Of a stretch of 64,000 nucleotides of DNA, positions 1 to 64,000 are shown one piece after another. A program made the position numbers and the translations under genes. The stretch's first letter is position 1; every line of letters starts with the position of its first letter. The stretch is from Vermamoeba vermiformis (Eukaryota). The notes beneath the pieces were generated by a model, which did not search any database, had not been told where the DNA came from, and saw nothing but the letters and a program-made list of their open reading frames with translations. The stretch lies in NCBI GenBank assembly GCA_045837725.1, contig JBEWZL010000115.1, positions 62,001-126,000 on the forward strand, written 5' to 3'.

Positions 1-136
1 GAAGAAGCAACGGGGCCATCTACATAAAAGTCAGAATTTGTTGAGACCAGCCGAAGTGCGTGGCGAACTACATACCAGCCATGGCAATACCGAAGATGGC
101 GAACAAGCAGGCCAAGAAGAAAACAACTTTTTGCAT
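1..136 (-). CDS. 5' end of a secreted protein gene (signal peptide), truncated by window edge
   Basis: ATG at 136 reads MQKVVFFLACLFAIFGIAMA (hydrophobic signal peptide); GTATGT..TAG intron 75-20; continues DGPVAS. Confidence 0.6.
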
Positions 137-487
137 TGTGTGGTGTTTTGTAGAGGTAGAAAATTTAAATGGAGCCAATAAAAAAATATCACTTTTGTCG
201 CTCACGACGGTTGGGTTAACCCGACGCTGAACTAACTAACCGCGTGCAAAGTACTGCAACAACTAGTAGGTCCAGCAACCACTCTTACTTAGACAACGTG
301 AAGCTGTGGGCTAACTGAAGTTGCAATTTTTTTTGATCAGGAACAGTTACGAAAAAATCGCAGAGACGGAGAACACAAACAATACGTCTCTTAGCGATAA
401 ATACACAGACCATCATATTATACACTGAATAAACGTAAACGAGTGGTTCCAAACGGAGCTAACTTTGGATTCGCAGATCCATAAACC

Positions 488-2887
488 ATGTCCAGGTATC
501 GAGTTAATTTTATTATTTATAGGACGTATAAAATCATTGTTGAACAGTTCATAATGTTTCGTTACTTAAAAAGCCTCGTTGTTTAAATAATAATTATTTT
601 ATTAATTACACCTTTTCCTATTATAGTAACAACACCCCAGCCAAGCGTTCGGTAAGAAATTGTTTATAATTGCAATTTATCTCATTTCTCGTTTAGAGAT
701 CCGACAGCAACGGCAAGCCCTCAAAGAAGCAGCGATTATCTACCTCGAACTTAGTCACTGCGCCTAACTTACACGTTTACTCAAAATATATCGATGCTAA
801 AGAGGGCACAGTAATCGACAATATTGATGAAATCCACGAGGAGGACATCCCCAGTATTATTCTTGCCGCGACAGATGATATTGAATTTTATAAGAAAACC
901 ATTGCTGAGCTGCAAGAGAAGGTGAGCCAGCGTGCAAAGGTCAATAATATCCATGTGGCACTAATCTCGTTGGCAGTTAACATTTTGCAAGACGCAAGTA
1001 GGCCTGTGCGGTCAATTGCTCGGTCAGCTCATCGCGAGCAATGCCTCGCGTGTAGACCTCAAGAAGCTGTTGTCACCACAGAGCCAAGACACACCGCGCA
1101 AAAAAGACAAGACCTCACCCGTCCCAATACGATCATTCTCACCTATCAACAGTGCCTTGACTGACACTTCTATCTCGTCACAATTGACTCCTTCAAGCAG
1201 TCAAAAGCGTACAACGGTCACACCGCCGAACAAGACCGTGACGCGCTCAGTGTCCGCGGCTGAAAAGAGCCATTCACTCGCGAGTCCACTTGCTACTGAT
1301 AAACCGAAGAAGAGTGCTGTTCACACGCAGATGTCGAGCGACACTTCATCGAGTGAGGACGGTAAGTAAACGATGATAATAACCACTGTGCATATTTAGC
1401 TCATTTGTACTCAGAGCCTCAAACACCAATGGAAATTGAAGCAGCTGCCAAAGGACGCGTTGCAGCGAACAAAACCAGTTTAGAGCCCGGTTTGTTCTTG
1501 ACTGACAACAAAGTGCGCAGCGTGACCATCGAGACATCGACCTACACTCACGCACACGAAATGAAGCCTCGCTCTCTGATCTTCAACCCTCACCGTCGCG
1601 ACCACTTTGTAAGATTGTTGATTGACAACGCTTTCTAGTTATTAATGGTATAATTTACCAGACTACGGCATCGTTTGATGGAAGCGTTAAATTTTGGCAA
1701 TTCAATGAGAACTACACTGGCGACAAAGCTATTGATGACGACGAAGAACCGTGAGTACAAAGACCCTTTGATGATACCGCGGCTAATGGCAAGCAGAATG
1801 GTTCAAACAGGCATTATCACGGGTAAACACATGAAGCACTCGCGTCCACCAACTGACATTTCTTGGAGCAAATGGGTACGTACACATGCACAGCACCACA
1901 TCAACTAAATTAACACCGTTGTGTAGGAGGAGAGATTGGCGATTTTGTTCCCTCAAGCAGTGTCCGACCAGAAGGGCACTAATTGCCAGTTAGTACTCGT
2001 GGAAGCATCACGCATGCCCACTGTGTCGGGTCTGTTTTTGAACACAAGACCTCACACCAAAGATCCAGTCACTATTCGTTGGATCTCACGCAACAAACTC
2101 GTCAGCGGTGGATTGGATCACGCAATTTGCTCGTGGAATGTCAATTATGACGCTAAGTACGTAACGGGACTGTTCTGGTGATGAAGCTAACAACCTTATT
2201 AGATCGTGTGAAACGAGCGTCTTGCACACTAACCACAGCTCGGGAGTGACAGCTATTCATGTGCTCGACGATTATATTTACTCGGGGGGTTCTGACAAGT
2301 AAGTATTGGTTGTGGTGCCTGTTCTCGTGCTAACTCTTGCAAGGAAATTAATCTGCTGGAACATGAAGACCGAGACAGAAGTACAGCACTTAAAGTTGGA
2401 TGAGAAGGTATGTTTGGCCATAATATGATTGTTGGTTAACTCTAATGTGCTAGATAACGAGCATCACACCGTGCCCAGCACAAGAAAAGATATTTTTAGT
2501 GAGCAAAATGAGTCACTCGTCACAGCTAGCCATCTTTGACTCCAGAACATCCAAGGCTGAGATGACTTTGAGCTACAAATCGGGAATACGCAACTCGTCC
2601 TATGTAACACCGAGCTGGGAGTCTTCGGGCATCGTGGGTCTGCTGCGGCTCAACTGAACCACTGCTGAACTTGTGGGACTTGAGATACGCAGACGCTAAC
2701 TTCCCCGCCTATTCTTGGAAGATGCACAGTAAGTACTCGCTTTGACTTCAATTAGCTACGCACGTGACTCACCATTCACTGAACAGAGAGTCGAATCTTC
2801 AAGGCAGAGTTTGTCCCTCACGAAAACAAGATCTTAACGCTCTCCTCTGACCACTTCCTCGGCTGTCACTCTCTTGTGTTCGATTAA
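488..2887 (+). CDS. WD40-repeat protein with N-terminal coiled-coil/Ser-rich region, multi-exon
   Basis: Spliced exons give PHTKDPVTIRWISRNKLVSGGLDHAICSWNV and NHSSGVTAIHVLDDYIYSGGSDKKLICWNM (WD repeats); many short GT-AG introns; stop TAA 2885-2887. Confidence 0.7.
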
Positions 2888-3023
2888 ATTGCATTTTTGT
2901 ATGAAATATCACGTGCGGAATAATAGTAATAAAATTTTTGGGCTTGTTAGTTTCAAATGCGCGGTACTATTGTCGTTGTTGGTATTGGATTGGACGCCAC
3001 AGGGGCCTTAAGTTCATTACACC

Positions 3024-6000
3024 ATGCAACCAACTGCCCTCAAAGAGTTGTGGACAAGCAAACCATTCGGATCGGAATGGCACGAGTTTCCATCGCAAAC
3101 TTCTCCTAATAAACCACTAGATATCGCGAAAAAAATATTGCGGTTTCCATCTTATAGGTATCTATTATTATTGGCACTACGATTGAAATAACAAAAAAAA
3201 ATTTGTAGATGCATTGCTTGGTCAATAGAAAATATTATAGCATATGCGCCAATAGAGGGATATTATGTACCTGGCAGGTAAGTGTAAAATGCATTTTTAA
3301 AAATTTTTAAAAGAATTAATTTCGCTGATCCAAACTGTCACAATCAATACACCTAATTTATTATGCATTTGGCGTAAAAAATATATTTAATATTATTTTT
3401 ACAGCGAGGAAGCTCGACAGCATGTCATCCACTTAATTAGACCAGATGAGCCATACGAACACACCACTATTGTAACGGACCACAAATCTCCTATTGTACA
3501 TTTAGAATGGTCTCCATTACATGCGTGGAAGATGACGAGTTTTCTTCTATCAGCGGACAGGTTAGGCCACGTTGAGATCTGGCAACCCAAGGTCCGTTAT
3601 TGACACTTATTAATAGAAAATGCTAATACCAATTTACAGGAAGAATTTGTTAATGAATGGAGGTTGTTCAGTACAATAGATTTAGAGCCGCTAGTAATGA
3701 TTAAATGGCTGAATTATCCTCGAAAGGTGGGTAGTAATATTGAAATACGTTTTTCTCAAGTATGAATGGTTACTAATAACTATTGCAGTACAATTTGGAT
3801 GCGCCTGTTGAAGCTAATGACTTCAGACGAAAATTTTTTACCTTTGACGAAGACGTTGGTAATATTTTTAATGCGTGTCCGCTGGTGCAATCAATAAACG
3901 CAGTTGATATATAGGCGAGGACGTCCTTCATCACGCATTTGTCAGTCTGTCAGTGAGTGGCAAATTAACCTTCGCATATCATGTACATAACAACTGGATC
4001 TTGCTCACGCACGACTTGAGAAACTACGGCGCACCTGTCTCACACGCAGACCTCAACTTTTATAGCAGTATGTCACTACAATATAACGTGTTATATATAT
4101 TCAAAGCTGAATCTAATGTCGTTTTAGTGCAAAGCGGTGTACTCGCAGTGAGCGGGTTCAATTCATCACTGCGCCACACAATAACAATTTACAACTTCCA
4201 AATCAACATCAAAGAGTCACAATTGACATGCACAGCCATTCAACAGATTGAAGTCGTGTCAGCAGACATGCCATTAGCAGTGGACAGCCTGCACCGCGAA
4301 CACATGCCCGTGCTCGATCAAATGGACGAAAGTGCAGGCATCGATGACGACGATGAATTCAATCCTGCAGCGATCAATTTGCTCGAAACTGAAGCGAACA
4401 CTGGCCCCGTCAAGAGTCCCATTCACATTGCATTCTCGCCGATTCACTGGACTGTGTTCTTTGTGGTCAGCGTGGCAGGTAAGACCTCGGCTAGCACAAT
4501 ATGTAATCGACCAGATTGATTAACATTTCTCCTTAGCAAATGGTGACTGCTTCCTCGAGAAGTGGCAGTGGACTAAAACACAATTCAATTTTGATCCGAG
4601 CTTTGATCTGACCACTGCTCCGCCCACTACACTCGACGTAAGTATACGCTGGTAATATGCATTGATGGCTCACACTTAAACAGGAATATCGACCCTCGTA
4701 CATTAAATTAAGCTCGCGGTGCAATCCCGATATTGTAGCGAAACTACTGCCTGATCAACGTGACCCGCGCATCGGCACTGATTTTGTCACGGACTTGAAA
4801 GTGACTGAGAACAATTTGGCCGTTCTTTCCTTCATCGACGGACATGTGGAGCTCTATGACGGGTGTGTTATATTCAAACATGCTTTTGCAAACTAACATT
4901 TGTGGATAGAAATTCACTGAAGCTCGTCGGAAGCTTTGAAGGTCATCGCAGTGAAATGTTTGTTGAGGACGGCTTCGGCATCAAACAGGAGTCCGAGACC
5001 GTTGACGACATTTTGGGCATTGACATGGGTGACACGGACGTCAAAAACACCAGTACGTGACTTATATGGTCTTTGTGAGGTACCTAACAATGGTTTACAG
5101 ACAAGCGCAAGTTCGATTTGATGGCACAGATGGGCGATGTGGATATGCAGCCGAATGTCAAGCGACGAAAAATCACGAGTGTGGACAGTCAAAGTGCACT
5201 GATAGACACAACACACTTGATTTCTAGTCTCGGACTCGATGCTGGATCTCGAATGAGTAAGAGCAGTGCGTATAGTACCAGTTGTATTAATGTGATTTTG
5301 TCAGACAAAGCATCAAAGAGGCCGCCAGTACCAGTCTCAATCACCTTTTCACCGAACAACAACTGTTGCATGGCAGTGCTGTATTACAATACTGAACTGC
5401 AACTTGTGCCACTAGCACCAGTCTACCCATCGCAATCGACATGTAAGCTCAATAATATGCCATTATAATCTAAGTCTAATACTTGCTAGTCACTCCTGCA
5501 CGGTGGATCGCGAATCTGTTCCAGTCATCCATTGCACGCAACACTGACTTCTGGGACATTGTCGCGCTGTTGTGCACTTGGACTCATCTGCCTAAATATC
5601 GAGGCAAGTATTGTTGTGTTGATCAATGGTCTAGTGGTACTAACAGGTCGCTTTAGGCATGCACAAAGAAGTGTTGTTGTATTTATTACAAGATTGGGAA
5701 TATCTACAGCCTGCTTACAAGTCATTTGTATTCGCACAACACGAGGCCATTAAGTCGGCTATTTATCGTAGTGTGCCGAATATGAGTGTTAATTATGCGA
5801 ACAGTCAGTCGAAGCTATTCATCAATTACATGTTGCAAATATTCAGATTTTCGATCCGCAATACAACGGTCATTCGTAAGTGCAATAGATGCTTGATTGG
5901 ATCTTTAACTTACCGTTAATTGATGCGCAGAAACAAGCTTTATGGACCGCGAAGACGAAGTGGATCCGTCCAATCAAAACACGCCCACACCATTCATCGA

Positions 6001-7254
6001 GTCATTGGGCGCTCAAAACACCAATGTTGTTATTGTGCCGTGTAAGTGATACGCAAATGCAGTGGTTGTGAAGTCGCGGATTTAATTGTGAAATTTCCTT
6101 TAGTCGACAAAGAAGCCATGCAAACCTTGTCGCCTTTTGTAGACTGGTTCATTCAATATTGCGCCTCAGCACGCAAAGGATTGCAATCGTTTATTGTGCG
6201 ACATTCCCCGCAACAATTGCAGCAGCACGGTTCGTTACTAGCGTCCTATTTAAATGAGTTCCATCAGCTCGAAGTCAAGCCAATGAACTTGGATCAGTTT
6301 TTTGCAGTCGCGCCGGATGATATTCTCGACTTTGGCGTAAGTGGAGATAATATTGCAATAACAACAATTTTAATCGTTGAAATTAGGTTGATTTGATTTG
6401 CGATCGCGATACTTATTTCACAATGCGAGAAGTGTCGTATTATGCCTCTTTATATGCCAGACAAAAATACACGCCCAATCCACTCTCAGCCGTGGCCAAG
6501 GCGCCCTCGGTGCCAGGCGCGGTGCCCCCACAGCAGCAACAAGCCATGCAACAAAAGCGCACGCAGTTTGTTATGTCGCTGCAGTCCATCAATCGATTCG
6601 CCAATCAATTCCGACGCATGCTGCACGCATTTGGTGTCAGACGTAAGTGTTCAAACCACTTTATGGTTGATTGTTCGCTAGTAACACTTGCAAACAGCGG
6701 ACAGCTTCTCGTTGGATGACGTGCCCAAACGCATGGAGACGATTACCAGCCAATTGATGGCAAGTCTGATGAAACAACAACAGCGTCAAGCCCTCACCGT
6801 GTTCACGCTGTCGCAGACTGTGCCGGTAGCACTCGACTTGCTGCCGTATCGATTCAAAGTACTCGAGACCAATGTGGTAAGTTCTGTTCGATTCGTCCAG
6901 TGCAAGTAGCAGGCACGCACTAACCACGAGCAGATTGGTGCGCAGGGATTTCTCGTCGATACCAAAACCATCACAGATGTCCACACCCCAGAACAGACGA
7001 TGGACTTGCACTTCTATCACCTGCACAACACATTTTACCTCAAGCGCACGAAGCTCAAAGATGTGCAGGCCTTGGATATGCTCGATGTCGTAACGCACAT
7101 TAAATTGCAACCGAAAGATTATGTGCGCCAATGCACGCGTTGCAACAGGATCTCAGCGCTGATCAACAAGTCCACGGTGGTGCAGTGGTACAATCAGTGG
7201 GTCTACGCCTGTCCGGTGTGCGCGGGCAGATGGAAAAAAGTACCGATCGAATAA
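3024..7254 (+). CDS. MED16: Mediator subunit Med16/Sin4-like, multi-exon
   Basis: N-terminal CIAWS..NIIA, HKSPIVHLEWSP, LLSADRLGHVEIW..FVNEW and C-terminal zinc ribbon RQCTRC...QWVYACPVCAGRWK resemble Med16. Confidence 0.75.
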
Positions 7255-7364
7255 CCGAGCTATTTGTAGCATTTGATGTATAAAAGAGTCCTACCAAACA
7301 CCCATTCAATTAGGAGTTCATTCTTGTTCCTTGGACTGATTCGCATTATGGGAGGAAGTTGAGA

Positions 7365-7956
7365 TCATAAATCGCTGAAAATATCTTGGCATTCAGCTGG
7401 TGGAATTTCCCTGGAGAAACGCTCGTGTTGCTTGAGTGTAACGTTGCTAAAGCACCTTTTAAAGCGACGTTTATTAGATTGGTTGTACGGTGATTTACAA
7501 TTTTTCGGGTTGGTTTAATTTGCAATGCTTGCGAATACTGCGGAGACGATTCAAATCAGCAGCATCTTGCTCCTCATAATGGCTTAGTATTGCGATTGAA
7601 TAATTATCCACTTTTAAAGAGTTCTTAAACTTTGTTGAGAATGATTGCAAACTTTTTTGGCGTGGCTCAATTGATTTGCACCTATAAATATCACCTAAGT
7701 GTATCGGATATGCGATAAATTTTAAAATTAAACATGAATATGATGCTGAGTGGATTGAATGGCGGATGATTTTGCCTTTTTGAGGAATACACGTGTCAGA
7801 ACACTGCAACACGACGCTGTGCCTCGCGACTTTAAAGACTGGTACAAATGTAAATATACATTTGATAATCGTGCTGGCAATATGCACGGATAAACAATTA
7901 ATAAGATTGTGGATCAACCAATCATAAATCGCCGTGTCATCGCAATAATTGAACAT
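7365..7956 (-). CDS. Possible small hypothetical spliced gene
   Basis: 153-aa ORF in AT-rich DNA; a GT-AG intron near 7497-7456 would extend it to TGA at 7365; no recognisable domain, 5' end unknown. Confidence 0.25.
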
Positions 7957-8684
7957 TAAATAAGATTATTATCATCTTAGATCGGTCGATAAGCCTCAAA
8001 ATGTTCGTTGATGCATTAGATCCGCTTAAGCAACGAGTTCGATCGATGCTAATGATGTGTCATGCATGGCAGGGAGTGATCCGCCGCACAAAATCATTTT
8101 CACTGAACGCTCGCGACAAATATTCATTCAATCCGCGTGCAACAGCGTGGCCGATTCAATTCTTTCGTTGTGTTTGTTCGATAATCTCAAAAAAGCGCCC
8201 AGTAATCTGAGATATCATTGAAAATCCGTTCAGTAAATTCGAAAATTATTTGATCAGCGGAAATCTGGAAATATAATATCCGAAGATGGAATGAGGCCGT
8301 TGTGGCGTGCGATGGATCTGCGGCCTAGCAATCGAATTACCGTTGCTGCAGCTACGATTATGAGCACGATTATACCGTGTGATGCTAGTACACGTTGCTT
8401 CCGATCATTCCGCGCTGATTATTCGCGCCAATGCGATAAATAAGACTAATTTGCAGCAGTTTACGATCAATTCAGCGCTCGTGCAGTGTGATCGGCAATT
8501 TATATACAAACATTTGTAAACACTTCTTTGATTCACGCGATTAACTTTCCTCCGCAATCAAACTTAATTTATTGAGTTAATTTGGCGCTTTTCTTCTTTT
8601 GTCAAATCAAAACACACGTAACACCAAGCGGCTCGAATACAGATCTGGATCCATAATTAAACGTTTCGAAATCAAACCGTCCCA

Positions 8685-9146
8685 ATGGACATGGACGAAA
8701 ACAGCGAGAAAAAGCGAAAGACATCTGATAAGCAACGCGAATATTACACTAATAAGCGGCGGAAGACGGAGAATGTTGAGAACGACAGACAGCGCGCTAA
8801 AAAGAATCGGGAAAAGAAGAAAAAAGAGCTCGAGCAACTTCGTGAAGAAGTAGAGACATTGCGTGAGGAGAATAAGAGATTGAAACAACGACTAGATGAA
8901 AATGAAGTCACGATCGACAACTTGACTACATTTATCGATAACTTAAAGCACCGCTTGACAGAGACGCAATCCACCGGCGGAGATCGAAGTATAAATGCGT
9001 TCAATCAAAATAGCGCGGCGAGTAATAGTCACAGCAGCAGCTACAGCAACTCTCCGCCCAAGGACACGCCGATCGGAAATAATGTCAATGCTCTCCGACC
9101 TGGAAGGAGGAGGCTTGCAACGAAAGAAATTGATTTGAATAGTTAA
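8685..9146 (+). CDS. bZIP transcription factor (intronless)
   Basis: Basic region NDRQRAKKNREKKK followed by a leucine heptad repeat LREEVETLREENKRLKQRL. Confidence 0.75.
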   Translation: MDMDENSEKKRKTSDKQREYYTNKRRKTENVENDRQRAKKNREKKKKELEQLREEVETLREENKRLKQRLDENEVTIDNLTTFIDNLKHRLTETQSTGGDRSINAFNQNSAASNSHSSSYSNSPPKDTPIGNNVNALRPGRRRLATKEIDLNS

Positions 9147-9700
9147 CTAACGATAATAACTTTAAAATAAACATGTAAATAGTTGTGCGACGATCGCGAT
9201 CAGGTTTTGTTTTGCTAACTCAGCGGGAATGTTTCCATAGGTAAAGGGAAGAAAGTGTAGACAAATATGATCCAAACGTAACAAAAAAAACGGGGAATTT
9301 ACCTGTTTTAGCTCCATGTCACCGAAATTCAATTTTGCAAATCCACACTTCTCGGTTTGGTGTTCAAAGCTCGCGACTACAATAAATATGAATAATTAGA
9401 GTATAAGACTTGGGAATAGACAGCAGTAATTTATCCTGAGCTGGAGAAAGTGAAGTATTTCAAAAAATAATAATTACAACTTACCTCCTGTGCTGTACGA
9501 TGAGAGAAGTTTGTTGGCACTTCGATTGAACCCTCGCAGTAATATTATTGTTGGTTAACGCTTGTGCATTGCAGCTTGAATTAATTCACAAGCAAGAAAA
9601 TCTTGCTGTTCGATCAGGGTTGCTTGTCGGGGTTAAACGAATCTTTTTGCTGCTGTTCAATTTATAATTACACTACACGTATATAACCACATAATTAATA

Positions 9701-10251
9701 ATGTCTACTTGCCCACAGTGCCAAAAAACGGTCTACTTTGCCGGTGAGTTTGAGTCTGAGTAACAATCCTTTTTTATTCTACGGAGAATAAAAAACTTGC
9801 TGAGTGACAATTTCGCTTTTCTTTATTAACCACAATGTGTAGAGCGACAAATGGGTCCTGATGGCAAGGATTGGCACAAGTCCTGCTTGATCAAGTACGT
9901 ATCTGCGTCATAATTATCATTTATTTTCAAAAATTCTAAAAAAATCCCCAATATAGGTACAAGCAAAACAAGCCTCGTGAAGCTGGGTAGGTGCACTAAT
10001 TAATTAATTACAATTCCATACCGGGCATAACTGTCAAGATTCTTTCACAAAAATTCAGATCCTAATTGACCTTTTTTTCAGCGCTTTTGAGAGCTATCCC
10101 CACCAAGGAGGTAACTACTTTCCTTATTAATTACTATTAATGAGTTATTAACGTAACATCATTATTAGCTTCGGCTGCCGACTTGTGCTCGTGCGGTGCC
10201 AAACACGCCCCCGGTGCTAAATTCTGCGCTCAATGCGGCAAGAAAGTTTAA
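9701..10251 (+). CDS. Small 5-exon zinc-finger protein: half-LIM finger plus C-terminal zinc ribbon
   Basis: Spliced: MSTCPQCQKTVYFAERQMGPDGKDWHKSCLIKYKQNKPREAGAFESYPHQGASAADLCSCGAKHAPGAKFCAQCGKKV; four canonical introns keep frame; missed by the ORF track. Confidence 0.8.
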
Positions 10252-10525
10252 ACCATTATTGTAGACTATTATAATACTCTATAGTGCCTATTGAGTTGTT
10301 AGGTGAACCGAGTGTCACCGACAAAATACAAATAAAATTTACTCAATACGAATGCAGCGCGATACGTTTTTCAGCATTAAATTAGCAAGTGTTATTATTA
10401 ACAAGTACAAAGTTCAGAACTACACTAGAACCAGATCCAAAGTGAATTTGGCGAGTCAGTTCATTGACCTGCCAAACATCATTGGCATCAATCAAAATAT
10501 CTTACATAAGTGCAATCAGTCGAGA

Positions 10526-13311
10526 TTACGCGTTAGAACTCGTTTTCAAAGGTCTGCCCACGCTCTTGTCCCACTCTGCTTTGTTCGCTTTGTAGTCGTC
10601 GCGCAGTTTGAGCAGTTTGTCGTACAGTTCAGGCGAGTCTGGTCGACTGTCCTTGTCGGGCAGGAAGGTGTGTCGAATGAGTTCTGCGAGGGGCTCAGGG
10701 GTCTCTGGCGGAATGGTCGGACGCAAGTTCATCATGCAGGCCTGAATCAGAATTTGGAAGTCGAACTCGAGGTTCTTGTACTCTTCGTAAGGCTTCTCAT
10801 ATTTGCCCTTGACAATGCGATTGGCCATCTCCCACAGAATAATGCCGATTGAATACACGTCTGAACGAGAAGTAAATTTTTCACAGTTGTAAACCTCGGG
10901 GGCAATGTACATGTAAGTGCCTAGTACGTGATAGACGTGAGCTTATAGGCCTACAAGTGCAATTAATGGACTGTACGTACCACGACACTTGTTGAGAGTG
11001 GCCAAGTTGCTGCTCGTGTCAAATCGTGACAGACCAAAGTCACACACTTTGACTTGCCAGTCTTCCGTCACCAGCAAGTTGAGTGTCTTCAAGTCGCGGT
11101 GCAGCACTTTGTGGCCGTGCAAGTCTTTGATGGCACTCACCATTTCAATGGCGAACTGGAAGAATCGGTCCCAGTCAAATACAATGGACTCGTCGCGCAA
11201 CACATCGTAGAGCGAGCCTCTGTTGCAGAACTCCATGACCATGATCAGTTTGTTCTTTTGAATGCCCGCTCCAAACAGATGCACCACATGTGGGGAGCGA
11301 ATGGCCCACAGAATTTCAAACTCCTTTTTGAACTCTTCAATCTCTTTCGCGGTGTTCTGTGATTTGAGCACTTTAATCGCAACCTCTTCTTCTTTGTAAT
11401 AGCCCTTGAACACTTCACCACTGGCACCTGAGCCGAGTGATTCAGCGAACACGAGTTCTGATTGGTCAATTTCCCACTTCTCTGCCTCCACGCTAGTAAT
11501 GACTGTTAGACAATTCTTTGCAATTATAGTGCGAACAGACTTACACAGTGTAGTTGCCTGATTTGGTCAGATCGACTGCCTTGCGCGCTGATTGCACTAA
11601 TTGGCGGCGCAAATAACTCTCTTGTTTGCGGATCTGACGACGCTTCTCAGCATTGTCACGCTTCTCTTTCAACTTCTTTTCAGGATCTTGCTCTTGCAGC
11701 TGTTGAATGAGCTCGTACAGCTGTTTGCGGTCTTTAGAGTCGGGGATCAACTTCTGCCACTGTTCGCGCGTCACATCGGGCAACAAATACAAGTAAAATT
11801 CGTTCTGCAAGAAGACGCTCTTGTACTTGGTCATGCCAACCTTCTCGAGCCAGTCCACCATGTCCTTCGTCTCTTTCAATATCTCCACGATCTTCGTGAA
11901 TCCGCCTTCTTTGGCGACATCGAGTGTGCTGGGCGCTGAGTCTTTGGGTGAAATATCTGCGCCGTTTCGGAGCAACAAAGTGACTAATTTGGGAGCACCG
12001 AGTCTGACTGCGTAGTGAATGGGTGTCTCACCGCTCTTGGTGCCGAGATTCAGATTGGCTTTGTTTTTGAGCAGCATGTCAATCATGAACAGATTCATCG
12101 TCTGGTTGAACACAGCTTGGTGCATCGGTGTCTCGCCGAGGTCATTTTGAATGTTCACGTCAGCACCGCGCTGCAAAAACAAATCAAATGTCTTGGAGCA
12201 GTCTGGGGCCGTGCATCGCTTGCAAAACACGTGGAACGGACTGTTGCCGTCCATATTTCTGAAGTTGACGTTGGTCTTGGGGTGTTGCAACAATTTGTTC
12301 AAGATGGTGATGCCGTCCTCGCTGAAATCATTCATGCTCGCAGCCCAGTGCAGCGCGGTCTCTTTGCGCTTGTCTGCTTCATTCACATCCGCTCCTGACT
12401 TGAGCAGCTCTTCTAGGCGCACCAAGTCTTTGTTTTTGATAACTTCCAAGAACGGTGTCTTGACCTTGGTGTCGCTGCTACTCGCGCCACTGTTCACTAA
12501 ATGCAAACGAAGACGCAACTTGCCGCTGACAGGGTCACCAGGCTTTTGTGGCTCGAGTTCAAACCAGTCTTCAATCTCTTTGCCGTCCTCGAGCAGTGAC
12601 ATGGGCACTTTGAACTGGCCCATGCGATCAGCTGTGCTCATAAAGTCCCAGTCGTAGCACTTGACGAGAATTTCTTTCACTTTCGATCCAACCTTCTTGC
12701 TGCACGCACGACCTCGTTAATAGAGTGCCCCACTGCACGATTGTTCCGCTAGGGTTGGAATACTGGTGGTGTACTTACAACGACATGACTTCACTCTGCG
12801 AGCCAATGCGCCACTTGGGATTGAGTGTGTTTTTGATCGTCTTCGTCTTCTTCTGTTTGTTGCCTACAATACACACCACGAACGGATCCGAAGTCCCATC
12901 CGAGTCCATGGCAACCAAATCTCTGCCTTCCACGACTAAAAACACCACATTAGTTAAATACGGTGATAAATATTTGTTCAAGGAAGCTAATTTTAGCAGA
13001 CGTGGAGGTAACTTTGATCAATTATTTTATTTGTTAATTTCATATTGAATGCGAACAGGAATATTACATGCCATATATTATTATTTCGAGCATTTTTTGG
13101 CATTATTAATGACGTCTGATAAATGACGAATTTTTGTTAACGGTTATCTGATTTAAAAAGCTAACAGGGCAATAAACAATTAGATTCTAACTATTTTAAG
13201 TATAAATAATTATATCAAGATCAAGGTTCAACCTTGCTAACTTTAAATGAGTCATTATACGTAATTTGAAATTGAATTACCTTCAATCTTGAGCACTTTA
13301 TCTTTGGACAT
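10526..13311 (-). CDS. C2 + ankyrin repeat + SAM + TKL-family protein kinase
   Basis: C2 (VEGRDLVAMDSDGTSDPFV, KTIKNTLNPKW, YDWD); ankyrin (ETALHWAA, TPMHQAV, TPIHYAV); SAM (DWLEKVGMTKYKSVF); kinase GSGASG, HRDLKTLN, DFG, APE. Confidence 0.9.
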
Positions 13312-13803
13312 CGTGATTATTAACAAAACATAATATAATTAAAAATACAGTAGACCCGGTATATTTTATACAATAATAAACCTTTTACGACGCGGTCGGT
13401 TTTTCGATCCGACTTTTATCTTCCGAAGAATTTTTGCGCAAATCAAACCATTTCCTAATTTGGAAAGACCTCCGCAACTCTCTTGCACGAGGCCACGGAG
13501 ACTCGTACTCGGTAGATTGTATACGAGCGTAGATTACTGTAAACGAAGAAAGCAAATGTAGTGGTAGCTTCTCACATTTTTTTCTCCTACAATTGACAGC
13601 TTCGTTCGTGGCTCGTTTAGCCTGCGTGAAAACACAATTGTTGACCACTTATAGGCAGTTGAGTAGCTCATTCTTCGATGGGACAGCTATTTGTACCAAA
13701 GACCTTAGTGAATGTTCTAGAACTCGATGTTCCTGAATTCAACAATTATTTACGACACTGTTCACCACACTAGGCGACACTAACAGCGCAATCATACTAA
13801 TCA

Positions 13804-16399
13804 ATGCGTCTTGCTACTCTTGCCACGTGTAACTTGGCCCAGTGGGCGATGGATTTCGAGGGCAACCTTCAGAGAATCAAAGAATCTATTAAAATTGCCA
13901 AAGAAAAAGGGTAAATTTATCGGACTAGGCTTAATATATCACCACTAAATTTAATCAAATCAGAAGAAAATTGTAGTTAATTATTGAAATTGAGTTTTGC
14001 TTATCGGAGTTGCAATTCCATTATTAGGGCTCGTTATCGCTTAGGACCCGAGCTAGAAATATGCGGCTATGGATGCGAAGATCATTTCTTGGAGCCCGAC
14101 ACTGAGCTGCACAGCTGGGAGTGTTTGGCAGATCTGCTCAAGACAGATCTCACTGACAACATACTCGTAAGTTAAGCTACTCACGCTATGTCCCCCTATT
14201 AACATTTAATGCATTAGGTCGAGTTAGGCATGCCAGTCTCCTACGGCGGAGTGCGCTACAACTGTCGTGTCTTCGCGCTGAACAGAAAACTCGTCTTTAT
14301 TCGCCCCAAACTGACCCTCGCCACTGACGGCAACTACCGAGAGGTACGGCCCTGCTACTTATGACTATATATACGCTGTGCTTACTGTGCTGCAGGACCG
14401 CTGGTTCACGATCTGGACGCGCGAGCGACAAGTTGTGCAGTACACACTGCCCCACGTGATCAGTCACGTGACTGGTCAGCGCACAGTGCCCCTCGGTGAC
14501 GGCATACTCGTGCTGCGCGATGTGACCATGGCCCCCGAGGTGTGCGAAGAGCTGTTCAGTCCCGTCAGTCCGCACAGTCTGCTCGCACTCAACGGCGTCG
14601 AGTTGTTCACGAACGGCTCTGGCTCGCACCATCAACTGCGCAAACTCAACTACCGCGTGGAGCTGATGAAAGGTACGCTGCGATCACGTGACACGCGCAC
14701 TGACACGTGACAGGTGCGATGGACAAGAACGGCGGCGTGTACGTGTACTCCAATCAGCAGTGCTGTGACGGCGGTCGACTCTACTTTGACGGTTGTGCGA
14801 TGATCATCTCGAACGGGCAAATGATCGTGCAGAGCGATCAGTTCTCACTGCGCGAGGTCGATGTCATGACAGCTGTCGTGGACTTTGAAGAAGTGACACG
14901 CTATCGTGCGGGCATGGGATCACGTGCCAATCAAAGTGCACATTTGCAGGCACACATGATTTATCCTAAAATAGAAGTCGATTTCGCGCTGTCAGTAGAC
15001 CCCGTCGCGACTCACCAGCGCCAGGCCCCGACACCCGCTGTGCCCGTCAAGTACTTGCCCGTCGAAGAGGAGATTGCGTTTGGTCCCTCGTGCTGGCTCT
15101 GGGACTACTTGCGTCGGTCAGGCATGAGCGGCTATTTCTTGCCGCTGTCTGGTGGTGCCGACAGCAGTGCGACAGCAGCCCTGGTAGGCATCATGTGCAA
15201 GCTGATTGTGCAGGACATTGGCGAGGGCAATCAACAGATCCTCGCCGACATTCAACGCGTTGCTGGCATGGACCACACTTGGGTGCCCAAGACTGCTGAA
15301 GAGGTAGTGGTGCCGCACTCTGTTTGACACGTGTCACTAACACACCTGCATTAGATTGCCAACAAGATCTTCGTGACGTGTTACATGGCCTCCAAGAACA
15401 GCGGTGAAGAGACGCGTCGTCGAGCGGCAGCGCTGTCCAAACAGATCGGTGCCATGCACTTGGAGATCGCCATTGACCCCGTGACCAGCGCACTCGAACA
15501 AGTGTTTGTCAGCACCACGAAGAAACAGCCCAAGTTCAAAGTGCACGGCGGCTCTGAGACTGAGAACTTGGCCCTGCAGAACATTCAAGCCCGCTCACGC
15601 ATGGTGCTGGGCTATCTGTTCGCGCAACTGACGCTGTGGAGTCAAGGGCGCAAGGGCAGTCTGCTCGTGCTGGGCAGTGCCAATGTCGACGAAGCACTGC
15701 GCGGCTATTTGACCAAGTACGACTGCTCAGCGGCAGATATCAATCCCATCGGTGGCATCAGCAAGACAGATCTGAAGAGTTTCTTGGCCTGGGCGAGCAC
15801 TGGCTGGGCCAACTACACCGTGCTGCGCGACGTCGTGACAGCTGTGCCGACAGCAGAGCTGGAGCCCAGTGTGGAGGGGCACGTGCAGCAAGATGAAGTG
15901 GACATGGGCATGACATATCAAGGTCAGTATCACCACAACACAGGTGCGCACAATACTAACTGCGCGCACAGAACTGACGCACTACGGTCGATTGCGCAAG
16001 GTGCACAAGTGCGGACCAGTGGCCATGTTCCACAGACTGCTGACTGCCTGGCCAGACTTGACACCGAAACAAGTGGCAGACAAAGTGAAGCGATTCTTTT
16101 ACTATTACTCCGTCAATCGCCACAAGTCCACTGTGTTGCCTCCAGCCTATCACGCAGAGGGCTACAGTCCCGACGACAATCGTTACGATCTGCGTCAGTT
16201 CTTGTACAACGTCAAGTGGCCCTGGCAGTTCAAACAGATCGACGCCGCTGTGCAGGCACTCGAAGCACCACCCACGGCCAGTGCACTCAAGACACAAGAG
16301 GACGAGACGAAGCAACGTGAACGCGCGCTGCTGGAAGAAGAGGCACGACTGTTGCAAGCCAAGCTCGATGAAGTGCGCAACAAGTTGAAGTCACTGTAA
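13804..16399 (+). CDS. NADSYN1: Glutamine-dependent NAD+ synthetase
   Basis: [91 protein letters not shown]. Confidence 0.97.
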
Positions 16400-16403
16400 T
16401 TCG

Positions 16404-16418
16404 AATAAACTGTTTATT
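16404..16418. terminator. Back-to-back AATAAA polyadenylation signals in the 30-bp gap between convergent genes
   Basis: AATAAAC-T-GTTTATT inverted repeat between stops at 16399 (+) and 16430 (-). Confidence 0.55.
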
Positions 16419-16429
16419 ACACAATGCAT

Positions 16430-19400
16430 TTAAGACCACTGCAAGGTGAATTCAGAGCCCATGGAGAGAGTGAGGCCACTGACTGCCAAGACTTGCAGCT
16501 GACTGCTGTACGACACTGCGACACCTTTCACGGACTGACCATTGATGAGCACGCGCGTCACTGGACTGGTGACACCTGACACGCGCACTGACTGCAGACT
16601 GAGTGCTGCGAGGGGTGCGTAGCTGCAGCCATGTTAGTACTGCTGCCACATCGATGAACAAGCACGTGACTTACCCGTTCTGTTCGAGCGTGGCTTTGAG
16701 CTGACCGTTACGCACGCTGTAAATCACGTGACTGTAGTTGCCAGTGGTCGCGACATCGAGCGAGACACCATCGTCCCAATAGAGCTCGCCACTCGCATCA
16801 CCAGTTGACACCGAGTGACACGAGCAGTTTGAAGGGGTTCTTGCGCGCAGCAGTGGTGGTCAACGCTGGCTCTTGCAACACCAGCACTGACTCGCCGCGC
16901 AGATGCAGATTGATCTTGTCGATCGGTGCGTCTATTTATAGCTGTCAGTACTCCGATACCTTTGCAACTATTCGCAACACTCACCCAAGGTCTGCACGCC
17001 ACTCTCGACAGGTGCGCCGCTGTAGAAGTCGTACCACTGCGCGGCTGGTGGGAAATATCCCTGCACGGAGGTCGCACCCTGAGCGAGCACGGGTGTGATG
17101 AGCAGACTGGCACCGAGCAAGTACTGCGCGTCAATCTCCAGGCAGTTGTCGTCAGCGGGGAATTCGAAGAACAGAGCACGTGCTACTGGCTGACCAGTCA
17201 CGTGTGCGGTGAAGAATTGCGTGTAGAGATAGGGCAGGATGGAATAGCTATATTTGGGCATGAGATCTGTGGCTGCGAGTGATCTACCAGGGCACTTACC
17301 GAATAAGGAGCACGTCACGTGATATTTTAGCCAATTTAGGACCAAAGGCGTAGGGCTCTTGACTGCGCTGATTCACTGAATTGTGATCGCGGCTAAAAAT
17401 AGATGCAATGCTCAGCACATAAGTCCGTTGCTAAATATAGCACTTACGCGAATGGATAAAAAGCACCGAGCTCAATCCAGCGCGTGCAAATCTCCTCTGT
17501 GGTGTCGCCGTTGAAGCCGCAAATGTCCGCACCGACGAGTGGAATACCAAATAAGTTCATGGTGAGAATTCCTGCAATGCTTTCGTACATGGCTTGGAAG
17601 GTGCTGTAGTTGTCGCCGAGCCAGTGCGCGCTGTTGTGTCCCGTGCCTGCAAATGTCGAGCGACCAATCACCACTGAGCGCTGCTGCAAATAGCTCTCCA
17701 GGGCATTCTTCGTAGCTGGCCCTGGTCAGTGAACTGCGGCAACAAGAGCTAAAAATAGCACTACGTACCAATGCCCTCGAGGTGACCGTACAAATTGTGC
17801 GCGTTATATTCTAGCGTGCTGTAGTGTCGCGCACTCAGCGAAATCGTGTGGCGATCGAGTGCATCACCGCCGTTCACTGAAAGCACGTGTCAGTCGTGCA
17901 ATTAATACCGTGACACGTGTCACTTACCAATCTTGAACGGAGGATTGTCGGGATCAAATCTTCCGTCACGTGATATGGTGGCACGTGACTCGCGGGCAGG
18001 ATTGCACTCGCCGTTACAGAAATTTGAAATTTCATTCATGTCAATCCACAGGCCATCGAACTCAATGCCTGATTGATGGAATTTCACGATTTGATTCTTC
18101 CAATACTCCGCTGTCTTGGGGTGCGTGAAATCTAGCATTGTTAGCCATTTTAGGAAGGTGCTTTAAATAGTTACCTGGGAAATAAGTGTGGCCGGGCCAG
18201 ACTTTGCCTAAAAAGTACTGCACAACCAGTCAGCGCGTTCACTGAAACAATGCCACGTGTCACTCACCGAGCCGTTGCTGCTCTTAATGAACAGATCGTC
18301 TTTCAGTCCCTCGTCGTACGGGGCATATCCCTTTTCAGGATATATGCCTGGATCGACGATCATCATGTAGTGTTTGCCATCGTCTAAAAATAGATCAGCT
18401 CTGTGCCCAAATATGGCACGTGATGGACGTACCGTGCAGCTTCTTAATGAACTCGCTCATGCGCTTGAGTGGATAGCGCACTGGATCTGTCGTGAAATCT
18501 CTGCCACCAGATGAGTATACCGGTGTATACCTGAGTCTAAATATAGCTTACTTGTACTGGTCCATGTAGTCAATGTCATTCCACATGGTGTCGAGCTAGG
18601 TACAGGTCAGTATGTGACACGTGTCAGATGAAGGACAGTACGCACCGGTATACCATAATAGGTATAATTGTTGACAACATCGATCACCTCGTCCAGATTG
18701 TGGTATCCCCAGCGACACTGGTGCCAGCCGAGTGCCCAATAGGGTGGCAGATGTGGCAGACCAATCACCTGCATGTACTGACCAATCACCTCGCTCGGCG
18801 TGTCACCGATCATCACGAACTGGTCCACCACGCCTCCCATCACGCGATAGGTCAATTGGCCTGACGTCAACTGCACATCTATATTTGGAAATACGAGTGA
18901 GTTCGATTACCATATTAGGCAAGTACGCACCCATGCCGTTGCTGTTCAACAAGAACACTCCGTGAGCTCGGTGATTGCTGTCACGTGATCGTCAGTCACC
19001 ACACAATTACCAAATATAGACAACAGTTCCGTACCGCATCTCCAAGTAGAAGGGATGCACGCCGTAGAGATTGAGCATGGCTGGAGTGCCGCGATCACGT
19101 GCGTAGAGCGAGTAGGTCTGATTGCGCGCGTCTAATTTGAGTCGCGTGATGCGCTCTCCGAGTCCGTAAATGACAGGTGTCATCGGCAGCTGCGTGCTCC
19201 ACTCGAGATACTGGTCCTCGTACTGGCACTCAGTCAGCAAGAGGTACCCCCCTAGCACTATATATATATCACCCCCTGTGTGTACGTACGATCAAGGCGT
19301 TGAAAGCAGTGGCAGCACTCGGCGTGGTGTTGAACAGCACTTCTCCATCCACGCGTCGCGTCACTGCCACACCGAAGGGATTGGCCGTCCAGCTCACTTT

Positions 19401-19976
19401 GTAGTTCTGCCGCGATGGGGTTAGTATGATAGTGCCGCGATAGAGTTAGTATAATAGTGCCGCGAGGGCGTGGTGTGTGCGTACCAATGTAGCAGGTTTC
19501 TTGGAAGGCATCTCGATCTGCGTGACGTTGGGCACTGGTGAACTAGGGTCAGTACCGACCTCAATGTGGCACTCATGTATCATTACCTTGCCAACGATCA
19601 TTGTTCGGGTCTATGATCTGAATGCGCACGATATCTGAGGTCATGTAGTAGATGTTCGCGACGAGCTGTTGCAAATCCGCACCATAGGGTCCTTCAGTAC
19701 CGGCTCGTAATTGCAACGACAGTGACTACGCGGGGTATTAGCAATATAATTATAACAGCAAATTATCGCAAGCACATTTTAAATGACATTGCCGCTAAAG
19801 ATATTCTAATCGCTATTAAATAAATAAGCGTGCAAAGCCATTAATTGCACCAATTCAATATTAATATTACTGCTTACAGTGCCCCAAGGTGTTTGAGCTG
19901 AGTGAGTCACATAATACGCAGCCAAGGCGTTCGAGATGCAGAACACGAGCACCAAAGCGAGGCCAAGCAATCTCAT
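16430..19976 (-). CDS. GH31 lysosomal/secreted alpha-glucosidase (GAA/maltase-like), many introns
   Basis: Signal peptide [54 protein letters not shown] (nucleophile), [24 protein letters not shown]. Confidence 0.95.
19409..19465. repeat. 25-bp tandem duplication in a GH31 intron
   Basis: tgccgcgat(g/a)g(g/a)gttagtat(g/a)atag x2 plus a partial third copy. Confidence 0.7.
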
Positions 19977-20159
19977 CACTAGTTTGGTACACTATAAAAT
20001 ATGTAGTGACTAATACTAAGATAACAGCGCAACTGTCCGCGCTAAAAGTTTGTGTGAAATATCTCCACGAAATTTCTGAGCACGTGACCAGATCCAACAC
20101 CTGATCAAAAGATGCTTTTCTACGTAGATATTACAATATTTAATAGTATCACTGTACAA

Positions 20160-23100
20160 TTACAACGCAGTCAATCCAAAGTCATCGCTGCCATACACGG
20201 TGAAGCTGAAATTCGCCTCTTTGCCTGCCTGGAAAATGGCGGGAATGATGATGTACGTGCCTGCGGGGAGATTGAGCTCTAGCAGCACTACAATAGGACG
20301 CAGCATTAGTATTCATTCACTGCACGTAACATGAGTGCCACTTACCATCTTTGGACAAGGAGAATTCGCTTTTACCGACCAAATTGGGCTTGGTGAAGGT
20401 GAGCTTGGCGTCGTCAGCCTTGCGGAAGACATAAAAGCCCACTGCCAAGAGATCAGTCTTGGGGTTCTGATGCGGCTTCAAGTGCTGCGTGAGACACAGG
20501 AAGTAGCGCGCACTCTTCTGACTGAACACGATCAGCTTCGGATTCTGCAGCCACGTGGGATTGTTCATGCAGCCACCGCACGTGTTGTTGCTCTTGCTCC
20601 ACGCAGTCTCGTGCGAGCGTTCCACCCAATTCGAGGGCACGCGCGCGAGCTTGGTGATGTGCGGACCAATCACGCGCAGGGTGAAGCTGTTCTCCTCTTT
20701 GGGATAGAAGGTGGTCGGTATGATCACAAAGCTGCGTCCCTCGCTCGTGTTGATGGTCATGCGCTTGGACACGCGATAGTCGTTCAGATACTCGGCCGAG
20801 GCAATCACGTCCTTGCTCGTCAGCTGCATCAACTTGTCCTGCAGATCCAGCGGCGCTTTCACCACCAAGAAGCCAATGTGCGGCAGCTGTGCCTTGCCCG
20901 CAGCAGCAGGGTGGTGGTGGTGGTGCCAGGCTGCGCACTCATCACTCGGACGTTGTTGTTGTGCAGGTCCTGCTCCAGCACCAGATCGATCGTCACGTCC
21001 TCGTCGTCCACCTCCTCCAGCTCCAAGTAGTACTGCGCATTCGAGCGCCAAGTCGGGAAGTTGATGCACCCTCCTGCCGTGCACTGCACATGCGACCACG
21101 CACCCTTGATGAGCGTGGCCTGTTCGCGCACAGGGGTGAGTGTGATAATGTCGAGATCGGTGTACACTGTCATGCCGAATGAGCCCTGGTAGCCCGCATT
21201 GTAGGTGCACGGTACGATCAGATAACTGCCGCGCTCCAAGCTGAGGCCACTCATCGAGACCTCTTTGAGATCCAAGAAGTTCTTCGTCTTGTGCATCAAT
21301 TTGTCGCGCGACAGTGTGCCTGCCTCGCCCACCTCAGCCTTGAACAGATAGAAGCCAATGAACGGTCGCTCGCTCTGCACGCCACCCGTGCTCTTCGCGG
21401 TGCTTTCATCGCGGTGCAGCACAATGGTGAGCTCGTTCTTGGTGACGAGATTGAAGTGAAATTTCGGGTTGTTGATCCACGAGGTGTTGTTCATGCAGCC
21501 ACCAGCCGTGTCGCTGTTCCAGGCCCCAGTGGTCGTCGAGTGTTCCCAGGGCTTCACTTTGCTCAACATGAAGCTGCGTGTGGCGTTGTTGTTGCCCTCA
21601 GCCTTGTACGCTGCGAGCACCGAGAGGGTGAAGCGCGCAGTCTGGCCCGGTGCATAGGTCGTGGGCATCAGAATGTAGTGTCCTGGCTCTAACGCGAGCT
21701 TGCCCGGAGTGATCTCCGTCTTCTTGTGAAATTTCGAGTCTCGCGTGACGAGGGCCTCGCGCTCAAAGAACAACAACTTGCGCTGCGGTGGTGCAGGCAC
21801 TTTGATGCAGTAGAGACCAATGTGCGTCAACAGCGAGTCATTCTGCGTCAAGAAGATGTACAAGTCCACTGCGCGCTTGATGTGCAGGTAGTACTGCGGA
21901 TTGTTGCGCCACGACGAGAAGTTGATGCAACCCCCCGCTGTGTCGCCCTTCCACTCGCCTTGTATGGCAATCTCTTCCATATCGGGCACGGGCTTGATGG
22001 ACAGCTTGACATCGGGACTCGGAGTGAGCAAGTAGAGATCGTAGGTGATCTCTTCGCCCAGCGGCAACTGTTCGGCATAGGGCACGATGACGTACTTCAT
22101 GTTCGCGTCTTGGAACTGCAGCTGCGAGGAGACTTCGGGGGCACGCACGGGGGGGAACTCGCTGTGCAGACCATACGAGGGCAACACTGCCAAGCGGTGC
22201 TGAATGTCGCGCAGCTGCAGCACGTAGAAGCCAATGTTGAGCTGCGGTCTGTCCGACTTGACGGCAATGCACAGCTGACAGGGCCGGTTCACCGTCACCA
22301 CCCACTGCGGATTGTTGCGGAACGGATTCTTGGCTGCTACCTTGCCGCGCCACACACCTAGCTGTTGGTGCACTTGATAGCTCGGATTGTTGCGCACGAA
22401 TGAGGTGCTGGCAGCACTGGCGGTGGTGAATGAACGGCGACGCGTGACAGCATCGCTGTTGGTGCTGGGCGGGAAGAGATTGTCGCGACTGTTGGAGGGT
22501 GAGGTGGGCTTGTCAATGGCATCCAACTCCGCCAGCAAGGAGCTGATCTCGCGCGAGCTCTTGTTCTGCGAGTCCACTCTGTTCAGCGCTGGACGCACCG
22601 TGTCGTTGGTGCGAATGGTCACCGAAGCACGACGAGCCTTGCGCTTGTTGTCAGGCGTGCCTTGACTGCCAGGCTCCATCAGCCCACTCCAATCGATCGA
22701 GTTCCTGCGCTTCGAGCCCTGATCATTCACGCGCAGCTCAGCACTGCGACGATTGGTCGGTGTGAGCATGATCGCTGCTTGAGCCTTGCGCAGCGGAGTG
22801 CTGGGTGTGAGCACAATGTTCGGCGTGGGACTGGCAGGCACGGGACTCTCTTTGGGTGCCGAGACACGCGGACTGACCGGCACCTCGTAGTCGCTGTGGT
22901 CGTCCGAGTCGTCGTCGTTGAACTTGGCGCTGGCAATGGGCAAGTCAAACAGACCAAAGCTGTCGCCACTGCTCGCGGGGTCTGACAGCTCGCCCATGCC
23001 CTCGTTCAGACCGTCCAAGCTGATCGTGTCGTCGTCGCTGTCGTCCGCATTCGCATTGGCAATCGCCTTCATGGTGAGCTCAAAGCCCCCGTGCTCGCGT

Positions 23101-24176
23101 ATGATGCGCTCCCCGTCCTCAATCAGCGACAGCAAGTGCTCTTCGGAGCCCTTCTTCAAGAACGGATGTGACATCAACTCCTCAGCGCTGGGTCGTTTGC
23201 CGGGCTCTTTCGTCAAGCACTGCGCAATGAAGTTGTTGAACTCCTCGCTCCAGTGCTCGGGGTGTGTCAGTGTGGGCGGGGGGTTGTTGGCAATCAAGAA
23301 CAGCACGCGCATGCTGTGCAGATCGTGATAGGGCGGATTCTTCTCGGCCATTTCAATCGCAGAGATGCCGAGGGCCCAGATGTCCGCCTTGGTGTCGTAG
23401 CCAGTCTCTTGGATCACCTCTGGGGCCAGATAGAACGGCGTGCCAATCACGGTCTTGCGCTTGGTGCCGCTGTCACTCATGTCGCGACTGATGCCAAAGT
23501 CAGCGAGCTTGGCCTCGCCCTTGGTGTTGAGCAATATGTTGTGGGGCTTGATGTCGCGATGTATCTTGTTGTTCTTGGCCATAAAGTCCAAGCCCTGCAC
23601 GATCGGACGACACACCGCTGCGATCTGTTCTTCGTTGAGCGTCTTCTTGGTGATGCACATCAAGTCGTTCACACTGCCCACAGAGCAGTACTCCATGATG
23701 ATCTGCGCGCAATCGTGTTAGTCTTGTTGTACCGAGGGGTAATGGACGTCAGTTTTCGGCTGCTATAAATAGCCAGTCTTCGAATCCGCAAATATTTAAT
23801 TCTAGCGGTACTATATTGAATTTGTTGCTTACCCACATCACATCGTCTTTAAAATAATTTCCGTAATATCGTACGACCCACTGACTGACACATTTTTTCA
23901 TAATGCTAATCTCGCGCAGCAGATCAGTCGTGTCGCGGTCTACTCGAATTTTTTTGATAGCCAACAATTTGTTGGACTTTTTATGGCAGGCTTTCCATAC
24001 TTCTCCATATGTTCTAGGGACAGAAGAGTTAGCCAAGAAGATCCAGAAATTTGTTATTTAATTTTTCAACGCTAATTAATGCAAACATACCCCGCACCCA
24101 ATCGTTCTAAAAATTCGAACTCTTCTTCAATATCACCCACATTCTTGTCCTCAAGACCTGCGGCTAAACTCGACAT
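20160..24176 (-). CDS. krsB: STE20/MST kinase with C-terminal calpain domain III repeats (KrsB-like); apparent 1-nt frameshift near 20910
   Basis: GAGTYGEV, HRDIKPHN, TVIGTPFYLAPE; repeated GEW..TAGGCINF..WRNNPQY and ILMPTTY.PG..F.L calpain-III motifs; same architecture as Dictyostelium KrsB. Confidence 0.85.
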
Positions 24177-24710
24177 GGTGAGATTCGTTATTTAACCGAT
24201 CTTCAAACTATTGAACAGCACTGCAGAGCTTAGTTAGACAAAAAGCATTGATATTAATGCGTTATTCAATAGTGTTGTAAGTGCTGCGTATAATTGAATT
24301 GTTTGGTGTAACTTCTCGAGCCAAAATTTCGTGGTTACAAAACCGTGCCAAATCACCGGAGCTCAAGCACGTGATTTCAGAAGCGAACTGCAGTAAGGGC
24401 TGACATTCACCTATACCTACACGAATGAGATAGATTGCAGGAATTAGTGATCGAGTAAGTTTTTCGCGATGGATTCGCCGAGAAGCTGCAATTATTTCAA
24501 ACGACGGCAGTTGCAATAATAAGCACTAGTCATGACTACTGTGCACTTGAGCTGCTTTATGAGCGATGATTGATCTCATTTTGTTTGAGTTGAATTGAAA
24601 CGGGAAAGTTGATTTTGATTGACTTGGACCAAGTTGCATTGTTTTTAGTGCACTGAACGAGACTAAGAGAGCAGTGCAGTGAACTCGGTTCTAGTGTACT
24701 CGTCGCGATC

Positions 24711-26518
24711 ATGGAGGTAATTATGACACAGCTGCAACGGCATCATACTCGAGTATCTTTTGATTTATTAATGTGATTATTAATCAATTGCTCATTTATT
24801 AGTATAACGCGTCGATGTGGTCTAGCCCCGACAAGGAGGGTGAATTAACCAAACAAGGTACGCGCGTCAAATATTAATTGAATTTGGATGCACTTGCGCA
24901 AATTCTAATATTTACTCCCAGGCCATATTATTAAAAGTTGGAAAGTACGATGGTTTGTCTTGCAAAAGGACAATTTATTCTATTTTAAGGACCGCAAAAA
25001 GGTATGTCCAACTACAGCAACAGATTTCAATTTGCGATAGAATTGTCGATTATATCTCTTCGTTTGTAACACCAGTTGCATTCTCATAATAATATTATTC
25101 GATTCAATGGGGTGATGAAAGGTGAATAATGCTTAATCGTGTCGTTGTTGCAGGATTCACCGCCCTTGGGCTGGATTCCCCTCGAGGGTTGCGCTCTGTC
25201 CACCGACATGGCTCGCGTCAAGAAAGCTAATTGCTTCGAGTTGATAGCATCGAAGATTGACAAGACGTTTTATATTCAATGCAACTCAGCAGAAGAAATG
25301 AACGGCTGGCTAGATGCGATCAAGAAAGGTTCAGCAGTGCACGACACTGTATCAGCACCATTTGACCTCTCGCATAATGTACATGTTAATTTTGCCAAGG
25401 GTGAATTCAAAGGATTGCCCCCAGAGTGGGAGGCAGTACTCAAATCCAACGGTTTTCTCGATCCCAAAGAAGTGGAAGACAACAAGAATACAATTGCGAA
25501 TATTATCAAGATTCAAGGTGAATTTCAAAAAGACGAAGACAAGGGCGCGAGCAGTCACCCCGATACTGTCCCACTGCCCGAGCGCGACAGTGCCGTGGCG
25601 CTCAAAGACTTGGTGGGCAATGCGAGTCAACGCCAGCTGTACAAGAACTACAAGAAGATCGGCGAGGGTGCTGCTGGCGAGGTGTTTGTGGCCACCAACA
25701 TCAAGACCAATCAGCGCGTGGCAGTCAAGAAGATGCCGATCACGAATGACAACATGACGCTGCTGTGCACGGAGCTGAAGATGATGCGCGACAGTCACCA
25801 CCCGAACATCGTCGACTACATTGACAGCTTCATCGTCGACGACAATCAGCTCTGGGTGGTCATGGAGTACATGGACGGCGGTTGTTTGACGGATGTGCTC
25901 GAACAGTTCGATCAGGTCAAGCTCACTGAGCCGCAGATTGCGCGCTTGTGTCTCGACACCCTCAAAGCCCTCAGCTACATCCACGCCCACCACCGCATTC
26001 ACCGCGACATCAAGAGTGACAATGTGCTGCTCAATCTCCACGGCGAGGTCAAGATTGCCGATTTTGGTTATGCCGCGCAACTCACGCAACAGCAGCAGAA
26101 GCGTCGCACTGTCGTCGGTACACCGTACTGGATGGCACCGGAACTGATTCGCGGCAACGACTACGACGTGAAGGTCGACATCTGGTCGCTGGGCATCATG
26201 GTGATGGAGATGGCGGAGGGTGAGCCACCATATATGGAATACCCACCCCTGCGCGCGCTGTTCTTGATCACCACCAAGGGCATTCCACCGCTCAAGGACA
26301 CGGGCAAGTGGAGCAGCGAGTTCATGGACTTTTATAGCAAGTGTCTCGAAAAGGATCACGACAAGCGACCTGATGCCAACGAGCTGTTGAAGGTGAGGCT
26401 ATTTTTAGTAACAACCATTGAGTACTGACTGCTGTTCTAGCATCCGTTCTTGAAGCGCGCATGTGCCCCGCAAGAGCTGGTGAGTGCCATCAATCAAGCC
26501 AAACAAGTCGCGCAGTAG
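24711..26518 (+). CDS. pakC: PAK kinase with PH + CRIB + kinase domains (PakC-like)
   Basis: PH: KEGELTKQGHIIKSWKVRWFVL; CRIB: VSAPFDLSHNVHV..FKGLPPEW; kinase KIGEGAAGEV, HRDIKSDN, GTPYWMAPE. Confidence 0.88.
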
Positions 26519-26837
26519 AGCTGCATCTAGTGTCGTGCTGTAATATATATTTGGAATTGTGGACTAAAACTACTTACATTTGTCTGTTTAATATCGCACT
26601 GCAATTGAGTATTATGCGCTTGTCTGTCTATGATTGCCATCGCCTGCAATTTTTTCGGCCCAAGCAAGAAGGCGATGAATCGGCAATGAGATTTCTCAGC
26701 ACTTTTTTGTGCGTAGCGCAGCGTTATTGTTTGTTTGACCGCCGAACACTGCACACTACCGTTTGTTATAATTGTATCCTCACAATCCTCATCTTAGACA
26801 AACAAGTTCTGGCGAGTTAATTTTGCATCTGGATCTA

Positions 26838-29627
26838 ATGGACGAGGACTACGACACTTTATTAAAGAAATACGCCAATAAATCAGAAAGGTAAAAAGAT
26901 AATATCGAAAATACTGCATTTATCAATTAACGACATTATTTGTGAAAAACAATAATTCAAATATTGAAATAATATTAATTAATTTTTCTCATTTATCAAT
27001 AATATTGCAGAAGCTACTGTACATGTATTAATAATGATAAATATACACAGACCCAAAGATGAAGAAGAAGGCGCACTAGACGAACACGAAGACCAAGCAC
27101 GTGACAGACGCCGCAAGGAGGGTGACAAGCGACGCGCAGACAAGTCACGTGACAAGCGCGATCGATCACGTGATAGACGACGCAGCCGCGACCGATCACG
27201 CGAACGAAGACGCAGCAGTCGCGAACGAGATCGATCACGTGACAGAAAGCGCAGCCGAGAACGATCACGTGACCGCAATGATCGCCACACGAGCCGAGAC
27301 CGATCACGTGATCGCATGGAGATTGATGCAGCACCTGTGCCGAGTGAGAGTGCGCCCGCTGAGGACGCGAACAAGTGGGGTGGACTGCGCGAACGCAGTG
27401 TGGACGAGTGGGATGCGCTGCGTGCTGAACTCGGTCTGCCGCCCCTCGAGAAGCCAGCAGTGCAGCACCGAGCAGCGAGCCAGCAGCAGCCGCGAGTGAG
27501 GCGAGTGCGCAAGAGATGAGTCTCGCTGACAAGCTCGAAGTGATGAAACACGCGCGCTTGATGAAGCAGAAAGAGAAGAAGTTGAAGACCCTCGGTGACG
27601 CAGACTCGGACGAGGAGCACGAGGGCACTTCCGTGGACTGGATCCAGCGCAGTCGTGCCATCGAACAGGAGAAGAAGCGCGCCCTGATGCGACAGCGCAT
27701 GTTGGAGGAGGAAGAAGAACAGGCCCGCGCCCTGCGACCAGTCAGCGTGCAGGGACTCAAAGTAGGACACGAGCTCACACAACTCGATCACGATCTGCGC
27801 GAGGGTGAAGAGCGCGTGCTGACACTGAAAGACAACTACATCCTCGACGAGAATGGCCAGGAAGACGAACTGCTCGACACCACGCTGCTCGAGAAAGAGA
27901 AGTGGGCCAAGATCCACAACGCCAAGAAGAAGAAGTCGCGCTACGAGTCGTTGGATGATCCGCAGTCCTCCGTGCTGAGCAAGTACGACGAGGAGAAGAA
28001 GACAGAGGGCTTTGTGCTCACTGGCGAGGGACAGGTCGCTGCTCCCAGCACCGCACGGCCCTCTGAAGACGAAGTGCGCGACAAGCTGCAACGCGCCGCA
28101 CAGTCCCTGGACAGCCCTGCACCGAGCACTGGCAGCGACTACTGGACCAACGAAGAGATTGCCGAGTTCAAGAAGAACAGCGGCGCCAAGAAGAAGAAGC
28201 GCAAGTTGCGCAAGAAGAGTGCGCTGAGCGAACTGTTCGCACAAGAGGCCGCGCACCCTCAGCAAGGTGCCGATGAAGACCTCGCTAGTCGCACTGAACG
28301 GCAGCAGCGCCAAGAGGAGCAGAATGCGCAGGACCGCGACACACGGCTGCAGCGGTGGAAGAACTACGACAAGGCGCTGGAGAAAGCGCAGGGTGATGCG
28401 CAAATGTTGTTCGATCAGCCCAAGCACAGCGAACCGCGCGAGAGTGAAGTGAGCTATCACGAGGACGAAGAGGACTTGTTCCGCGAACTGGCCCGTGCAC
28501 GCAAACTAGCTGCGCGCGAGAAGAAGAAGAAGCGCCCTGAAGAGGTGGTGAGTGAGCTGCTGACCACAGTGAAGCGCGAAGATGAGGCCACGGCGCCGAG
28601 CAACGACGATGAGCTGGTGTTCACGGAGAGCACGGAGTTTGTGCGCAGCTTGCCGACGGAACAAGATGAGCGGCAGGAGGAACAAGAGCGTAAGATGAAG
28701 CGTGAGCGACGCACCGTGCACGTGAAGAAAGAGCCCGTGCCACAACACGATGAAGACACACTGATGCGCGAGATTGAGGCCGATCAGCCCGTGATTCGTC
28801 CTCCTGCCCCACGTCGCGTGGAGAGCGAAGAGGTGCCAGTGAAAGAAGAGAAGCCTGAAGTGAGTGCCGCAGACACTGAGAGCGCTGTGCAGAAAGAACA
28901 CGCAGCACTGAGCGAGGCCATGGGTGACACAGGTGCCGAGGTGCGCGGTGTGGGTGGCATGCTGGCCATGCTGCGCTCCATGGGCGAGAGCAGTGCGAGC
29001 ACCAACACCAAAGAGAGTCACAAGAAAGACAAAGACGAGCGGCGTCACAACAAGCTCGACGCTGAACTCGCACTCGGTCGTGCCACGGACAAGCGCGTGC
29101 TGGAAGTGCCCCTGAACGATGAGCGCGAGGTAGAGGCCCTGCAGCGCCGCCACAGACACGAGCTTGGCATGCTGAAGAAGCCGCTGAATCTGAACAGCAT
29201 CACACTGGAGCACCACGATCAAGAGACTGGACGACTGCTCACACCTAAAGAGGCGTTCCGGCGCATGAGTTATGTGTTCCACGGCAAGGGACCGGGCAAG
29301 AACAAAGCGGAGAAGCGCAAGAAGCAAGACGAGAAGCGCTTGAAGCAACTGACGCAGCACAGCATGGGCACAGAGACGATCAGCATGGCAGAGATGACCA
29401 AGATACAGCAAGAGAACAAGACGCCCTACATTGTACTCGGTGCCTCGGCCAAGATATTTCAAGCGCGCGACACCAAGCCCCTCAGCACACCGAGCACGAG
29501 CACCGCCAGCAACACCAACACCAACACCAGTGCGGGGCAGGCACGCGAGGAGAGCGAGTACGGCATATCACTGCCGAGTCACAGACCCAAGATTGAACTC
29601 AGCTTCAAAACACCTGCCAAGAAGTAG
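26838..29627 (+). CDS. SART1: U4/U6.U5 tri-snRNP protein SART1/Snu66; apparent 1-nt frameshift near 27455
   Basis: RS/RD-rich N-terminus, HIND-like SVDEWDALRAELGLPPL, GLKVGH, VLTLKD, LSKYDEE, GRLLTPKEAFRRMSYVFHGKGPGKNK. Confidence 0.92.
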
Positions 29628-29997
29628 AGCACTGACGTGTACAGCCATGCTCGGTGCTGCTTGTGAATAATAAACGCATTTGTACATACTTGTTGGGGTC
29701 CCTGATTTGACACGCGTGATTGTGACACCTGTCACTCGTATTTTCACGCATTTTTTATTCATTCTTGTTGCACCACACCACACCACAACAACAAGACATA
29801 TATATGTGTTAGCATAGCACAATAATAGACATTTAACACGAATCAAATTGACAGTGGATCCAACACTAACTTTATTTACGGCAGTGAGTGTCCAATATTT
29901 AATTATTATCGCGCACTAAACAATACATTACTTATTATTATGCTTAGAGAGAAAGAAACTGCCTTTTGGAGTCAAATTCAATTTAGCGTAGATCAGC

Positions 29998-31621
29998 ATG
30001 AGCACTAACAATACAACCCCAAATACCAACAATAATAATGCTCCAATATTACCCAAACGCTCACAGAGTCGCGTAGTGCTTGGCAGTGGTCGATCTCCTT
30101 CCAATTCATTTTCAAACGGATTTGTGCGCGCAGCTCCAGCAGGAAAAAAGACGAGTATAATCTTAACCGGGCATATGCGCACCGCTTTAGTAATGAAAGA
30201 AGAAGCCACTGCAGAAGAACTTGAAAAGCCAACTCTGGTGCCAAATCTGTCACTGGCCGGCACTTCAGAGAATGTACGCCAAGCAGTCTATTTGAAGCTC
30301 TCAACCAATCGTCGCATGAGTGACGTGCTGCACGACCGTCTCTCGACCAAGTCACGTGAACTGCCTAATTTGGAAACCAAACAAATCTCGCGCTCTTTTG
30401 AAGATGTGCCGATGCCAGTACACTCGTCGAGCTCACCGCGCAGGTCACGTGATCAGAACCAGCGCAGTGGAGTGGAGTCACTGCCCCTGCCCAGCACTGC
30501 CCCTGCTGACTCCTCGCGCGAGAGTGAAGTGCAGACCAGTCACGTGCTCGCCGAGTCCCCCGAAACAAGTCACGTGCTGATGAGTGAAGAAGAATTCTTG
30601 GAATACATTCGCGAACGACAATTAGAGTACGGAGATTTGGAGCTGGAAGTCGATCACGTGATTATTGATGAAAGTGACTCGGAGCAGGAGAATGACACGG
30701 AGGACTTGTTGACACCCATCGCTGAACTGCAAGTGACACCTGAGTTGACGTCTTTGGACACCTCTGTGACACCTGTCACTGCCCCTCTTCCACCACAGCC
30801 TGACACTGCCGTCACTCACATTAACAACACGCCCGAGGCACCTCAACTCAAGCTGAAATCCACTCCTGTTCATGAACCAACACCGGTGTCACCCGTTCAT
30901 GAACCGAGTCCAGCAGCCCAACACGTGTCACCCGTCACCACGCCCACACCGGTCACAACATCCAGCATGAAACTGTTGCCCTGGTCACTCAACTCTGTGC
31001 GCAGCCAGCTCGATGTGCTCACGGACATTGACGAGCAGCAGAAAGGGGTCCTGTGGCACCTCTTCTCGCACGTGCACGCCCTCGTCACGCAATTCGAGCA
31101 AGCGAGCGAAGAGTGGCGCGTGCAATCAGTGAACGACACGCTCAATGCCCCAATTGGGGTGCAAGTGCGCGCACAACTCTGCACCGTGCTGGCGAGTGTG
31201 TTCGGCAACAACTTCAACTCGTGGCGGCTGTTCGGTCAATATCACCTCTGGGACTACATCCTCGCGGCAACGTCCTCACGCGACATGGTGCTCGGCGTGG
31301 AGGGGACTGCACTGGTACACGCGGTCAATCAGCTCAAGGCCGTGTCAGATCCAAACGTCAAGTTCCGTCAGCTGATGTGTGCGGGCCTCAAGTAAGACTG
31401 GTTTGGAATAGCGATCTGCAAATAGCTAACCTGTTTGTTGTAGCGCTAAGCAACTAGATCAGTGGCTCGGTATCTTGTTCAGTAACAAAGAGCAAACACA
31501 ACGCTTCTATTACGATGCTGCGCTGCTCCGTCGTCACCCCAAGCTGATTTGCCTCGCCCTTCAACCGCTAGCGAAACTGCCTTTTGTACTCGATCCAGAC
31601 TTCGATTCGCGGTACCAGTAG
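29998..31621 (+). CDS. RUN-domain protein with long disordered N-terminus
   Basis: C-terminal LC.VLASVFGN..YHLWDYI..KFRQLMCAGLN..QLDQWL..RFYYDAALL..LQPLAKLPFVL. Confidence 0.8.
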
Positions 31622-31760
31622 CTATCTATTTGGGCACTTCAATAAATGTAATATAGCACCTTCCTTATTAACCAAGCCTTGAGAGGTTTATTATGTTTCG
31701 CAAAAATGGAGGATCTCGTATTATTATTGGGTATTTATTTATAGGATTATAATAATAGAC

Positions 31761-32501
31761 TTAAGATCTGGGCTTCTCCTTCTTGCCTCTGAACAAAGCG
31801 TAGAGACCAACACCGGCGACCTTGACGACCTTGAAACGAACGCCCGGAATATCTCCCTTGGATTTACCCTTACGACCGAAACCGGCAATCAAAACTTCGT
31901 CCTACAATTAAAAAAATATTTAGTATTTATGGTATGAAGATTACTACTTTGTCTAGCAAACATAATTAATTATTGACCGTTTGAAAATAATTGATTAATA
32001 ATAATTCAGTAACTCGAGATCTAACTTACGTTTTCGTCAATGTAGTTGAGGGTACCGTCATTAGGAACGAAAGCAGCAAGCTTTTTGCCGTTCTTGATCA
32101 ATTGTACACGGACTGCCTTACGGATGGCAGAGTTAGGTTGTTTGGATTCAATACCCCTTTTGAAATAAATATTCGTAAGAAACGCTGAATAATCCACTAA
32201 TATTGCGCATAATTCACATACAATTTTTCCAAAACAATGCCCTTGGCGTGAGAAGCACCTCCGAAGGGGTTGGCCTTGTATGAAGCAGCCAAGTGAGCAT
32301 GCTTGTATTGCTTGTCAGCCCAACGGTTATCACGTCTTCTGATGTGAAGCTTACGGGCGGCACCCAAACCTCTTGGCTTACTAAATTACAACAATAATTA
32401 ATTATTTGATCGAGACTCTAATAAATGCGCAATCGCCACGCAGAACAGAATTAATACAATATAATGAGATTATACGATAATAAAAGTTATACTTACGCCA
32501 T
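31761..32501 (-). CDS. RPS23: 40S ribosomal protein S23 (uS12), 4 exons
   Basis: [66 protein letters not shown]. Confidence 0.98.
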
Positions 32502-32738
32502 GACTTGTGTTTAAACGAAGAAGAACGAGGAGGAAAAAAAGGACAAAAACTCTGGAACGAAAAGGATGAAGATTAAGTCAGCCAACGAGAAAAAATCGTG
32601 ACTTAACAGCCGACCAATAGGAGAATAGTATGGTGGAACTCGCTTGGATTGCCACTTGCAGGCAGTGATAGTTGATTTTAGCGTATAGAAAAATCATTTG
32701 GATTGATATACACAATTTATTACCGAGTTAGCTTTGCC

Positions 32739-34201
32739 CTAAGCAAGATTCGGGATGAGTTGGATGACACCAAACTCTCCGGACCACAGCCAAGAAGGAT
32801 CTTTGGCCAGACGCTCCAACTGCTCTATAGTTAGCCCACTAGCGGTTTCGGACTTCAACGTTCGAATTAGCAGCAAGTTGGCCTGGATGTAGCTTGTGAT
32901 CTCTGCTGTGTCGGCGGTGAATGACCACCGCAGGTCTCCGTGTAAGCGGCGAGTATTCATATCTCCCTTGATCACTACAAGCGCTGCTGTCTCCAATTCT
33001 TGCTTTATGTCACTAGGCATATCGGACCAGAAGGCAGAGTAGTGGTTCCAATAGTAGTTCTCTGTCACTGTCCAAGGTACATTTCCTGATTTGGATGATA
33101 AGTATCCGCGCCATCGATTGGCTAGCGATTTGATTTTATCGTTCTGTTGCTCCATCCAGTGCAGTGTATGTTCAAAGTCGTCTCTAATGACATCGCTGAC
33201 AAAGGTCGGATGATATTTGCAGTGAATGGTCACGTGATCAATCAGCTTGAAGTGCGACAAGACGTCTATCAGGGCCAGGTCTGCAAATAATTCTAGTCCT
33301 GAGTTGTCAAGCACGTACGAGAGATGTCGAGGTGATGTGTGTCGTTGAGTGAGCAGCTGATAGCTCTGCGTGGTGTGATCGATTAACAACTTGTCTTGCC
33401 CGTGATCGAGCTCAATCATCATGTCCTGCTGACTGATGCCGTGAGGATTCTTGCTGAGATCCGACTTGTTGCCCCACAGTGTCATGGCGACAACGTGCTT
33501 GAAGTCATCGAATTTTAGCTCGGACTTGCCAAATAAGGCAAACAAAGTCTCGGTGTACGTCTCAATCGTGTGTTTGGCCTCGTTCAAGCTCTTCAACTTT
33601 TGATAAGCGAAGGGGTCTCCATTGATCTCATCCGCGCCCATGTTAGGGAATGCAGCGTGTTGATCACGTGGCATATTGAAGTACCCCGTATTGTCGAGCA
33701 GACGGCGATAAAAATAGACTTCAATCAAATACCACGGCGCTGTCAGCCACGTGTTGGCGCCTTGAGGCAAGTGCGAGACATGCGCACACCAATCCTGCAC
33801 GTGAGGACCAGTGCGCAGTGTTGGGGTGAGCACGTGGTCAGATGTTATCTCCGCTGCGAGATCACGATTCAATTGAAGCCAGCGTGGGGTACCAGCATTG
33901 GGTGCTTTTTGGATCGCTCCGAATTTTCGAAGCGAAGTCGATTATTTGCCAATAGCCTATATTATTCTTATATTCAAGTATTAATGACTTTACAATAGAC
34001 CTTGCTCAAGCTGTTGGTGCAGATCTCGCTCGAGCTGCTTCAATACGGCAGGCAATCGTTCAATTATGCTCTGTATATTACAAATTATTTGATATTGTAA
34101 TTATTATTATTGTTATTATTATGACTGATAACTACCTGTCGCGCCCAGCCAGGTTCAGCACCGGTGACTGGCGGAGGTCGGAGCTGGTTATTAGTGCTCA
34201 T
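32739..34201 (-). CDS. ARMT1: DUF89/ARMT1 damage-control phosphatase
   Basis: WLTAPWYLIEVYFYRRL, DPFAYQK, LWGNKSDLS, LDNSGLELFADL, PTFVSDV, IKGDMNTRRL, RTLKSE. Confidence 0.92.
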
Positions 34202-34317
34202 AATAATATTTGTCTAATGTATTGGTAATATTGCTGGCTGTATAATAAATAGCGGTGTGTTGTCACGTCACTTAAGTGTTGTTGCACTCAAATTGATTAT
34301 TAGACTAGCAGCCCGCA

Positions 34318-34648
34318 ATGAGTGACAAACACACGACACAGCTGCGCATCATTGCGACAGTGGAGGACATGTTGCCAGGTACGTACTGCGTGTAGGGCCA
34401 CGGCTGCGTGGGTGCTGATCGCTGTAACTAGATGCCAAGCAAGTGCTATCGATTGACGATGACCAGCGTCGTACAGCTGTCGCTCGCCTGCGACTAGGTG
34501 TGTAGTAACTTAGCACATCCATATAGTATTATTTGTCTAAAGCTACTGTTGGTAATACCCCTCGCTGACAACCATTGCAGCCATGGAGAGCTTAGAACAG
34601 CAAGTGCGCGACATTCAACGCTTCAATAACAATACTGCGCGACAATGA
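34318..34648 (+). CDS. 64-aa helical microprotein, 3 exons, function unknown
   Basis: Exons 34318-34378, 34432-34497 and 34581-34648 splice in frame: MSDKHTTQLRIIATVEDMLPDAKQVLSIDDDQRRTAVARLRLAMESLEQQVRDIQRFNNNTARQ. Confidence 0.6.
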
Positions 34649-34902
34649 GTGCCAATAGCGAGTGACAATGGTGGATCGGATCCGCATCACATAAAATTGT
34701 CCTAAAGTCGGCACATAAGCAGTGCATTTGTACAGTTCTTAAAATGTAAAGTGGTACTTGTAGGTCTGTGCGCGAGGGTAAATAAAATTTTGCTTGATCT
34801 CATTTTTGTTATTTTATCGCGTATTGACGCCAGAGCTGCTAGTGGCCCTACTATTACTCGCACCTTACTTACATAACATAACAGCTCTATTTACCTAGCA
34901 CC

Positions 34903-36975
34903 ATGGCCGACGAAAGGTTAACCAGAATTGCGATTGTTAACCAAGACAAATGCAAGCCCAAGAAGTGTCGTCATGAATGCAAACGCAATTGCCCTGTCGT
35001 GCGCATGGGTAAATTATTTATTAATGGACTATACGCTTTACTTAACTAAATAATTTATTAATATTTTTGTGATAATTGATAATTGCCCAGATTAAGCCTT
35101 GCTAACCAGACAGAATGATTTTACGCAATAATTAAGTACTTAAAAATAATTTAACAGGCAAATTGTGCATTGAAGTCACTCAAGACGCCAAGTCGGCTCT
35201 GATCAGTGAGCCGTTGTGCATCGGTTGTGGTATCTGCGTCAAGAAATGTCCTTTTGAGGCGATTGCGATTATTAACTTGCCTAAGAACTTGAATAAGGAT
35301 ACCACGCACAGGTACGGATTCATAACTCATTTATTCTCTGGATCGCAGATCTCCAATTTTTTTCTCATTATCCGCTTTGCTGGCAGTACTAACAGTGCTC
35401 TCTAGATACGGACCCAATCAGTTCAAATTACATCGTCTGCCCACCCCTCGACCCAATGAAGTGCTTGGCTTGGTCGGTTCTAACGGTACTGGCAAGTCCA
35501 CGGCGCTCAAGATCTTGTCCGGCAAATTGAAGCCGAACTTGGGCCGCTTTGATGACCCGCAGCCTGATTGGAAAGAGATCTTGGCCTACTTCCGCGGCTC
35601 TGAGCTGCAGAACTACTTCACAAAGATCATCGAAGAGAAGTTGAAGGCGATCATCAAGCCACAATACGTCGACAATATTCCGCGCATTGCCCCGAAGAAG
35701 ACGGTGAAAGAGATCTTGGAGTCGAAGAACGAGCGCAACAACGCCGCGCACATGATTGAAGAGCTCGAACTCACCTCCGTGCTCGATCGACTCGTCGGGG
35801 ACCTCTCTGGTGGTGAGCTGCAACGCTTTGCCATTGCGCTCGCGTGCGTGCAAGAGGCTGACGTGTACATGTTCGATGAGCCCTCGTCCTATCTCGACAT
35901 TAAGCAGCGTCTCAATGCAGCGCGCACGGTGCGTGGCATTCTCGAGTACCACTCGGCCACACTCGCGCGTCAGAACTACGTGATTGTGGTGGAACACGAT
36001 CTCTCCGTGCTCGACTACCTCTCCGACCTCATCTGCTGTCTCTACGGTCAGCCTGGTGCCTATGGTGTGGTCACCCTGCCCTTCGGTGTGCGCGAGGGCA
36101 TCAATATCTTCTTGGCTGGATTTATTCCCACGGAAAATCTCCGATTCCGAGATGACGAGCTCACCTTCAAAGTCGCGGACACTTTGGACCGCGAGTCTGC
36201 GCGTCACCGTCAATTCAAGTACCCCGACATGAAGAAAACTCTCGGCGACTTCTCGCTGGCCGTGAAGCAAGGTTCGTTCACTGAATCTGAAATCATTGTC
36301 ATGCTCGGTCAGAACGGCACGGGCAAGACCACCATGATTCGTCTGCTCGCTGGTGCACTCAAGCCCGACGAGCAAGTCGATGTGCCCGAGCTCAACGTCT
36401 CCTACAAGCCGCAAAAGATTGCCCCCAAGTTCCCCGGCACTGTGCGTCAACTGCTGTTCCAGAAGCTCAAGGACAGCTGGATGCACCCTCAATTCACCAG
36501 CGATGTCGTCAGACCCATGCAGATCGAGCCCCTCTTGGATCAGGAGGTCAAAGTGCTCTCTGGCGGTGAATTGCAACGTCTCGCTTTGGTGCTGTGTCTC
36601 GGTCAAGCAGCAGACATCTACCTCATCGACGAGCCCTCGGCCTACCTCGACTCCGAGCAGCGTATCATTGCCTCCAAGGTGATCAAGCGCTTCATCTTGC
36701 ACGCGAAGAAGACTGCATTCATTGTCGAGCACGATTTTATCATGGCCACCTACCTCGCTGATCGTGTCATTGTGTTCGACGGCACGCCTTCAGTGAGCAG
36801 CACTGCACAGACCCCTCAGTCCTTGTTGACGGGCATGAACAGCTTCTTGAAGTCCTTGGAGATCACTTTCAGACGCGATCCTACCAACTATCGCCCTCGT
36901 ATCAACAAGTTCAAGTCCGTTATGGACCGTGAACAGAAAGAGGCTGGCAACTACTTCTACTTGGATGAAAACTAA
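34903..36975 (+). CDS. ABCE1: ABCE1/Rli1 ribosome recycling ATPase
   Basis: Fe-S motifs CKPKKC..CP and [12 protein letters not shown]; two Walker A ([16 protein letters not shown]); LSGGELQR x2; [15 protein letters not shown]. Confidence 0.98.
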
Positions 36976-37079
36976 GCTTTTGTTTTTTTTGTAGTGACTG
37001 ACGTCACAATTATTGTATTGCGAACTTAAATTTAATTTGAAACTCTTTCGATGGTTTTTGAACACCCGGCATTCAGCAT

Positions 37080-39200
37080 GGCAAATAGATTGTTTGTCCA
37101 AGTACACCTGATGCAAGTAATTGAAACTCTCTGGGTTGAAAAGAGTGGTCGAAGTGCTTTAATAGTCTCATATTCAAACGTTGCCGGGGGGGGGGAAGGG
37201 GCCTACTTGGCCCATGAAGTGGCTAATCAATACTGTAATCCAGGTTAATGTTGGGATGTAGTTCTGAAGAGAATTAGTGGCTAGGTATGCGGTTGACGGC
37301 GCTTGTTGAAAAGTAGTGTACTGCAAAACTTTCTCCTCCAATCTAGGTTCAAAGCCTCTTGCTTTGGCATTGCCCCTATTGCTGCAGCAGAGCAGCTCAG
37401 AAAGACACAGATCCCATTTTGTACCCTGGCAAAAAGAGCTGAAGTTAGTAATTAACGAAATCAATTCTGTTTGCTGCTGTAGGTAGAGCCTAGTTAGGAT
37501 ACTGCTAGGTAGGAGCTTTCCATCCACCTCAGCTTCCAGCCACCTAGTGATCACCCTGTCCAGATCGGACGCCTGTCCACAGGACCCCGCGGATGGACGC
37601 CATGGACACTCTGTCTATGGACGGACATTCTGTCTAATTTGGGCAGGACGACCTCCTATTGAAAAGACAGTTTCACGAAGGCATTTACTAGGATGGAAAT
37701 CTGCAATTCCACAAAAATGCTCGTTGTCACATTGCATTCTTTGAATTCTTTCTCACTCCTCGAAGTTCATAAAATTGTCTTGTGACAGGGCTGCTGGATG
37801 CTCAAGGTCCCACCAGCCCAACTAGGATTTAGTAGTTAGCCACAATGATGCAGGCAGCGGACGTCCCGTCCGGCAAAAATTGGACACCACCACAGACCAC
37901 GTGTCGGCCAACCATACATCATATAGTATGAAGATTTTAACAAGATTTCTTATGCCATGTATATGATTAAGCATATCCCTTCTTATAAAAAGGTTTGCCA
38001 CCATACTGGACAAAGTTACAACACAAAAAAGTTAGATGATTCAAAAAAAATTTCATAGCTAGGCGACAATGCATTGTAGCCAAAGATCAGGGTGGCATAA
38101 AATACGTATGGTTGTGTTGTGCCAAACATGTGCTGGTGGGTGGGTTCATACTTAATGCTGAAAATTTACAATTGCTGCCACTACAATATCTTTGATGATT
38201 ACTTATATTTTCTTGTTAGATAGTGAGGTCTAGGAGTTTCTACTAAAGTTTCAATGGTATTGCAGCCAATAGAACAAAGTTCTAGTACTTAAGTTCTTTG
38301 CAGAACATTGCCATTTTCAGCCTCTGGCGTTTAGCCCAAAGCCTCCTGACGCCAATAGTGGCTTCTTGGGTCCACTGATGCTAATGGCCGAGTTAGGTAT
38401 AAGTTGGTCAATTACTAACACACCGGACGCAGCGACCCCGGACGGACGCAATGTCCACTGACAGACGAAAAATTTTTGGCGGACGGGACACCACTTTGGC
38501 ATCAATTTTTAACTACACTGCTTGGGCCGGCGGACGACCTCCAATATATTGTCCCTAGCTATGCAAAATCTTCATTGTAAGTTTGTCAGATGGTGGCACA
38601 CCTTTTTTAAACAAAGGGATATCAATCATAACAGTCATAATTAAAATCTCATGTATGTCAGGAGGTCCAATTTTTGCCGACGGCCAAGGATTCTTGGAAC
38701 CCTTTATTCTGCTATGGCCCGAGGACCTAGGCAGAAACTTTTTTTTGAACAGACCCTGCAATGTCGTGTTACCCTTGTAATCAAACGTGCAAAGTGTGGT
38801 AAAGAGACAGTTCTACAGGCCTTTGAGGGACTTTACAATTCTTACAAATCTTTATGCACATCAACACTAAAGTTGCTGGACACCAGAATTAGATGCTGAT
38901 TATTTGAGGAGAAAAGGGGAGGCAGAGGCTCTCTTCTGACCCAGGAGGTCATCGCCCAATGATGTTGTTGAGTTCTGAAAGCAGGAGTAACCAGAATGAT
39001 GGTCACCTTAGCATTAGTTCTATCCCAATTTTGCATGCCAGAAGTTATTAAAAATATGCCATAAAATCTAAACTTGAACATCAAAAGTATGCAGCACCGA
39101 AGGCAGTCTCCAACAGCAAGGTTTCTTAGTTGTACGTTTTGCATCTCTCAAGTCAAACGACATCCTTAACTCTAGTTATGCAACGGTCTGTGACAGATCA
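37080..39200. mobile_element. Compositionally distinct island, possible degenerate transposon or foreign insertion
   Basis: No host-style gene; broken ORFs; CpG-poor except clustered GGACG/CGTCC motifs; inverted repeat 37863-37881 vs 38471-38489; boundaries approximate. Confidence 0.35.
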
Positions 39201-39283
39201 ACGGAGTTTGAAAATAAATTTTGAGCACGTGCTTTGCAGCAGTCACTGAGAATTCCGCACAGTTATTGACAGGTACAGTTCAA

Positions 39284-41168
39284 ATGAGGGCACAACAATG
39301 CGCGCACAAACTCTTCAATTATATTTGCAAGCGTAATAATCGCCCAGATAAATTGTCTTGGTCAGTGCCGCAATCGAGGAGGCATTCAACTCTGCCGCGA
39401 TCTGCTAACAAAACAATATTCGCATTGTCATCCGCTCCAGGTCGCGCAGGAATATCAGTAATTCGCATCTCTGGTCCTAAAGCTGCTCAGGTATGGGGTG
39501 CAACGACCAGATCTGGATCTAAAAAGACACGAATTATTATTAGTAATGATGCAACAGCGTGATATTTAGCTATTATTATTATTAATGTACCGATTTATTT
39601 ATCCCTCTTCCATGCGTTAATAAGTGAACTCACAGGTCGTTGAGCGCATGACTGATCTGACGCAGATGCCACCACCCCGCGTAATGACTAAAACAAAGCT
39701 GTATGCTGCGAATAGCAATGACAAAAATAGCACAGTTGCTTTGATGAACACAGCCCAGCGAGATCTGCTGGACGAATTGCTGCTGGTGTACTTCAAATCC
39801 GGTCAGTCGTGGACTGGCGAGGACACTATCGAGCTCTATTGTCACGGTAGGGCACTGTTACGCGTATAGTACTCACAACGACGTTAATGACCTGTTGCAT
39901 CCGCTGACAGGTAGCACGGCCATTGTGCGCGATGTACTTGCCAATTTAGGACAATTGCCTGAATTCGTGCCAGCTGCCGCGGGAGATTTCGCACGTCGCG
40001 CACTGATCGCTGGCCGCTTGTCCGATGTGACAGCAGTGGAGGGCCTGGCAGATCTGTTGTCCGCTGAGACCTCCACGCAGCGACAAGCCGCGCTGTGGGC
40101 CCTGCGCGGTCACGTGGGCGAGATATATCGGAGATACAGCCGCGAACTCACCAAGTGTCTCGCGTACTGCGAGGCCCTGATTGATTTTGGCGAGGACGAG
40201 GGCGTTGAAGTGCAGCACGAGTCTAAAAATAGCAGCACGTCGTTCTTTGATTCAGTGAAACAGACTTTAATCTCGCTGCGAGATCAAATGTCACGTGATC
40301 TCGTGCTGGCGCGCAAGAGTCAGCTGATACGCAGTGGTGTGCACGTGACAGTGCTGGGTCGGGCCAATGCGGGCAAGTCGAGTGTCATGAATCGACTCGC
40401 GCGGCGTGACGTGTCCATCGTGTCACCCATACGCGGCACCACGCGCGATGTGGTGCGAGCTCGCGTGGAGATACAGGGCATGGCGGTGGAGCTGAGTGAC
40501 ACTGCGGGACTGAATGCCAGCACGGCAGATCCCCTCGAGATTGAAGGCATCCGTCGCACACGTGACTTGCACGCGCACGAGACTGACATCACACTGGCCC
40601 TGGTAGATCTCGAGGCCCTGGTAGATGTCAAAACACTGCTCGCAGCACACCAGGACACGCTCGATATGGTAGTGGCACACAACACGCGCACGATACTCGT
40701 GTTCAACAAGCTCGATCTCGTAGCGGAGAAATTCACTCGCGAAGAATTGTTGCAAAGTATCTCCGCAGAGCTCCCCGATTCACTGAAAGCCGCGTCACGT
40801 GTGTTGGTATCGTGCGCGAGTGGCGAGGGATTGGACCAGTTGATGACCCTGCTCGAACAGCACGTGACTGCAGTGTACGCTGCGGGAGATACAGCGGAGA
40901 ATCAGGCCCCCGTAGTGATTCGCGAACGACATAGGCGCGAACTGGAAGAATGTGTCACGTGCTTGAACGAATTCATCGGTAAGAAACACGTGATTTGTCC
41001 AAGGGTACACTACAATAACCAAATTTAGATACGGCAAGAGTGGAACAGATCGAGATCGGAGCGGAACAACTTCGCCGTGCCATTCGCGCGCTCGGTCGCA
41101 TCACAGGTCACGTGGACGTTGAAGCCCTGCTCGATGTCATCTTTAGAGATTTTTGCATCGGCAAATAA
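39284..41168 (+). CDS. GTPBP3: Mitochondrial tRNA modification GTPase MnmE/GTPBP3/Mss1
   Basis: [59 protein letters not shown]-terminal FRDFCIGK. Confidence 0.95.
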
Positions 41169-41227
41169 ATCAGCGGACTTTATGTACAAATTAGGCAAGT
41201 GTTCTACAGTGACGACACGTGTCACAG

Positions 41228-42338
41228 CTACAGATTGACACCCGTGAGCAGTGCGTAACAGCGCTTGAGATTGGTGACAGCAGTGGTCACGTCGTCAAAC
41301 TGCAGCGCACTCACCACGTACTTGGCGTACTTTTGTGCCTCGATCAGCGCGTCATCACTCGGCTTGAACGCTCCGCTCACGTGATTGGTGGTCACGTGAT
41401 TGGTGGTCACGTGATTGGTGGTCACGTGCTGTTGTACAATCGGCACTGGATCTGGCACGTGTGACACTTGTTGCACAGGCACGTGATTGGTGACGGTGTA
41501 CTGTGTGGGCGGTACAGCGTTGCTATTTATAGACACGTGACTGTGGATGGGTGAAGTCGGTGTGGTGCTGGTCGGAGATATCATCGGAGATTGCGTGGCT
41601 GGCACGGTGTTCAGCGGTGAGCTCTGAGTGCCACTCAACTCCATAGCACTACTTGCAAATCCGGCAGTGAGCTCGGAGTCATCTCCGAAGTTAAGCTCAT
41701 CGCCACTCTGCGGAGGTGTCACGGGCCGTCCCTCGCGCACAGCAGTGTTGATCTGTCCTGCGCGCCACTTGGCATAGCGCACCAGCTCCGCAATCTCTGC
41801 GGGCAAGGCACCGAACAGCTTGCAGCACTCGAAGAAGATCGAGGCGTGCAGAAAGGCGCGCGCTGTCTCTTTGTTGGCGCGACCAGCTCTGTCGTCGTCA
41901 TCTGCGCGCTTGAATATGCGCGCTGCAAACTCGCGCATGTAAGTGTTCGCATCTGCACCTTTGAGCAGTCGATCGGCGACTGTCTTGTCTTGTTCGAGTC
42001 GATCCATCAGACTCAACAGATAGGCCTTAGACTCATCGCTGGGTGTCTTGGTGCGCAACTCAATGCCTTGTTGTACTGCATAATAGCGACCTATGAATCG
42101 AGCATTGTCAGTGAAATGCGAAATTGAAAAAAAGAAAAAATATTTTCATAATTATAGGAATGTGCAGTTATGATGTACAAAACCTAATTAATATTAACAG
42201 AACTATATTCTATAGCTAGTATATGAAAATCAACGTACAATAGTACGCAACAATTGGATCGTGCTTTTCTAATTGCTTTGCGGTTTTAATAAACCGTTCA
42301 ATGGGCTTTAATCCTGCTGGTACTGCTGGTTCTGCCAT
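41228..42338 (-). CDS. VTA1: Vps4 regulator Vta1/LIP5
   Basis: HDPIVAYYCRYYA, FKRADDDDRAG, YAKWRA (MIT domains); C-terminal AQKYAKYVVSALQFDDVTTAV (VSL). Confidence 0.93.
41378..41428. repeat. 15-bp coding tandem repeat (CACGTGATTGGTGGT) x3 plus CACGTG
   Basis: Encodes HVTTNHVTTNHVTTNHV in the VTA1 linker. Confidence 0.9.
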
Positions 42339-42528
42339 TACTATAGATTATTGTTATGGTGGTGCCTGTGTTTCTTGTAAATAATGCGTGTAAGTGCCGC
42401 AACAAGTGACACAATTTTCCCCCGAGCACGTGATCACTCTTTTTGACACGTGACTCGATCAGTGTACGAGAGTTAACGGTCAGGATCAGGATTAATATAA
42501 CACAGTTTATTTACAAGGGTAAGCAGCA

Positions 42529-44754
42529 CTACTGCGCAGGAGTGTTGGAGGGTTCAGAAGTCGTGGATGTGCTCGTGTTCTTCTTGGAGGCACTCGCTGC
42601 TGCCGCTGCTGAGGTGTTGGTCTTGCGTCCTGGCCGCTTCTTGCCGCGTCGCTGCAAGAGACAGGTTAGCTACAGCCACTGCTGCCACACAACTACGTAC
42701 CGTGGTGATCTTGGAGAGCAGCACTTGCTCCAGGGTCGTGACCTCCTCAGCCTTCTTCTTCGCCTCGCTCTGTTCGTGCATCTTGGGCACGGCGAGTTGC
42801 GCGAGTCTCTTGTTGTTCGCAGCATTGAGGGTGAGCTGTTCGCGCAGCTGTTGTTGCAACTTCTTGAGCTCTTGCAGTATCTCATCGTCTTCACCGATCT
42901 CCACGGGTGTGGCTGTGGGCTGTGCGGACACGACAGGCGCACTCGATGGCGGGGGCTGCGCGGGGTGTTAGTGCTGACACTAGCGTAGGACGTGGGTACT
43001 TACTTCCGGCTCGGAGAGATCGAGTCCGAGATTCATGAGCTCTTGCTTGATCTTTTCATTCAACAGCAGCTGACTCTGATAGCTGTACCCCTCTACTGGT
43101 GCAATGCCGAGTGGTATGGCGAGTCCTAGCGGATTGTTTGGATAGTTGGGGGCGCCATAGCCTCCATTCTCGTACTCGCCACCGAAAGGATCGGCCCCGT
43201 AACCCGACACGGAGCGATTGAGTGGCATGGTGCCAGACCTGTTGAATGGATTGCCCTGTCGTCCGTCCATGGCTTTTTTGTTGAGCGGACTCTGGCCGTA
43301 CGAGCCAGGCAAGGTCAAGTGCTCCTCCAACATGGCTGACAGAATGCGCGAGGTAAAGTTCTCGCAGCGCACGGGCTCCTCTTCCGCGAAGTGATCTTTG
43401 CCCTGCGCGAGCATGTTGTTGTCGCCAAAGCCGTCCAGTCCCTCGTCGTGGCCCATGTCACCAAACTGACCGCGCGAGGTGGTGAGTCGCGAGGACTGCC
43501 GACCGTAGCTGGTGTCAATGCCCTTCTCGTCCTCCTCTTGCCACACATCTTTGTAGTGCGGGCCCAGTGCAGGCAGTTGAAAATAGACGTCGTCAGGATC
43601 AATGCCGTCATTCTTGGGCAGCAGCGCATCAATGTCTGCTTGCGTCAGATCTTGGAAATAGGGCTCTAAATTCTTCCAGAAGTTGGGCGGTGTGCAGTAG
43701 TAGGGATGCGGCGCGTCCAAGTTCTCGGGATCGGAGTCGTACGAGCCATAGCCTGCCTCTTGTCCACCACTCGTGGGACTGCTCGGCTGCTTCTTCTTCT
43801 GCTTCTTGCGCGTGCTGCTGCGCGTTTTGGGCTGTTGCTTCTTCTTGGTGCTCTGCGTGTTGCCTGCTTGACCCGCGCCTTGCGGAGTGGCGGGTGTGCC
43901 TGGTGCGCCTGCCTTCTTGTCGTTCTTCTTGCCTCGTCCGCGACTGTGCGGCATGTTAAATGTGTCCAAGCCCTCCACGCCGATCAGTCCTGATTGGTCG
44001 AGCAAGTGCGATGAGGACTGACTTCGATTTTCAAAGTCGCTGTCGCTGTCCTCGTCCTCATCCACGCCCGTTTGATACGAGCTCGCAGGACTCTGCGGTG
44101 TGCCTACGCCCTCTTCGCGCTTGCGTTTGTTCTGACGCGAGGAGGGTCGACCGCGACCACGTGGTTGCACCGGTGGCTCGTCCAGTGCCATGTCATCGCT
44201 CTCCGCGTGCTCGCCAGGACGAGTGCGCTTGCCCTTGCTCGGTGTGCCCGAGTGTGGGGGCAGCAGTGGTGCACCTGTCATGGCATCGCGTCCTCCACCA
44301 CTCAACCGGATCTTGATCTTCAGCGGATTCTCTGTCATCTTCGCCCCTGGAGGCTCAGCTGCAGGATAAGGAGGTGGATTCATAGCATTGGGGTCCACAG
44401 GTTGATCGAGTCCTCCTTCGCTCTTCACTTGTCCGATTTTGAGCACGAGTTTAAGGTTGTTTGGATTGGTTGACGCGCTTTTAGCTGGTCTTGGCTTGTT
44501 TACATCGCTGTATGTGACGTCTTCGGAGTCCATGCTTGCATTGTCTTGCAAGTCACTGTATTCTCCGTCTCTAGTAAAAATTCGAGTCAAATCAGCTTCG
44601 GTAATTCGGCGCAAATAAATAATTATTTTTAAAAAACCTAGAAAAAATTGCCAATGCTAACAAAAACACTTTCATCACAATACTCGTCGCTATATATGCA
44701 AATAAATTGTTACCCTGAATATTGCTTCTTGTTGGCTTGTTTTCGTTTGCTCAT
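42529..44754 (-). CDS. ADA3: SAGA/ADA subunit Ada3/Ngg1-like
   Basis: PPNFWKNLEPYFQDLT..DI..L, LPALGPHY..VW, FTSRILSAMLEE, EKIKQEL..LGL, EDDEILQELKKLQQQL. Confidence 0.8.
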
Positions 44755-45025
44755 CGCGACACGTCGCCGCGATAATCGAGAGTGATTTGAAAATAGCGCT
44801 GACTAGTAGTAGCAGTGTGATGCGAATAAATGCTGAGCTGCAACTATCAAAGTTCAATTATCATTCACTGCTGTGCTGTTCACTGTGCTGCCTGGTGCTG
44901 AAATTGACCGTTGTGCGGTGTCTAGTTTTATCAGCACGAACATCACTAGTGCAACACTGCAGGACTTAGGGCGTGCTGCACATTACTTCAATATTGCATA
45001 CCAGCGACAAAACACGAGCAAGCAG

Positions 45026-46002
45026 ATGGAGATCGAGCAAAGTACCGAGCCCTACGAACAGTAATTAGTCTCGCTAAACTTACCGCCACCTTGTTGCCCA
45101 TCGTGTACTAATAATTAATTGCTCAGATTAAAGCGTCATTGGTTAAATGAGCAGAACGCACCAGAGATCTTACCTTACCAACGCGAGGCCGTAGAAGATT
45201 TGCTGGAGCTCGTTGAAAATCAAGTAAGTATGCTACACGCAATGCATAATAGTACTTTATTGACCGCGGCGTAATTGCTGCATTTAAATTATCAATTAAT
45301 TTTGGCGCATTTTATGGGCGCGCAATTATCGTACGCGTGTCAATTTATACGCTGACCTCGTAACTCATTGTATATAATAGCAACAATTACTGCTCGAAGC
45401 AGATGATGCAGACAAGCAATTTCTCGCCAATCTCTACACGATGGAAATCAATCGCATCCAGTACTTGCTGCAGTGCTATCTGCGTTGTCGCTTGATGAAG
45501 GTACTATTCGCCCACTCCAGCTCTATTAGGCTGCTAACACGTCTCAGATCGAACAACACTGTCTGTACATCCTCGCAGCCCCCACCATGACCGCACGCCT
45601 CTCCGCCGCAGAGCTCGAGTACGCGCAGGGCTACAAGTCGCTGCTCAGCACGCACTTGCACGCTGCATTCCTCAACGAGCTGCCTGAACCACTGCGCAGG
45701 ATTGACGACAACAAGGACGGTGTCAATATGGGTACGTATACTGTACTGTCGACCTAATCTGCCCCGTATTGACTTGCACAGTACGCGAACCGAATCTGGA
45801 TCAGCATGTGTTGTGTGTCGTGGATGAGAACATTGGCAACTTCTCCGTAGATAAGGAGTACGTACCATGAGTCATAGTGTGGCATATTAACAGTCTTGCT
45901 AGTCGTGACAGCACCGTGCCGCTGAGCAAAGGTCAGATCTTTGCCTCACGTTATTGCAACATCTCGGGTCTGTTGTTGGCGAACAGAGTGCATCTAGTGT
46001 AG
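45026..46002 (+). CDS. SLD5: GINS complex subunit Sld5 (GINS4), multi-exon
   Basis: LKRHWLNEQNAPEILPYQ, MEINRIQYLLQCYLRCRLMKIEQH, RLSAAELEYA, EPNLDQHV; missed by the ORF track. Confidence 0.92.
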
Positions 46003-46123
46003 TATAGTAATGTAATTCATGTATAAAGCTGTTGTTATAACTACTCTTATTTGACAAGGTTTATTTATATACGCAAAGTTTTCAAACAAAAAAGGGGATC
46101 TTACATGCAACTTACAACAGCGA

Positions 46124-48203
46124 TTAAATCCGCTCACTGCTGCCTTCAGTACCAAAGTTGCCGACACGATAATTCCAAATTCGGGCACGGTTATCACCGC
46201 TACCGGTGGCGAATCTGCCGCCAGAGCCCTCTTTGTCGCCAGTGAGTGCCACGCTGATCACGCTGTTCTTGTGGCCGTGCAGACGCATGTGTGTGATGCC
46301 CGTGCGCGGGTCCCAGAACTGCACTGCGCGGTCCTTGGAGCCCGACACGAGCCAGTTGCCGCAGGGACTGAATGCGACGCTGAGCACAAAGTCCTTGTGG
46401 CCGCTCAGTGTGGTGCGACAACGCGAGCGCGCACGACCACCGAGATCCCACAGCTTGAGCGTCTTGTCGAGCGAACCACTCGCCAGCCACTTGCCGTCAG
46501 GACTGAAGGCCACGCTGTAGACGCTGTCGCCGTGTCCTTCGAATCGATCGCGAATGTAGCCCGTCTCTGCGTCCCACAGCCGCACAATGCGATCGAGTGA
46601 GCCAGCAGCGATCAGCTTGCCGTCAGGGGACATGGCCACACTGGTCACACCGTCTTTGGGACCGACTTCTTCGCCGCCCAAGGTGAACACGACCTTGCCA
46701 GTCTCGACGTTCCAGAGCTTGACTTTCTTGTCGCCAGAGCCCGAGAGCAAGAACTGACCGTTGGGCGAGAAGTCGAGTGAGTAGATGTCGAGATCGTGAC
46801 CCTGCAGATCGTGCTTGATCACTTTGCGCTCAATGTCCCAGATCTTGATGGTCTTGTCCTCGGCACCCGTGGCGAGATATCGGCCGTCAGGACTGAAGCA
46901 CACGGAGCGAATGTACAGATCACCTTCCTTGTGCGACTCGTCGGTGAAGGTGTGCACTTTCTTGCCCGTCTCCGCATCGAAGACATTGGCGCTCTTGTTG
47001 AAGCCAGTGGCCAGGTACTTGCCGTCTGCACTGAACTTGACGCAGCACACCACGCTGTCGTGTTCGAGGGTGTGACCCAGATCAATGTCCAGTCTGCGCG
47101 ACACGGCAGGATTGAAGCCAATGACCCAATCGTGGCCCTCAGTCTCTTCTTGCGGCTGTTGTTTGATGGCAGGGGTCGTGAGTGCACCACTCGGCACTGC
47201 ATTGCTGCCGCGACTGGACTTGAGTCCGTTGTCGTCACTCGTGCCGCGCAGTTCCGCAGAGTTGAGGCCTTGCAGCGGTGTCATTGCGGGCACTCCTGGC
47301 AAGTTCTGCAAATTTGACACGGAATTGGCACCAGGGCCAGCAAGTGGTTGACCGAGGCCCAAATTAGGCAATCCACTGCCAAACGGCGCGGGACTGTTCG
47401 AGAGTTCAGGACGCTTTTGAATATTTGCAGGTGCAGGACCGGGACCAGGGGCACCAGGCAATCTACCAGGGCTCGGGTGCGGGCTGGCTCCGGGCAACAA
47501 GTGCGGCGATGTGCCAGGCTAGCGAGGGGGTGAGTCACTGCAGCCTAGGTACACATATACATATACACTACATAGTACGTACCAAGGGATTGAGTCCATT
47601 GGGCAGACCAGGCATGCCGAGTCCAGTGCTGGGCAAGACGCCCGAGTCCAACATACCTCCTCGCGCTGCACCAGCTGTCAGTCAAGGGGGCAGTGATAAC
47701 CAAATAGGGCGTACCTTTATCGAGAGAGGGTATAGTGACTGTATTGCGATTAGCGGGTATATTGTTGGTGCCGATAATAGGGGTGGGACTGTTTGTAGCG
47801 CTGCTGGCTGGATTTGCATTGAAAGGCACGGAACTGCCACCAACGCTCTCTAACTGTCGCCGTAGCCTCAGAATTTCATCTTCGTACCTAAATTAAGTCA
47901 TTCGGTGAGTGTCGAGCTCGTGCCTCATCAGTTCGCACCAAATAAGGAACTGGAACCGGAAAGATTTTTGACACGACAAATATTACCCGTTTAATTCAAA
48001 AAACGAGGAAAAATTTTTTTATTTTTTTTTAAAAAATTTTTTTGGGGGGATTAAGAAAGAAAATTTTTAATTTTTTTTTTTGAAAAAAAAAGGGGGGGGG
48101 GGGGGGGTTTTTTAAAAAAATTTTTTTTTTTTTTTTTTTTTAAATCTTTTTTTGGGGGGGGAAAAAAATGGGAAATATTTTTTTTTTATTTTTTTTTTTA
48201 TAA

Positions 48204-48244
<41 letters not shown>

Positions 48245-48909
48245 ATTTAATAACGATTGTGGGGTTATAATTGGGTCCTACTTAAGAACCAATAGATGAA
48301 AGATTATAAATCCTGTAATTATGAGAAAAAGCAAGGAGTGCTAGAAAATTGATTTCTGAATAAAACACTTACTGTTGTTTCATCTTGGTTTGTGCACGTT
48401 CCAACTCATTAATTTGCTGTGTAATATTTGACATTTCTTGAATTTGAGCGTTCACTGTAGTTGAGAGAAATACAAGTATTAATTAGTGACCCAGGAGAAA
48501 ACAAAAAAGATATCCGCATGCAAATCTATAATTGTTTCCGCTCTAAAACTGGCTACAAATTAATATTACTTACGTTTTCGTTCAAATTCATCTCGTTGCA
48601 TTTTATACATATTAACATCGTGGGCCAGAGTTTCAAACTCTGCCTTGAGCGTATCCATTAACTCTGGAATACGAACAGAAACTAACGGACGATACATTGA
48701 CGCTAGTTTGATATCTATATTCCCGATGAGTTATTTAATTATAAAGGCCACGTCAATTAAGTTCACCACAAGAAAGATCTTCGCAAAAAAACAAATTAGC
48801 ATTCCTATTTTTAACAATTTAAGTACTTACTCGGTGCAGCCGTGCTCTGCTTTCGGGTAAAAAAGGTGACATTAAATCGGACCTGAATGATTCGATTTCT
48901 TTCGTCCAT
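46124..48909 (-). CDS. TUP1: Tup1/TupA transcriptional corepressor
   Basis: Tup_[29 protein letters not shown]40 [48 protein letters not shown]; start codon uncertain. Confidence 0.93.
47990..48245. other. Homopolymer-rich low-complexity tract inside a TUP1 intron (probable sequencing artefact)
   Basis: Runs of T, A and G up to ~30 nt, unlike any other intron in the window. Confidence 0.7.
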
Positions 48910-49164
48910 TTTTCAACGCAAAAACGTTACTTTTTGAACTTTTCGGTTTGCGCGCGAGAACGCAAAATTCAAGGGTTTGCTGATTTTCGGAATTTCCTTA
49001 GGAAGCTAACCGAACTCCATGTTAATTAAGGAGGAAGTTAAGCATGTAGCCCGAGTAATCAGTTCCCTCATTTTCTTTCCAGGCCTGTCCCTACCCGAAT
49101 CCGATTATTTCTCATTTCAAACCACCGATTTAACCAAACAACACAAACACAACTCGACGACACC

Positions 49165-50031
49165 ATGGCGAAACAAACACCGCCAGTACCACACCAAAAG
49201 ACTGGCGAGGCCGTATTTGGCAAAATGGAAAAAATTGTAAGCACGAGCTAACGTCATCTACCAATGTCATTAATAATTTGTATTTTTTAGAATTCAGAAT
49301 TATTTACATTAACGTATGGAGCCATTGTTTGGCAATTATTGCAGGATTATGAGGACAACGTGGATGAGGTTAATAATCAATTAGAAAAAATGTAAGTGAG
49401 TAAATAAGTGGAAAAAATATTAAATGTGTATGCAAAGGGGCTACAACATCGGCTTGCGATTAATTGACGAATTTTTGGCTAAATCTGGACAAGGACGCTG
49501 CCGAGAGCTCAAAGAAACAGCTGACGTAATTGCTAAGGTAACAATTGCGCATTATACTCGTTTGAGGACTATTTAGTGTCTTATATATTATTGATTGCGA
49601 TTGTGTGACAATTCTTGCAGATTGGCTTTAAAATGTTCTTGGGCATTACAGCTACAGTAGTAAGGACTCGTAGAGCTCGCTGTATAGTGTTCATTAGCTA
49701 ATCAGCTTTGCAGGTCGGTTTTGACGCTAAAAATCGCGAATTCAGCTTGCAACTCGAAGACAATCCGCTGACAGACTTTGTGGAGCTGCCAGACAAGTAC
49801 CGCAACAAGCTCAACTACAACAATCTGCTCTGCGGCGTCATTCGCGGCTCACTGGAAATGGTACGAGAAGCGGCATGAGAATAGACAGCCTTGCTAATTA
49901 TCGATAATTAGGTGCAAATGGACGTCGAGTGCAAAGTGGTGCGCGACATTCTGCGCGGTGACGACGTGTGCGAGATCAAAGTGCACTTGAAGGACTACTT
50001 GAAGGACGAGATGCCCGTGGGCGAGGACTGA
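49165..50031 (+). CDS. BET3: TRAPP subunit Bet3/TRAPPC3, multi-exon
   Basis: NSELFTLTYGAIV, LEKMGYNIGLRLIDEFLAK, IGFKMFLGI, NPLTDFVELP, LLCGVIRGSLEMV. Confidence 0.96.
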
Positions 50032-50363
50032 GCAGCTGTGTGTTGTGAATACTATTCGTGTGTTGTACATCTGATTATTAAACCTCTTTCCGCTGTTGTC
50101 TGCTTGCTGTCCTGTGCACTGCGATCCGATGCACGCTGTTTCCCATACAGTGCGTGGCGTGTCAGTGTTAATCAACTACTGTGTCTGTGTTACATCCTCG
50201 TGACTGTGTTCATTCTACCCGCCGAGATTTCATTCTTGCTTTCTCACCCGCCAAAATTGTTGCAGCGCGGCACTGCCTCGTCAGTTAGCACTGTGCCGTT
50301 AAGTGAGCTACATCAACACCAAGCAGGGTCTTATTTCTTTGTTATGTTCTGAACTGCACCATC

Positions 50364-52141
50364 ATGAGCAAACCAGAGAGCAATACTGCTGCAGATGAGA
50401 ACAAAAGCAGCAGTGGAGTCATGCACTTAGAACACGAGTGGATATTGTATTATGACGAAGGTGCCCCTAAAGGTCAAGAGAACACCCCATTCGAGAGCTT
50501 TGTCAAAGTGATAGGCCAGTTTTCGACTGTTCAGGCAAGAATTTAAATTATTTCGCGAACTATTTGTCTCATTGCATTCAATATTCGGAAAAATATTAAT
50601 CTGATATGTGTTAATTATTTTAGGATTTTTGGAGATATTGGAATAACATAGATGTAACCAAATTTCCTAGCTACGCGAATTTGCGATTATTCAAAAAAGA
50701 TATTAAGCCAATATGGGAAGATTCTCACAATGTTAAAGGAGGCAAGTGGGTGAGTAGCACTATTCGAGCACACTACACACGACTTTGACTGACGCGGTGC
50801 AGCTGATCGAACCGCGCAACGATGACATATCGCAGATGTGGCTCTACTGCATATTGCCGATGATTGGCGAGCGATTTCAGTACTCCGACGAGATAGTAAG
50901 TGTTCCTGTAGTCTCAGTGCACCACTCACCTCGCCTCTTGCAGTGCGGGGCCGTGCTGTCCTTCAGACCCAAGCGCAAGTCCATTGCACTCTGGAACCGC
51001 GACGCGAGCAAGACAGAGGTGTGCGACAAGACTGAAGCGGATCTGCGCACATTTCTCAAGCTGCACCACCCTGGCGACATTCGCTATCAATCGCACGCGG
51101 TACGTGTCCCTAGCAGTTACAGCTGAGTGCTGACGCGTGACACAGGACTCGTACGACTTCAAGCCCAGTGAGCCCAAGGCCAGTGCACTCAAGAGCAGTG
51201 TTGAGGCACCGCCACGACCCTCGCGCGTGCCAGAACGACAGCCCGCACCGCTGACCAAGAAGCACAGCTTTGACGAGGACGAGGACACCTTCAGCTCACC
51301 GTTCATTGAACTCACGCACCAATTCGAGCCCAAGACCACCGCTGCCCCGAGTCCTGCAGTGCGCGAGAAGAGTGATCGCTTGAGTGCGCGTGCAGCCAAG
51401 TACAAGCACCACAAGACGAGTTCGCAGCAGCGCGACACCAGCACGACACCGAGCACGAGCAGCACGATGCAGCCTCCGAGTCCACAGCGCTCGTACAGTG
51501 TGGGCAGTCTGCAGCACTTGTACTCGCTGTACGAGCAACACAAAGCACGCCGCTCCACGCGCAAGTCCTCGACAGACAACACCAAGAAGAGCAGTGCGAG
51601 TGGTGTGCAGAACAATCCTGCGCTCAGTCTCTCGCTCAACACCACCGCACTCGTCTCACCGCGCAATGTGCTCGCCACCTCCCTCACCACACCACCTGTC
51701 TCGCGCCGTCGCTTGCGTCGATCGCGCCGTTCAGACTCTCAGACAGGTTCGTGGGACAAGAAAGATCCGCTGAGCAGTTCGCTGGGCGGCATGACGACGA
51801 GTTCCGACGAGGAGAGTGTCGTGCTGAGTGCCAGCAGTGGTGCCAGCAGTGCGCGCCATCACCGCCGCTCCTCGTCCTCGTACAGTGCGGGCAAAGAGAT
51901 GATCATTCACGGGCACTCGCGACACCACTCGCGGCACTACTCGCGCGACAACAGTGCTGTCACACCCAAGCCCGTCAACGACAGTGCCACCGCGACACAC
52001 GACAGCAATCACAAGTCCCCGCAGATTGGTGGCATCCCCTCGCAAGTGGTGTTCATCTGCGGCACCCTGCTGCTCGTGTTTGTGGTGATGTTCTGCTACC
52101 GCATGATCGTCAATTCAAAAGTGATGCTCATTCAGCGGTGA
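50364..52141 (+). CDS. eIF4E-family protein with Ser-rich extension and predicted C-terminal transmembrane helix
   Basis: HLEHEWILYYD, FSTVQDFWRYWNN, LFKKDIKPIWED.HNVKGGKW, ICGAVLSFR, IALWN; in-frame splice 51100-51145 to a tail ending VVFICGTLLLVFVVMFCYRMIV-NSKVMLIQR. Confidence 0.85.
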
Positions 52142-52323
52142 GGGGGCACTTCATTGGTACCAGCACACTTCTACTCGAGGGGTGGTTCATTTTTTTAATG
52201 ACCAGGTGTGTTGTTGAACTCCCTATGTACATAGTTATCAATAAATAGCGTTGTGCGCTGTATTTACAACTGTACATCCGAGTAGTAGTATACACCATCC
52301 ATCCTATGAATACACACCATCCA

Positions 52324-53163
52324 CTACTTGCGCTGTTTCTTCGGATCCGGTACCTCGCCCAGATCCCACTGCGACTTGCGCTTCTGTCCAGTGCTGCTGG
52401 TGCTGCTGGTGCGGGGCAGCGAGGGCTTGACACTACTAGTGCTCGGTGCACTCTTGGCATTGACGAGCTGTTGCTGCTCCTGATCGAGCTGCTTGTAGTA
52501 ATCAGTCGCGCTGAAGCGGTGCGGATCCCACACCTCTTTGGCGTAGTTGGTGCCGATCTCGTCAATGCCCACGAACTGCACGAGGGTGGTGAGTAGTTCT
52601 GGGTTCTTAAAGTCCTTGGCACGACGCAGATTGCGATTGAGACTCTTGCCTGCGCGTTTAAATTCATGAAAATTGCTGATCTTCGTCACGAGTGCTGGAT
52701 CTGGTGCTGCACTTGGAGGAGGAGGACCCCATGACGAGTAGTCTATGGAAGGCACGGCGTGTGTACTCGGTGCATTATCATTGGACTGTAGTGTTGGTGC
52801 TTGTGGCTGTTAGGAATGAAGATCTGAGTATTCTGCGCGAAAGATTGGAATAATAATAAAGAGTTATTATTGTTAATTATAATTATTATTGGTCTTATTG
52901 TTAGTATTGGCATTATTATTAGTGCACGAATGATGATAACAAACCTCTTCTACTTGTTCATAGTCCGCGACACTCGCCAAAGCATTGTCCTCGTTCTTAT
53001 CATTGTGATCGTTAATATGATTATTATTATTATCACTCGTAGTGTCCTCTATATGTGCATCGGTGGTGGTAGGTGCAGTCACATCTGGCACCACCACAGC
53101 CCCTTGCTCCTCATGTTGCGCGGTGTCGTCGTCCTCTTCATTGGCATAGTCTACGAGTGACAT
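52324..53163 (-). CDS. SAP30BP: SAP30-binding protein / HCNGP-like
   Basis: MSLVDYA..; PPPP, DFKNPELL..LV..GIDEIGTNY..VWDP, DYYKQL, KRKSQWD. Confidence 0.88.
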
Positions 53164-53167
53164 GGCT

Positions 53168-53240
53168 AGTGTTGTATATATTGATGGCGTTGTATATAAT
53201 GATAGTGTTGTATATGATGATAGTGTTGTAATAATATTAT
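53168..53240. repeat. ~18-bp degenerate tandem repeat upstream of SAP30BP
   Basis: About 4 copies of gtgttgtatat(a/g)atgata. Confidence 0.65.
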
Positions 53241-53478
53241 ACAACGGTGTTGCGCGGCAATAAAGGCCCGTGCAAAATATCAGTCACGTGCAGCACAGTG
53301 GGTCCATAGCGCGCATTCACCCGCAGCGAGCAGCACATTAGACACTGCGACTATACTCACTCTATTGACTACTGCTGCACTGGAGTGGGCTGGATTTGTT
53401 GTTGTATTTGTAACGCAGCACACCTCGTCTCACCTACATTGCACTGCTCATGATTCACTAACTCACTGCATTATTTAA

Positions 53479-54762
53479 ATGTCCAATATTTCCAGGTATG
53501 AGACTCACGTGCCGTATTATTTAAACGATTATTAGCCGATCGCAAACAATTCCAAATAAATTTTAAATAAATAACCAACGCAATATCATCATCGTAGATA
53601 ACTACGTCATGGCATTATATACCGTCTAAAATAACGATCAATTGCGCAGGGTTCCCGAACAACACGATCAGACCGTTAAAGGCAGTCCGATCCAATCACC
53701 GTCCACGACACTAGAAGACACGCATAATGCGGCTAAAAATAGACGCAATGACATGCGGTGGCAAGATATACTCAGCAACATGTTGAGTGGCTGTGTTGCT
53801 GGGGCCATGGCTGCCATCTTCACAGGTGCGTATCTTTGCAGTTGTTGAAAATGTGCTGACAGCTATTTTTAGCACCACTCGATTTGGTAAAGACGCGACA
53901 GCAAGTGACACATCGCCACAGTGCCACACACTCGAGCATTGCCAGTACGACGCGGCACATCTGGTCGCAAGAAGGTTTGGTCGGATTTTTTCGTGGATTA
54001 TATCCCACGCTGTTCTCCCTCGTGCCCACGTGGGCGATATATTTCACGGTGTACCAATCACTGAAGAGCACGCTGGCGCAACAGGGACTGGTGGCACCTG
54101 ACACTGCGCGTCTACACCTGTTAGGTAAGTGACACTTTTGACACGTGTCAACAATGCGTGGCGGACACAGACTGACACGTGTCACAGCGGCGATGGGCGC
54201 AGGCATCACGACGAATGTGTGCACGAATCCGCTGTGGGTGATCAAGACGCGCATGCAGACCCAGACGATGGACGGCCAGACCGCCAAGTACTTCGGCATT
54301 GTCAGCTCGCTGCGCACGGTGGCGCGTGAAGAGGGACTGCGCGGCCTGTACCGCGGTCTGTTCCCCTCGCTGCTCGGTGTCGCACACGTCTGCGTGCAGT
54401 TCCCGCTCTACGAGAAGTTCAAACGCTATTTTGCCACGCGCCACCACAAGTCAGCGGAACAACTCTCGCTGTCGGAGCTGGTGATGGCCAGCAGTGCCAG
54501 CAAGATGATTGCCTCCATGGCAGCCTATCCTCACGAACTCGTGCGCGCGCGATTGCAAGTGGCACATCGCCACCACCATCCGCACCTCGGTGCCGCACAT
54601 CCGACGCTGCTCACGGTGATCAAGCACACGTGGCACAAAGAAGGTATGCGCGGCTTCTATCGCGGCATGTTCACCAATCTGCTGCGCGTGACACCAGCGT
54701 GCGCCATCACCTTTACCACGTACGAGCTAATTCATCATCGCTTGCGTCGCCTCTTATTGTAA
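53479..54762 (+). CDS. Mitochondrial carrier, Ndt1/SLC25A32-like (NAD+/folate/FAD clade)
   Basis: Three signature motifs PLDLVKTR, PLWVIKTR, PHELVRAR; PTWAIYFTVY, HVCVQFPLYE, LLRVTPAC. Confidence 0.88.
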
Positions 54763-54819
54763 ATATTACTTCGAACAAAAAACAACTGCAATTATTATCC
54801 CACAAGTGTACAGCGCTTG

Positions 54820-56649
54820 TTATGTTACATGTGCATCACGTGATTGCACTTGGTGTTGTTGGTGCAGTACTCGGCGGAAATACTGCGGGTAATCCACGTG
54901 CTGCGTGAAGAAGGCGTGTTCCAGGGCCTGTGCAGCACTGATGCGGCGTGCGGGATCGTACTCCAGCGTGGCACGAATCAGGCGGAAAAACTCGAGCGTG
55001 AGGGGCTCATCGTCAATGACGATCAGTTTGTCCAAGGGCTGCAAGTGCGAATAGAGATCGCGATCTTGGTCAAATCTCCGCTGCTGATCACGTGACACCC
55101 AGTGACTCGGAAATGCTCCGAGCACACGCTGCATCATGAGCAGGTGATCGTGATTGTGCCGCGTGCGGAATAATGGATCACCCATCCACAGCTCGATCAA
55201 GATGCAGCCCACAGCCCAGATGTCAACTTCTGGCCCCCACGTGACATTGTCGTGTTTCTGTTGCCGAACATTAGTGACACTCCATGATGTGACACGTGTC
55301 AAACGCAGTACCTTGTTGCCAGTGCGGTGTGCCTCCCACATCACTTCAGGGGCGCGGTAGTGACGCGTGCCAACCACGCGTGAGCGGTGATCAGTGCGTG
55401 CCACCGCTGAACCGAAATCTACGACCACGAGCTCGGGGTTGAGCACTTCAGTCACGGAGAGCGGCGATTGACACGTGTCAATTTTGACAGGTCCCCATTC
55501 AAAAGCAAGCCTGCTCTCTACATTGACAGGTGTCATGCGTGTGTCGCGGAACAATAGATTCTCGGGCTTGAGATCAGTGTGAATTATTCCGTGCTTGTGC
55601 AGGGCAGCGAGTGACGTGAACAGCTGTCGCGCGATGCAGCGAATGACAGGCAAGTAGAGCGGTTGAAACTGATTGGTCCGCATGTAGTCGAACAGACTCG
55701 TGCCACACAGCGGAAAAACCATGCACACGTGATTGCAGTACTCGAACCAGCGTTTCAAGTGAATTATTCCGCTCTTGTGTTGCGGGTCGATAGCATGCAG
55801 TTGATCGAAGATGCGTATCTCAATCATGGCTGCATCTCTATATTTGGGCACGGCGCGGATCACTTTGACAGCCACGTGCGCACGTGTCTCGCGGTCCCAG
55901 CACTCCAACACCTTGCCGAAGGTGCCTTCACCCACCACTGCGAGCTGCTTGTCTGTGCCACCAGTCAGTACGAGCACGTGATCAAATATGCTGGGAGTGT
56001 TCCCAAGCACGTGACTTACATCGCGGCGTGAGATCTCCCCCGAGATTCACCAGCACGTGACCCTCGCTGTCGTGGTGGTCAGCATAGCGACTGTCCACGC
56101 GACTCTCAGCGCGCACTGACGGAGCACGGCGTGTGGTCGGAGATCTCCGATAATCTCGCGAGTATCTCCGCTCATGACGCGTGTGACTAGCGCCAGGACT
56201 GCGCGTGCGATGATGACTGTCGCGGTGACTGTTGCGTCGCGTTCTGTCACGTGATCGATGTCGCTGGAAGTAATAGGACTCTTTGTAGTCGTAGCGCGGG
56301 TAATGGCGCGTGTTGGAGTGTCGATCTGCTCGGTAATTCTGCGCGCAATTAGATCTGATCACTGCCTGGAGTGTACAATTACCGATTCCTCTCTGTATGC
56401 GGTACGTTGATAATGAGGGCGAGGGTAGTTGTTTTGATAGTGTCTGAAGCATGAAAATAAAATAATTAATGGAAATTATTCCTGATCGAAATTTATAACC
56501 GATGATTATCATTATAATGGAGCGATTTACGGGAAGAATTTTCGTATAATTAATGTGAGCAACAGGACCTCGTACCGATCGTAGTTGTAATCGTTGTTGT
56601 AGCGTGGCTCATTGTAACCGCGATTGCGCCACAGATCACGAGTCGCCAT
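54820..56649 (-). CDS. Divergent CLK/LAMMER kinase with RS-rich N-terminus
   Basis: GEGTFGKV, KYRDAAMIEI, HTDLKPEN, DFGSA, TRHYRAPE; LAMMER variant DHLLMMQRVLG. Confidence 0.88.
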
Positions 56650-56855
56650 TGAATAGAGCGCTAATTATAGTAACAATAGACCGATATAGTGAATGCTACT
56701 AGAGCTGTGTTCATTATTAATGAACTGTCTTAAACTGTGAAAAAAAAGTAACTGCAAAGAGAGACACGTGATTTTTGCTGAAATTTCGTACTCCTCGTGC
56801 AAATGAAGGTGAGCGCTACAATAGAGAGGTTTATATATACACGTGTATGCTACAG

Positions 56856-57878
56856 TTAGAGCGGGGTGATTTTAACGTGACTGGCCTCACTCGGCACAGA
56901 CCGGTCAATGACACGCATGACATCTGTCAAACGGCGACTCTGCGGCCAAATCACGTGCGTGGCTCGTCCCTGAATGAGTGCGAGAGGTATCTAGGTGACA
57001 GGTGTCAATGAGAGGTCTGCACGGTGAGTGCTAAAAATAGCTACGTACAGGTCCGTAGTGATTGGAATCGATCGATGAGCGGTGATTGTCGCCCTCCACC
57101 CACACGTGTCCTGCAGTATTGACGCGAGATGTGAGTGAGATACAAGGCATATACCACGTGATCACGCACCTGCTGGCACTTCACGCCACCGCGCCAAGTG
57201 ATCGCGATCGATGCGCACCGTCTCACTGCCCTGCCCATTTATAGTAATGTTATCGTGCGTGCTGGCACTGTTGGTACTGGCACAATGCGGAGTGCTGGCA
57301 CTATTTTTAGCCGCAGCAGTGTGAGTGGCGCACTCCTCCAGCACGTGCAGCAGCTTGTCGTCCTCCTCGCGGTGCAGGTGCGAATGTACGCGCACGAGTT
57401 GCGGCGTGTCAGCGCTGTGGTGGACAGCAATCACGCGCTTGATGAGCTGTCGGCCGCGGTGTTGTGGCGAGTGAAAGCAGACCACATCGCCTGCCTGCAC
57501 CTTGTCGGGCACGTACTGCCACCGCCGCACCAGCACTAGATCTGCTGCTCTGCTGCGCCGTTAGCCTCGACAATTATTTCAAATATAGTAGCATATTCAA
57601 AGGACAGTGTATTGCTGGCACTGATATTGGCCAGTATTGAATTTAAACTGTTGTGTTGGAATTTATAATGCAAATAAATACCTAGAGTACGGATCTGGAT
57701 TCAGAGCTGGACGCATTGAGCCACCTTCAATCCACACTACCGATGCTACTCGATCAGTAAACCACCACAGCAAGCCGAATGAACCGACAACTTTAAAGCC
57801 AGTTTTGGCCCATCTGTTGAGCGCAGCACGTGATGGCCGCGTTGTTGAATAGGCACGTGTAATGACTCGCGTGAACAT
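56856..57878 (-). CDS. IMP2: Mitochondrial inner membrane peptidase subunit (IMP2-like, S26)
   Basis: GGSMRPALNP (catalytic Ser), LIKRV (catalytic Lys), GHVWVEGDN..SIDSNHYGP, IPLALIQGRATHVIWP. Confidence 0.85.
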
Positions 57879-58308
57879 ACAAGGGCGATGTATACTGGTA
57901 TATTTATATAATAATTATGGGGTGTGTTGTTAGTACGGTGCTGAATGATGTTGATTTTCAATTTTGAATCGTTGACAGGCACACACAGGTGAGTGCACTG
58001 CACGGCATTGCGATGCATATAACAGTAGCGGCTATTAATACCGAGCGGTGCGAGTGACTAACCACCTCTCGCTGCGATCCTTAGCGACAATTTCAGAAAT
58101 TTACCCGATCTGTTTATTCAAATAACGTTGCATCACATTCGAATTATCACTTAAAATTATTGCATATTTATTTACTGTTACCAATTTACGTATCTTTTTC
58201 ACTTGTTGAATTATTGGATCTGCTCTGCCGGCAGCCATTAATTAATCGCACTGCACCAGTACTATTTAAGCCACTACACGCACCAGTCACTAACACCGCG
58301 CACAGCTG

Positions 58309-61300
58309 ATGACAGACAACAGCACTGCACCCCTCGCTGAGCCCTTCGCTGAGCCCCTCGCTGCTCCCGTGCGCCAGTTGCCACCAACGCTATTTTTGCC
58401 GCCGTTCAACGACGGTGAGGCGTGGCTCGTGCCCGAACAGGAGCGCGTGGTGCAGCTGGTGATCTTGACCATCATCTTCTTGGCGGGCCTGATCGTGCTG
58501 CTCGCCATCGTAGAGGCCGTGTTCAAGAAGTGCTGGCCCAACTCTGTCTTCTTGAGCTCGCGTCGGAGATTGCTCCGCGTCAAGTACGCCTCGTCTGAAT
58601 TTGGATTTTACTCGGTACGTCGTGATTGGTCTGTCTCACTCGTCGCTGATGCCCAAATTAGGAAATGGTGTTCACGGTGCTGAGTCTGTGCAGTTGCGCG
58701 CTGTTCATGTATCTCGCGATATCTTTGCAGTCCTTGGCAGGCACGGAGGTAGATCCGACGACCATCTTCACGCAGCCGTTCGTGTACTGGATTGAATTCG
58801 CGATCAGCGCGCTGTTTGCACTCTACTACCTCTTCATGCTGCTCACTTCCATGTCCACGTAAGTCTCGCGCAGGGCAGTGTTTGACACGTGTCAACTAAT
58901 CGCCTGTCAGTTGGAAGTTCGTACTCAATCCGTGGAGCATTGCGCAAATTGTGACAATTATACCCGGACTGGTCAGCATTGCCGTTGAAGAATATTATTG
59001 GTGCGTGCAGATCACAGTTTGACACGTGTCACCGCGACTGATTGCCTAATTAGGTTCTTCTTGCCACTGCGCATCTTGCAGTTCAATCGCTCGCTGCGCT
59101 TCTTGAAGGGCTACGGCTGGAAGTTGTTGGAAAGTAAGTTGTTCCGCTCGCACGTGTTTGACAGGTGTCACTGAGTGACCTCGCCCACAGATCGCAACAG
59201 TCAGATCGTGTTCTTCTTGTCGACCATCTTCTCGTACCTGTTTGTGGCCATGGGCTTCATCTTCGTCTCCGAGAACAGCATCACCGCAGCTGATGGACAG
59301 GTGCGTGTGACGAGTGCGGCTAAAAATAGAACTGACTGGCCCGATTAGGTGAACAATCTGCTCGATGCGCTGTATCTCATCGTGATCTCGCTGTCCACGG
59401 TCGGTTACGGCGACATTGTGCCGAAGAGTGCGCTGGGTCGCGTGGTGATCATGGTGCTGATCGTGGGTGCCATCATCATTATTCCGCAAGAGCTCGCCAA
59501 GCTCATCAAGATCTTCTCGTCCTCGCGTATGCATACTGACCTCATTGCCTTATTTGGGCACCTCCAACTCACTTCTACATTAGGCAACAGCACGTACTCG
59601 GGTGAACTCGATCACGTGGTCATGTACGTGCCGGACAGGTCCGACATCTCGGCGTTCATTGAAGAGTTCTTTCATGAAGATCGCAAGCTGCAAGACACGA
59701 ACATGGCCCTGATGAGTGCCACCGACCTGCACGAGAACACCAAGGCCCTGCTCGTCAAGCCTCAGTACGGACTGCGCGTGGAGGTTATGCGCGGGGAACT
59801 CAATGTGAGTCATCCTTTGACACCTGTCATTGATGTGTCACGCTGACACGAGCTATTTTTAGAGCAAGTTCGATCAAAAGCGCGTCAAAATGATGAAAGC
59901 ACGTGCTGCATTTCTGCTGACCAATAAGAACCCGTCCAGTCAACACGATGCGCGTGAGTAGTCTATTTTTAGACACGTGATTGGGTGGCACTGACAGTAC
60001 TTTGCAGAGACTATTCTGACCGCGCTAAATATAGCCTCGTACAACAAACAGCTCGAGGTCTACGTGCAAATTTACAGCAAAGAACACAAAGCGACAGCAT
60101 TGTCACGTGGCATCAAGCACGTGGTTTGCATTGAAGAATTGAAGCTCGGACTCCTCGCGCAGAATTGTCTATATTTGGGCTTCTCCACGCTGGTTGGCAA
60201 CTTGATCCGTTCACTGAACGCGTCGGGTCACAAATTCAAGTACAACAAGTGGCTGCAGGACTACGGTACGGCACGTGACTATTGCCATTTTAGGAATGTC
60301 TGACAGCTATTTTTAGACTACGGTCTTGGTCATGAGTGCTACAGTGGTCGCGCGCTGACACCATATATAGGCCTCAAGTTCCACGACGTGGTGATGGCAA
60401 GTGCTAAAAATAGCTCTACACAGTATTAATTTCCAAATTAGTACATTTACAAGCGACACGAGGCCCTGCTGTTCGGCATCAAAAGCACCCCCGATGACAT
60501 GGTGGTGGAGGCAGTGCCCAACAGTCACGTGTCCATTCACGTGCGCAGCGAGGACGGCAGCACAGCTGCTGGCACTGGTGGCACTGGTGGCACGGAGGGA
60601 TCGATCGACGATGTGTTCATTGTGCTCAATCCTGGCCCCGAGTACGTCATTCAACCGGTACGTAGTGATCACGTGACTGGCACTAGCGATATACTCACTG
60701 TCACGTGGCAGGGTGACATTGGATTTTTCATCGCCCAAGACGAGCGCGTGGTGGACACGATTGTGAAAGATGAGCTCGGCGAATATCTCGGTCCCGATGT
60801 CTGGGAACAGACCATGACCAGTCTAAATTTAGGCTCACACTCCACACTGCCCGAGGACACCACCAATCAGGTGATTGAGCAGCGCAAGTTAGCCTTGATG
60901 AAGAGCGGCTTCAACGTCAAGACCTCCACGGGGTCCACTCAACCAGGGCCTGTCGATGAGGCTATTTTGAGTGACATGGAGCCCCGCTCTGGCGACAACC
61001 TATCGCGTGAAGTGTCACGTGAACGACTGGACTTGAGTCCTTCAGAGAACCGCAAACACCGCAAGAGCGACAAAATGACACGTGTCAAACCTGTCACTGG
61101 ACACGCACGACGTCACAGCTTGGACTCGGTACGTGACATTGGTATGCCGTTCAGTGAAGAATTCAAGACTCGTGAGGCTCGTCGCAGGTATTGTCCAAAT
61201 TGGGAAATGTCATTATTCTTTACACTCACATCTATTTTTAGCTTGGACATGGGTCGCGTGTCATTCTCTGACGACCAATCACGTGACAGTAGTGACAGGC

Positions 61301-62896
61301 CGTCAAAGACGAATTCAAAAGTGCAGTTCGATGTCAGCACACCACGTGATCAGTCATTGGACCAGCCGCACTCCGACAAGAAAAAGAATTCCTCCTCCGA
61401 ACAGAGAACTCGATCAGGATCGGGCACCAAATCAGGCAAGTCTGCCAAACTCGATCCGAATGCGCGTCGCACTCGCAAAAAAGACAAAATTCTTCCGCGC
61501 TTGACAAATAAGGAAATGCACGGTGCAGGTCACATCGCTCTGGACGAAGACTTGGTCAGTCACGTGATGTCCATGCGCGCGTGTCACTAACAGTTCTAAA
61601 AATAGATCCGCAACTACGTGCTGGTCGAGGACGAGCCCAACTTCCTGTCACGTGCCTCGCTGTACGAGGTGCCAGCAGAGATGCGCGATCACATTGTGAT
61701 TGTGTGTGACGTCACCACTGAGCTCTACACCTTGTTGCTGCCACTGCGCGCACAGTCCTTGCAAGCACGTGGTCTGTACCGCCCTGTCGTGCTGTTCTCG
61801 CCGCGCGTGCCAACGACTTTTCATTGGAATCGCATCTGCATTCTGCCGGACATCTACTTTGTGCGCGTAAGTGTTCGTTTGACACATGTCAATCGGCAGT
61901 CTACTTACCACCTCTACCAGGGCTCACCAACCAACACCAATGATTTGCAGCGCGCAGGTGTGTCACGTGCCTGGCGAGTAAGTTTCAGTGAATGGGCCTC
62001 ATGAATCAGATCACTGAGCTATTTTTAGGTGCTGATCATGTCGAGCATGTCGCTGCTGAACTACCGCGAGTACTTGGCCGGTGAAGAAGACAACACGGCG
62101 CTCGAGACCTCCGTGGACTCCACGGCCCTGCTCACCTTCAAGATGGTGCAAGCGAGTCAAGAACTGCTCTGCGACACCCATTGTAGAGCTCTGTGCGTAG
62201 TGCTCGATACTTGTACTCATTGGGCTATTGACTGATCTATTTTTAGTGTGTCCCGAGAACAGTCGCTACATTGTTTCAGTGAAACTCAAAAAGTTCAACA
62301 GTTTCGATGCAGACACGCTGAAACAGATTGTCAAGTCCGAGGAAGAGATTGCCGAGGCTGTACGTCACTTGTTGTACATGAGACATACTCGTACTCAATC
62401 ACGTGATATTTGCAGGGTGAATATCGCAATCCGAACTACGCCTCAGGTCAAGTGTTTTATGCCACACTGCTCGACACGCTGATTGGTCAGACGTACTACA
62501 ATGTGGATCTGCTCGACATCCTCGAAGACTTGATCAAGCCCGACACAGTGCACCTCGTGGCACTCACAGACAGACCACAGCTGCTCACGGAGAGCGGTGA
62601 CGCCAAGCCTGAATGCAAGCTGCGCACCTTCCTCGAGCTGTTCACGTACTTTGTCACGCAAGAGCGCGCACTGCCCCTCGGCATCTATCGCAAGGGCTCA
62701 GGTATTCATGAACCAAGTTATTTTTAGCGCAGCACTGACCATCTTGACAGGCATTCACAACGGCTACGTGTTGACAGTGCCCAAAAAAGACGAAGTGATC
62801 TTTGTGACGGACAAGGTCTTCTTGCTCAACCAGGGCAAGCTCAGCACTGAAATTCAAGCCAAATTGCAAAAGATCCGCGAGTTCCAAGACAGGTAG
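58309..62896 (+). CDS. Slo/BK-type potassium channel with RCK domains, many introns
   Basis: Pore ISLSTVGYGDIVP; VCIEELKLGLLAQNC..GFSTLVGNL; GSPTNTNDLQRAGV; NYASGQVF..LLDTL; LPLGIYR. Confidence 0.92.
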
Positions 62897-62950
62897 AGGC
62901 TGTCAGCGATGTAAATAGCCAAAAATAGAAATAAATCTTATTTATTGATG

Positions 62951-63989
62951 CTACGCGCCAAATGTCTGCGCGATGAGAATGGACAGCACGAGCACTGCAA
63001 TGAGTGCCAGCAACACACCACCACGTGATTTGTGTTGAGTATTTACAGGTTGAGGATTGACAGGTGCCTCGGCGGGTGTTGTTTTGACAGGTACGTTGTT
63101 GACAGGTGTCACTTCTGCACTTGGGCGCAATGTGTCCAATTCTTCTAACATGTCTGCAAACATCTTCTTGAATGCTGCAAAGATCAAACAAATGAGTCGC
63201 GCACAACACGTGCCACTAGCAACACGACAACTACGTACTCGGATTCTTGCGATTGAAGGCCATGGACATCTGTGCCAGCGCGCGCTTCTCACTGTCCGTG
63301 GTGCTGATGCTGCCCGTGGTGGACTGGTTCTCGAGCTAGTGCCAGGGCTGTTAACAATAGGGCTGTATAATCAGCGACAATACGCACCATGAATGACAGC
63401 AGCCCCGTCAATATGCTGCTCACAGACCACATTGGATTCCACGTCTCTGGATGGAACTGACAACGCGTGCATTAGTCGACTGCATGCCTCGTAGTGCACT
63501 TACATCGCTCATTGATAAGCACAGGCGCGTATTAGTGGCGAATCGACCGCTCGGCGTGATCATCATGATGCTCGGTGGTGCGTGCGGATAAGTCGTCGGG
63601 AACTTCAGCTTGCCGTGATAGACTCCTCCTTCATATACTGTGCCCTTAGGGCCAAACAATACTATGGCATAATTTCATTAATTATAGTCCGTTGTATAAG
63701 CATGATCGCAATTAAATTTAGTGCCACGTCAGCTGGATTCAATTTCAGAATAAAAATTCGAAATAATATTTCAAATAATTCTGTTATTATTCCTATGCCA
63801 AGAATATAGTATACCATAATGCCACTCAAGTATATTATCTGGATTGGGGTGCGTTTGAATATTTGGTGGTGGATCTTTAAGGATTTGTTGGTATTCCCTT
63901 TGTAGCCGTTTCTGTAATGATTCTTTAGCTTACATGATCATTAATAGTATCGATGTAGTACATACAACGTATTCTTTTTGTTGTGACAT
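62951..63989 (-). CDS. UBC6: ER tail-anchored E2 ubiquitin-conjugating enzyme Ubc6/UBE2J2
   Basis: [57 protein letters not shown]; hydrophobic C-terminal tail. Confidence 0.93.
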
Positions 63990-64000
63990 GTTAGCTGTCT

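Follow-up and report, generated by a model that had tools for sequence, protein, structure and literature searches.

Clustered palindromic words resembling protein-dimer sites in the short introns and coding exons of a Vermamoeba vermiformis gene subset

Palindromes in the window and their chance expectation

The window analysed here, 64,000 nt of Vermamoeba vermiformis contig JBEWZL010000115.1 (positions 62,001 to 126,000, forward strand), includes genes for an NAD synthase, an MnmE-like GTPase, Vta1, a mitochondrial carrier, a protein kinase and a K+ channel. What is said here about genes depends on a gene model built in this analysis, with 123 short introns, 102 of which are needed for an open frame; about a dozen splice joints were seen in RNA reads. 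A sequence scan recovered all 18 palindromes listed in the first-pass annotation, ten exact TGACACGTGTCA and eight TGACAGGTGTCA/TGACACCTGTCA, together with two centres absent from that list, at 56918 (TGACATCTGTCA) and 61880 (TGACACATGTCA), giving a total of 20 TGACA-NN-TGTCA copies (Table 1). According to the gene model, 12 of these are located in GT..AG introns of ~50 nt, 7 in modelled exons and 1 is intergenic, consistent with the earlier description of copies in unrelated genes, intronic and exonic alike, and broadly so with their placement in genes or 3' flanks and not in promoters. The concentration of the palindrome in introns of ~50 nt had been missed.

Chance does not account for these numbers. 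Dinucleotide-preserving shuffles yielded expectations of 0.04 for TGACACGTGTCA and 0.01 for TGACAGGTGTCA/TGACACCTGTCA, with the observed counts reached in 0 of 100 shuffles, and window-fitted Markov models of order 1-5 predicted 0.01-0.26 and 0.01-0.12 copies, respectively, the upper values being those of order 5. Even when an order-5 model was fitted to the motif-rich patches alone, the expectations were 0.55 and 0.38, far below the 10 and 8 copies observed, so the excess reported earlier withstands this comparison. The flanks of the palindromes are unrelated (mean identity of 21.4 over 80 positions across 380 pairs, with ~20 expected by chance), the longest exact extension between copies is 8 nt, and a repeat search of the window found nothing beyond families of 20-35 nt built around the palindrome; the copies are thus not a dispersed repeat, as had been proposed. 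The sites are covered, with few differences, by independent read-based contigs (X1 records 5 and 7; X4 record 14), making an assembly-polishing artefact unlikely, with the caveat that X1 may be the source sample itself.

Table 1. Palindrome copies, word-rich patches and RNA-confirmed introns in the window
Feature	Position	Strand of gene or intron	Setting	Remarks
TGACACGTGTCA	15325..15336	+	modelled intron 15310-15354, NAD-synthase-like gene (Pfam NAD_synthase)	CTAAC directly after
TGACACGTGTCA	17911..17922	-	modelled intron 17877-17927	5 nt past 5' splice site; second TGACACGTG close to 3' end
TGACACGTGTCA	18615..18626	-	modelled intron 18596-18645
TGACAGGTGTCA	19171..19182	-	exon of multi-intron gene 16430-20300	exon by gene model only
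TGACACCTGTCA	29723..29734		intergenic	96 nt past SART-1 reading frame end (29627), upstream of gene starting 30193
TGACACCTGTCA	30767..30778	+	modelled exon, ORF 29992-31395	no Pfam family
TGACACGTGTCA	54139..54150	+	intron 54125-54187, mitochondrial-carrier gene	first of two
TGACACGTGTCA	54173..54184	+	intron 54125-54187	second of two; 3 nt ahead of 3' splice site
TGACACGTGTCA	55290..55301	-	intron 55258-55311, protein-kinase gene	intron position conserved in relative, palindrome degenerate there
TGACACGTGTCA	55469..55480	-	kinase coding exon (kinase-domain insert)	reads Asp-Thr-Cys-Gln; AGACACGTGTCA in relative, 11/12 letters
TGACAGGTGTCA	55524..55535	-	same kinase coding exon	relative matches 11/12
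TGACATCTGTCA	56918..56929	-	5' part of kinase locus	exon or intron
TGACAGGTGTCA	56996..57007	-	modelled intron 56970-57022
TGACACGTGTCA	58883..58894	+	intron 58859-58910, Slo-like K+ channel gene
TGACACGTGTCA	59020..59031	+	intron 59001-59053, Slo-like K+ channel gene
TGACAGGTGTCA	59159..59170	+	intron 59134-59190, Slo-like K+ channel gene	adjoins a CACGTG
TGACACCTGTCA	59818..59829	+	intron 59805-59862	CTATTTTTAG is intron end
TGACACGTGTCA	61076..61087		modelled coding exon, K+ channel gene	reads ..K M T R V K..
TGACACATGTCA	61880..61891	+	modelled intron 61867-61920
TGACAGGTGTCA	63100..63111	-	provisional modelled exon, gene 62951-63390	9 nt past GTACGT (+ strand)
Patch A	14001..20300		NAD-synthase-like gene (+), multi-intron gene (-)	all three words together
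Patch	39700..42000		MnmE-like GTPase gene, 3' part of Vta1-like gene
Patch F	53700..63400		carrier, kinase, K+ channel genes, small (-) gene
Intron	61555..61605	+	51 nt	CACGTG and GTGTCA inside, CTAAAAATAG at end; RNA-confirmed
Intron	57111..57169	-	59 nt	CACGTG 9 nt past 5' splice site; RNA-confirmed

Three word families in gene-scale patches

Also unnoticed in the first pass, the palindrome is the rarest of three co-occurring word families, with 20 copies in the window versus 27 of CTAWWWWTAG and 122 of CACGTG. In 1-kb bins, CACGTG counts correlate with those of both CTAWWWWTAG (Spearman 0.51, p 1.5e-5) and the palindrome (0.42, p 6e-4). The three families mark some genes and pass over their neighbours: 106 CACGTG are concentrated in 22 kb of patches, with 16 in the remaining 42 kb, and the density of this word reaches 4.65 per kb in introns versus 0.8 per kb in untranscribed spacers; taken over whole gene bodies it is 3-7 per kb. 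Patch F holds 12 of the 20 palindromes and 72 motif centres, and the 39700..42000 patch has 17 CACGTG within 2 kb, for the most part exonic, and no palindrome. The density of motif sites is even along gene bodies, at about one per 100-200 bp across transcribed units, coding exons included; gene starts are not favoured and short upstream regions are no denser. The marked genes have no obvious common function, and the CpG observed/expected ratio is ~1 in rich and poor regions alike.

Each of the words has a strict anatomy. Inverted TGACA/TGTCA half-sites separated by 2 bp occur 20 times in the window, those with spacers of 0, 1 or 3-6 bp not at all, and the everted arrangement at most once. The flanks of CACGTG are dyad-symmetric, with A/G at -2 in 99 and T/C at +2 in 100 of the 122 copies; where TGA stands on the left (n = 13), the mirrored flank is also present on the right in 10 cases, and RTCACGTGAY is found in 24 copies, in modelled exons and short introns. 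Variants of CTAWWWWTAG differing in one outer letter number 0-8 each, compared with 27 copies of the word itself, 18 of which are CTAAAAATAG or its complement.

Coding sequence and the related species

The words intrude into coding sequence. Summed over genes, exonic CACGTG was found ~64 times versus ~29 in synonymous shuffles. The His-Val dipeptide is overrepresented in rich genes (25 observed, 10.2 expected) and occurs as expected in poor ones (6 and 6.0), and 23 of the 25 His-Val codon pairs in rich genes are CACGTG, with 13.8 expected. The pressure towards these words operates at the nucleotide level.

Comparison with ~2.3 kb of orthologous sequence from a related species, which together with the window makes up our evidence base, revealed 9 CACGTG and 2 CTAWWWWTAG kept across 1.9 kb of an orthologous gene. 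Among the exonic sites, 6 of 10 in the window are common to both species and the relative has 3 of its own, such that the density of CACGTG is kept at partly different positions; no exact palindrome was found in the ~2.3 kb. Both kinase introns are present in the relative and contain different words, indicating that words change inside old introns.

Binding sites and competing readings

The best reading of these patterns, which we favour tentatively and at somewhat short of an even chance, is that the words are dense double-stranded-DNA binding sites lying within transcribed regions and bound by paired proteins. TGACA-NN-TGTCA would be the putative site of a protein dimer, most likely of a TALE-type homeodomain protein, within a small vocabulary that would also comprise a bHLH-type site, RTCACGTGAY/CACGTG, and a MEF2/MADS-type site, CTAWWWWTAG. 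bHLH-zipper proteins recognise an E-box, CACGTG flanked by T/A. The resemblance to TALE dimer sites noted in the first-pass annotation is borne out: the site of MEIS, PKNOX and TGIF proteins, TGACAG(C/G)TGTCA, has the same inverted 5-bp half-sites and 2-bp spacer, the consensus listed for MEIS3, TGACAGGTGTCA (PMC5449588), is identical letter by letter to the eight-copy variant, and the TGIF1 crystal structure described in PMC6158717 has two monomers on ATTGACAGCTGTCAAT, the T's of which also precede many palindromes here. Unlike in the TALE site, the commonest centre here is CG, which makes an E-box core, and the copies lie in ~50-nt introns and exons, outside known regulatory DNA. The two co-clustered words likewise match the bHLH E-box and the listed MEF2 consensus, CTA(A/T)4TAG (PMC3250504), although neither such gene-body densities nor a role as an intron end, as CTATTTTTAG has here, is known for those sites.

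The strict half-site geometry and half-site coupling argue for dimer sites, as do the MEIS3 and TGIF1 matches, and the symmetric flanks of CACGTG, the specificity of CTAWWWWTAG with its MEF2 match, the nucleotide-level pressure and the persistence of words in the relative all favour the same reading. Co-clustering of three unrelated words is the behaviour of binding-site sets and not of a single driven word. Against this reading stand the even spread over gene bodies with upstream regions no denser, an uncommon distribution for regulatory sites, the lack of an obvious function common to the marked genes, and the absence of an exact palindrome from the relative's ~2.3 kb. Of the 12 intronic palindromes, moreover, 8 have TT upstream on the sense strand and none has AA downstream, an asymmetry that a symmetric dimer site would not lead one to expect. 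Animal binding-site clusters and intragenic enhancers contain many copies of few words within a few kb, and the cluster persists while single sites turn over; the patches here are alike in both respects, but their sites span whole transcribed units, including coding exons.

An unlikely alternative, proposed in the first-pass annotation by analogy with DNA-uptake sequences and HIP1, is a motif-accumulation drive, in which biased repair, gene conversion or a methylation-linked process would make or keep the words without any regulatory function, so that they pile up wherever constraint allows. Cyanobacterial HIP1 (GCGATCGC), for which such a drive has been proposed, and the DUS/USS of Neisseria and Haemophilus are short, vastly over-represented words that occur in coding sequence as well, at the expense of protein composition. 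The words described here resemble them in this intrusion, with the His-Val excess confined to rich genes, and site turnover at kept density, the even gene-body spread and the lack of a functional theme also fit a drive. The same holds for the scarcity in rich patches of some one-letter neighbours of CACGTG, namely AACGTG/CACGTT (3 versus 15.6 expected) and CACATG/CATGTG (5 versus 14.3), expectations that are inflated by CACGTG itself. HIP1 and DUS/USS, however, are single, genome-wide, bacterial words, in contrast to several words in a eukaryote, in gene-scale patches and densest in introns. The joint rise and fall of three unrelated words is not predicted by a single repair specificity, and the patchiness, the CpG ratio and the word-poor untranscribed spacers also count against a drive. 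The half-site geometry suggests a protein reader, through which a drive could nevertheless act.

Somewhat less probable still is an RNA-level code, in which the words, exonic ones included, would be read in pre-mRNA as splicing or processing signals of one intron class. The words are mainly limited to transcribed regions, and RNA reads show that three motif-bearing introns are spliced: reads skip from 54110 to 54187 across intron 54125-54187 (5 in X21, 3 in X23), the joint 61553 to 61605 is present in X21, X23 and X4, and that from 57108 to 57168 in 6 reads of X21 and 10 of X23, with another CACGTG 2 nt into the exon downstream of the latter intron. Intronic palindromes, often with TT upstream, lie downstream of the 5' splice site and ahead of the branch word, which is ACTGAC in rich-patch and CTAAC in poor-patch introns (CTGAC 23 versus 4, TAACA 6 versus 15; Fisher p 1e-4). 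Furthermore, in 14 of its 22 intronic copies the last letter of CTAWWWWTAG coincides with the modelled 3' splice site, and part of this family could thus be a splice signal only; the acceptor model behind these calls, having learned from its own predictions, may be biased towards such ends. Of these 22 copies, 15 are T-rich (10 of them at the 3' end), 5 A-rich and 2 balanced. Yet copies of CTAWWWWTAG that are not at the 3' splice site are found in either orientation, which favours binding sites, and five lie just past the 5' splice site, useless as a 3' signal; all three words correspond to classic sites on double-stranded DNA, and it is not obvious what dyad-symmetric flanks and half-site coupling would mean in single-stranded RNA. 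The two TGACACGTGTCA copies of intron 54125-54187 could pair with each other (12-bp stem, MFE -22 kcal/mol), but motif introns fold at best weakly more strongly than motif-free ones (mean z -0.56 versus -0.08, p 0.057) and the 2-nt spacer makes a hairpin loop impossible, so folding of the RNA leaves the pattern unexplained.

It is improbable that the words are relics of a family of tiny mobile elements that generate introns (introners or MITE-like elements), whose terminal repeats would have been the palindrome or E-box and whose inbuilt 3' end would have been CTGAC..CTATTTTTAG. In favour, two intron populations can be told apart by their branch word, their 3' end and the motifs they contain, the same word lies near both ends of introns 54125, 17877, 60658, 55953, 27122 and 17393, 3' modules recur (CTGACAGCTATTTTTAG at 53826 and 60266; CTGACAGCTATAAATAG at 16932) and a 9-nt direct repeat flanks intron 60266-60316, but flank comparison and repeat search found no homology outside the words, words of at least 6 nt common to both intron ends are in no clear excess over permuted pairs (0.29 versus 0.23 in rich, 0.25 versus 0.18 in poor patches), the words of conserved kinase introns have changed, and the exonic CACGTG excess is left unexplained. 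Introners and introner-like elements, which in the available accounts are families of introns that mobile DNA has produced in Micromonas, Aureococcus, fungi and dinoflagellates, likewise form a class whose common sequence modules set it apart from the remaining introns of a genome; here, by comparison, there is no similarity beyond modules of 10-17 nt and no clear target-site duplication, the two intron positions tested are common to a diverged relative, and exons are affected too.

In the binding-site reading, the sites would crowd the transcribed bodies of some genes of a compact genome, with the ~50-nt introns carrying most of them, often one or two each, because sequence constraint is least there. 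Some may do double duty as splice signals, CTATTTTTAG as pyrimidine tract and 3' splice site and CTGAC as branch word, and exons would accept sites where the protein tolerates them. As the first-pass annotation had suspected, literature searches by motif and by concept found no described equivalent of protein-site-like palindromes that fill very short introns and spill into coding sequence. Proteins bound at these sites may regulate the marked genes of this amoeba or organise chromatin over them.

Architecture and over-representation of the palindrome

The 10 copies of TGACACGTGTCA and 8 copies of the variant TGACAGGTGTCA/TGACACCTGTCA reported in the first-pass annotation were all recovered at their positions (10/10 and 8/8), against only 0.04 and 0.01, respectively, expected from shuffles keeping dinucleotides. 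A scan for TGACA-NN-TGTCA added two copies with other central letters, bringing the total to 20. Low-order Markov models, up to order 5, do not account for these counts, with expectations over the whole window of at most 0.26 and 0.12; an order-5 model trained on the motif-rich patches alone yielded 0.55 and 0.38. The number of palindromes thus exceeds all Markov expectations, and oligonucleotide composition is insufficient to explain it. The sequences flanking the palindromes agreed at 21.4 of 80 positions (~20 by chance), with the longest exact extension being 8 nt, and a repeat search of the window returned only families of 20–35 nt, all centred on the palindrome. Because the flanks are alike at chance level, the copies are not fragments of a dispersed element or MITE, in agreement with the original assessment. 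Several copies are covered by read-based contigs from two runs, with few differences. Separately, the DNA contigs of run X1 break or mis-join at palindromes, implying that the word and a few flanking letters are common to other places in the genome.

Inverted TGACA/TGTCA pairs occur 20 times with a 2-bp spacer and never with spacers of 0, 1 or 3–6 bp; for everted pairs, no spacer yields more than one occurrence. A CACGTG core is missing from half of the copies, so that conservation resides in the two TGACA arms. Of 13 CACGTG sites with TGA on one flank, 10 carry the mirrored TGA on the opposite side. The arms of the palindrome show no covariation, being one fixed word, and the 2-nt centre cannot serve as a hairpin loop. 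The geometry is that of a protein-dimer site, making the palindrome a putative site of this kind. The resemblance to TALE-homeodomain sites noted earlier extends to the architecture, inverted TGACA half-sites with a 2-bp spacer being the same as in the published consensus: PMC5449588 gives TGACAGGTGTCA as the MEIS3 consensus, and PMC6158717 describes two TGIF1 homeodomains bound to ATTGACAGCTGTCAAT.

Distribution of three words among introns and genes

The window is eukaryotic, with long frames encoding protein kinase, calpain domain III, SART-1, ABCE1, WD40, PAK-like, MnmE-like, NAD synthase, Vta1, mitochondrial carrier and Slo-like K+ channel domains. A search with the SART-1 protein retrieved one near-identical protein, two relatives at 84–85% (one from a EukProt transcriptome, the other from a Logan contig) and, at only ~30%, plant proteins. 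ABCE1 proved too conserved to be informative on taxonomic placement, and the source is treated as a free-living protist. Runs labelled as water, aquifer, soil and biofilm metagenomes matched small fractions of the sampled words, and no habitat is assigned from them. Genes were modelled by two-strand dynamic programming with codon log-odds and GT..AG introns of 38–500 nt, an approximate procedure whose splice matrices were derived from its own predictions. The evidence base as a whole comprises this one 64-kb window, ~2.3 kb of a relative and this home-made model.

Among the 123 short introns modelled, 102 must be removed to obtain an open frame. Short introns make up 11.8% of the window but contain 12 of the 20 palindromes (binomial p 3.5e-7), 10 of them in frame-required introns (p 7.6e-6). 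Seven further copies fall in modelled exons and one between genes, so that under the gene model the palindrome does lie within introns and exons of unrelated genes, as had been claimed. RNA-derived joints were found for three motif-bearing introns and also for motif-free ones. These joints come from RNA reads of another strain (95–99% alike) and from contigs obtained in a further run. Because RNA depth is low, the majority of introns are supported by the gene model only. Two longer minus-strand introns absent from the gene model are RNA-supported, showing that intron length is not uniformly ~50 nt. In the last 20 kb, reads of RNA runs carrying the same species label match at 95–99% identity only (134 of 154 reads of X21 and 325 of 363 of X23 in this band); the two runs represent another strain, usable for polarising motif gains and losses.

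Coordinates of features in the window
Feature	Position	Strand	Remark
Additional palindromes	56918; 61880		other central letters
Multi-intron gene	16430-20300		marked
ORF	30193-31395		marked
Region showing K+ channel gene	58500-61700		TVGYGD pore; gene split by many ~50-nt GT..AG segments harbouring words
Genes in two regions	1-13 kb; 45-53 kb		unmarked
Kinase-calpain frame	20859-23717	-	single frame, 952 residues
AT-rich stretches	7300-10500; 37000-39700; 48000-49200		GC 0.36-0.44; no modelled gene, none of the three words
Tandem repeat	41379-41435		15-bp unit TCACGTGATTGGTGG, ~4 copies, in linker of Vta1-like gene (coded on minus strand)
RNA joints, motif-bearing introns	61553 to 61605; 54110 to 54187; 57108 to 57168		second intron has two palindromes
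RNA joints, motif-free introns	49236-49911		
Longer RNA-supported introns	47884-48370; 44570-44714	-	485 nt; 143 nt
CTAWWWWTAG intron ends in RNA joints	61605; 53872		
Kinase introns tested in relative	55258-55311; 55953-56019		
Candidate intron gain	60266-60316		51 nt; 9-nt direct repeat GACTACGGT on both sides
X1 contig breaks or mis-joins	55287-55313; 58894-58896; 59153-59171; 63085-63112		at palindromes
X1 mis-joints	55313 to 59153; 58896 to 63085		21-letter sides
RNA runs of another strain compared	44001-64000		

Two further words accompany the palindrome. CACGTG is the top palindromic hexamer (122 copies vs 53 for the next) and often lies within RTCACGTGAY, and CTAWWWWTAG, the MEF2 consensus according to PMC3250504, occurs 27 times, compared with 0–8 times for each word that differs from it by one outer letter. 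In 1-kb bins, CACGTG correlates with CTAWWWWTAG (Spearman 0.51, p 1.5e-5) and with the palindrome (0.42, p 6e-4), with a variance-to-mean ratio of 3.4 for CACGTG itself. The rich patches, delimited after the counts had been seen, contain 106 CACGTG in 22 kb (20.5 expected from an order-2 Markov model), vs 16 in the other 42 kb. All three words are densest in short introns (CACGTG 4.65, CTAWWWWTAG 2.93 and palindrome 1.6 per kb), compared with modelled exons (1.98, 0.09 and 0.2) and unassigned DNA (0.8, 0.11 and 0.06). About ten modelled genes have 0–1 CACGTG, whereas their neighbours have 3–7 per kb: the NAD-synthase-like, MnmE-like, carrier, kinase and K+ channel genes are marked, as are a multi-intron gene and an ORF, and the ABCE1 and WD40 genes are unmarked, together with those of two further regions. 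The words are also almost absent from a frame combining a protein kinase domain with calpain domain III, although it adjoins a motif-rich gene.

A split of the genes by CpG depletion or gene-body methylation was rejected, the CpG observed/expected ratio being ~1 in all genes and bins. Nucleosome-like spacing, hinted at by a run of 130–165-bp gaps in the K+ channel gene, was not supported by this sample; the pair-distance histogram over three patches had no peak of repeating site spacing. A tandem repeat of TCACGTGATTGGTGG unites an E-box with a CCAAT-box word, so that slippage is a further way in which copies of the motif can arise. CCGG is rare across the window (56 vs 102 expected, ratio 0.55), and several hexamer palindromes are nearly missing (CCCGGG 0, TCCGGA 1, CCTAGG 2, TCTAGA 2 and CATATG 3).

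Patch introns favour the branch word ACTGAC and introns outside favour CTAAC (CTGAC 23 vs 4, TAACA 6 vs 15; Fisher p 1e-4). Eleven of the 12 intronic palindromes start 5–25 nt past the 5′ splice site, several abutting the branch word. For 14 of the 22 intronic CTAWWWWTAG, the end of the word coincides with the modelled 3′ splice site, an arrangement that the acceptor matrix of the gene model may favour, and RNA-derived joints show two ends of this kind; other copies lie just past the 5′ splice site or inside the intron, in either orientation. The mean folding z was −0.56 in 41 motif introns and −0.08 in the 63 motif-free ones (p 0.057); a structured RNA or mirtron-like hairpin was rejected, given this weak difference, long stems in 2 introns only and no covariation. 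Introns of the window have only 10–17-nt modules in common, and words of ≥6 nt shared between intron ends showed no clear excess (0.29 in own vs 0.23 in permuted pairs). Introns with two words combined the same word 7 times and different words 7 times, giving no signal of same-word pairing (~0.39 same expected). One 51-nt intron, the exception in this comparison, is flanked by a 9-nt direct repeat, as a result of which Asp-Tyr is duplicated in the protein, and is a candidate for recent intron gain with target-site duplication.

Effect on coding sequence and comparison with a relative

Summed over all genes, modelled exons contain ~64 CACGTG, vs ~29 after synonymous-codon shuffling, in all three frames. 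Marked genes encode 25 His-Val pairs (10.2 expected), 23 of them as CACGTG (13.8 expected), whereas unmarked genes encode six (6.0 expected), one as CACGTG. The excess over synonymous shuffles and that of His-Val in marked genes indicate a pressure on nucleotides that has altered the proteins.

Searching metagenomes with the kinase frame retrieved two overlapping contigs, L001 and L003, of a related species (88–89% protein identity). Both kinase introns testable against L001 are at the same positions, revealing no lineage-specific ones, and their sequences are otherwise unalignable. One palindrome of the window is a degenerate copy in the relative, the corresponding intron carrying CTAATTATAG instead. 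By hand count on the alignment, 6 of 10 exonic CACGTG sites are common to the relative and three are specific to it. Over 1.9 kb, L001 contains nine CACGTG, two CTAWWWWTAG and no exact palindrome, with two exonic sites matching 11 of 12 letters. Shared intron positions with differing words indicate turnover of the words within old introns at a maintained density. Nine more distant loci (L002 and L004–L011; 31–63% identity, GC ~0.3–0.47), informal negative controls only, showed no enrichment, with 0–1 palindromes and 0–7 CACGTG in 1–21 kb.

Candidate explanations and significance

Our tentative preference is that the words are putative DNA sites for dimeric proteins, densely set within the transcription units of only some genes. 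The binders would be TALE-type, bHLH-type and MADS-type proteins, with sites chiefly in micro-introns, where some may double as splice signals. This reading is favoured by the site geometry and dyad symmetry, by the words being identical to three classic sites, and by the clustering together of words that are unrelated in sequence. That the words spread evenly along gene bodies and that the marked genes have no functional theme in common counts against it, as does an asymmetry of palindrome introns, which on the sense strand have TT upstream of the word in 8 of 12 cases and AA downstream in none of 12; a symmetric dimer site does not predict this. A more far-reaching proposal, conceivable but doubtful, is a combinatorial DNA code running through whole transcription units, or a drive of the HIP1/DUS type acting through the same proteins. 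Micro-introns would then mainly carry TALE-type, E-box and MEF2-type sites, coding sequence would be bent to provide more, and the words might mark a gene class for a chromatin or transcription state.

A HIP1-like drive by itself appears rather unlikely. Recoding of coding sequence and turnover of sites are what it would produce, but it fits poorly with several words and a patchy distribution. Of the analogy with HIP1 and uptake sequences originally drawn, over-representation beyond composition stands, and spread irrespective of gene does not, as far as the 64 kb extend. An intron code operating at the RNA level, in place of DNA sites partly doubling as splice signals, we regard as quite unlikely. 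Descent from very short introners is the least probable of these, given that introns of this window share no introner-type similarity over their whole length and that both testable kinase introns occupy old positions. The remaining probability is kept for something not considered here.

Literature searches by exact words and by concepts, outside subscription journals and supplements, found no description of such a pattern; the first-pass annotation likewise knew of no equivalent in eukaryotic gene bodies. Each word is already known as a single site; what is new is their density, their location in micro-introns as well as in exons, and their patchiness from gene to gene. A combinatorial code or drive, if true, would be a genome organisation so far undescribed for eukaryotic gene bodies. 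Should the preferred reading hold, signals in eukaryotic DNA would take precedence over the encoded protein sequence, as the His-Val excess encoded by CACGTG would indicate. To our knowledge, the main other examples of such overriding are bacterial uptake sequences and HIP1. Neighbouring genes that differ sharply in marking provide an experimental handle on expression, chromatin, replication and recombination, and annotation by upstream-only motif scans would miss most sites in such organisms. If the words are indeed DNA sites, very short introns would have a function, namely, to provide room for protein-binding words in a compact genome.

Follow-up and report, generated by a model that had tools for sequence, protein, structure and literature searches.

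Class II eIF4E proteins (4EHP, or eIF4E2) carry a Tyr, Phe, or Leu at the position equivalent to W43 and a Tyr or Phe at the position equivalent to W56. In Class III (eIF4E3), the W43-equivalent is kept and the W56-equivalent is Cys or Tyr. The retention and control of mRNAs at organelle surfaces is still debated, and the known players fall into two kinds: p180 and others bind the body of the mRNA, and the Sec61β-ARIH1-4EHP system uses adaptors to recruit a cap binder to the membrane. The membrane-anchored protein p180 (RRBP1), which has a long basic cytosolic region, is proposed to keep mRNA on the ER in a ribosome-independent manner (PMC3362647). In animals, the tail-anchored ER protein Sec61β recruits ARIH1 and 4EHP and represses a set of mRNAs; 4EHP itself is soluble and is found at the ER only via its partners (PMC12936171).

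The window analyzed here is a stretch of 64,000 nucleotides from Vermamoeba vermiformis (contig JBEWZL010000115.1 of assembly GCA_045837725.1, positions 62,001 to 126,000). A gene located at 50364-52141 on the + strand of the window encodes a protein of the same domain family (PF01652) and fold as canonical eIF4E (human eIF4E1, Drosophila eIF4E, and C. elegans IFE-3). The second stacking Trp, the adjacent Glu, and the dorsal Trp are common to both. The window protein differs in having a Phe for the first stacking Trp, in the loss of the dorsal-edge His-Pro, and in approximately 330 extra C-terminal residues that end in a predicted membrane helix. The closest solved structures by sequence are those of 4EHP (PDB 5nvk, 5xln, and 2jgb), and in both proteins the first stacking residue is an aromatic residue other than Trp. 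4EHP is soluble, whereas the window protein has its own predicted anchor. Within the class definitions given above, the W43-equivalent of the window protein (Trp26) lies outside Class II and the W56-equivalent (Phe43) lies within it. The residue pattern is similar to that of eIF4E3 (Trp kept, Tyr/Phe second), but the mouse-type chain 4b6u scored 65.5 bits versus 106 for 4EHP. The likeness to p180 consists of a membrane anchor and a long basic cytosolic region, with no homology between the two proteins. p180 presumably contacts the body of the mRNA via its basic region, whereas the window protein has a putative cap-specific folded domain and a C-terminal anchor. The Sec61β-ARIH1-4EHP system comprises three proteins acting in trans, whereas the predicted anchor and the putative cap binder of the window gene reside in one polypeptide. 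Sec61β has no homology to the linker or tail, and a Pfam search of these two regions returned no family match.

The gene comprises five exons, all on the + strand, with 1542 nucleotides in frame for 513 amino acids and a stop codon. All four introns are absent from contigs of four public runs from four studies (X1, X3, X6, and X7). None of these runs is recorded as RNA and their label ("RNA?") is a guess; the evidence for the spliced form therefore comes from contigs of guessed library type. Three single contigs (1617, 1625, and 1550 nt) have all introns removed and extend from 50300-50360 to 52145-52163. The 5′ untranslated region covers at least 50300-50363, with spliced contigs starting at 50300 (X1), 50307 (X3), 50328 (X7), and 50360 (X6). 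An in-frame stop codon is found just 5′ of 50307, no ATG occurs in frame before position 50364, and the relative P0002 begins at the same Met.

Exon 1 (50364-50534) encodes the N-terminal 57 residues, including Trp26 and Phe43, and matches positions 2-34 of the Pfam IF4E profile. Intron 1 (50535-50623) is a GC-AG intron of 89 nt with 25% G+C, a splice-site type that the initial annotation does not mention. Its joint is present in four of four runs with a 3-nt ambiguity, and among the four possible cuts 50534|50624 alone has a known splice-site class (GC..AG) and leaves TVQ|DFW in frame. A GT donor at 50529 was rejected, as it disagrees with the contig joints and its use would cut the conserved Val-Gln out of TVQDFW. 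Exon 2 (50624-50749) encodes DFWRYWNN...PIWED...GGKW with the dorsal Trp60 and the cap residues Trp88 and Glu89 (profile positions 35-77). It is followed by intron 2 (50750-50802; 53 nt, GT-AG), the joint of which appears in four of four runs. Exon 3 (50803-50895) contributes 31 residues (profile positions 82-110). The joint across intron 3 (50896-50943; 48 nt, GT-AG) is found in three of four runs, the X7 contig stopping at 50886, 5′ of the intron. Exon 4 (50944-51099) encodes the end of the core with Arg138, Trp147, and ...YQSHA (profile positions 111-157 of 158).

Intron 4 (51100-51145; 46 nt, GT-AG) falls precisely where the core gives way to the linker. The initial annotation had proposed that the core is spliced in frame to the downstream region through a GTACGT..CAG intron at this position and had singled out the 51099|51146 junction for verification. 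This proposal is borne out by the contigs of all four runs of guessed library type, which lack the intron and contain the joint. Exon 5 (51146-52141) encodes residue 183, the linker, the hydrophobic helix, the tail, and the stop codon. Retention of intron 4 would, as read from the sequence, introduce an in-frame stop at 51124-51126 and yield a soluble eIF4E of 190 residues. No such form was seen in the contigs of X1, X3, X6, and X7, and contigs drop rare variants. A possible polyadenylation signal (AATAAA) is found at 52240-52245, and one X7 contig extends to 52274. A spliced gene for an eIF4E relative with a long linker and a C-terminal hydrophobic helix is confirmed to be real.

Two other frames are also open for 270-290 codons in the same GC-rich stretch, and ORF length alone is therefore not evidence of coding. 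Comparison of the linker and tail with the genomic contig of a relative (L001) gave a dN/dS of 0.136 over 238 codons, and the differences by codon position were 23/21/80. The antisense ORF at 50926-51738 and the +2-frame ORF at 51376-52248 were ruled out as the true coding frame by this pattern together with the dN/dS. Among the contigs, 10 of 12 SNPs are synonymous, and the indels relative to related sequences keep the frame. These measures show purifying selection on both linker and tail. The same fusion of core and tail is found, without interruption, on the 1623-nt contig of P0002 (507 residues) and on the 1778-nt contig of P0005 (525 residues), and the junction sequence of both proteins agrees with that predicted for the window gene. 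Their cores are 97 and 93% identical to that of the window protein. The tail-only ORF calls P0003, P0004, and P0006 from relatives start shortly before the residues that the window gene encodes after intron 4, a pattern compatible with a conserved intron at the same place. The nearest relatives of the window protein in the tree are environmental or transcriptome sequences.

The full-length Pfam and fold analyses were conducted with P0002 and P0005, and the window protein was analyzed exon by exon. The Pfam IF4E profile (PF01652; cut-off 28.7 bits) matched P0002 with 146 bits (E = 1e-42) and P0005 with 147.7 bits (E = 3e-43). Exons 1-4 of the window match the same profile collinearly with 15.3, 47.4, 16.0, and 27.8 bits, respectively, and exon 2 is the sole exon above the cut-off alone. 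The W-E-D (PIWED) and TVQDFW motifs are both found. The full eIF4E core originally described for this locus stands. In the AlphaFold2 model of P0002, the block-mean pLDDT exceeds 85 over almost all of residues ~18-185, with one loop block at 64. A Foldseek search with this model returned the eIF4E chains 5abx, 4tpw, 1ejh, and 4ued with target TM-scores of 0.80-0.89 and E values down to 6e-20. The modeled domain has the "cupped hand" fold of eIF4E, a curved β-sheet backed by helices.

The cap pocket of the window protein consists of Phe43, Trp88, Glu89, Arg138, and Trp147, with Trp60 on the dorsal surface. We take the positions of Phe43 and Trp88 to form the m7G sandwich, that of Glu89 to recognize the N7-methylguanine, and that of Trp60 to serve the dorsal side. 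The first cap-stacking Trp had been suspected to be replaced by Phe within TPFESF, and Phe43 indeed aligns with the cap-stacking Tyr of human 4EHP. Among the 33 aligned anchored members of the family described below, the W43-equivalent is Trp in 32, and the W56-equivalent is Tyr in 14, Phe in 9, and Trp in 3. The W73-equivalent (dorsal) and the W166-equivalent are Trp in all 33. Trp is found at the W102-equivalent in 25/33, Glu at the E103-equivalent in 26/33, and Arg at the R157-equivalent in 26/33. The alignment indicates that the cap-pocket residues are retained, with Phe for the first stacking Trp. Human His37-Pro38 is replaced by Met-His and human Glu132 by Tyr in the window protein, and these positions are variable across the anchored family. 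In human eIF4E these residues contact eIF4G and the 4E-BPs. Since they are not kept, an eIF4G-type partner is uncertain, and on these positions a repressor role is just as possible.

The linker (residues 184-478) is encoded, together with the preceding residue 183, by 51146-52033. It contains 295 residues with 38% Ser+Thr+Arg, in agreement with the ~300 Ser/Thr/Arg-rich residues noted at the outset, and it has a net charge of +18 and a pI of 10.2. The pLDDT of the linker is below 50 over most of its length in the AlphaFold2 model of P0002. The sole linker element with raised model confidence is the helix SLQHLYSLYEQHK (residues 303-315; 51506-51544), which corresponds to residues 299-310 of P0002 (block pLDDT of 71) and is almost invariant in the close relatives and in P0008. 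Two short motifs are conserved. The motif FSSPFIEL (residues 231-238; 51290-51313) follows an acidic run and is conserved as [FY]x[ST]PFI[DE]L in 7/36 anchored members versus 0 in 200 shuffles; all seven carriers fall within the sub-clade of the window protein. The basic Ser motif HRRSSS (residues 421-426; 51860-51877) is conserved as H[KR][KR][ST]x[ST] in the linkers of 19/36 anchored members (shuffled mean 0.3, maximum 3). Neither the canonical eIF4E-binding motif (Y-x4-L-hydrophobic; 2/36 versus a shuffled mean of 1.5) nor the strict acidic LIR pattern (2/36 versus a shuffled mean of 1.8) shows enrichment in these linkers.

The core of the predicted transmembrane helix, VVF...FCY (residues 483-500), is encoded by 52046-52099. 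It was called with the Kyte-Doolittle scale, which is a crude predictor. The sole segment of the protein that reaches at least 1.0 covers residues 473-512 of 513; with a threshold of 1.6 there is likewise a single segment, at residues 475-511, and the best 19-residue window has a value of 2.46. AlphaFold2 predicts a helix at residues 475-506 of P0002 with block-mean pLDDT values of 75-96, and the helix part of the window protein is 97% identical to that of P0002. The C-terminal tail, RMIVNSKVMLIQR, is encoded by 52100-52141, which includes the stop codon at 52139-52141. The hydrophobic stretch of the initial annotation holds as a single terminal helix, but the tail contains 13 residues rather than 9, since RMIV had been counted into the helix. 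The net charge of the tail is +3. No N-terminal hydrophobic segment was found by Kyte-Doolittle, and the N-terminus is hydrophilic. The protein thus has the single C-terminal hydrophobic segment and the lack of an N-terminal one by which tail-anchored proteins are classed. A GPI signal was rejected because there is no signal peptide, and prenylation because there is no CaaX box.

In 36 members of the family, the stretch after the helix has a median length of 3 residues. Fifteen members have a net charge of 0 after the helix; of the others, nine are at +1, nine are negative, and three carry +2 or more. The tail of the window protein is the most basic of the family. The sorting rules for tail anchors link tail length and charge to ER versus mitochondrial targeting. 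Under these rules, the short and weakly charged tails of the family fit ER-type anchors better than mitochondrial ones. The basic tail of the window protein means that mitochondria or peroxisomes are also possible, and we regard the ER and the remaining membranes together as about equally likely targets. That the gene encodes a membrane-anchored protein with an eIF4E fold is very probable. The architecture proposed at first, a tail-anchored eIF4E paralog encoded by one spliced gene, has held up against the contigs, the fusions in the relatives, the dN/dS, the single modeled helix, and the distribution of the family.

Among 11 non-self eIF4E-domain matches of 278-888 residues, 8 end in a hydrophobic segment. 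In the larger set of 159 proteins (the best 150 representatives and the earlier matches), 37 non-self proteins do so, and the combination of an IF4E domain with a C-terminal hydrophobic segment, which was to be sought in other protists, is therefore found in 37 other representative proteins. The named members belong to Dictyostelium (among them the D. purpureum protein XP_003292639.1), Polysphondylium, Acytostelium, Thecamoeba, Mastigella, Pelomyxa, and Protostelium and to the heteroloboseans Naegleria and Pharyngomonas. Those with descriptive names are all hypothetical, uncharacterized, or misnamed. The Pelomyxa entry is named "digestive organ expansion factor", and a gene model of 1215 residues is a fusion to a seven-helix protein. 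All 39 anchored sequences in the tree are located on one side of a single branch, which has an ultrafast bootstrap of 99 and an SH-aLRT of 93 and separates 74 sequences from 75 unanchored ones, mostly of 185-350 residues and not labeled by eIF4E class. On the side of the window protein, 35 of the 74 sequences are without a terminal anchor; some are fragments or fused gene models, and a sub-clade of 14 seems to be truly unanchored. The anchor sequences are dissimilar among members, with position and hydrophobicity conserved rather than the letters. The "anchor" of P0110 is an Ala-rich run and is doubtful. The final letters of P0014 are presumably adapter-derived, and this protein is probably truncated. 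P0055, P0051, P0052, P0069, P0125, and P0154, which have core matches of fewer than 130 residues, were left out of the tree. No D. discoideum protein was among the four matches (444-1414 residues) to the D. purpureum core in a word-based, length-limited search, a result that does not imply absence. A search of the ESM Atlas returned no usable match. From these comparisons, the window protein is a member of a family conserved across amoebae and not a single oddity. The family is apparently undescribed so far. A full-text search of openly accessible articles found no description of a membrane-anchored eIF4E, and the passages located by term in PMC3388326, PMC5862402, PMC8657474, and bioRxiv 10.1101/2023.12.02.569716 contain no mention of one.

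The locus could in principle be a mis-joined model of two genes, the first for a soluble eIF4E terminating within intron 4 and the second, downstream, for a small membrane protein unrelated to it. Prokaryote-style ORF callers split the locus in this way, P0001, P0003, P0004, and P0006 being tail-only calls, and retention of intron 4 would supply a complete eIF4E of 190 residues. A separate gene for the tail is contradicted by the three single contigs that bridge the start codon to the stop without intron 4, and the fourth run contains the same joint. The uninterrupted contigs of the relatives also carry the fusion, the tail ORF has no Met before about its residue 111, and dozens of distant homologues share the two-part build. 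This explanation is very improbable. The protein could also be a scaffold or receptor at an organelle surface, with an eIF4E fold that is no longer mainly directed at the cap, acting in the manner of selective autophagy or sequestering partners via the linker motifs. The Atg8/LC3-interacting consensus is [W/F/Y]xx[L/I/V], and receptors for ER-phagy and mitophagy are usually anchored proteins with long disordered arms that contain such motifs. The F-I-E-L core of the first linker motif, after acidic and Ser residues, resembles this consensus, and both linker motifs occur far above the shuffled frequencies. However, the stricter acidic pattern occurs at about its shuffled mean, the FSSPFIEL-type motif is limited to one sub-clade, and the conservation of the cap pocket across the family is hard to explain if cap binding has been lost. 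A scaffold or receptor of this type is thus improbable, though less so than a mis-joined model.

A 4EHP-type translational repressor tethered to the membrane deserves more weight, although we consider it rather unlikely. The anchored head would bind caps near the membrane without recruiting eIF4G, for example during organelle stress, and would thereby block canonical eIF4E locally. The best matches among solved structures are to human eIF4E type 2 (4EHP; E = 2e-29, 106 bits), the first stacking position in the family is usually Tyr or Phe as in 4EHP, and the dorsal His-Pro and Glu132 positions are not kept. The W43-equivalent is almost always Trp, against the definition of the 4EHP class, and the dorsal Trp, which is used by eIF4G too, is invariant. 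With 104 bits against 106, canonical eIF4E falls only trivially short of 4EHP as a match. Animals do bring 4EHP to the ER in trans via Sec61β and ARIH1 (PMC12936171). Whether the net effect would be retention or local initiation rather than repression is evenly balanced.

Of the initial interpretation, the architecture is supported, and the proposed tethering of mRNAs to the ER or mitochondrial membrane is plausible. The reading that we somewhat favor is that of a tail-anchored cap-binding head, leashed to the cytosolic side of an endomembrane (probably that of the ER), where it would tether mRNAs. The folded cap-binding domain (residues ~18-183) would reside in the cytosol and be connected by the disordered, basic, Ser-rich linker of ~295 residues to the single C-terminal transmembrane helix, which would be inserted post-translationally into an endomembrane, most likely that of the ER. 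Where mRNAs are already close to the membrane, the head may capture their 5′ caps together with a partner on its dorsal surface. Such capture is possible because Phe43, Trp88, Glu89, Arg138, Trp147, and the dorsal Trp60 are kept, and we consider it fairly likely that the core binds the cap. From one round of initiation to the next, the mRNAs could then be held at the surface of the organelle, which would permit local control of translation. The conserved basic Ser motif suggests that the linker is probably regulatory. Membrane insertion, topology, the ER as target, cap binding, and mRNA tethering are all inferred from the sequence. A broader joint reading is doubtful as a whole. In it, the anchored proteins would be an old and separate cap-binding branch that is common to Amoebozoa and Heterolobosea and so may predate their split. 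The branch would keep capped mRNAs at the ER or at some other organelle directly and independently of SRP, would be switched by kinases and perhaps autophagy via the linker motifs, and could become soluble when the border intron is retained.

The family also bears on annotation, since the genes for anchored eIF4E proteins are split or wrongly fused by ORF callers and gene predictors, as in P0001, P0003, P0004, and P0006, the Pelomyxa entry, and the 1215-residue fusion. The family is found in tractable or medically relevant amoebae (Dictyostelium species and Naegleria fowleri), and localization, cap binding, and knockout phenotypes are therefore directly testable. If the favored reading is true, a cap-binding domain joined directly to its membrane anchor would represent the simplest means of retaining and controlling mRNAs at an organelle surface, and the working assumption that the proteins of the eIF4E family are soluble would be overturned.

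The sequence of 49800-52800 was read and its stop-to-stop frames were listed, which revealed a split eukaryotic gene on the + strand. The five exons are located at 50364-50534, 50624-50749, 50803-50895, 50944-51099, and 51146-52141 (all +) and join to 1542 nt in frame, encoding a protein of 513 aa. The start codon is assigned to the ATG at 50364, the first ATG downstream of an in-frame stop and the point at which P0002, a relative, also begins. Introns 2 (53 nt), 3 (48 nt), and 4 (51100-51145, +, 46 nt) are GT-AG. Intron 1 (50535-50623, 89 nt) is taken as GC-AG because the conserved TVQDFW, interrupted after TVQ, must stay in frame. This intron is far more AT-rich (25% G+C) than the other three (53-57% G+C). 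Within the gene the G+C content rises, with 34% in exon 2 and 60% in exons 4-5, and in the neighborhood blocks of about 20-40% G+C alternate with blocks of about 60%. The terminal part of a TRAPP-subunit gene (49702-50031, +) is found upstream on the same strand, a convergent HCNGP-like gene (52324-52809, -) downstream, and genes for a WD40 protein and a protein kinase farther out. The HCNGP neighbor is retained, also convergent, on L001, the genomic contig of a relative (L001 848-1528, -). Nothing suggests a functional link between the eIF4E gene and these neighbors.

Contigs of four public sequencing runs from four studies, whose library type is a guess and none of which is recorded as RNA, were aligned to 50250-52300. 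The joints across introns 1, 2, and 4 are present in contigs of all four runs and that across intron 3 in three; the contig of the remaining run ends at 50886. The intron 1 joint is ambiguous by 3 nt, and only the GC..AG cut belongs to a known splice class. In three cases (1617, 1625, and 1550 nt) one contig alone extends from 50300-50360 to 52145-52163 with all introns removed. The spliced contigs argue that the runs derive from mRNA. The in-frame splicing of core to tail across 51099/51146 proposed in the initial annotation is thus observed in all four runs (library type guessed), and the three start-to-stop contigs bridge this junction within one gene. In the X3 and X7 runs, 4-5 nt are inserted after 52145, just past the stop codon, and one X7 contig carries a 51-nt noncanonical skip (AC..CC) at 52172-52224; for both, strain variation in the 3' untranslated region is the probable cause.

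The same fusion is found in relatives. The exon 5 translation, used as a query, returned seven proteins. In P0002 (507 aa, contig 1623 nt) and P0005 (525 aa, contig 1778 nt), the IF4E domain and the same tail are uninterrupted, and their junction YQSHSES[Y/F]DFKPS corresponds to the predicted YQSHA-DSYDFKPS of the window protein. P0003, P0004, and P0006 are tail-only calls that begin slightly upstream of the same junction residues, as expected if the genomes of these relatives have an intron at the corresponding position. The length of the tail reading frame is weak coding evidence because two other frames are likewise open for 270-290 codons. Compared with L001 over the last 238 tail codons, the differences by codon position are 23/21/80 with a dN/dS of 0.136. 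Among the contigs, 10 of 12 single-base differences are synonymous, and the sole insertion within the reading frame is 3 nt. Intron 4 is positioned at the exact border of the eIF4E core and the linker and contains an in-frame stop (51124-51126); a transcript retaining the intron would encode a soluble eIF4E of 190 aa. Retention could therefore act as a switch between soluble and anchored forms, as read from the sequence; the contigs of the four runs show no retained form, but rare variants are lost in contigs.

Profile, fold, and pocket residues place the window protein in the eIF4E family. Its four core exons match Pfam IF4E collinearly over profile positions 2-157 of 158. The cores of P0002 and P0005 are 97% and 93% identical to that of the window and score 146 and 148 bits against Pfam IF4E (cutoff 28.7). 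AlphaFold2 was run on P0002 with a 38-row family alignment, and the block-mean pLDDT of residues ~18-185 is >85 almost throughout, with one loop block at 64. Foldseek aligned this model to solved eIF4E chains with target TM-scores of 0.80-0.89. The best solved relative by sequence is human eIF4E type 2 (106 bits), with Drosophila eIF4E just 2 bits lower. In human eIF4E numbering, W43, W56, W73, W102, E103, R157, and W166 correspond to window residues Trp26, Phe43, Trp60, Trp88, Glu89, Arg138, and Trp147, respectively. The suspected replacement of the first cap-stacking Trp by Phe is borne out at Phe43, which aligns with the stacking Tyr of 4EHP. The equivalents of human His37-Pro38 and Glu132 are not conserved. 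Since the W43 equivalent remains Trp, the protein is not of class II by the class definition; its likeness to class III is only loose.

Residues 184-478 form a linker with no match in Pfam, a Ser+Thr+Arg content of 38% (the long Ser/Thr/Arg-rich stretch noted initially), a net charge of +18, and a pI of 10.2. The pLDDT is <50 along most of its length in the P0002 model, with the exception of a short helix at P0002 residues 299-310 (block pLDDT 71). The hydrophobicity scan located one hydrophobic segment in the window protein, at 475-511, and none at the N-terminus. In the P0002 model the terminal segment is a confident helix at 475-506 (block-mean pLDDT 75-96). A single C-terminal segment with none N-terminal is the operational signature of a predicted tail-anchored protein. 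The expected hydrophobic stretch and tail-anchor signature were thus recovered, with a tail of 13 residues (net charge +3) and not 9.

The same architecture was sought in other organisms. A search with the P0002 core, restricted to proteins of 278-888 aa, yielded 13 hits; 8 of the 11 outside the window's group carry a single hydrophobic segment at their end. When 1.84 billion representatives were searched exhaustively without a profile, 3962 hits were obtained. The hydrophobicity scan of 159 proteins (the best 150 of 3962 plus earlier hits) flagged 44, and 37 of these, outside the window's group, extend the predicted combination of IF4E domain and C-terminal segment to other organisms. Among the best 150 of 3962, the flagged proteins outside the window's group cluster at the top ranks. 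A maximum-likelihood tree was built from 149 cores. The anchored rows, 39 in total, all fall on one side of a branch (74 rows) and none among the opposite 75. The support is SH-aLRT 92 in a quick tree, and ultrafast bootstrap 99 and SH-aLRT 93 in a careful tree whose bootstrap had not fully settled. The anchor label requires 18 changes versus a shuffled mean of 34.7 (0 of 500 shuffles as low). The 35 unanchored rows on the 74-row side comprise 9 with <=60 residues past the core, candidates for fragments or for soluble forms, 8 with a hydrophobic segment farther from the end (one a clear gene-model fusion), and 18 long proteins without such a segment. One sub-clade of 14 rows on this side, with a Vitrella protein among them, is entirely unanchored. 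The arrangement of eIF4E head, disordered basic arm, and terminal hydrophobic helix is common to a clade, with FWRYWNN as its core signature.

Members occur among Amoebozoa in Thecamoeba quadrilineata (two copies), Acytostelium subglobosum, Polysphondylium violaceum, Dictyostelium purpureum, Mastigella eilhardi, Pelomyxa schiedti, Protostelium nocturnum, Sappinia pedata, Stenamoeba stenopodia, and Cavostelium apophysatum. Others are found in the heteroloboseans Naegleria fowleri and Pharyngomonas kirbyi, in one transcriptome labeled as the ciliate Muranothrix gubernata, and among marine and environmental transcripts. Where descriptive names are given, they are either "hypothetical", "uncharacterized", and "unnamed protein product" or clear misnomers, and transcriptome entries carry assembly identifiers only. 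Public gene models of the family are often wrong (P0065, P0021, P0017): the member from Pelomyxa schiedti bears the name "digestive organ expansion factor", a second Pelomyxa entry (798 aa) includes long unrelated sequence, and in a model of 1215 aa the eIF4E core is joined to a seven-helix membrane protein (PF10192).

An alignment of 33 members shows the positions of the cap pocket and the dorsal Trp to be mostly retained. The anchors are alike in position and hydrophobicity but unlike in sequence, followed by a median of 3 mainly neutral or acidic residues. The linkers permit no overall alignment; two short motifs within them occur much more often than in shuffled linkers. H[KR][KR][ST]x[ST], a possible basophilic protein kinase site, is present in the linkers of 19 of 36 members (shuffled mean 0.3), at 51860-51877 in the window and in P0009, P0011, P0013, P0019, P0026, and others. 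[FY]x[ST]PFI[DE]L, preceded by an acidic run, is found in 7 of the 36 anchored members, solely in the window's sub-clade (FSSPFIEL, 51290-51313). Its F-I-E-L core resembles the Atg8/LC3-interacting consensus; a stricter acidic LIR-type pattern showed no family-wide enrichment in the linkers, nor did the canonical eIF4E-binding motif.

Neither full-text literature searches nor passages of individual papers yielded a report of an eIF4E anchored in a membrane. The word "transmembrane" is absent from a protist eIF4E review, where Amoebozoa are described as under-sampled (PMC3388326). The nearest known functional arrangements are p180-type ER mRNA receptors (PMC3362647) and the Sec61beta-ARIH1-4EHP module (PMC12936171), which are built from separate, unrelated parts. 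The anchored eIF4E sequences are already public, yet unrecognized.

The predicted cap pocket looks intact in a conserved, spliced gene of eIF4E fold. The helix would be inserted post-translationally, placing the putative cap-binding head on the cytosolic side. By the tail-anchor sorting rule, the short, mostly uncharged family ends fit ER-type anchors; among them the +3 tail of the window protein is least typical. Polymer scaling would give a 295-residue disordered arm an average reach of ~10-15 nm, and far more if stretched, so the caps that the head would meet would chiefly belong to mRNAs that had already reached the membrane. A close rival is a 4EHP-like local repressor, with which the drift of other partner-contact positions agrees but the invariant dorsal Trp does not; with these two features opposed, sequence favors neither repression nor capture. 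The reading to which we commit is local cap capture, by which the anchored eIF4E would retain mRNAs and organize their translation at the organelle surface.
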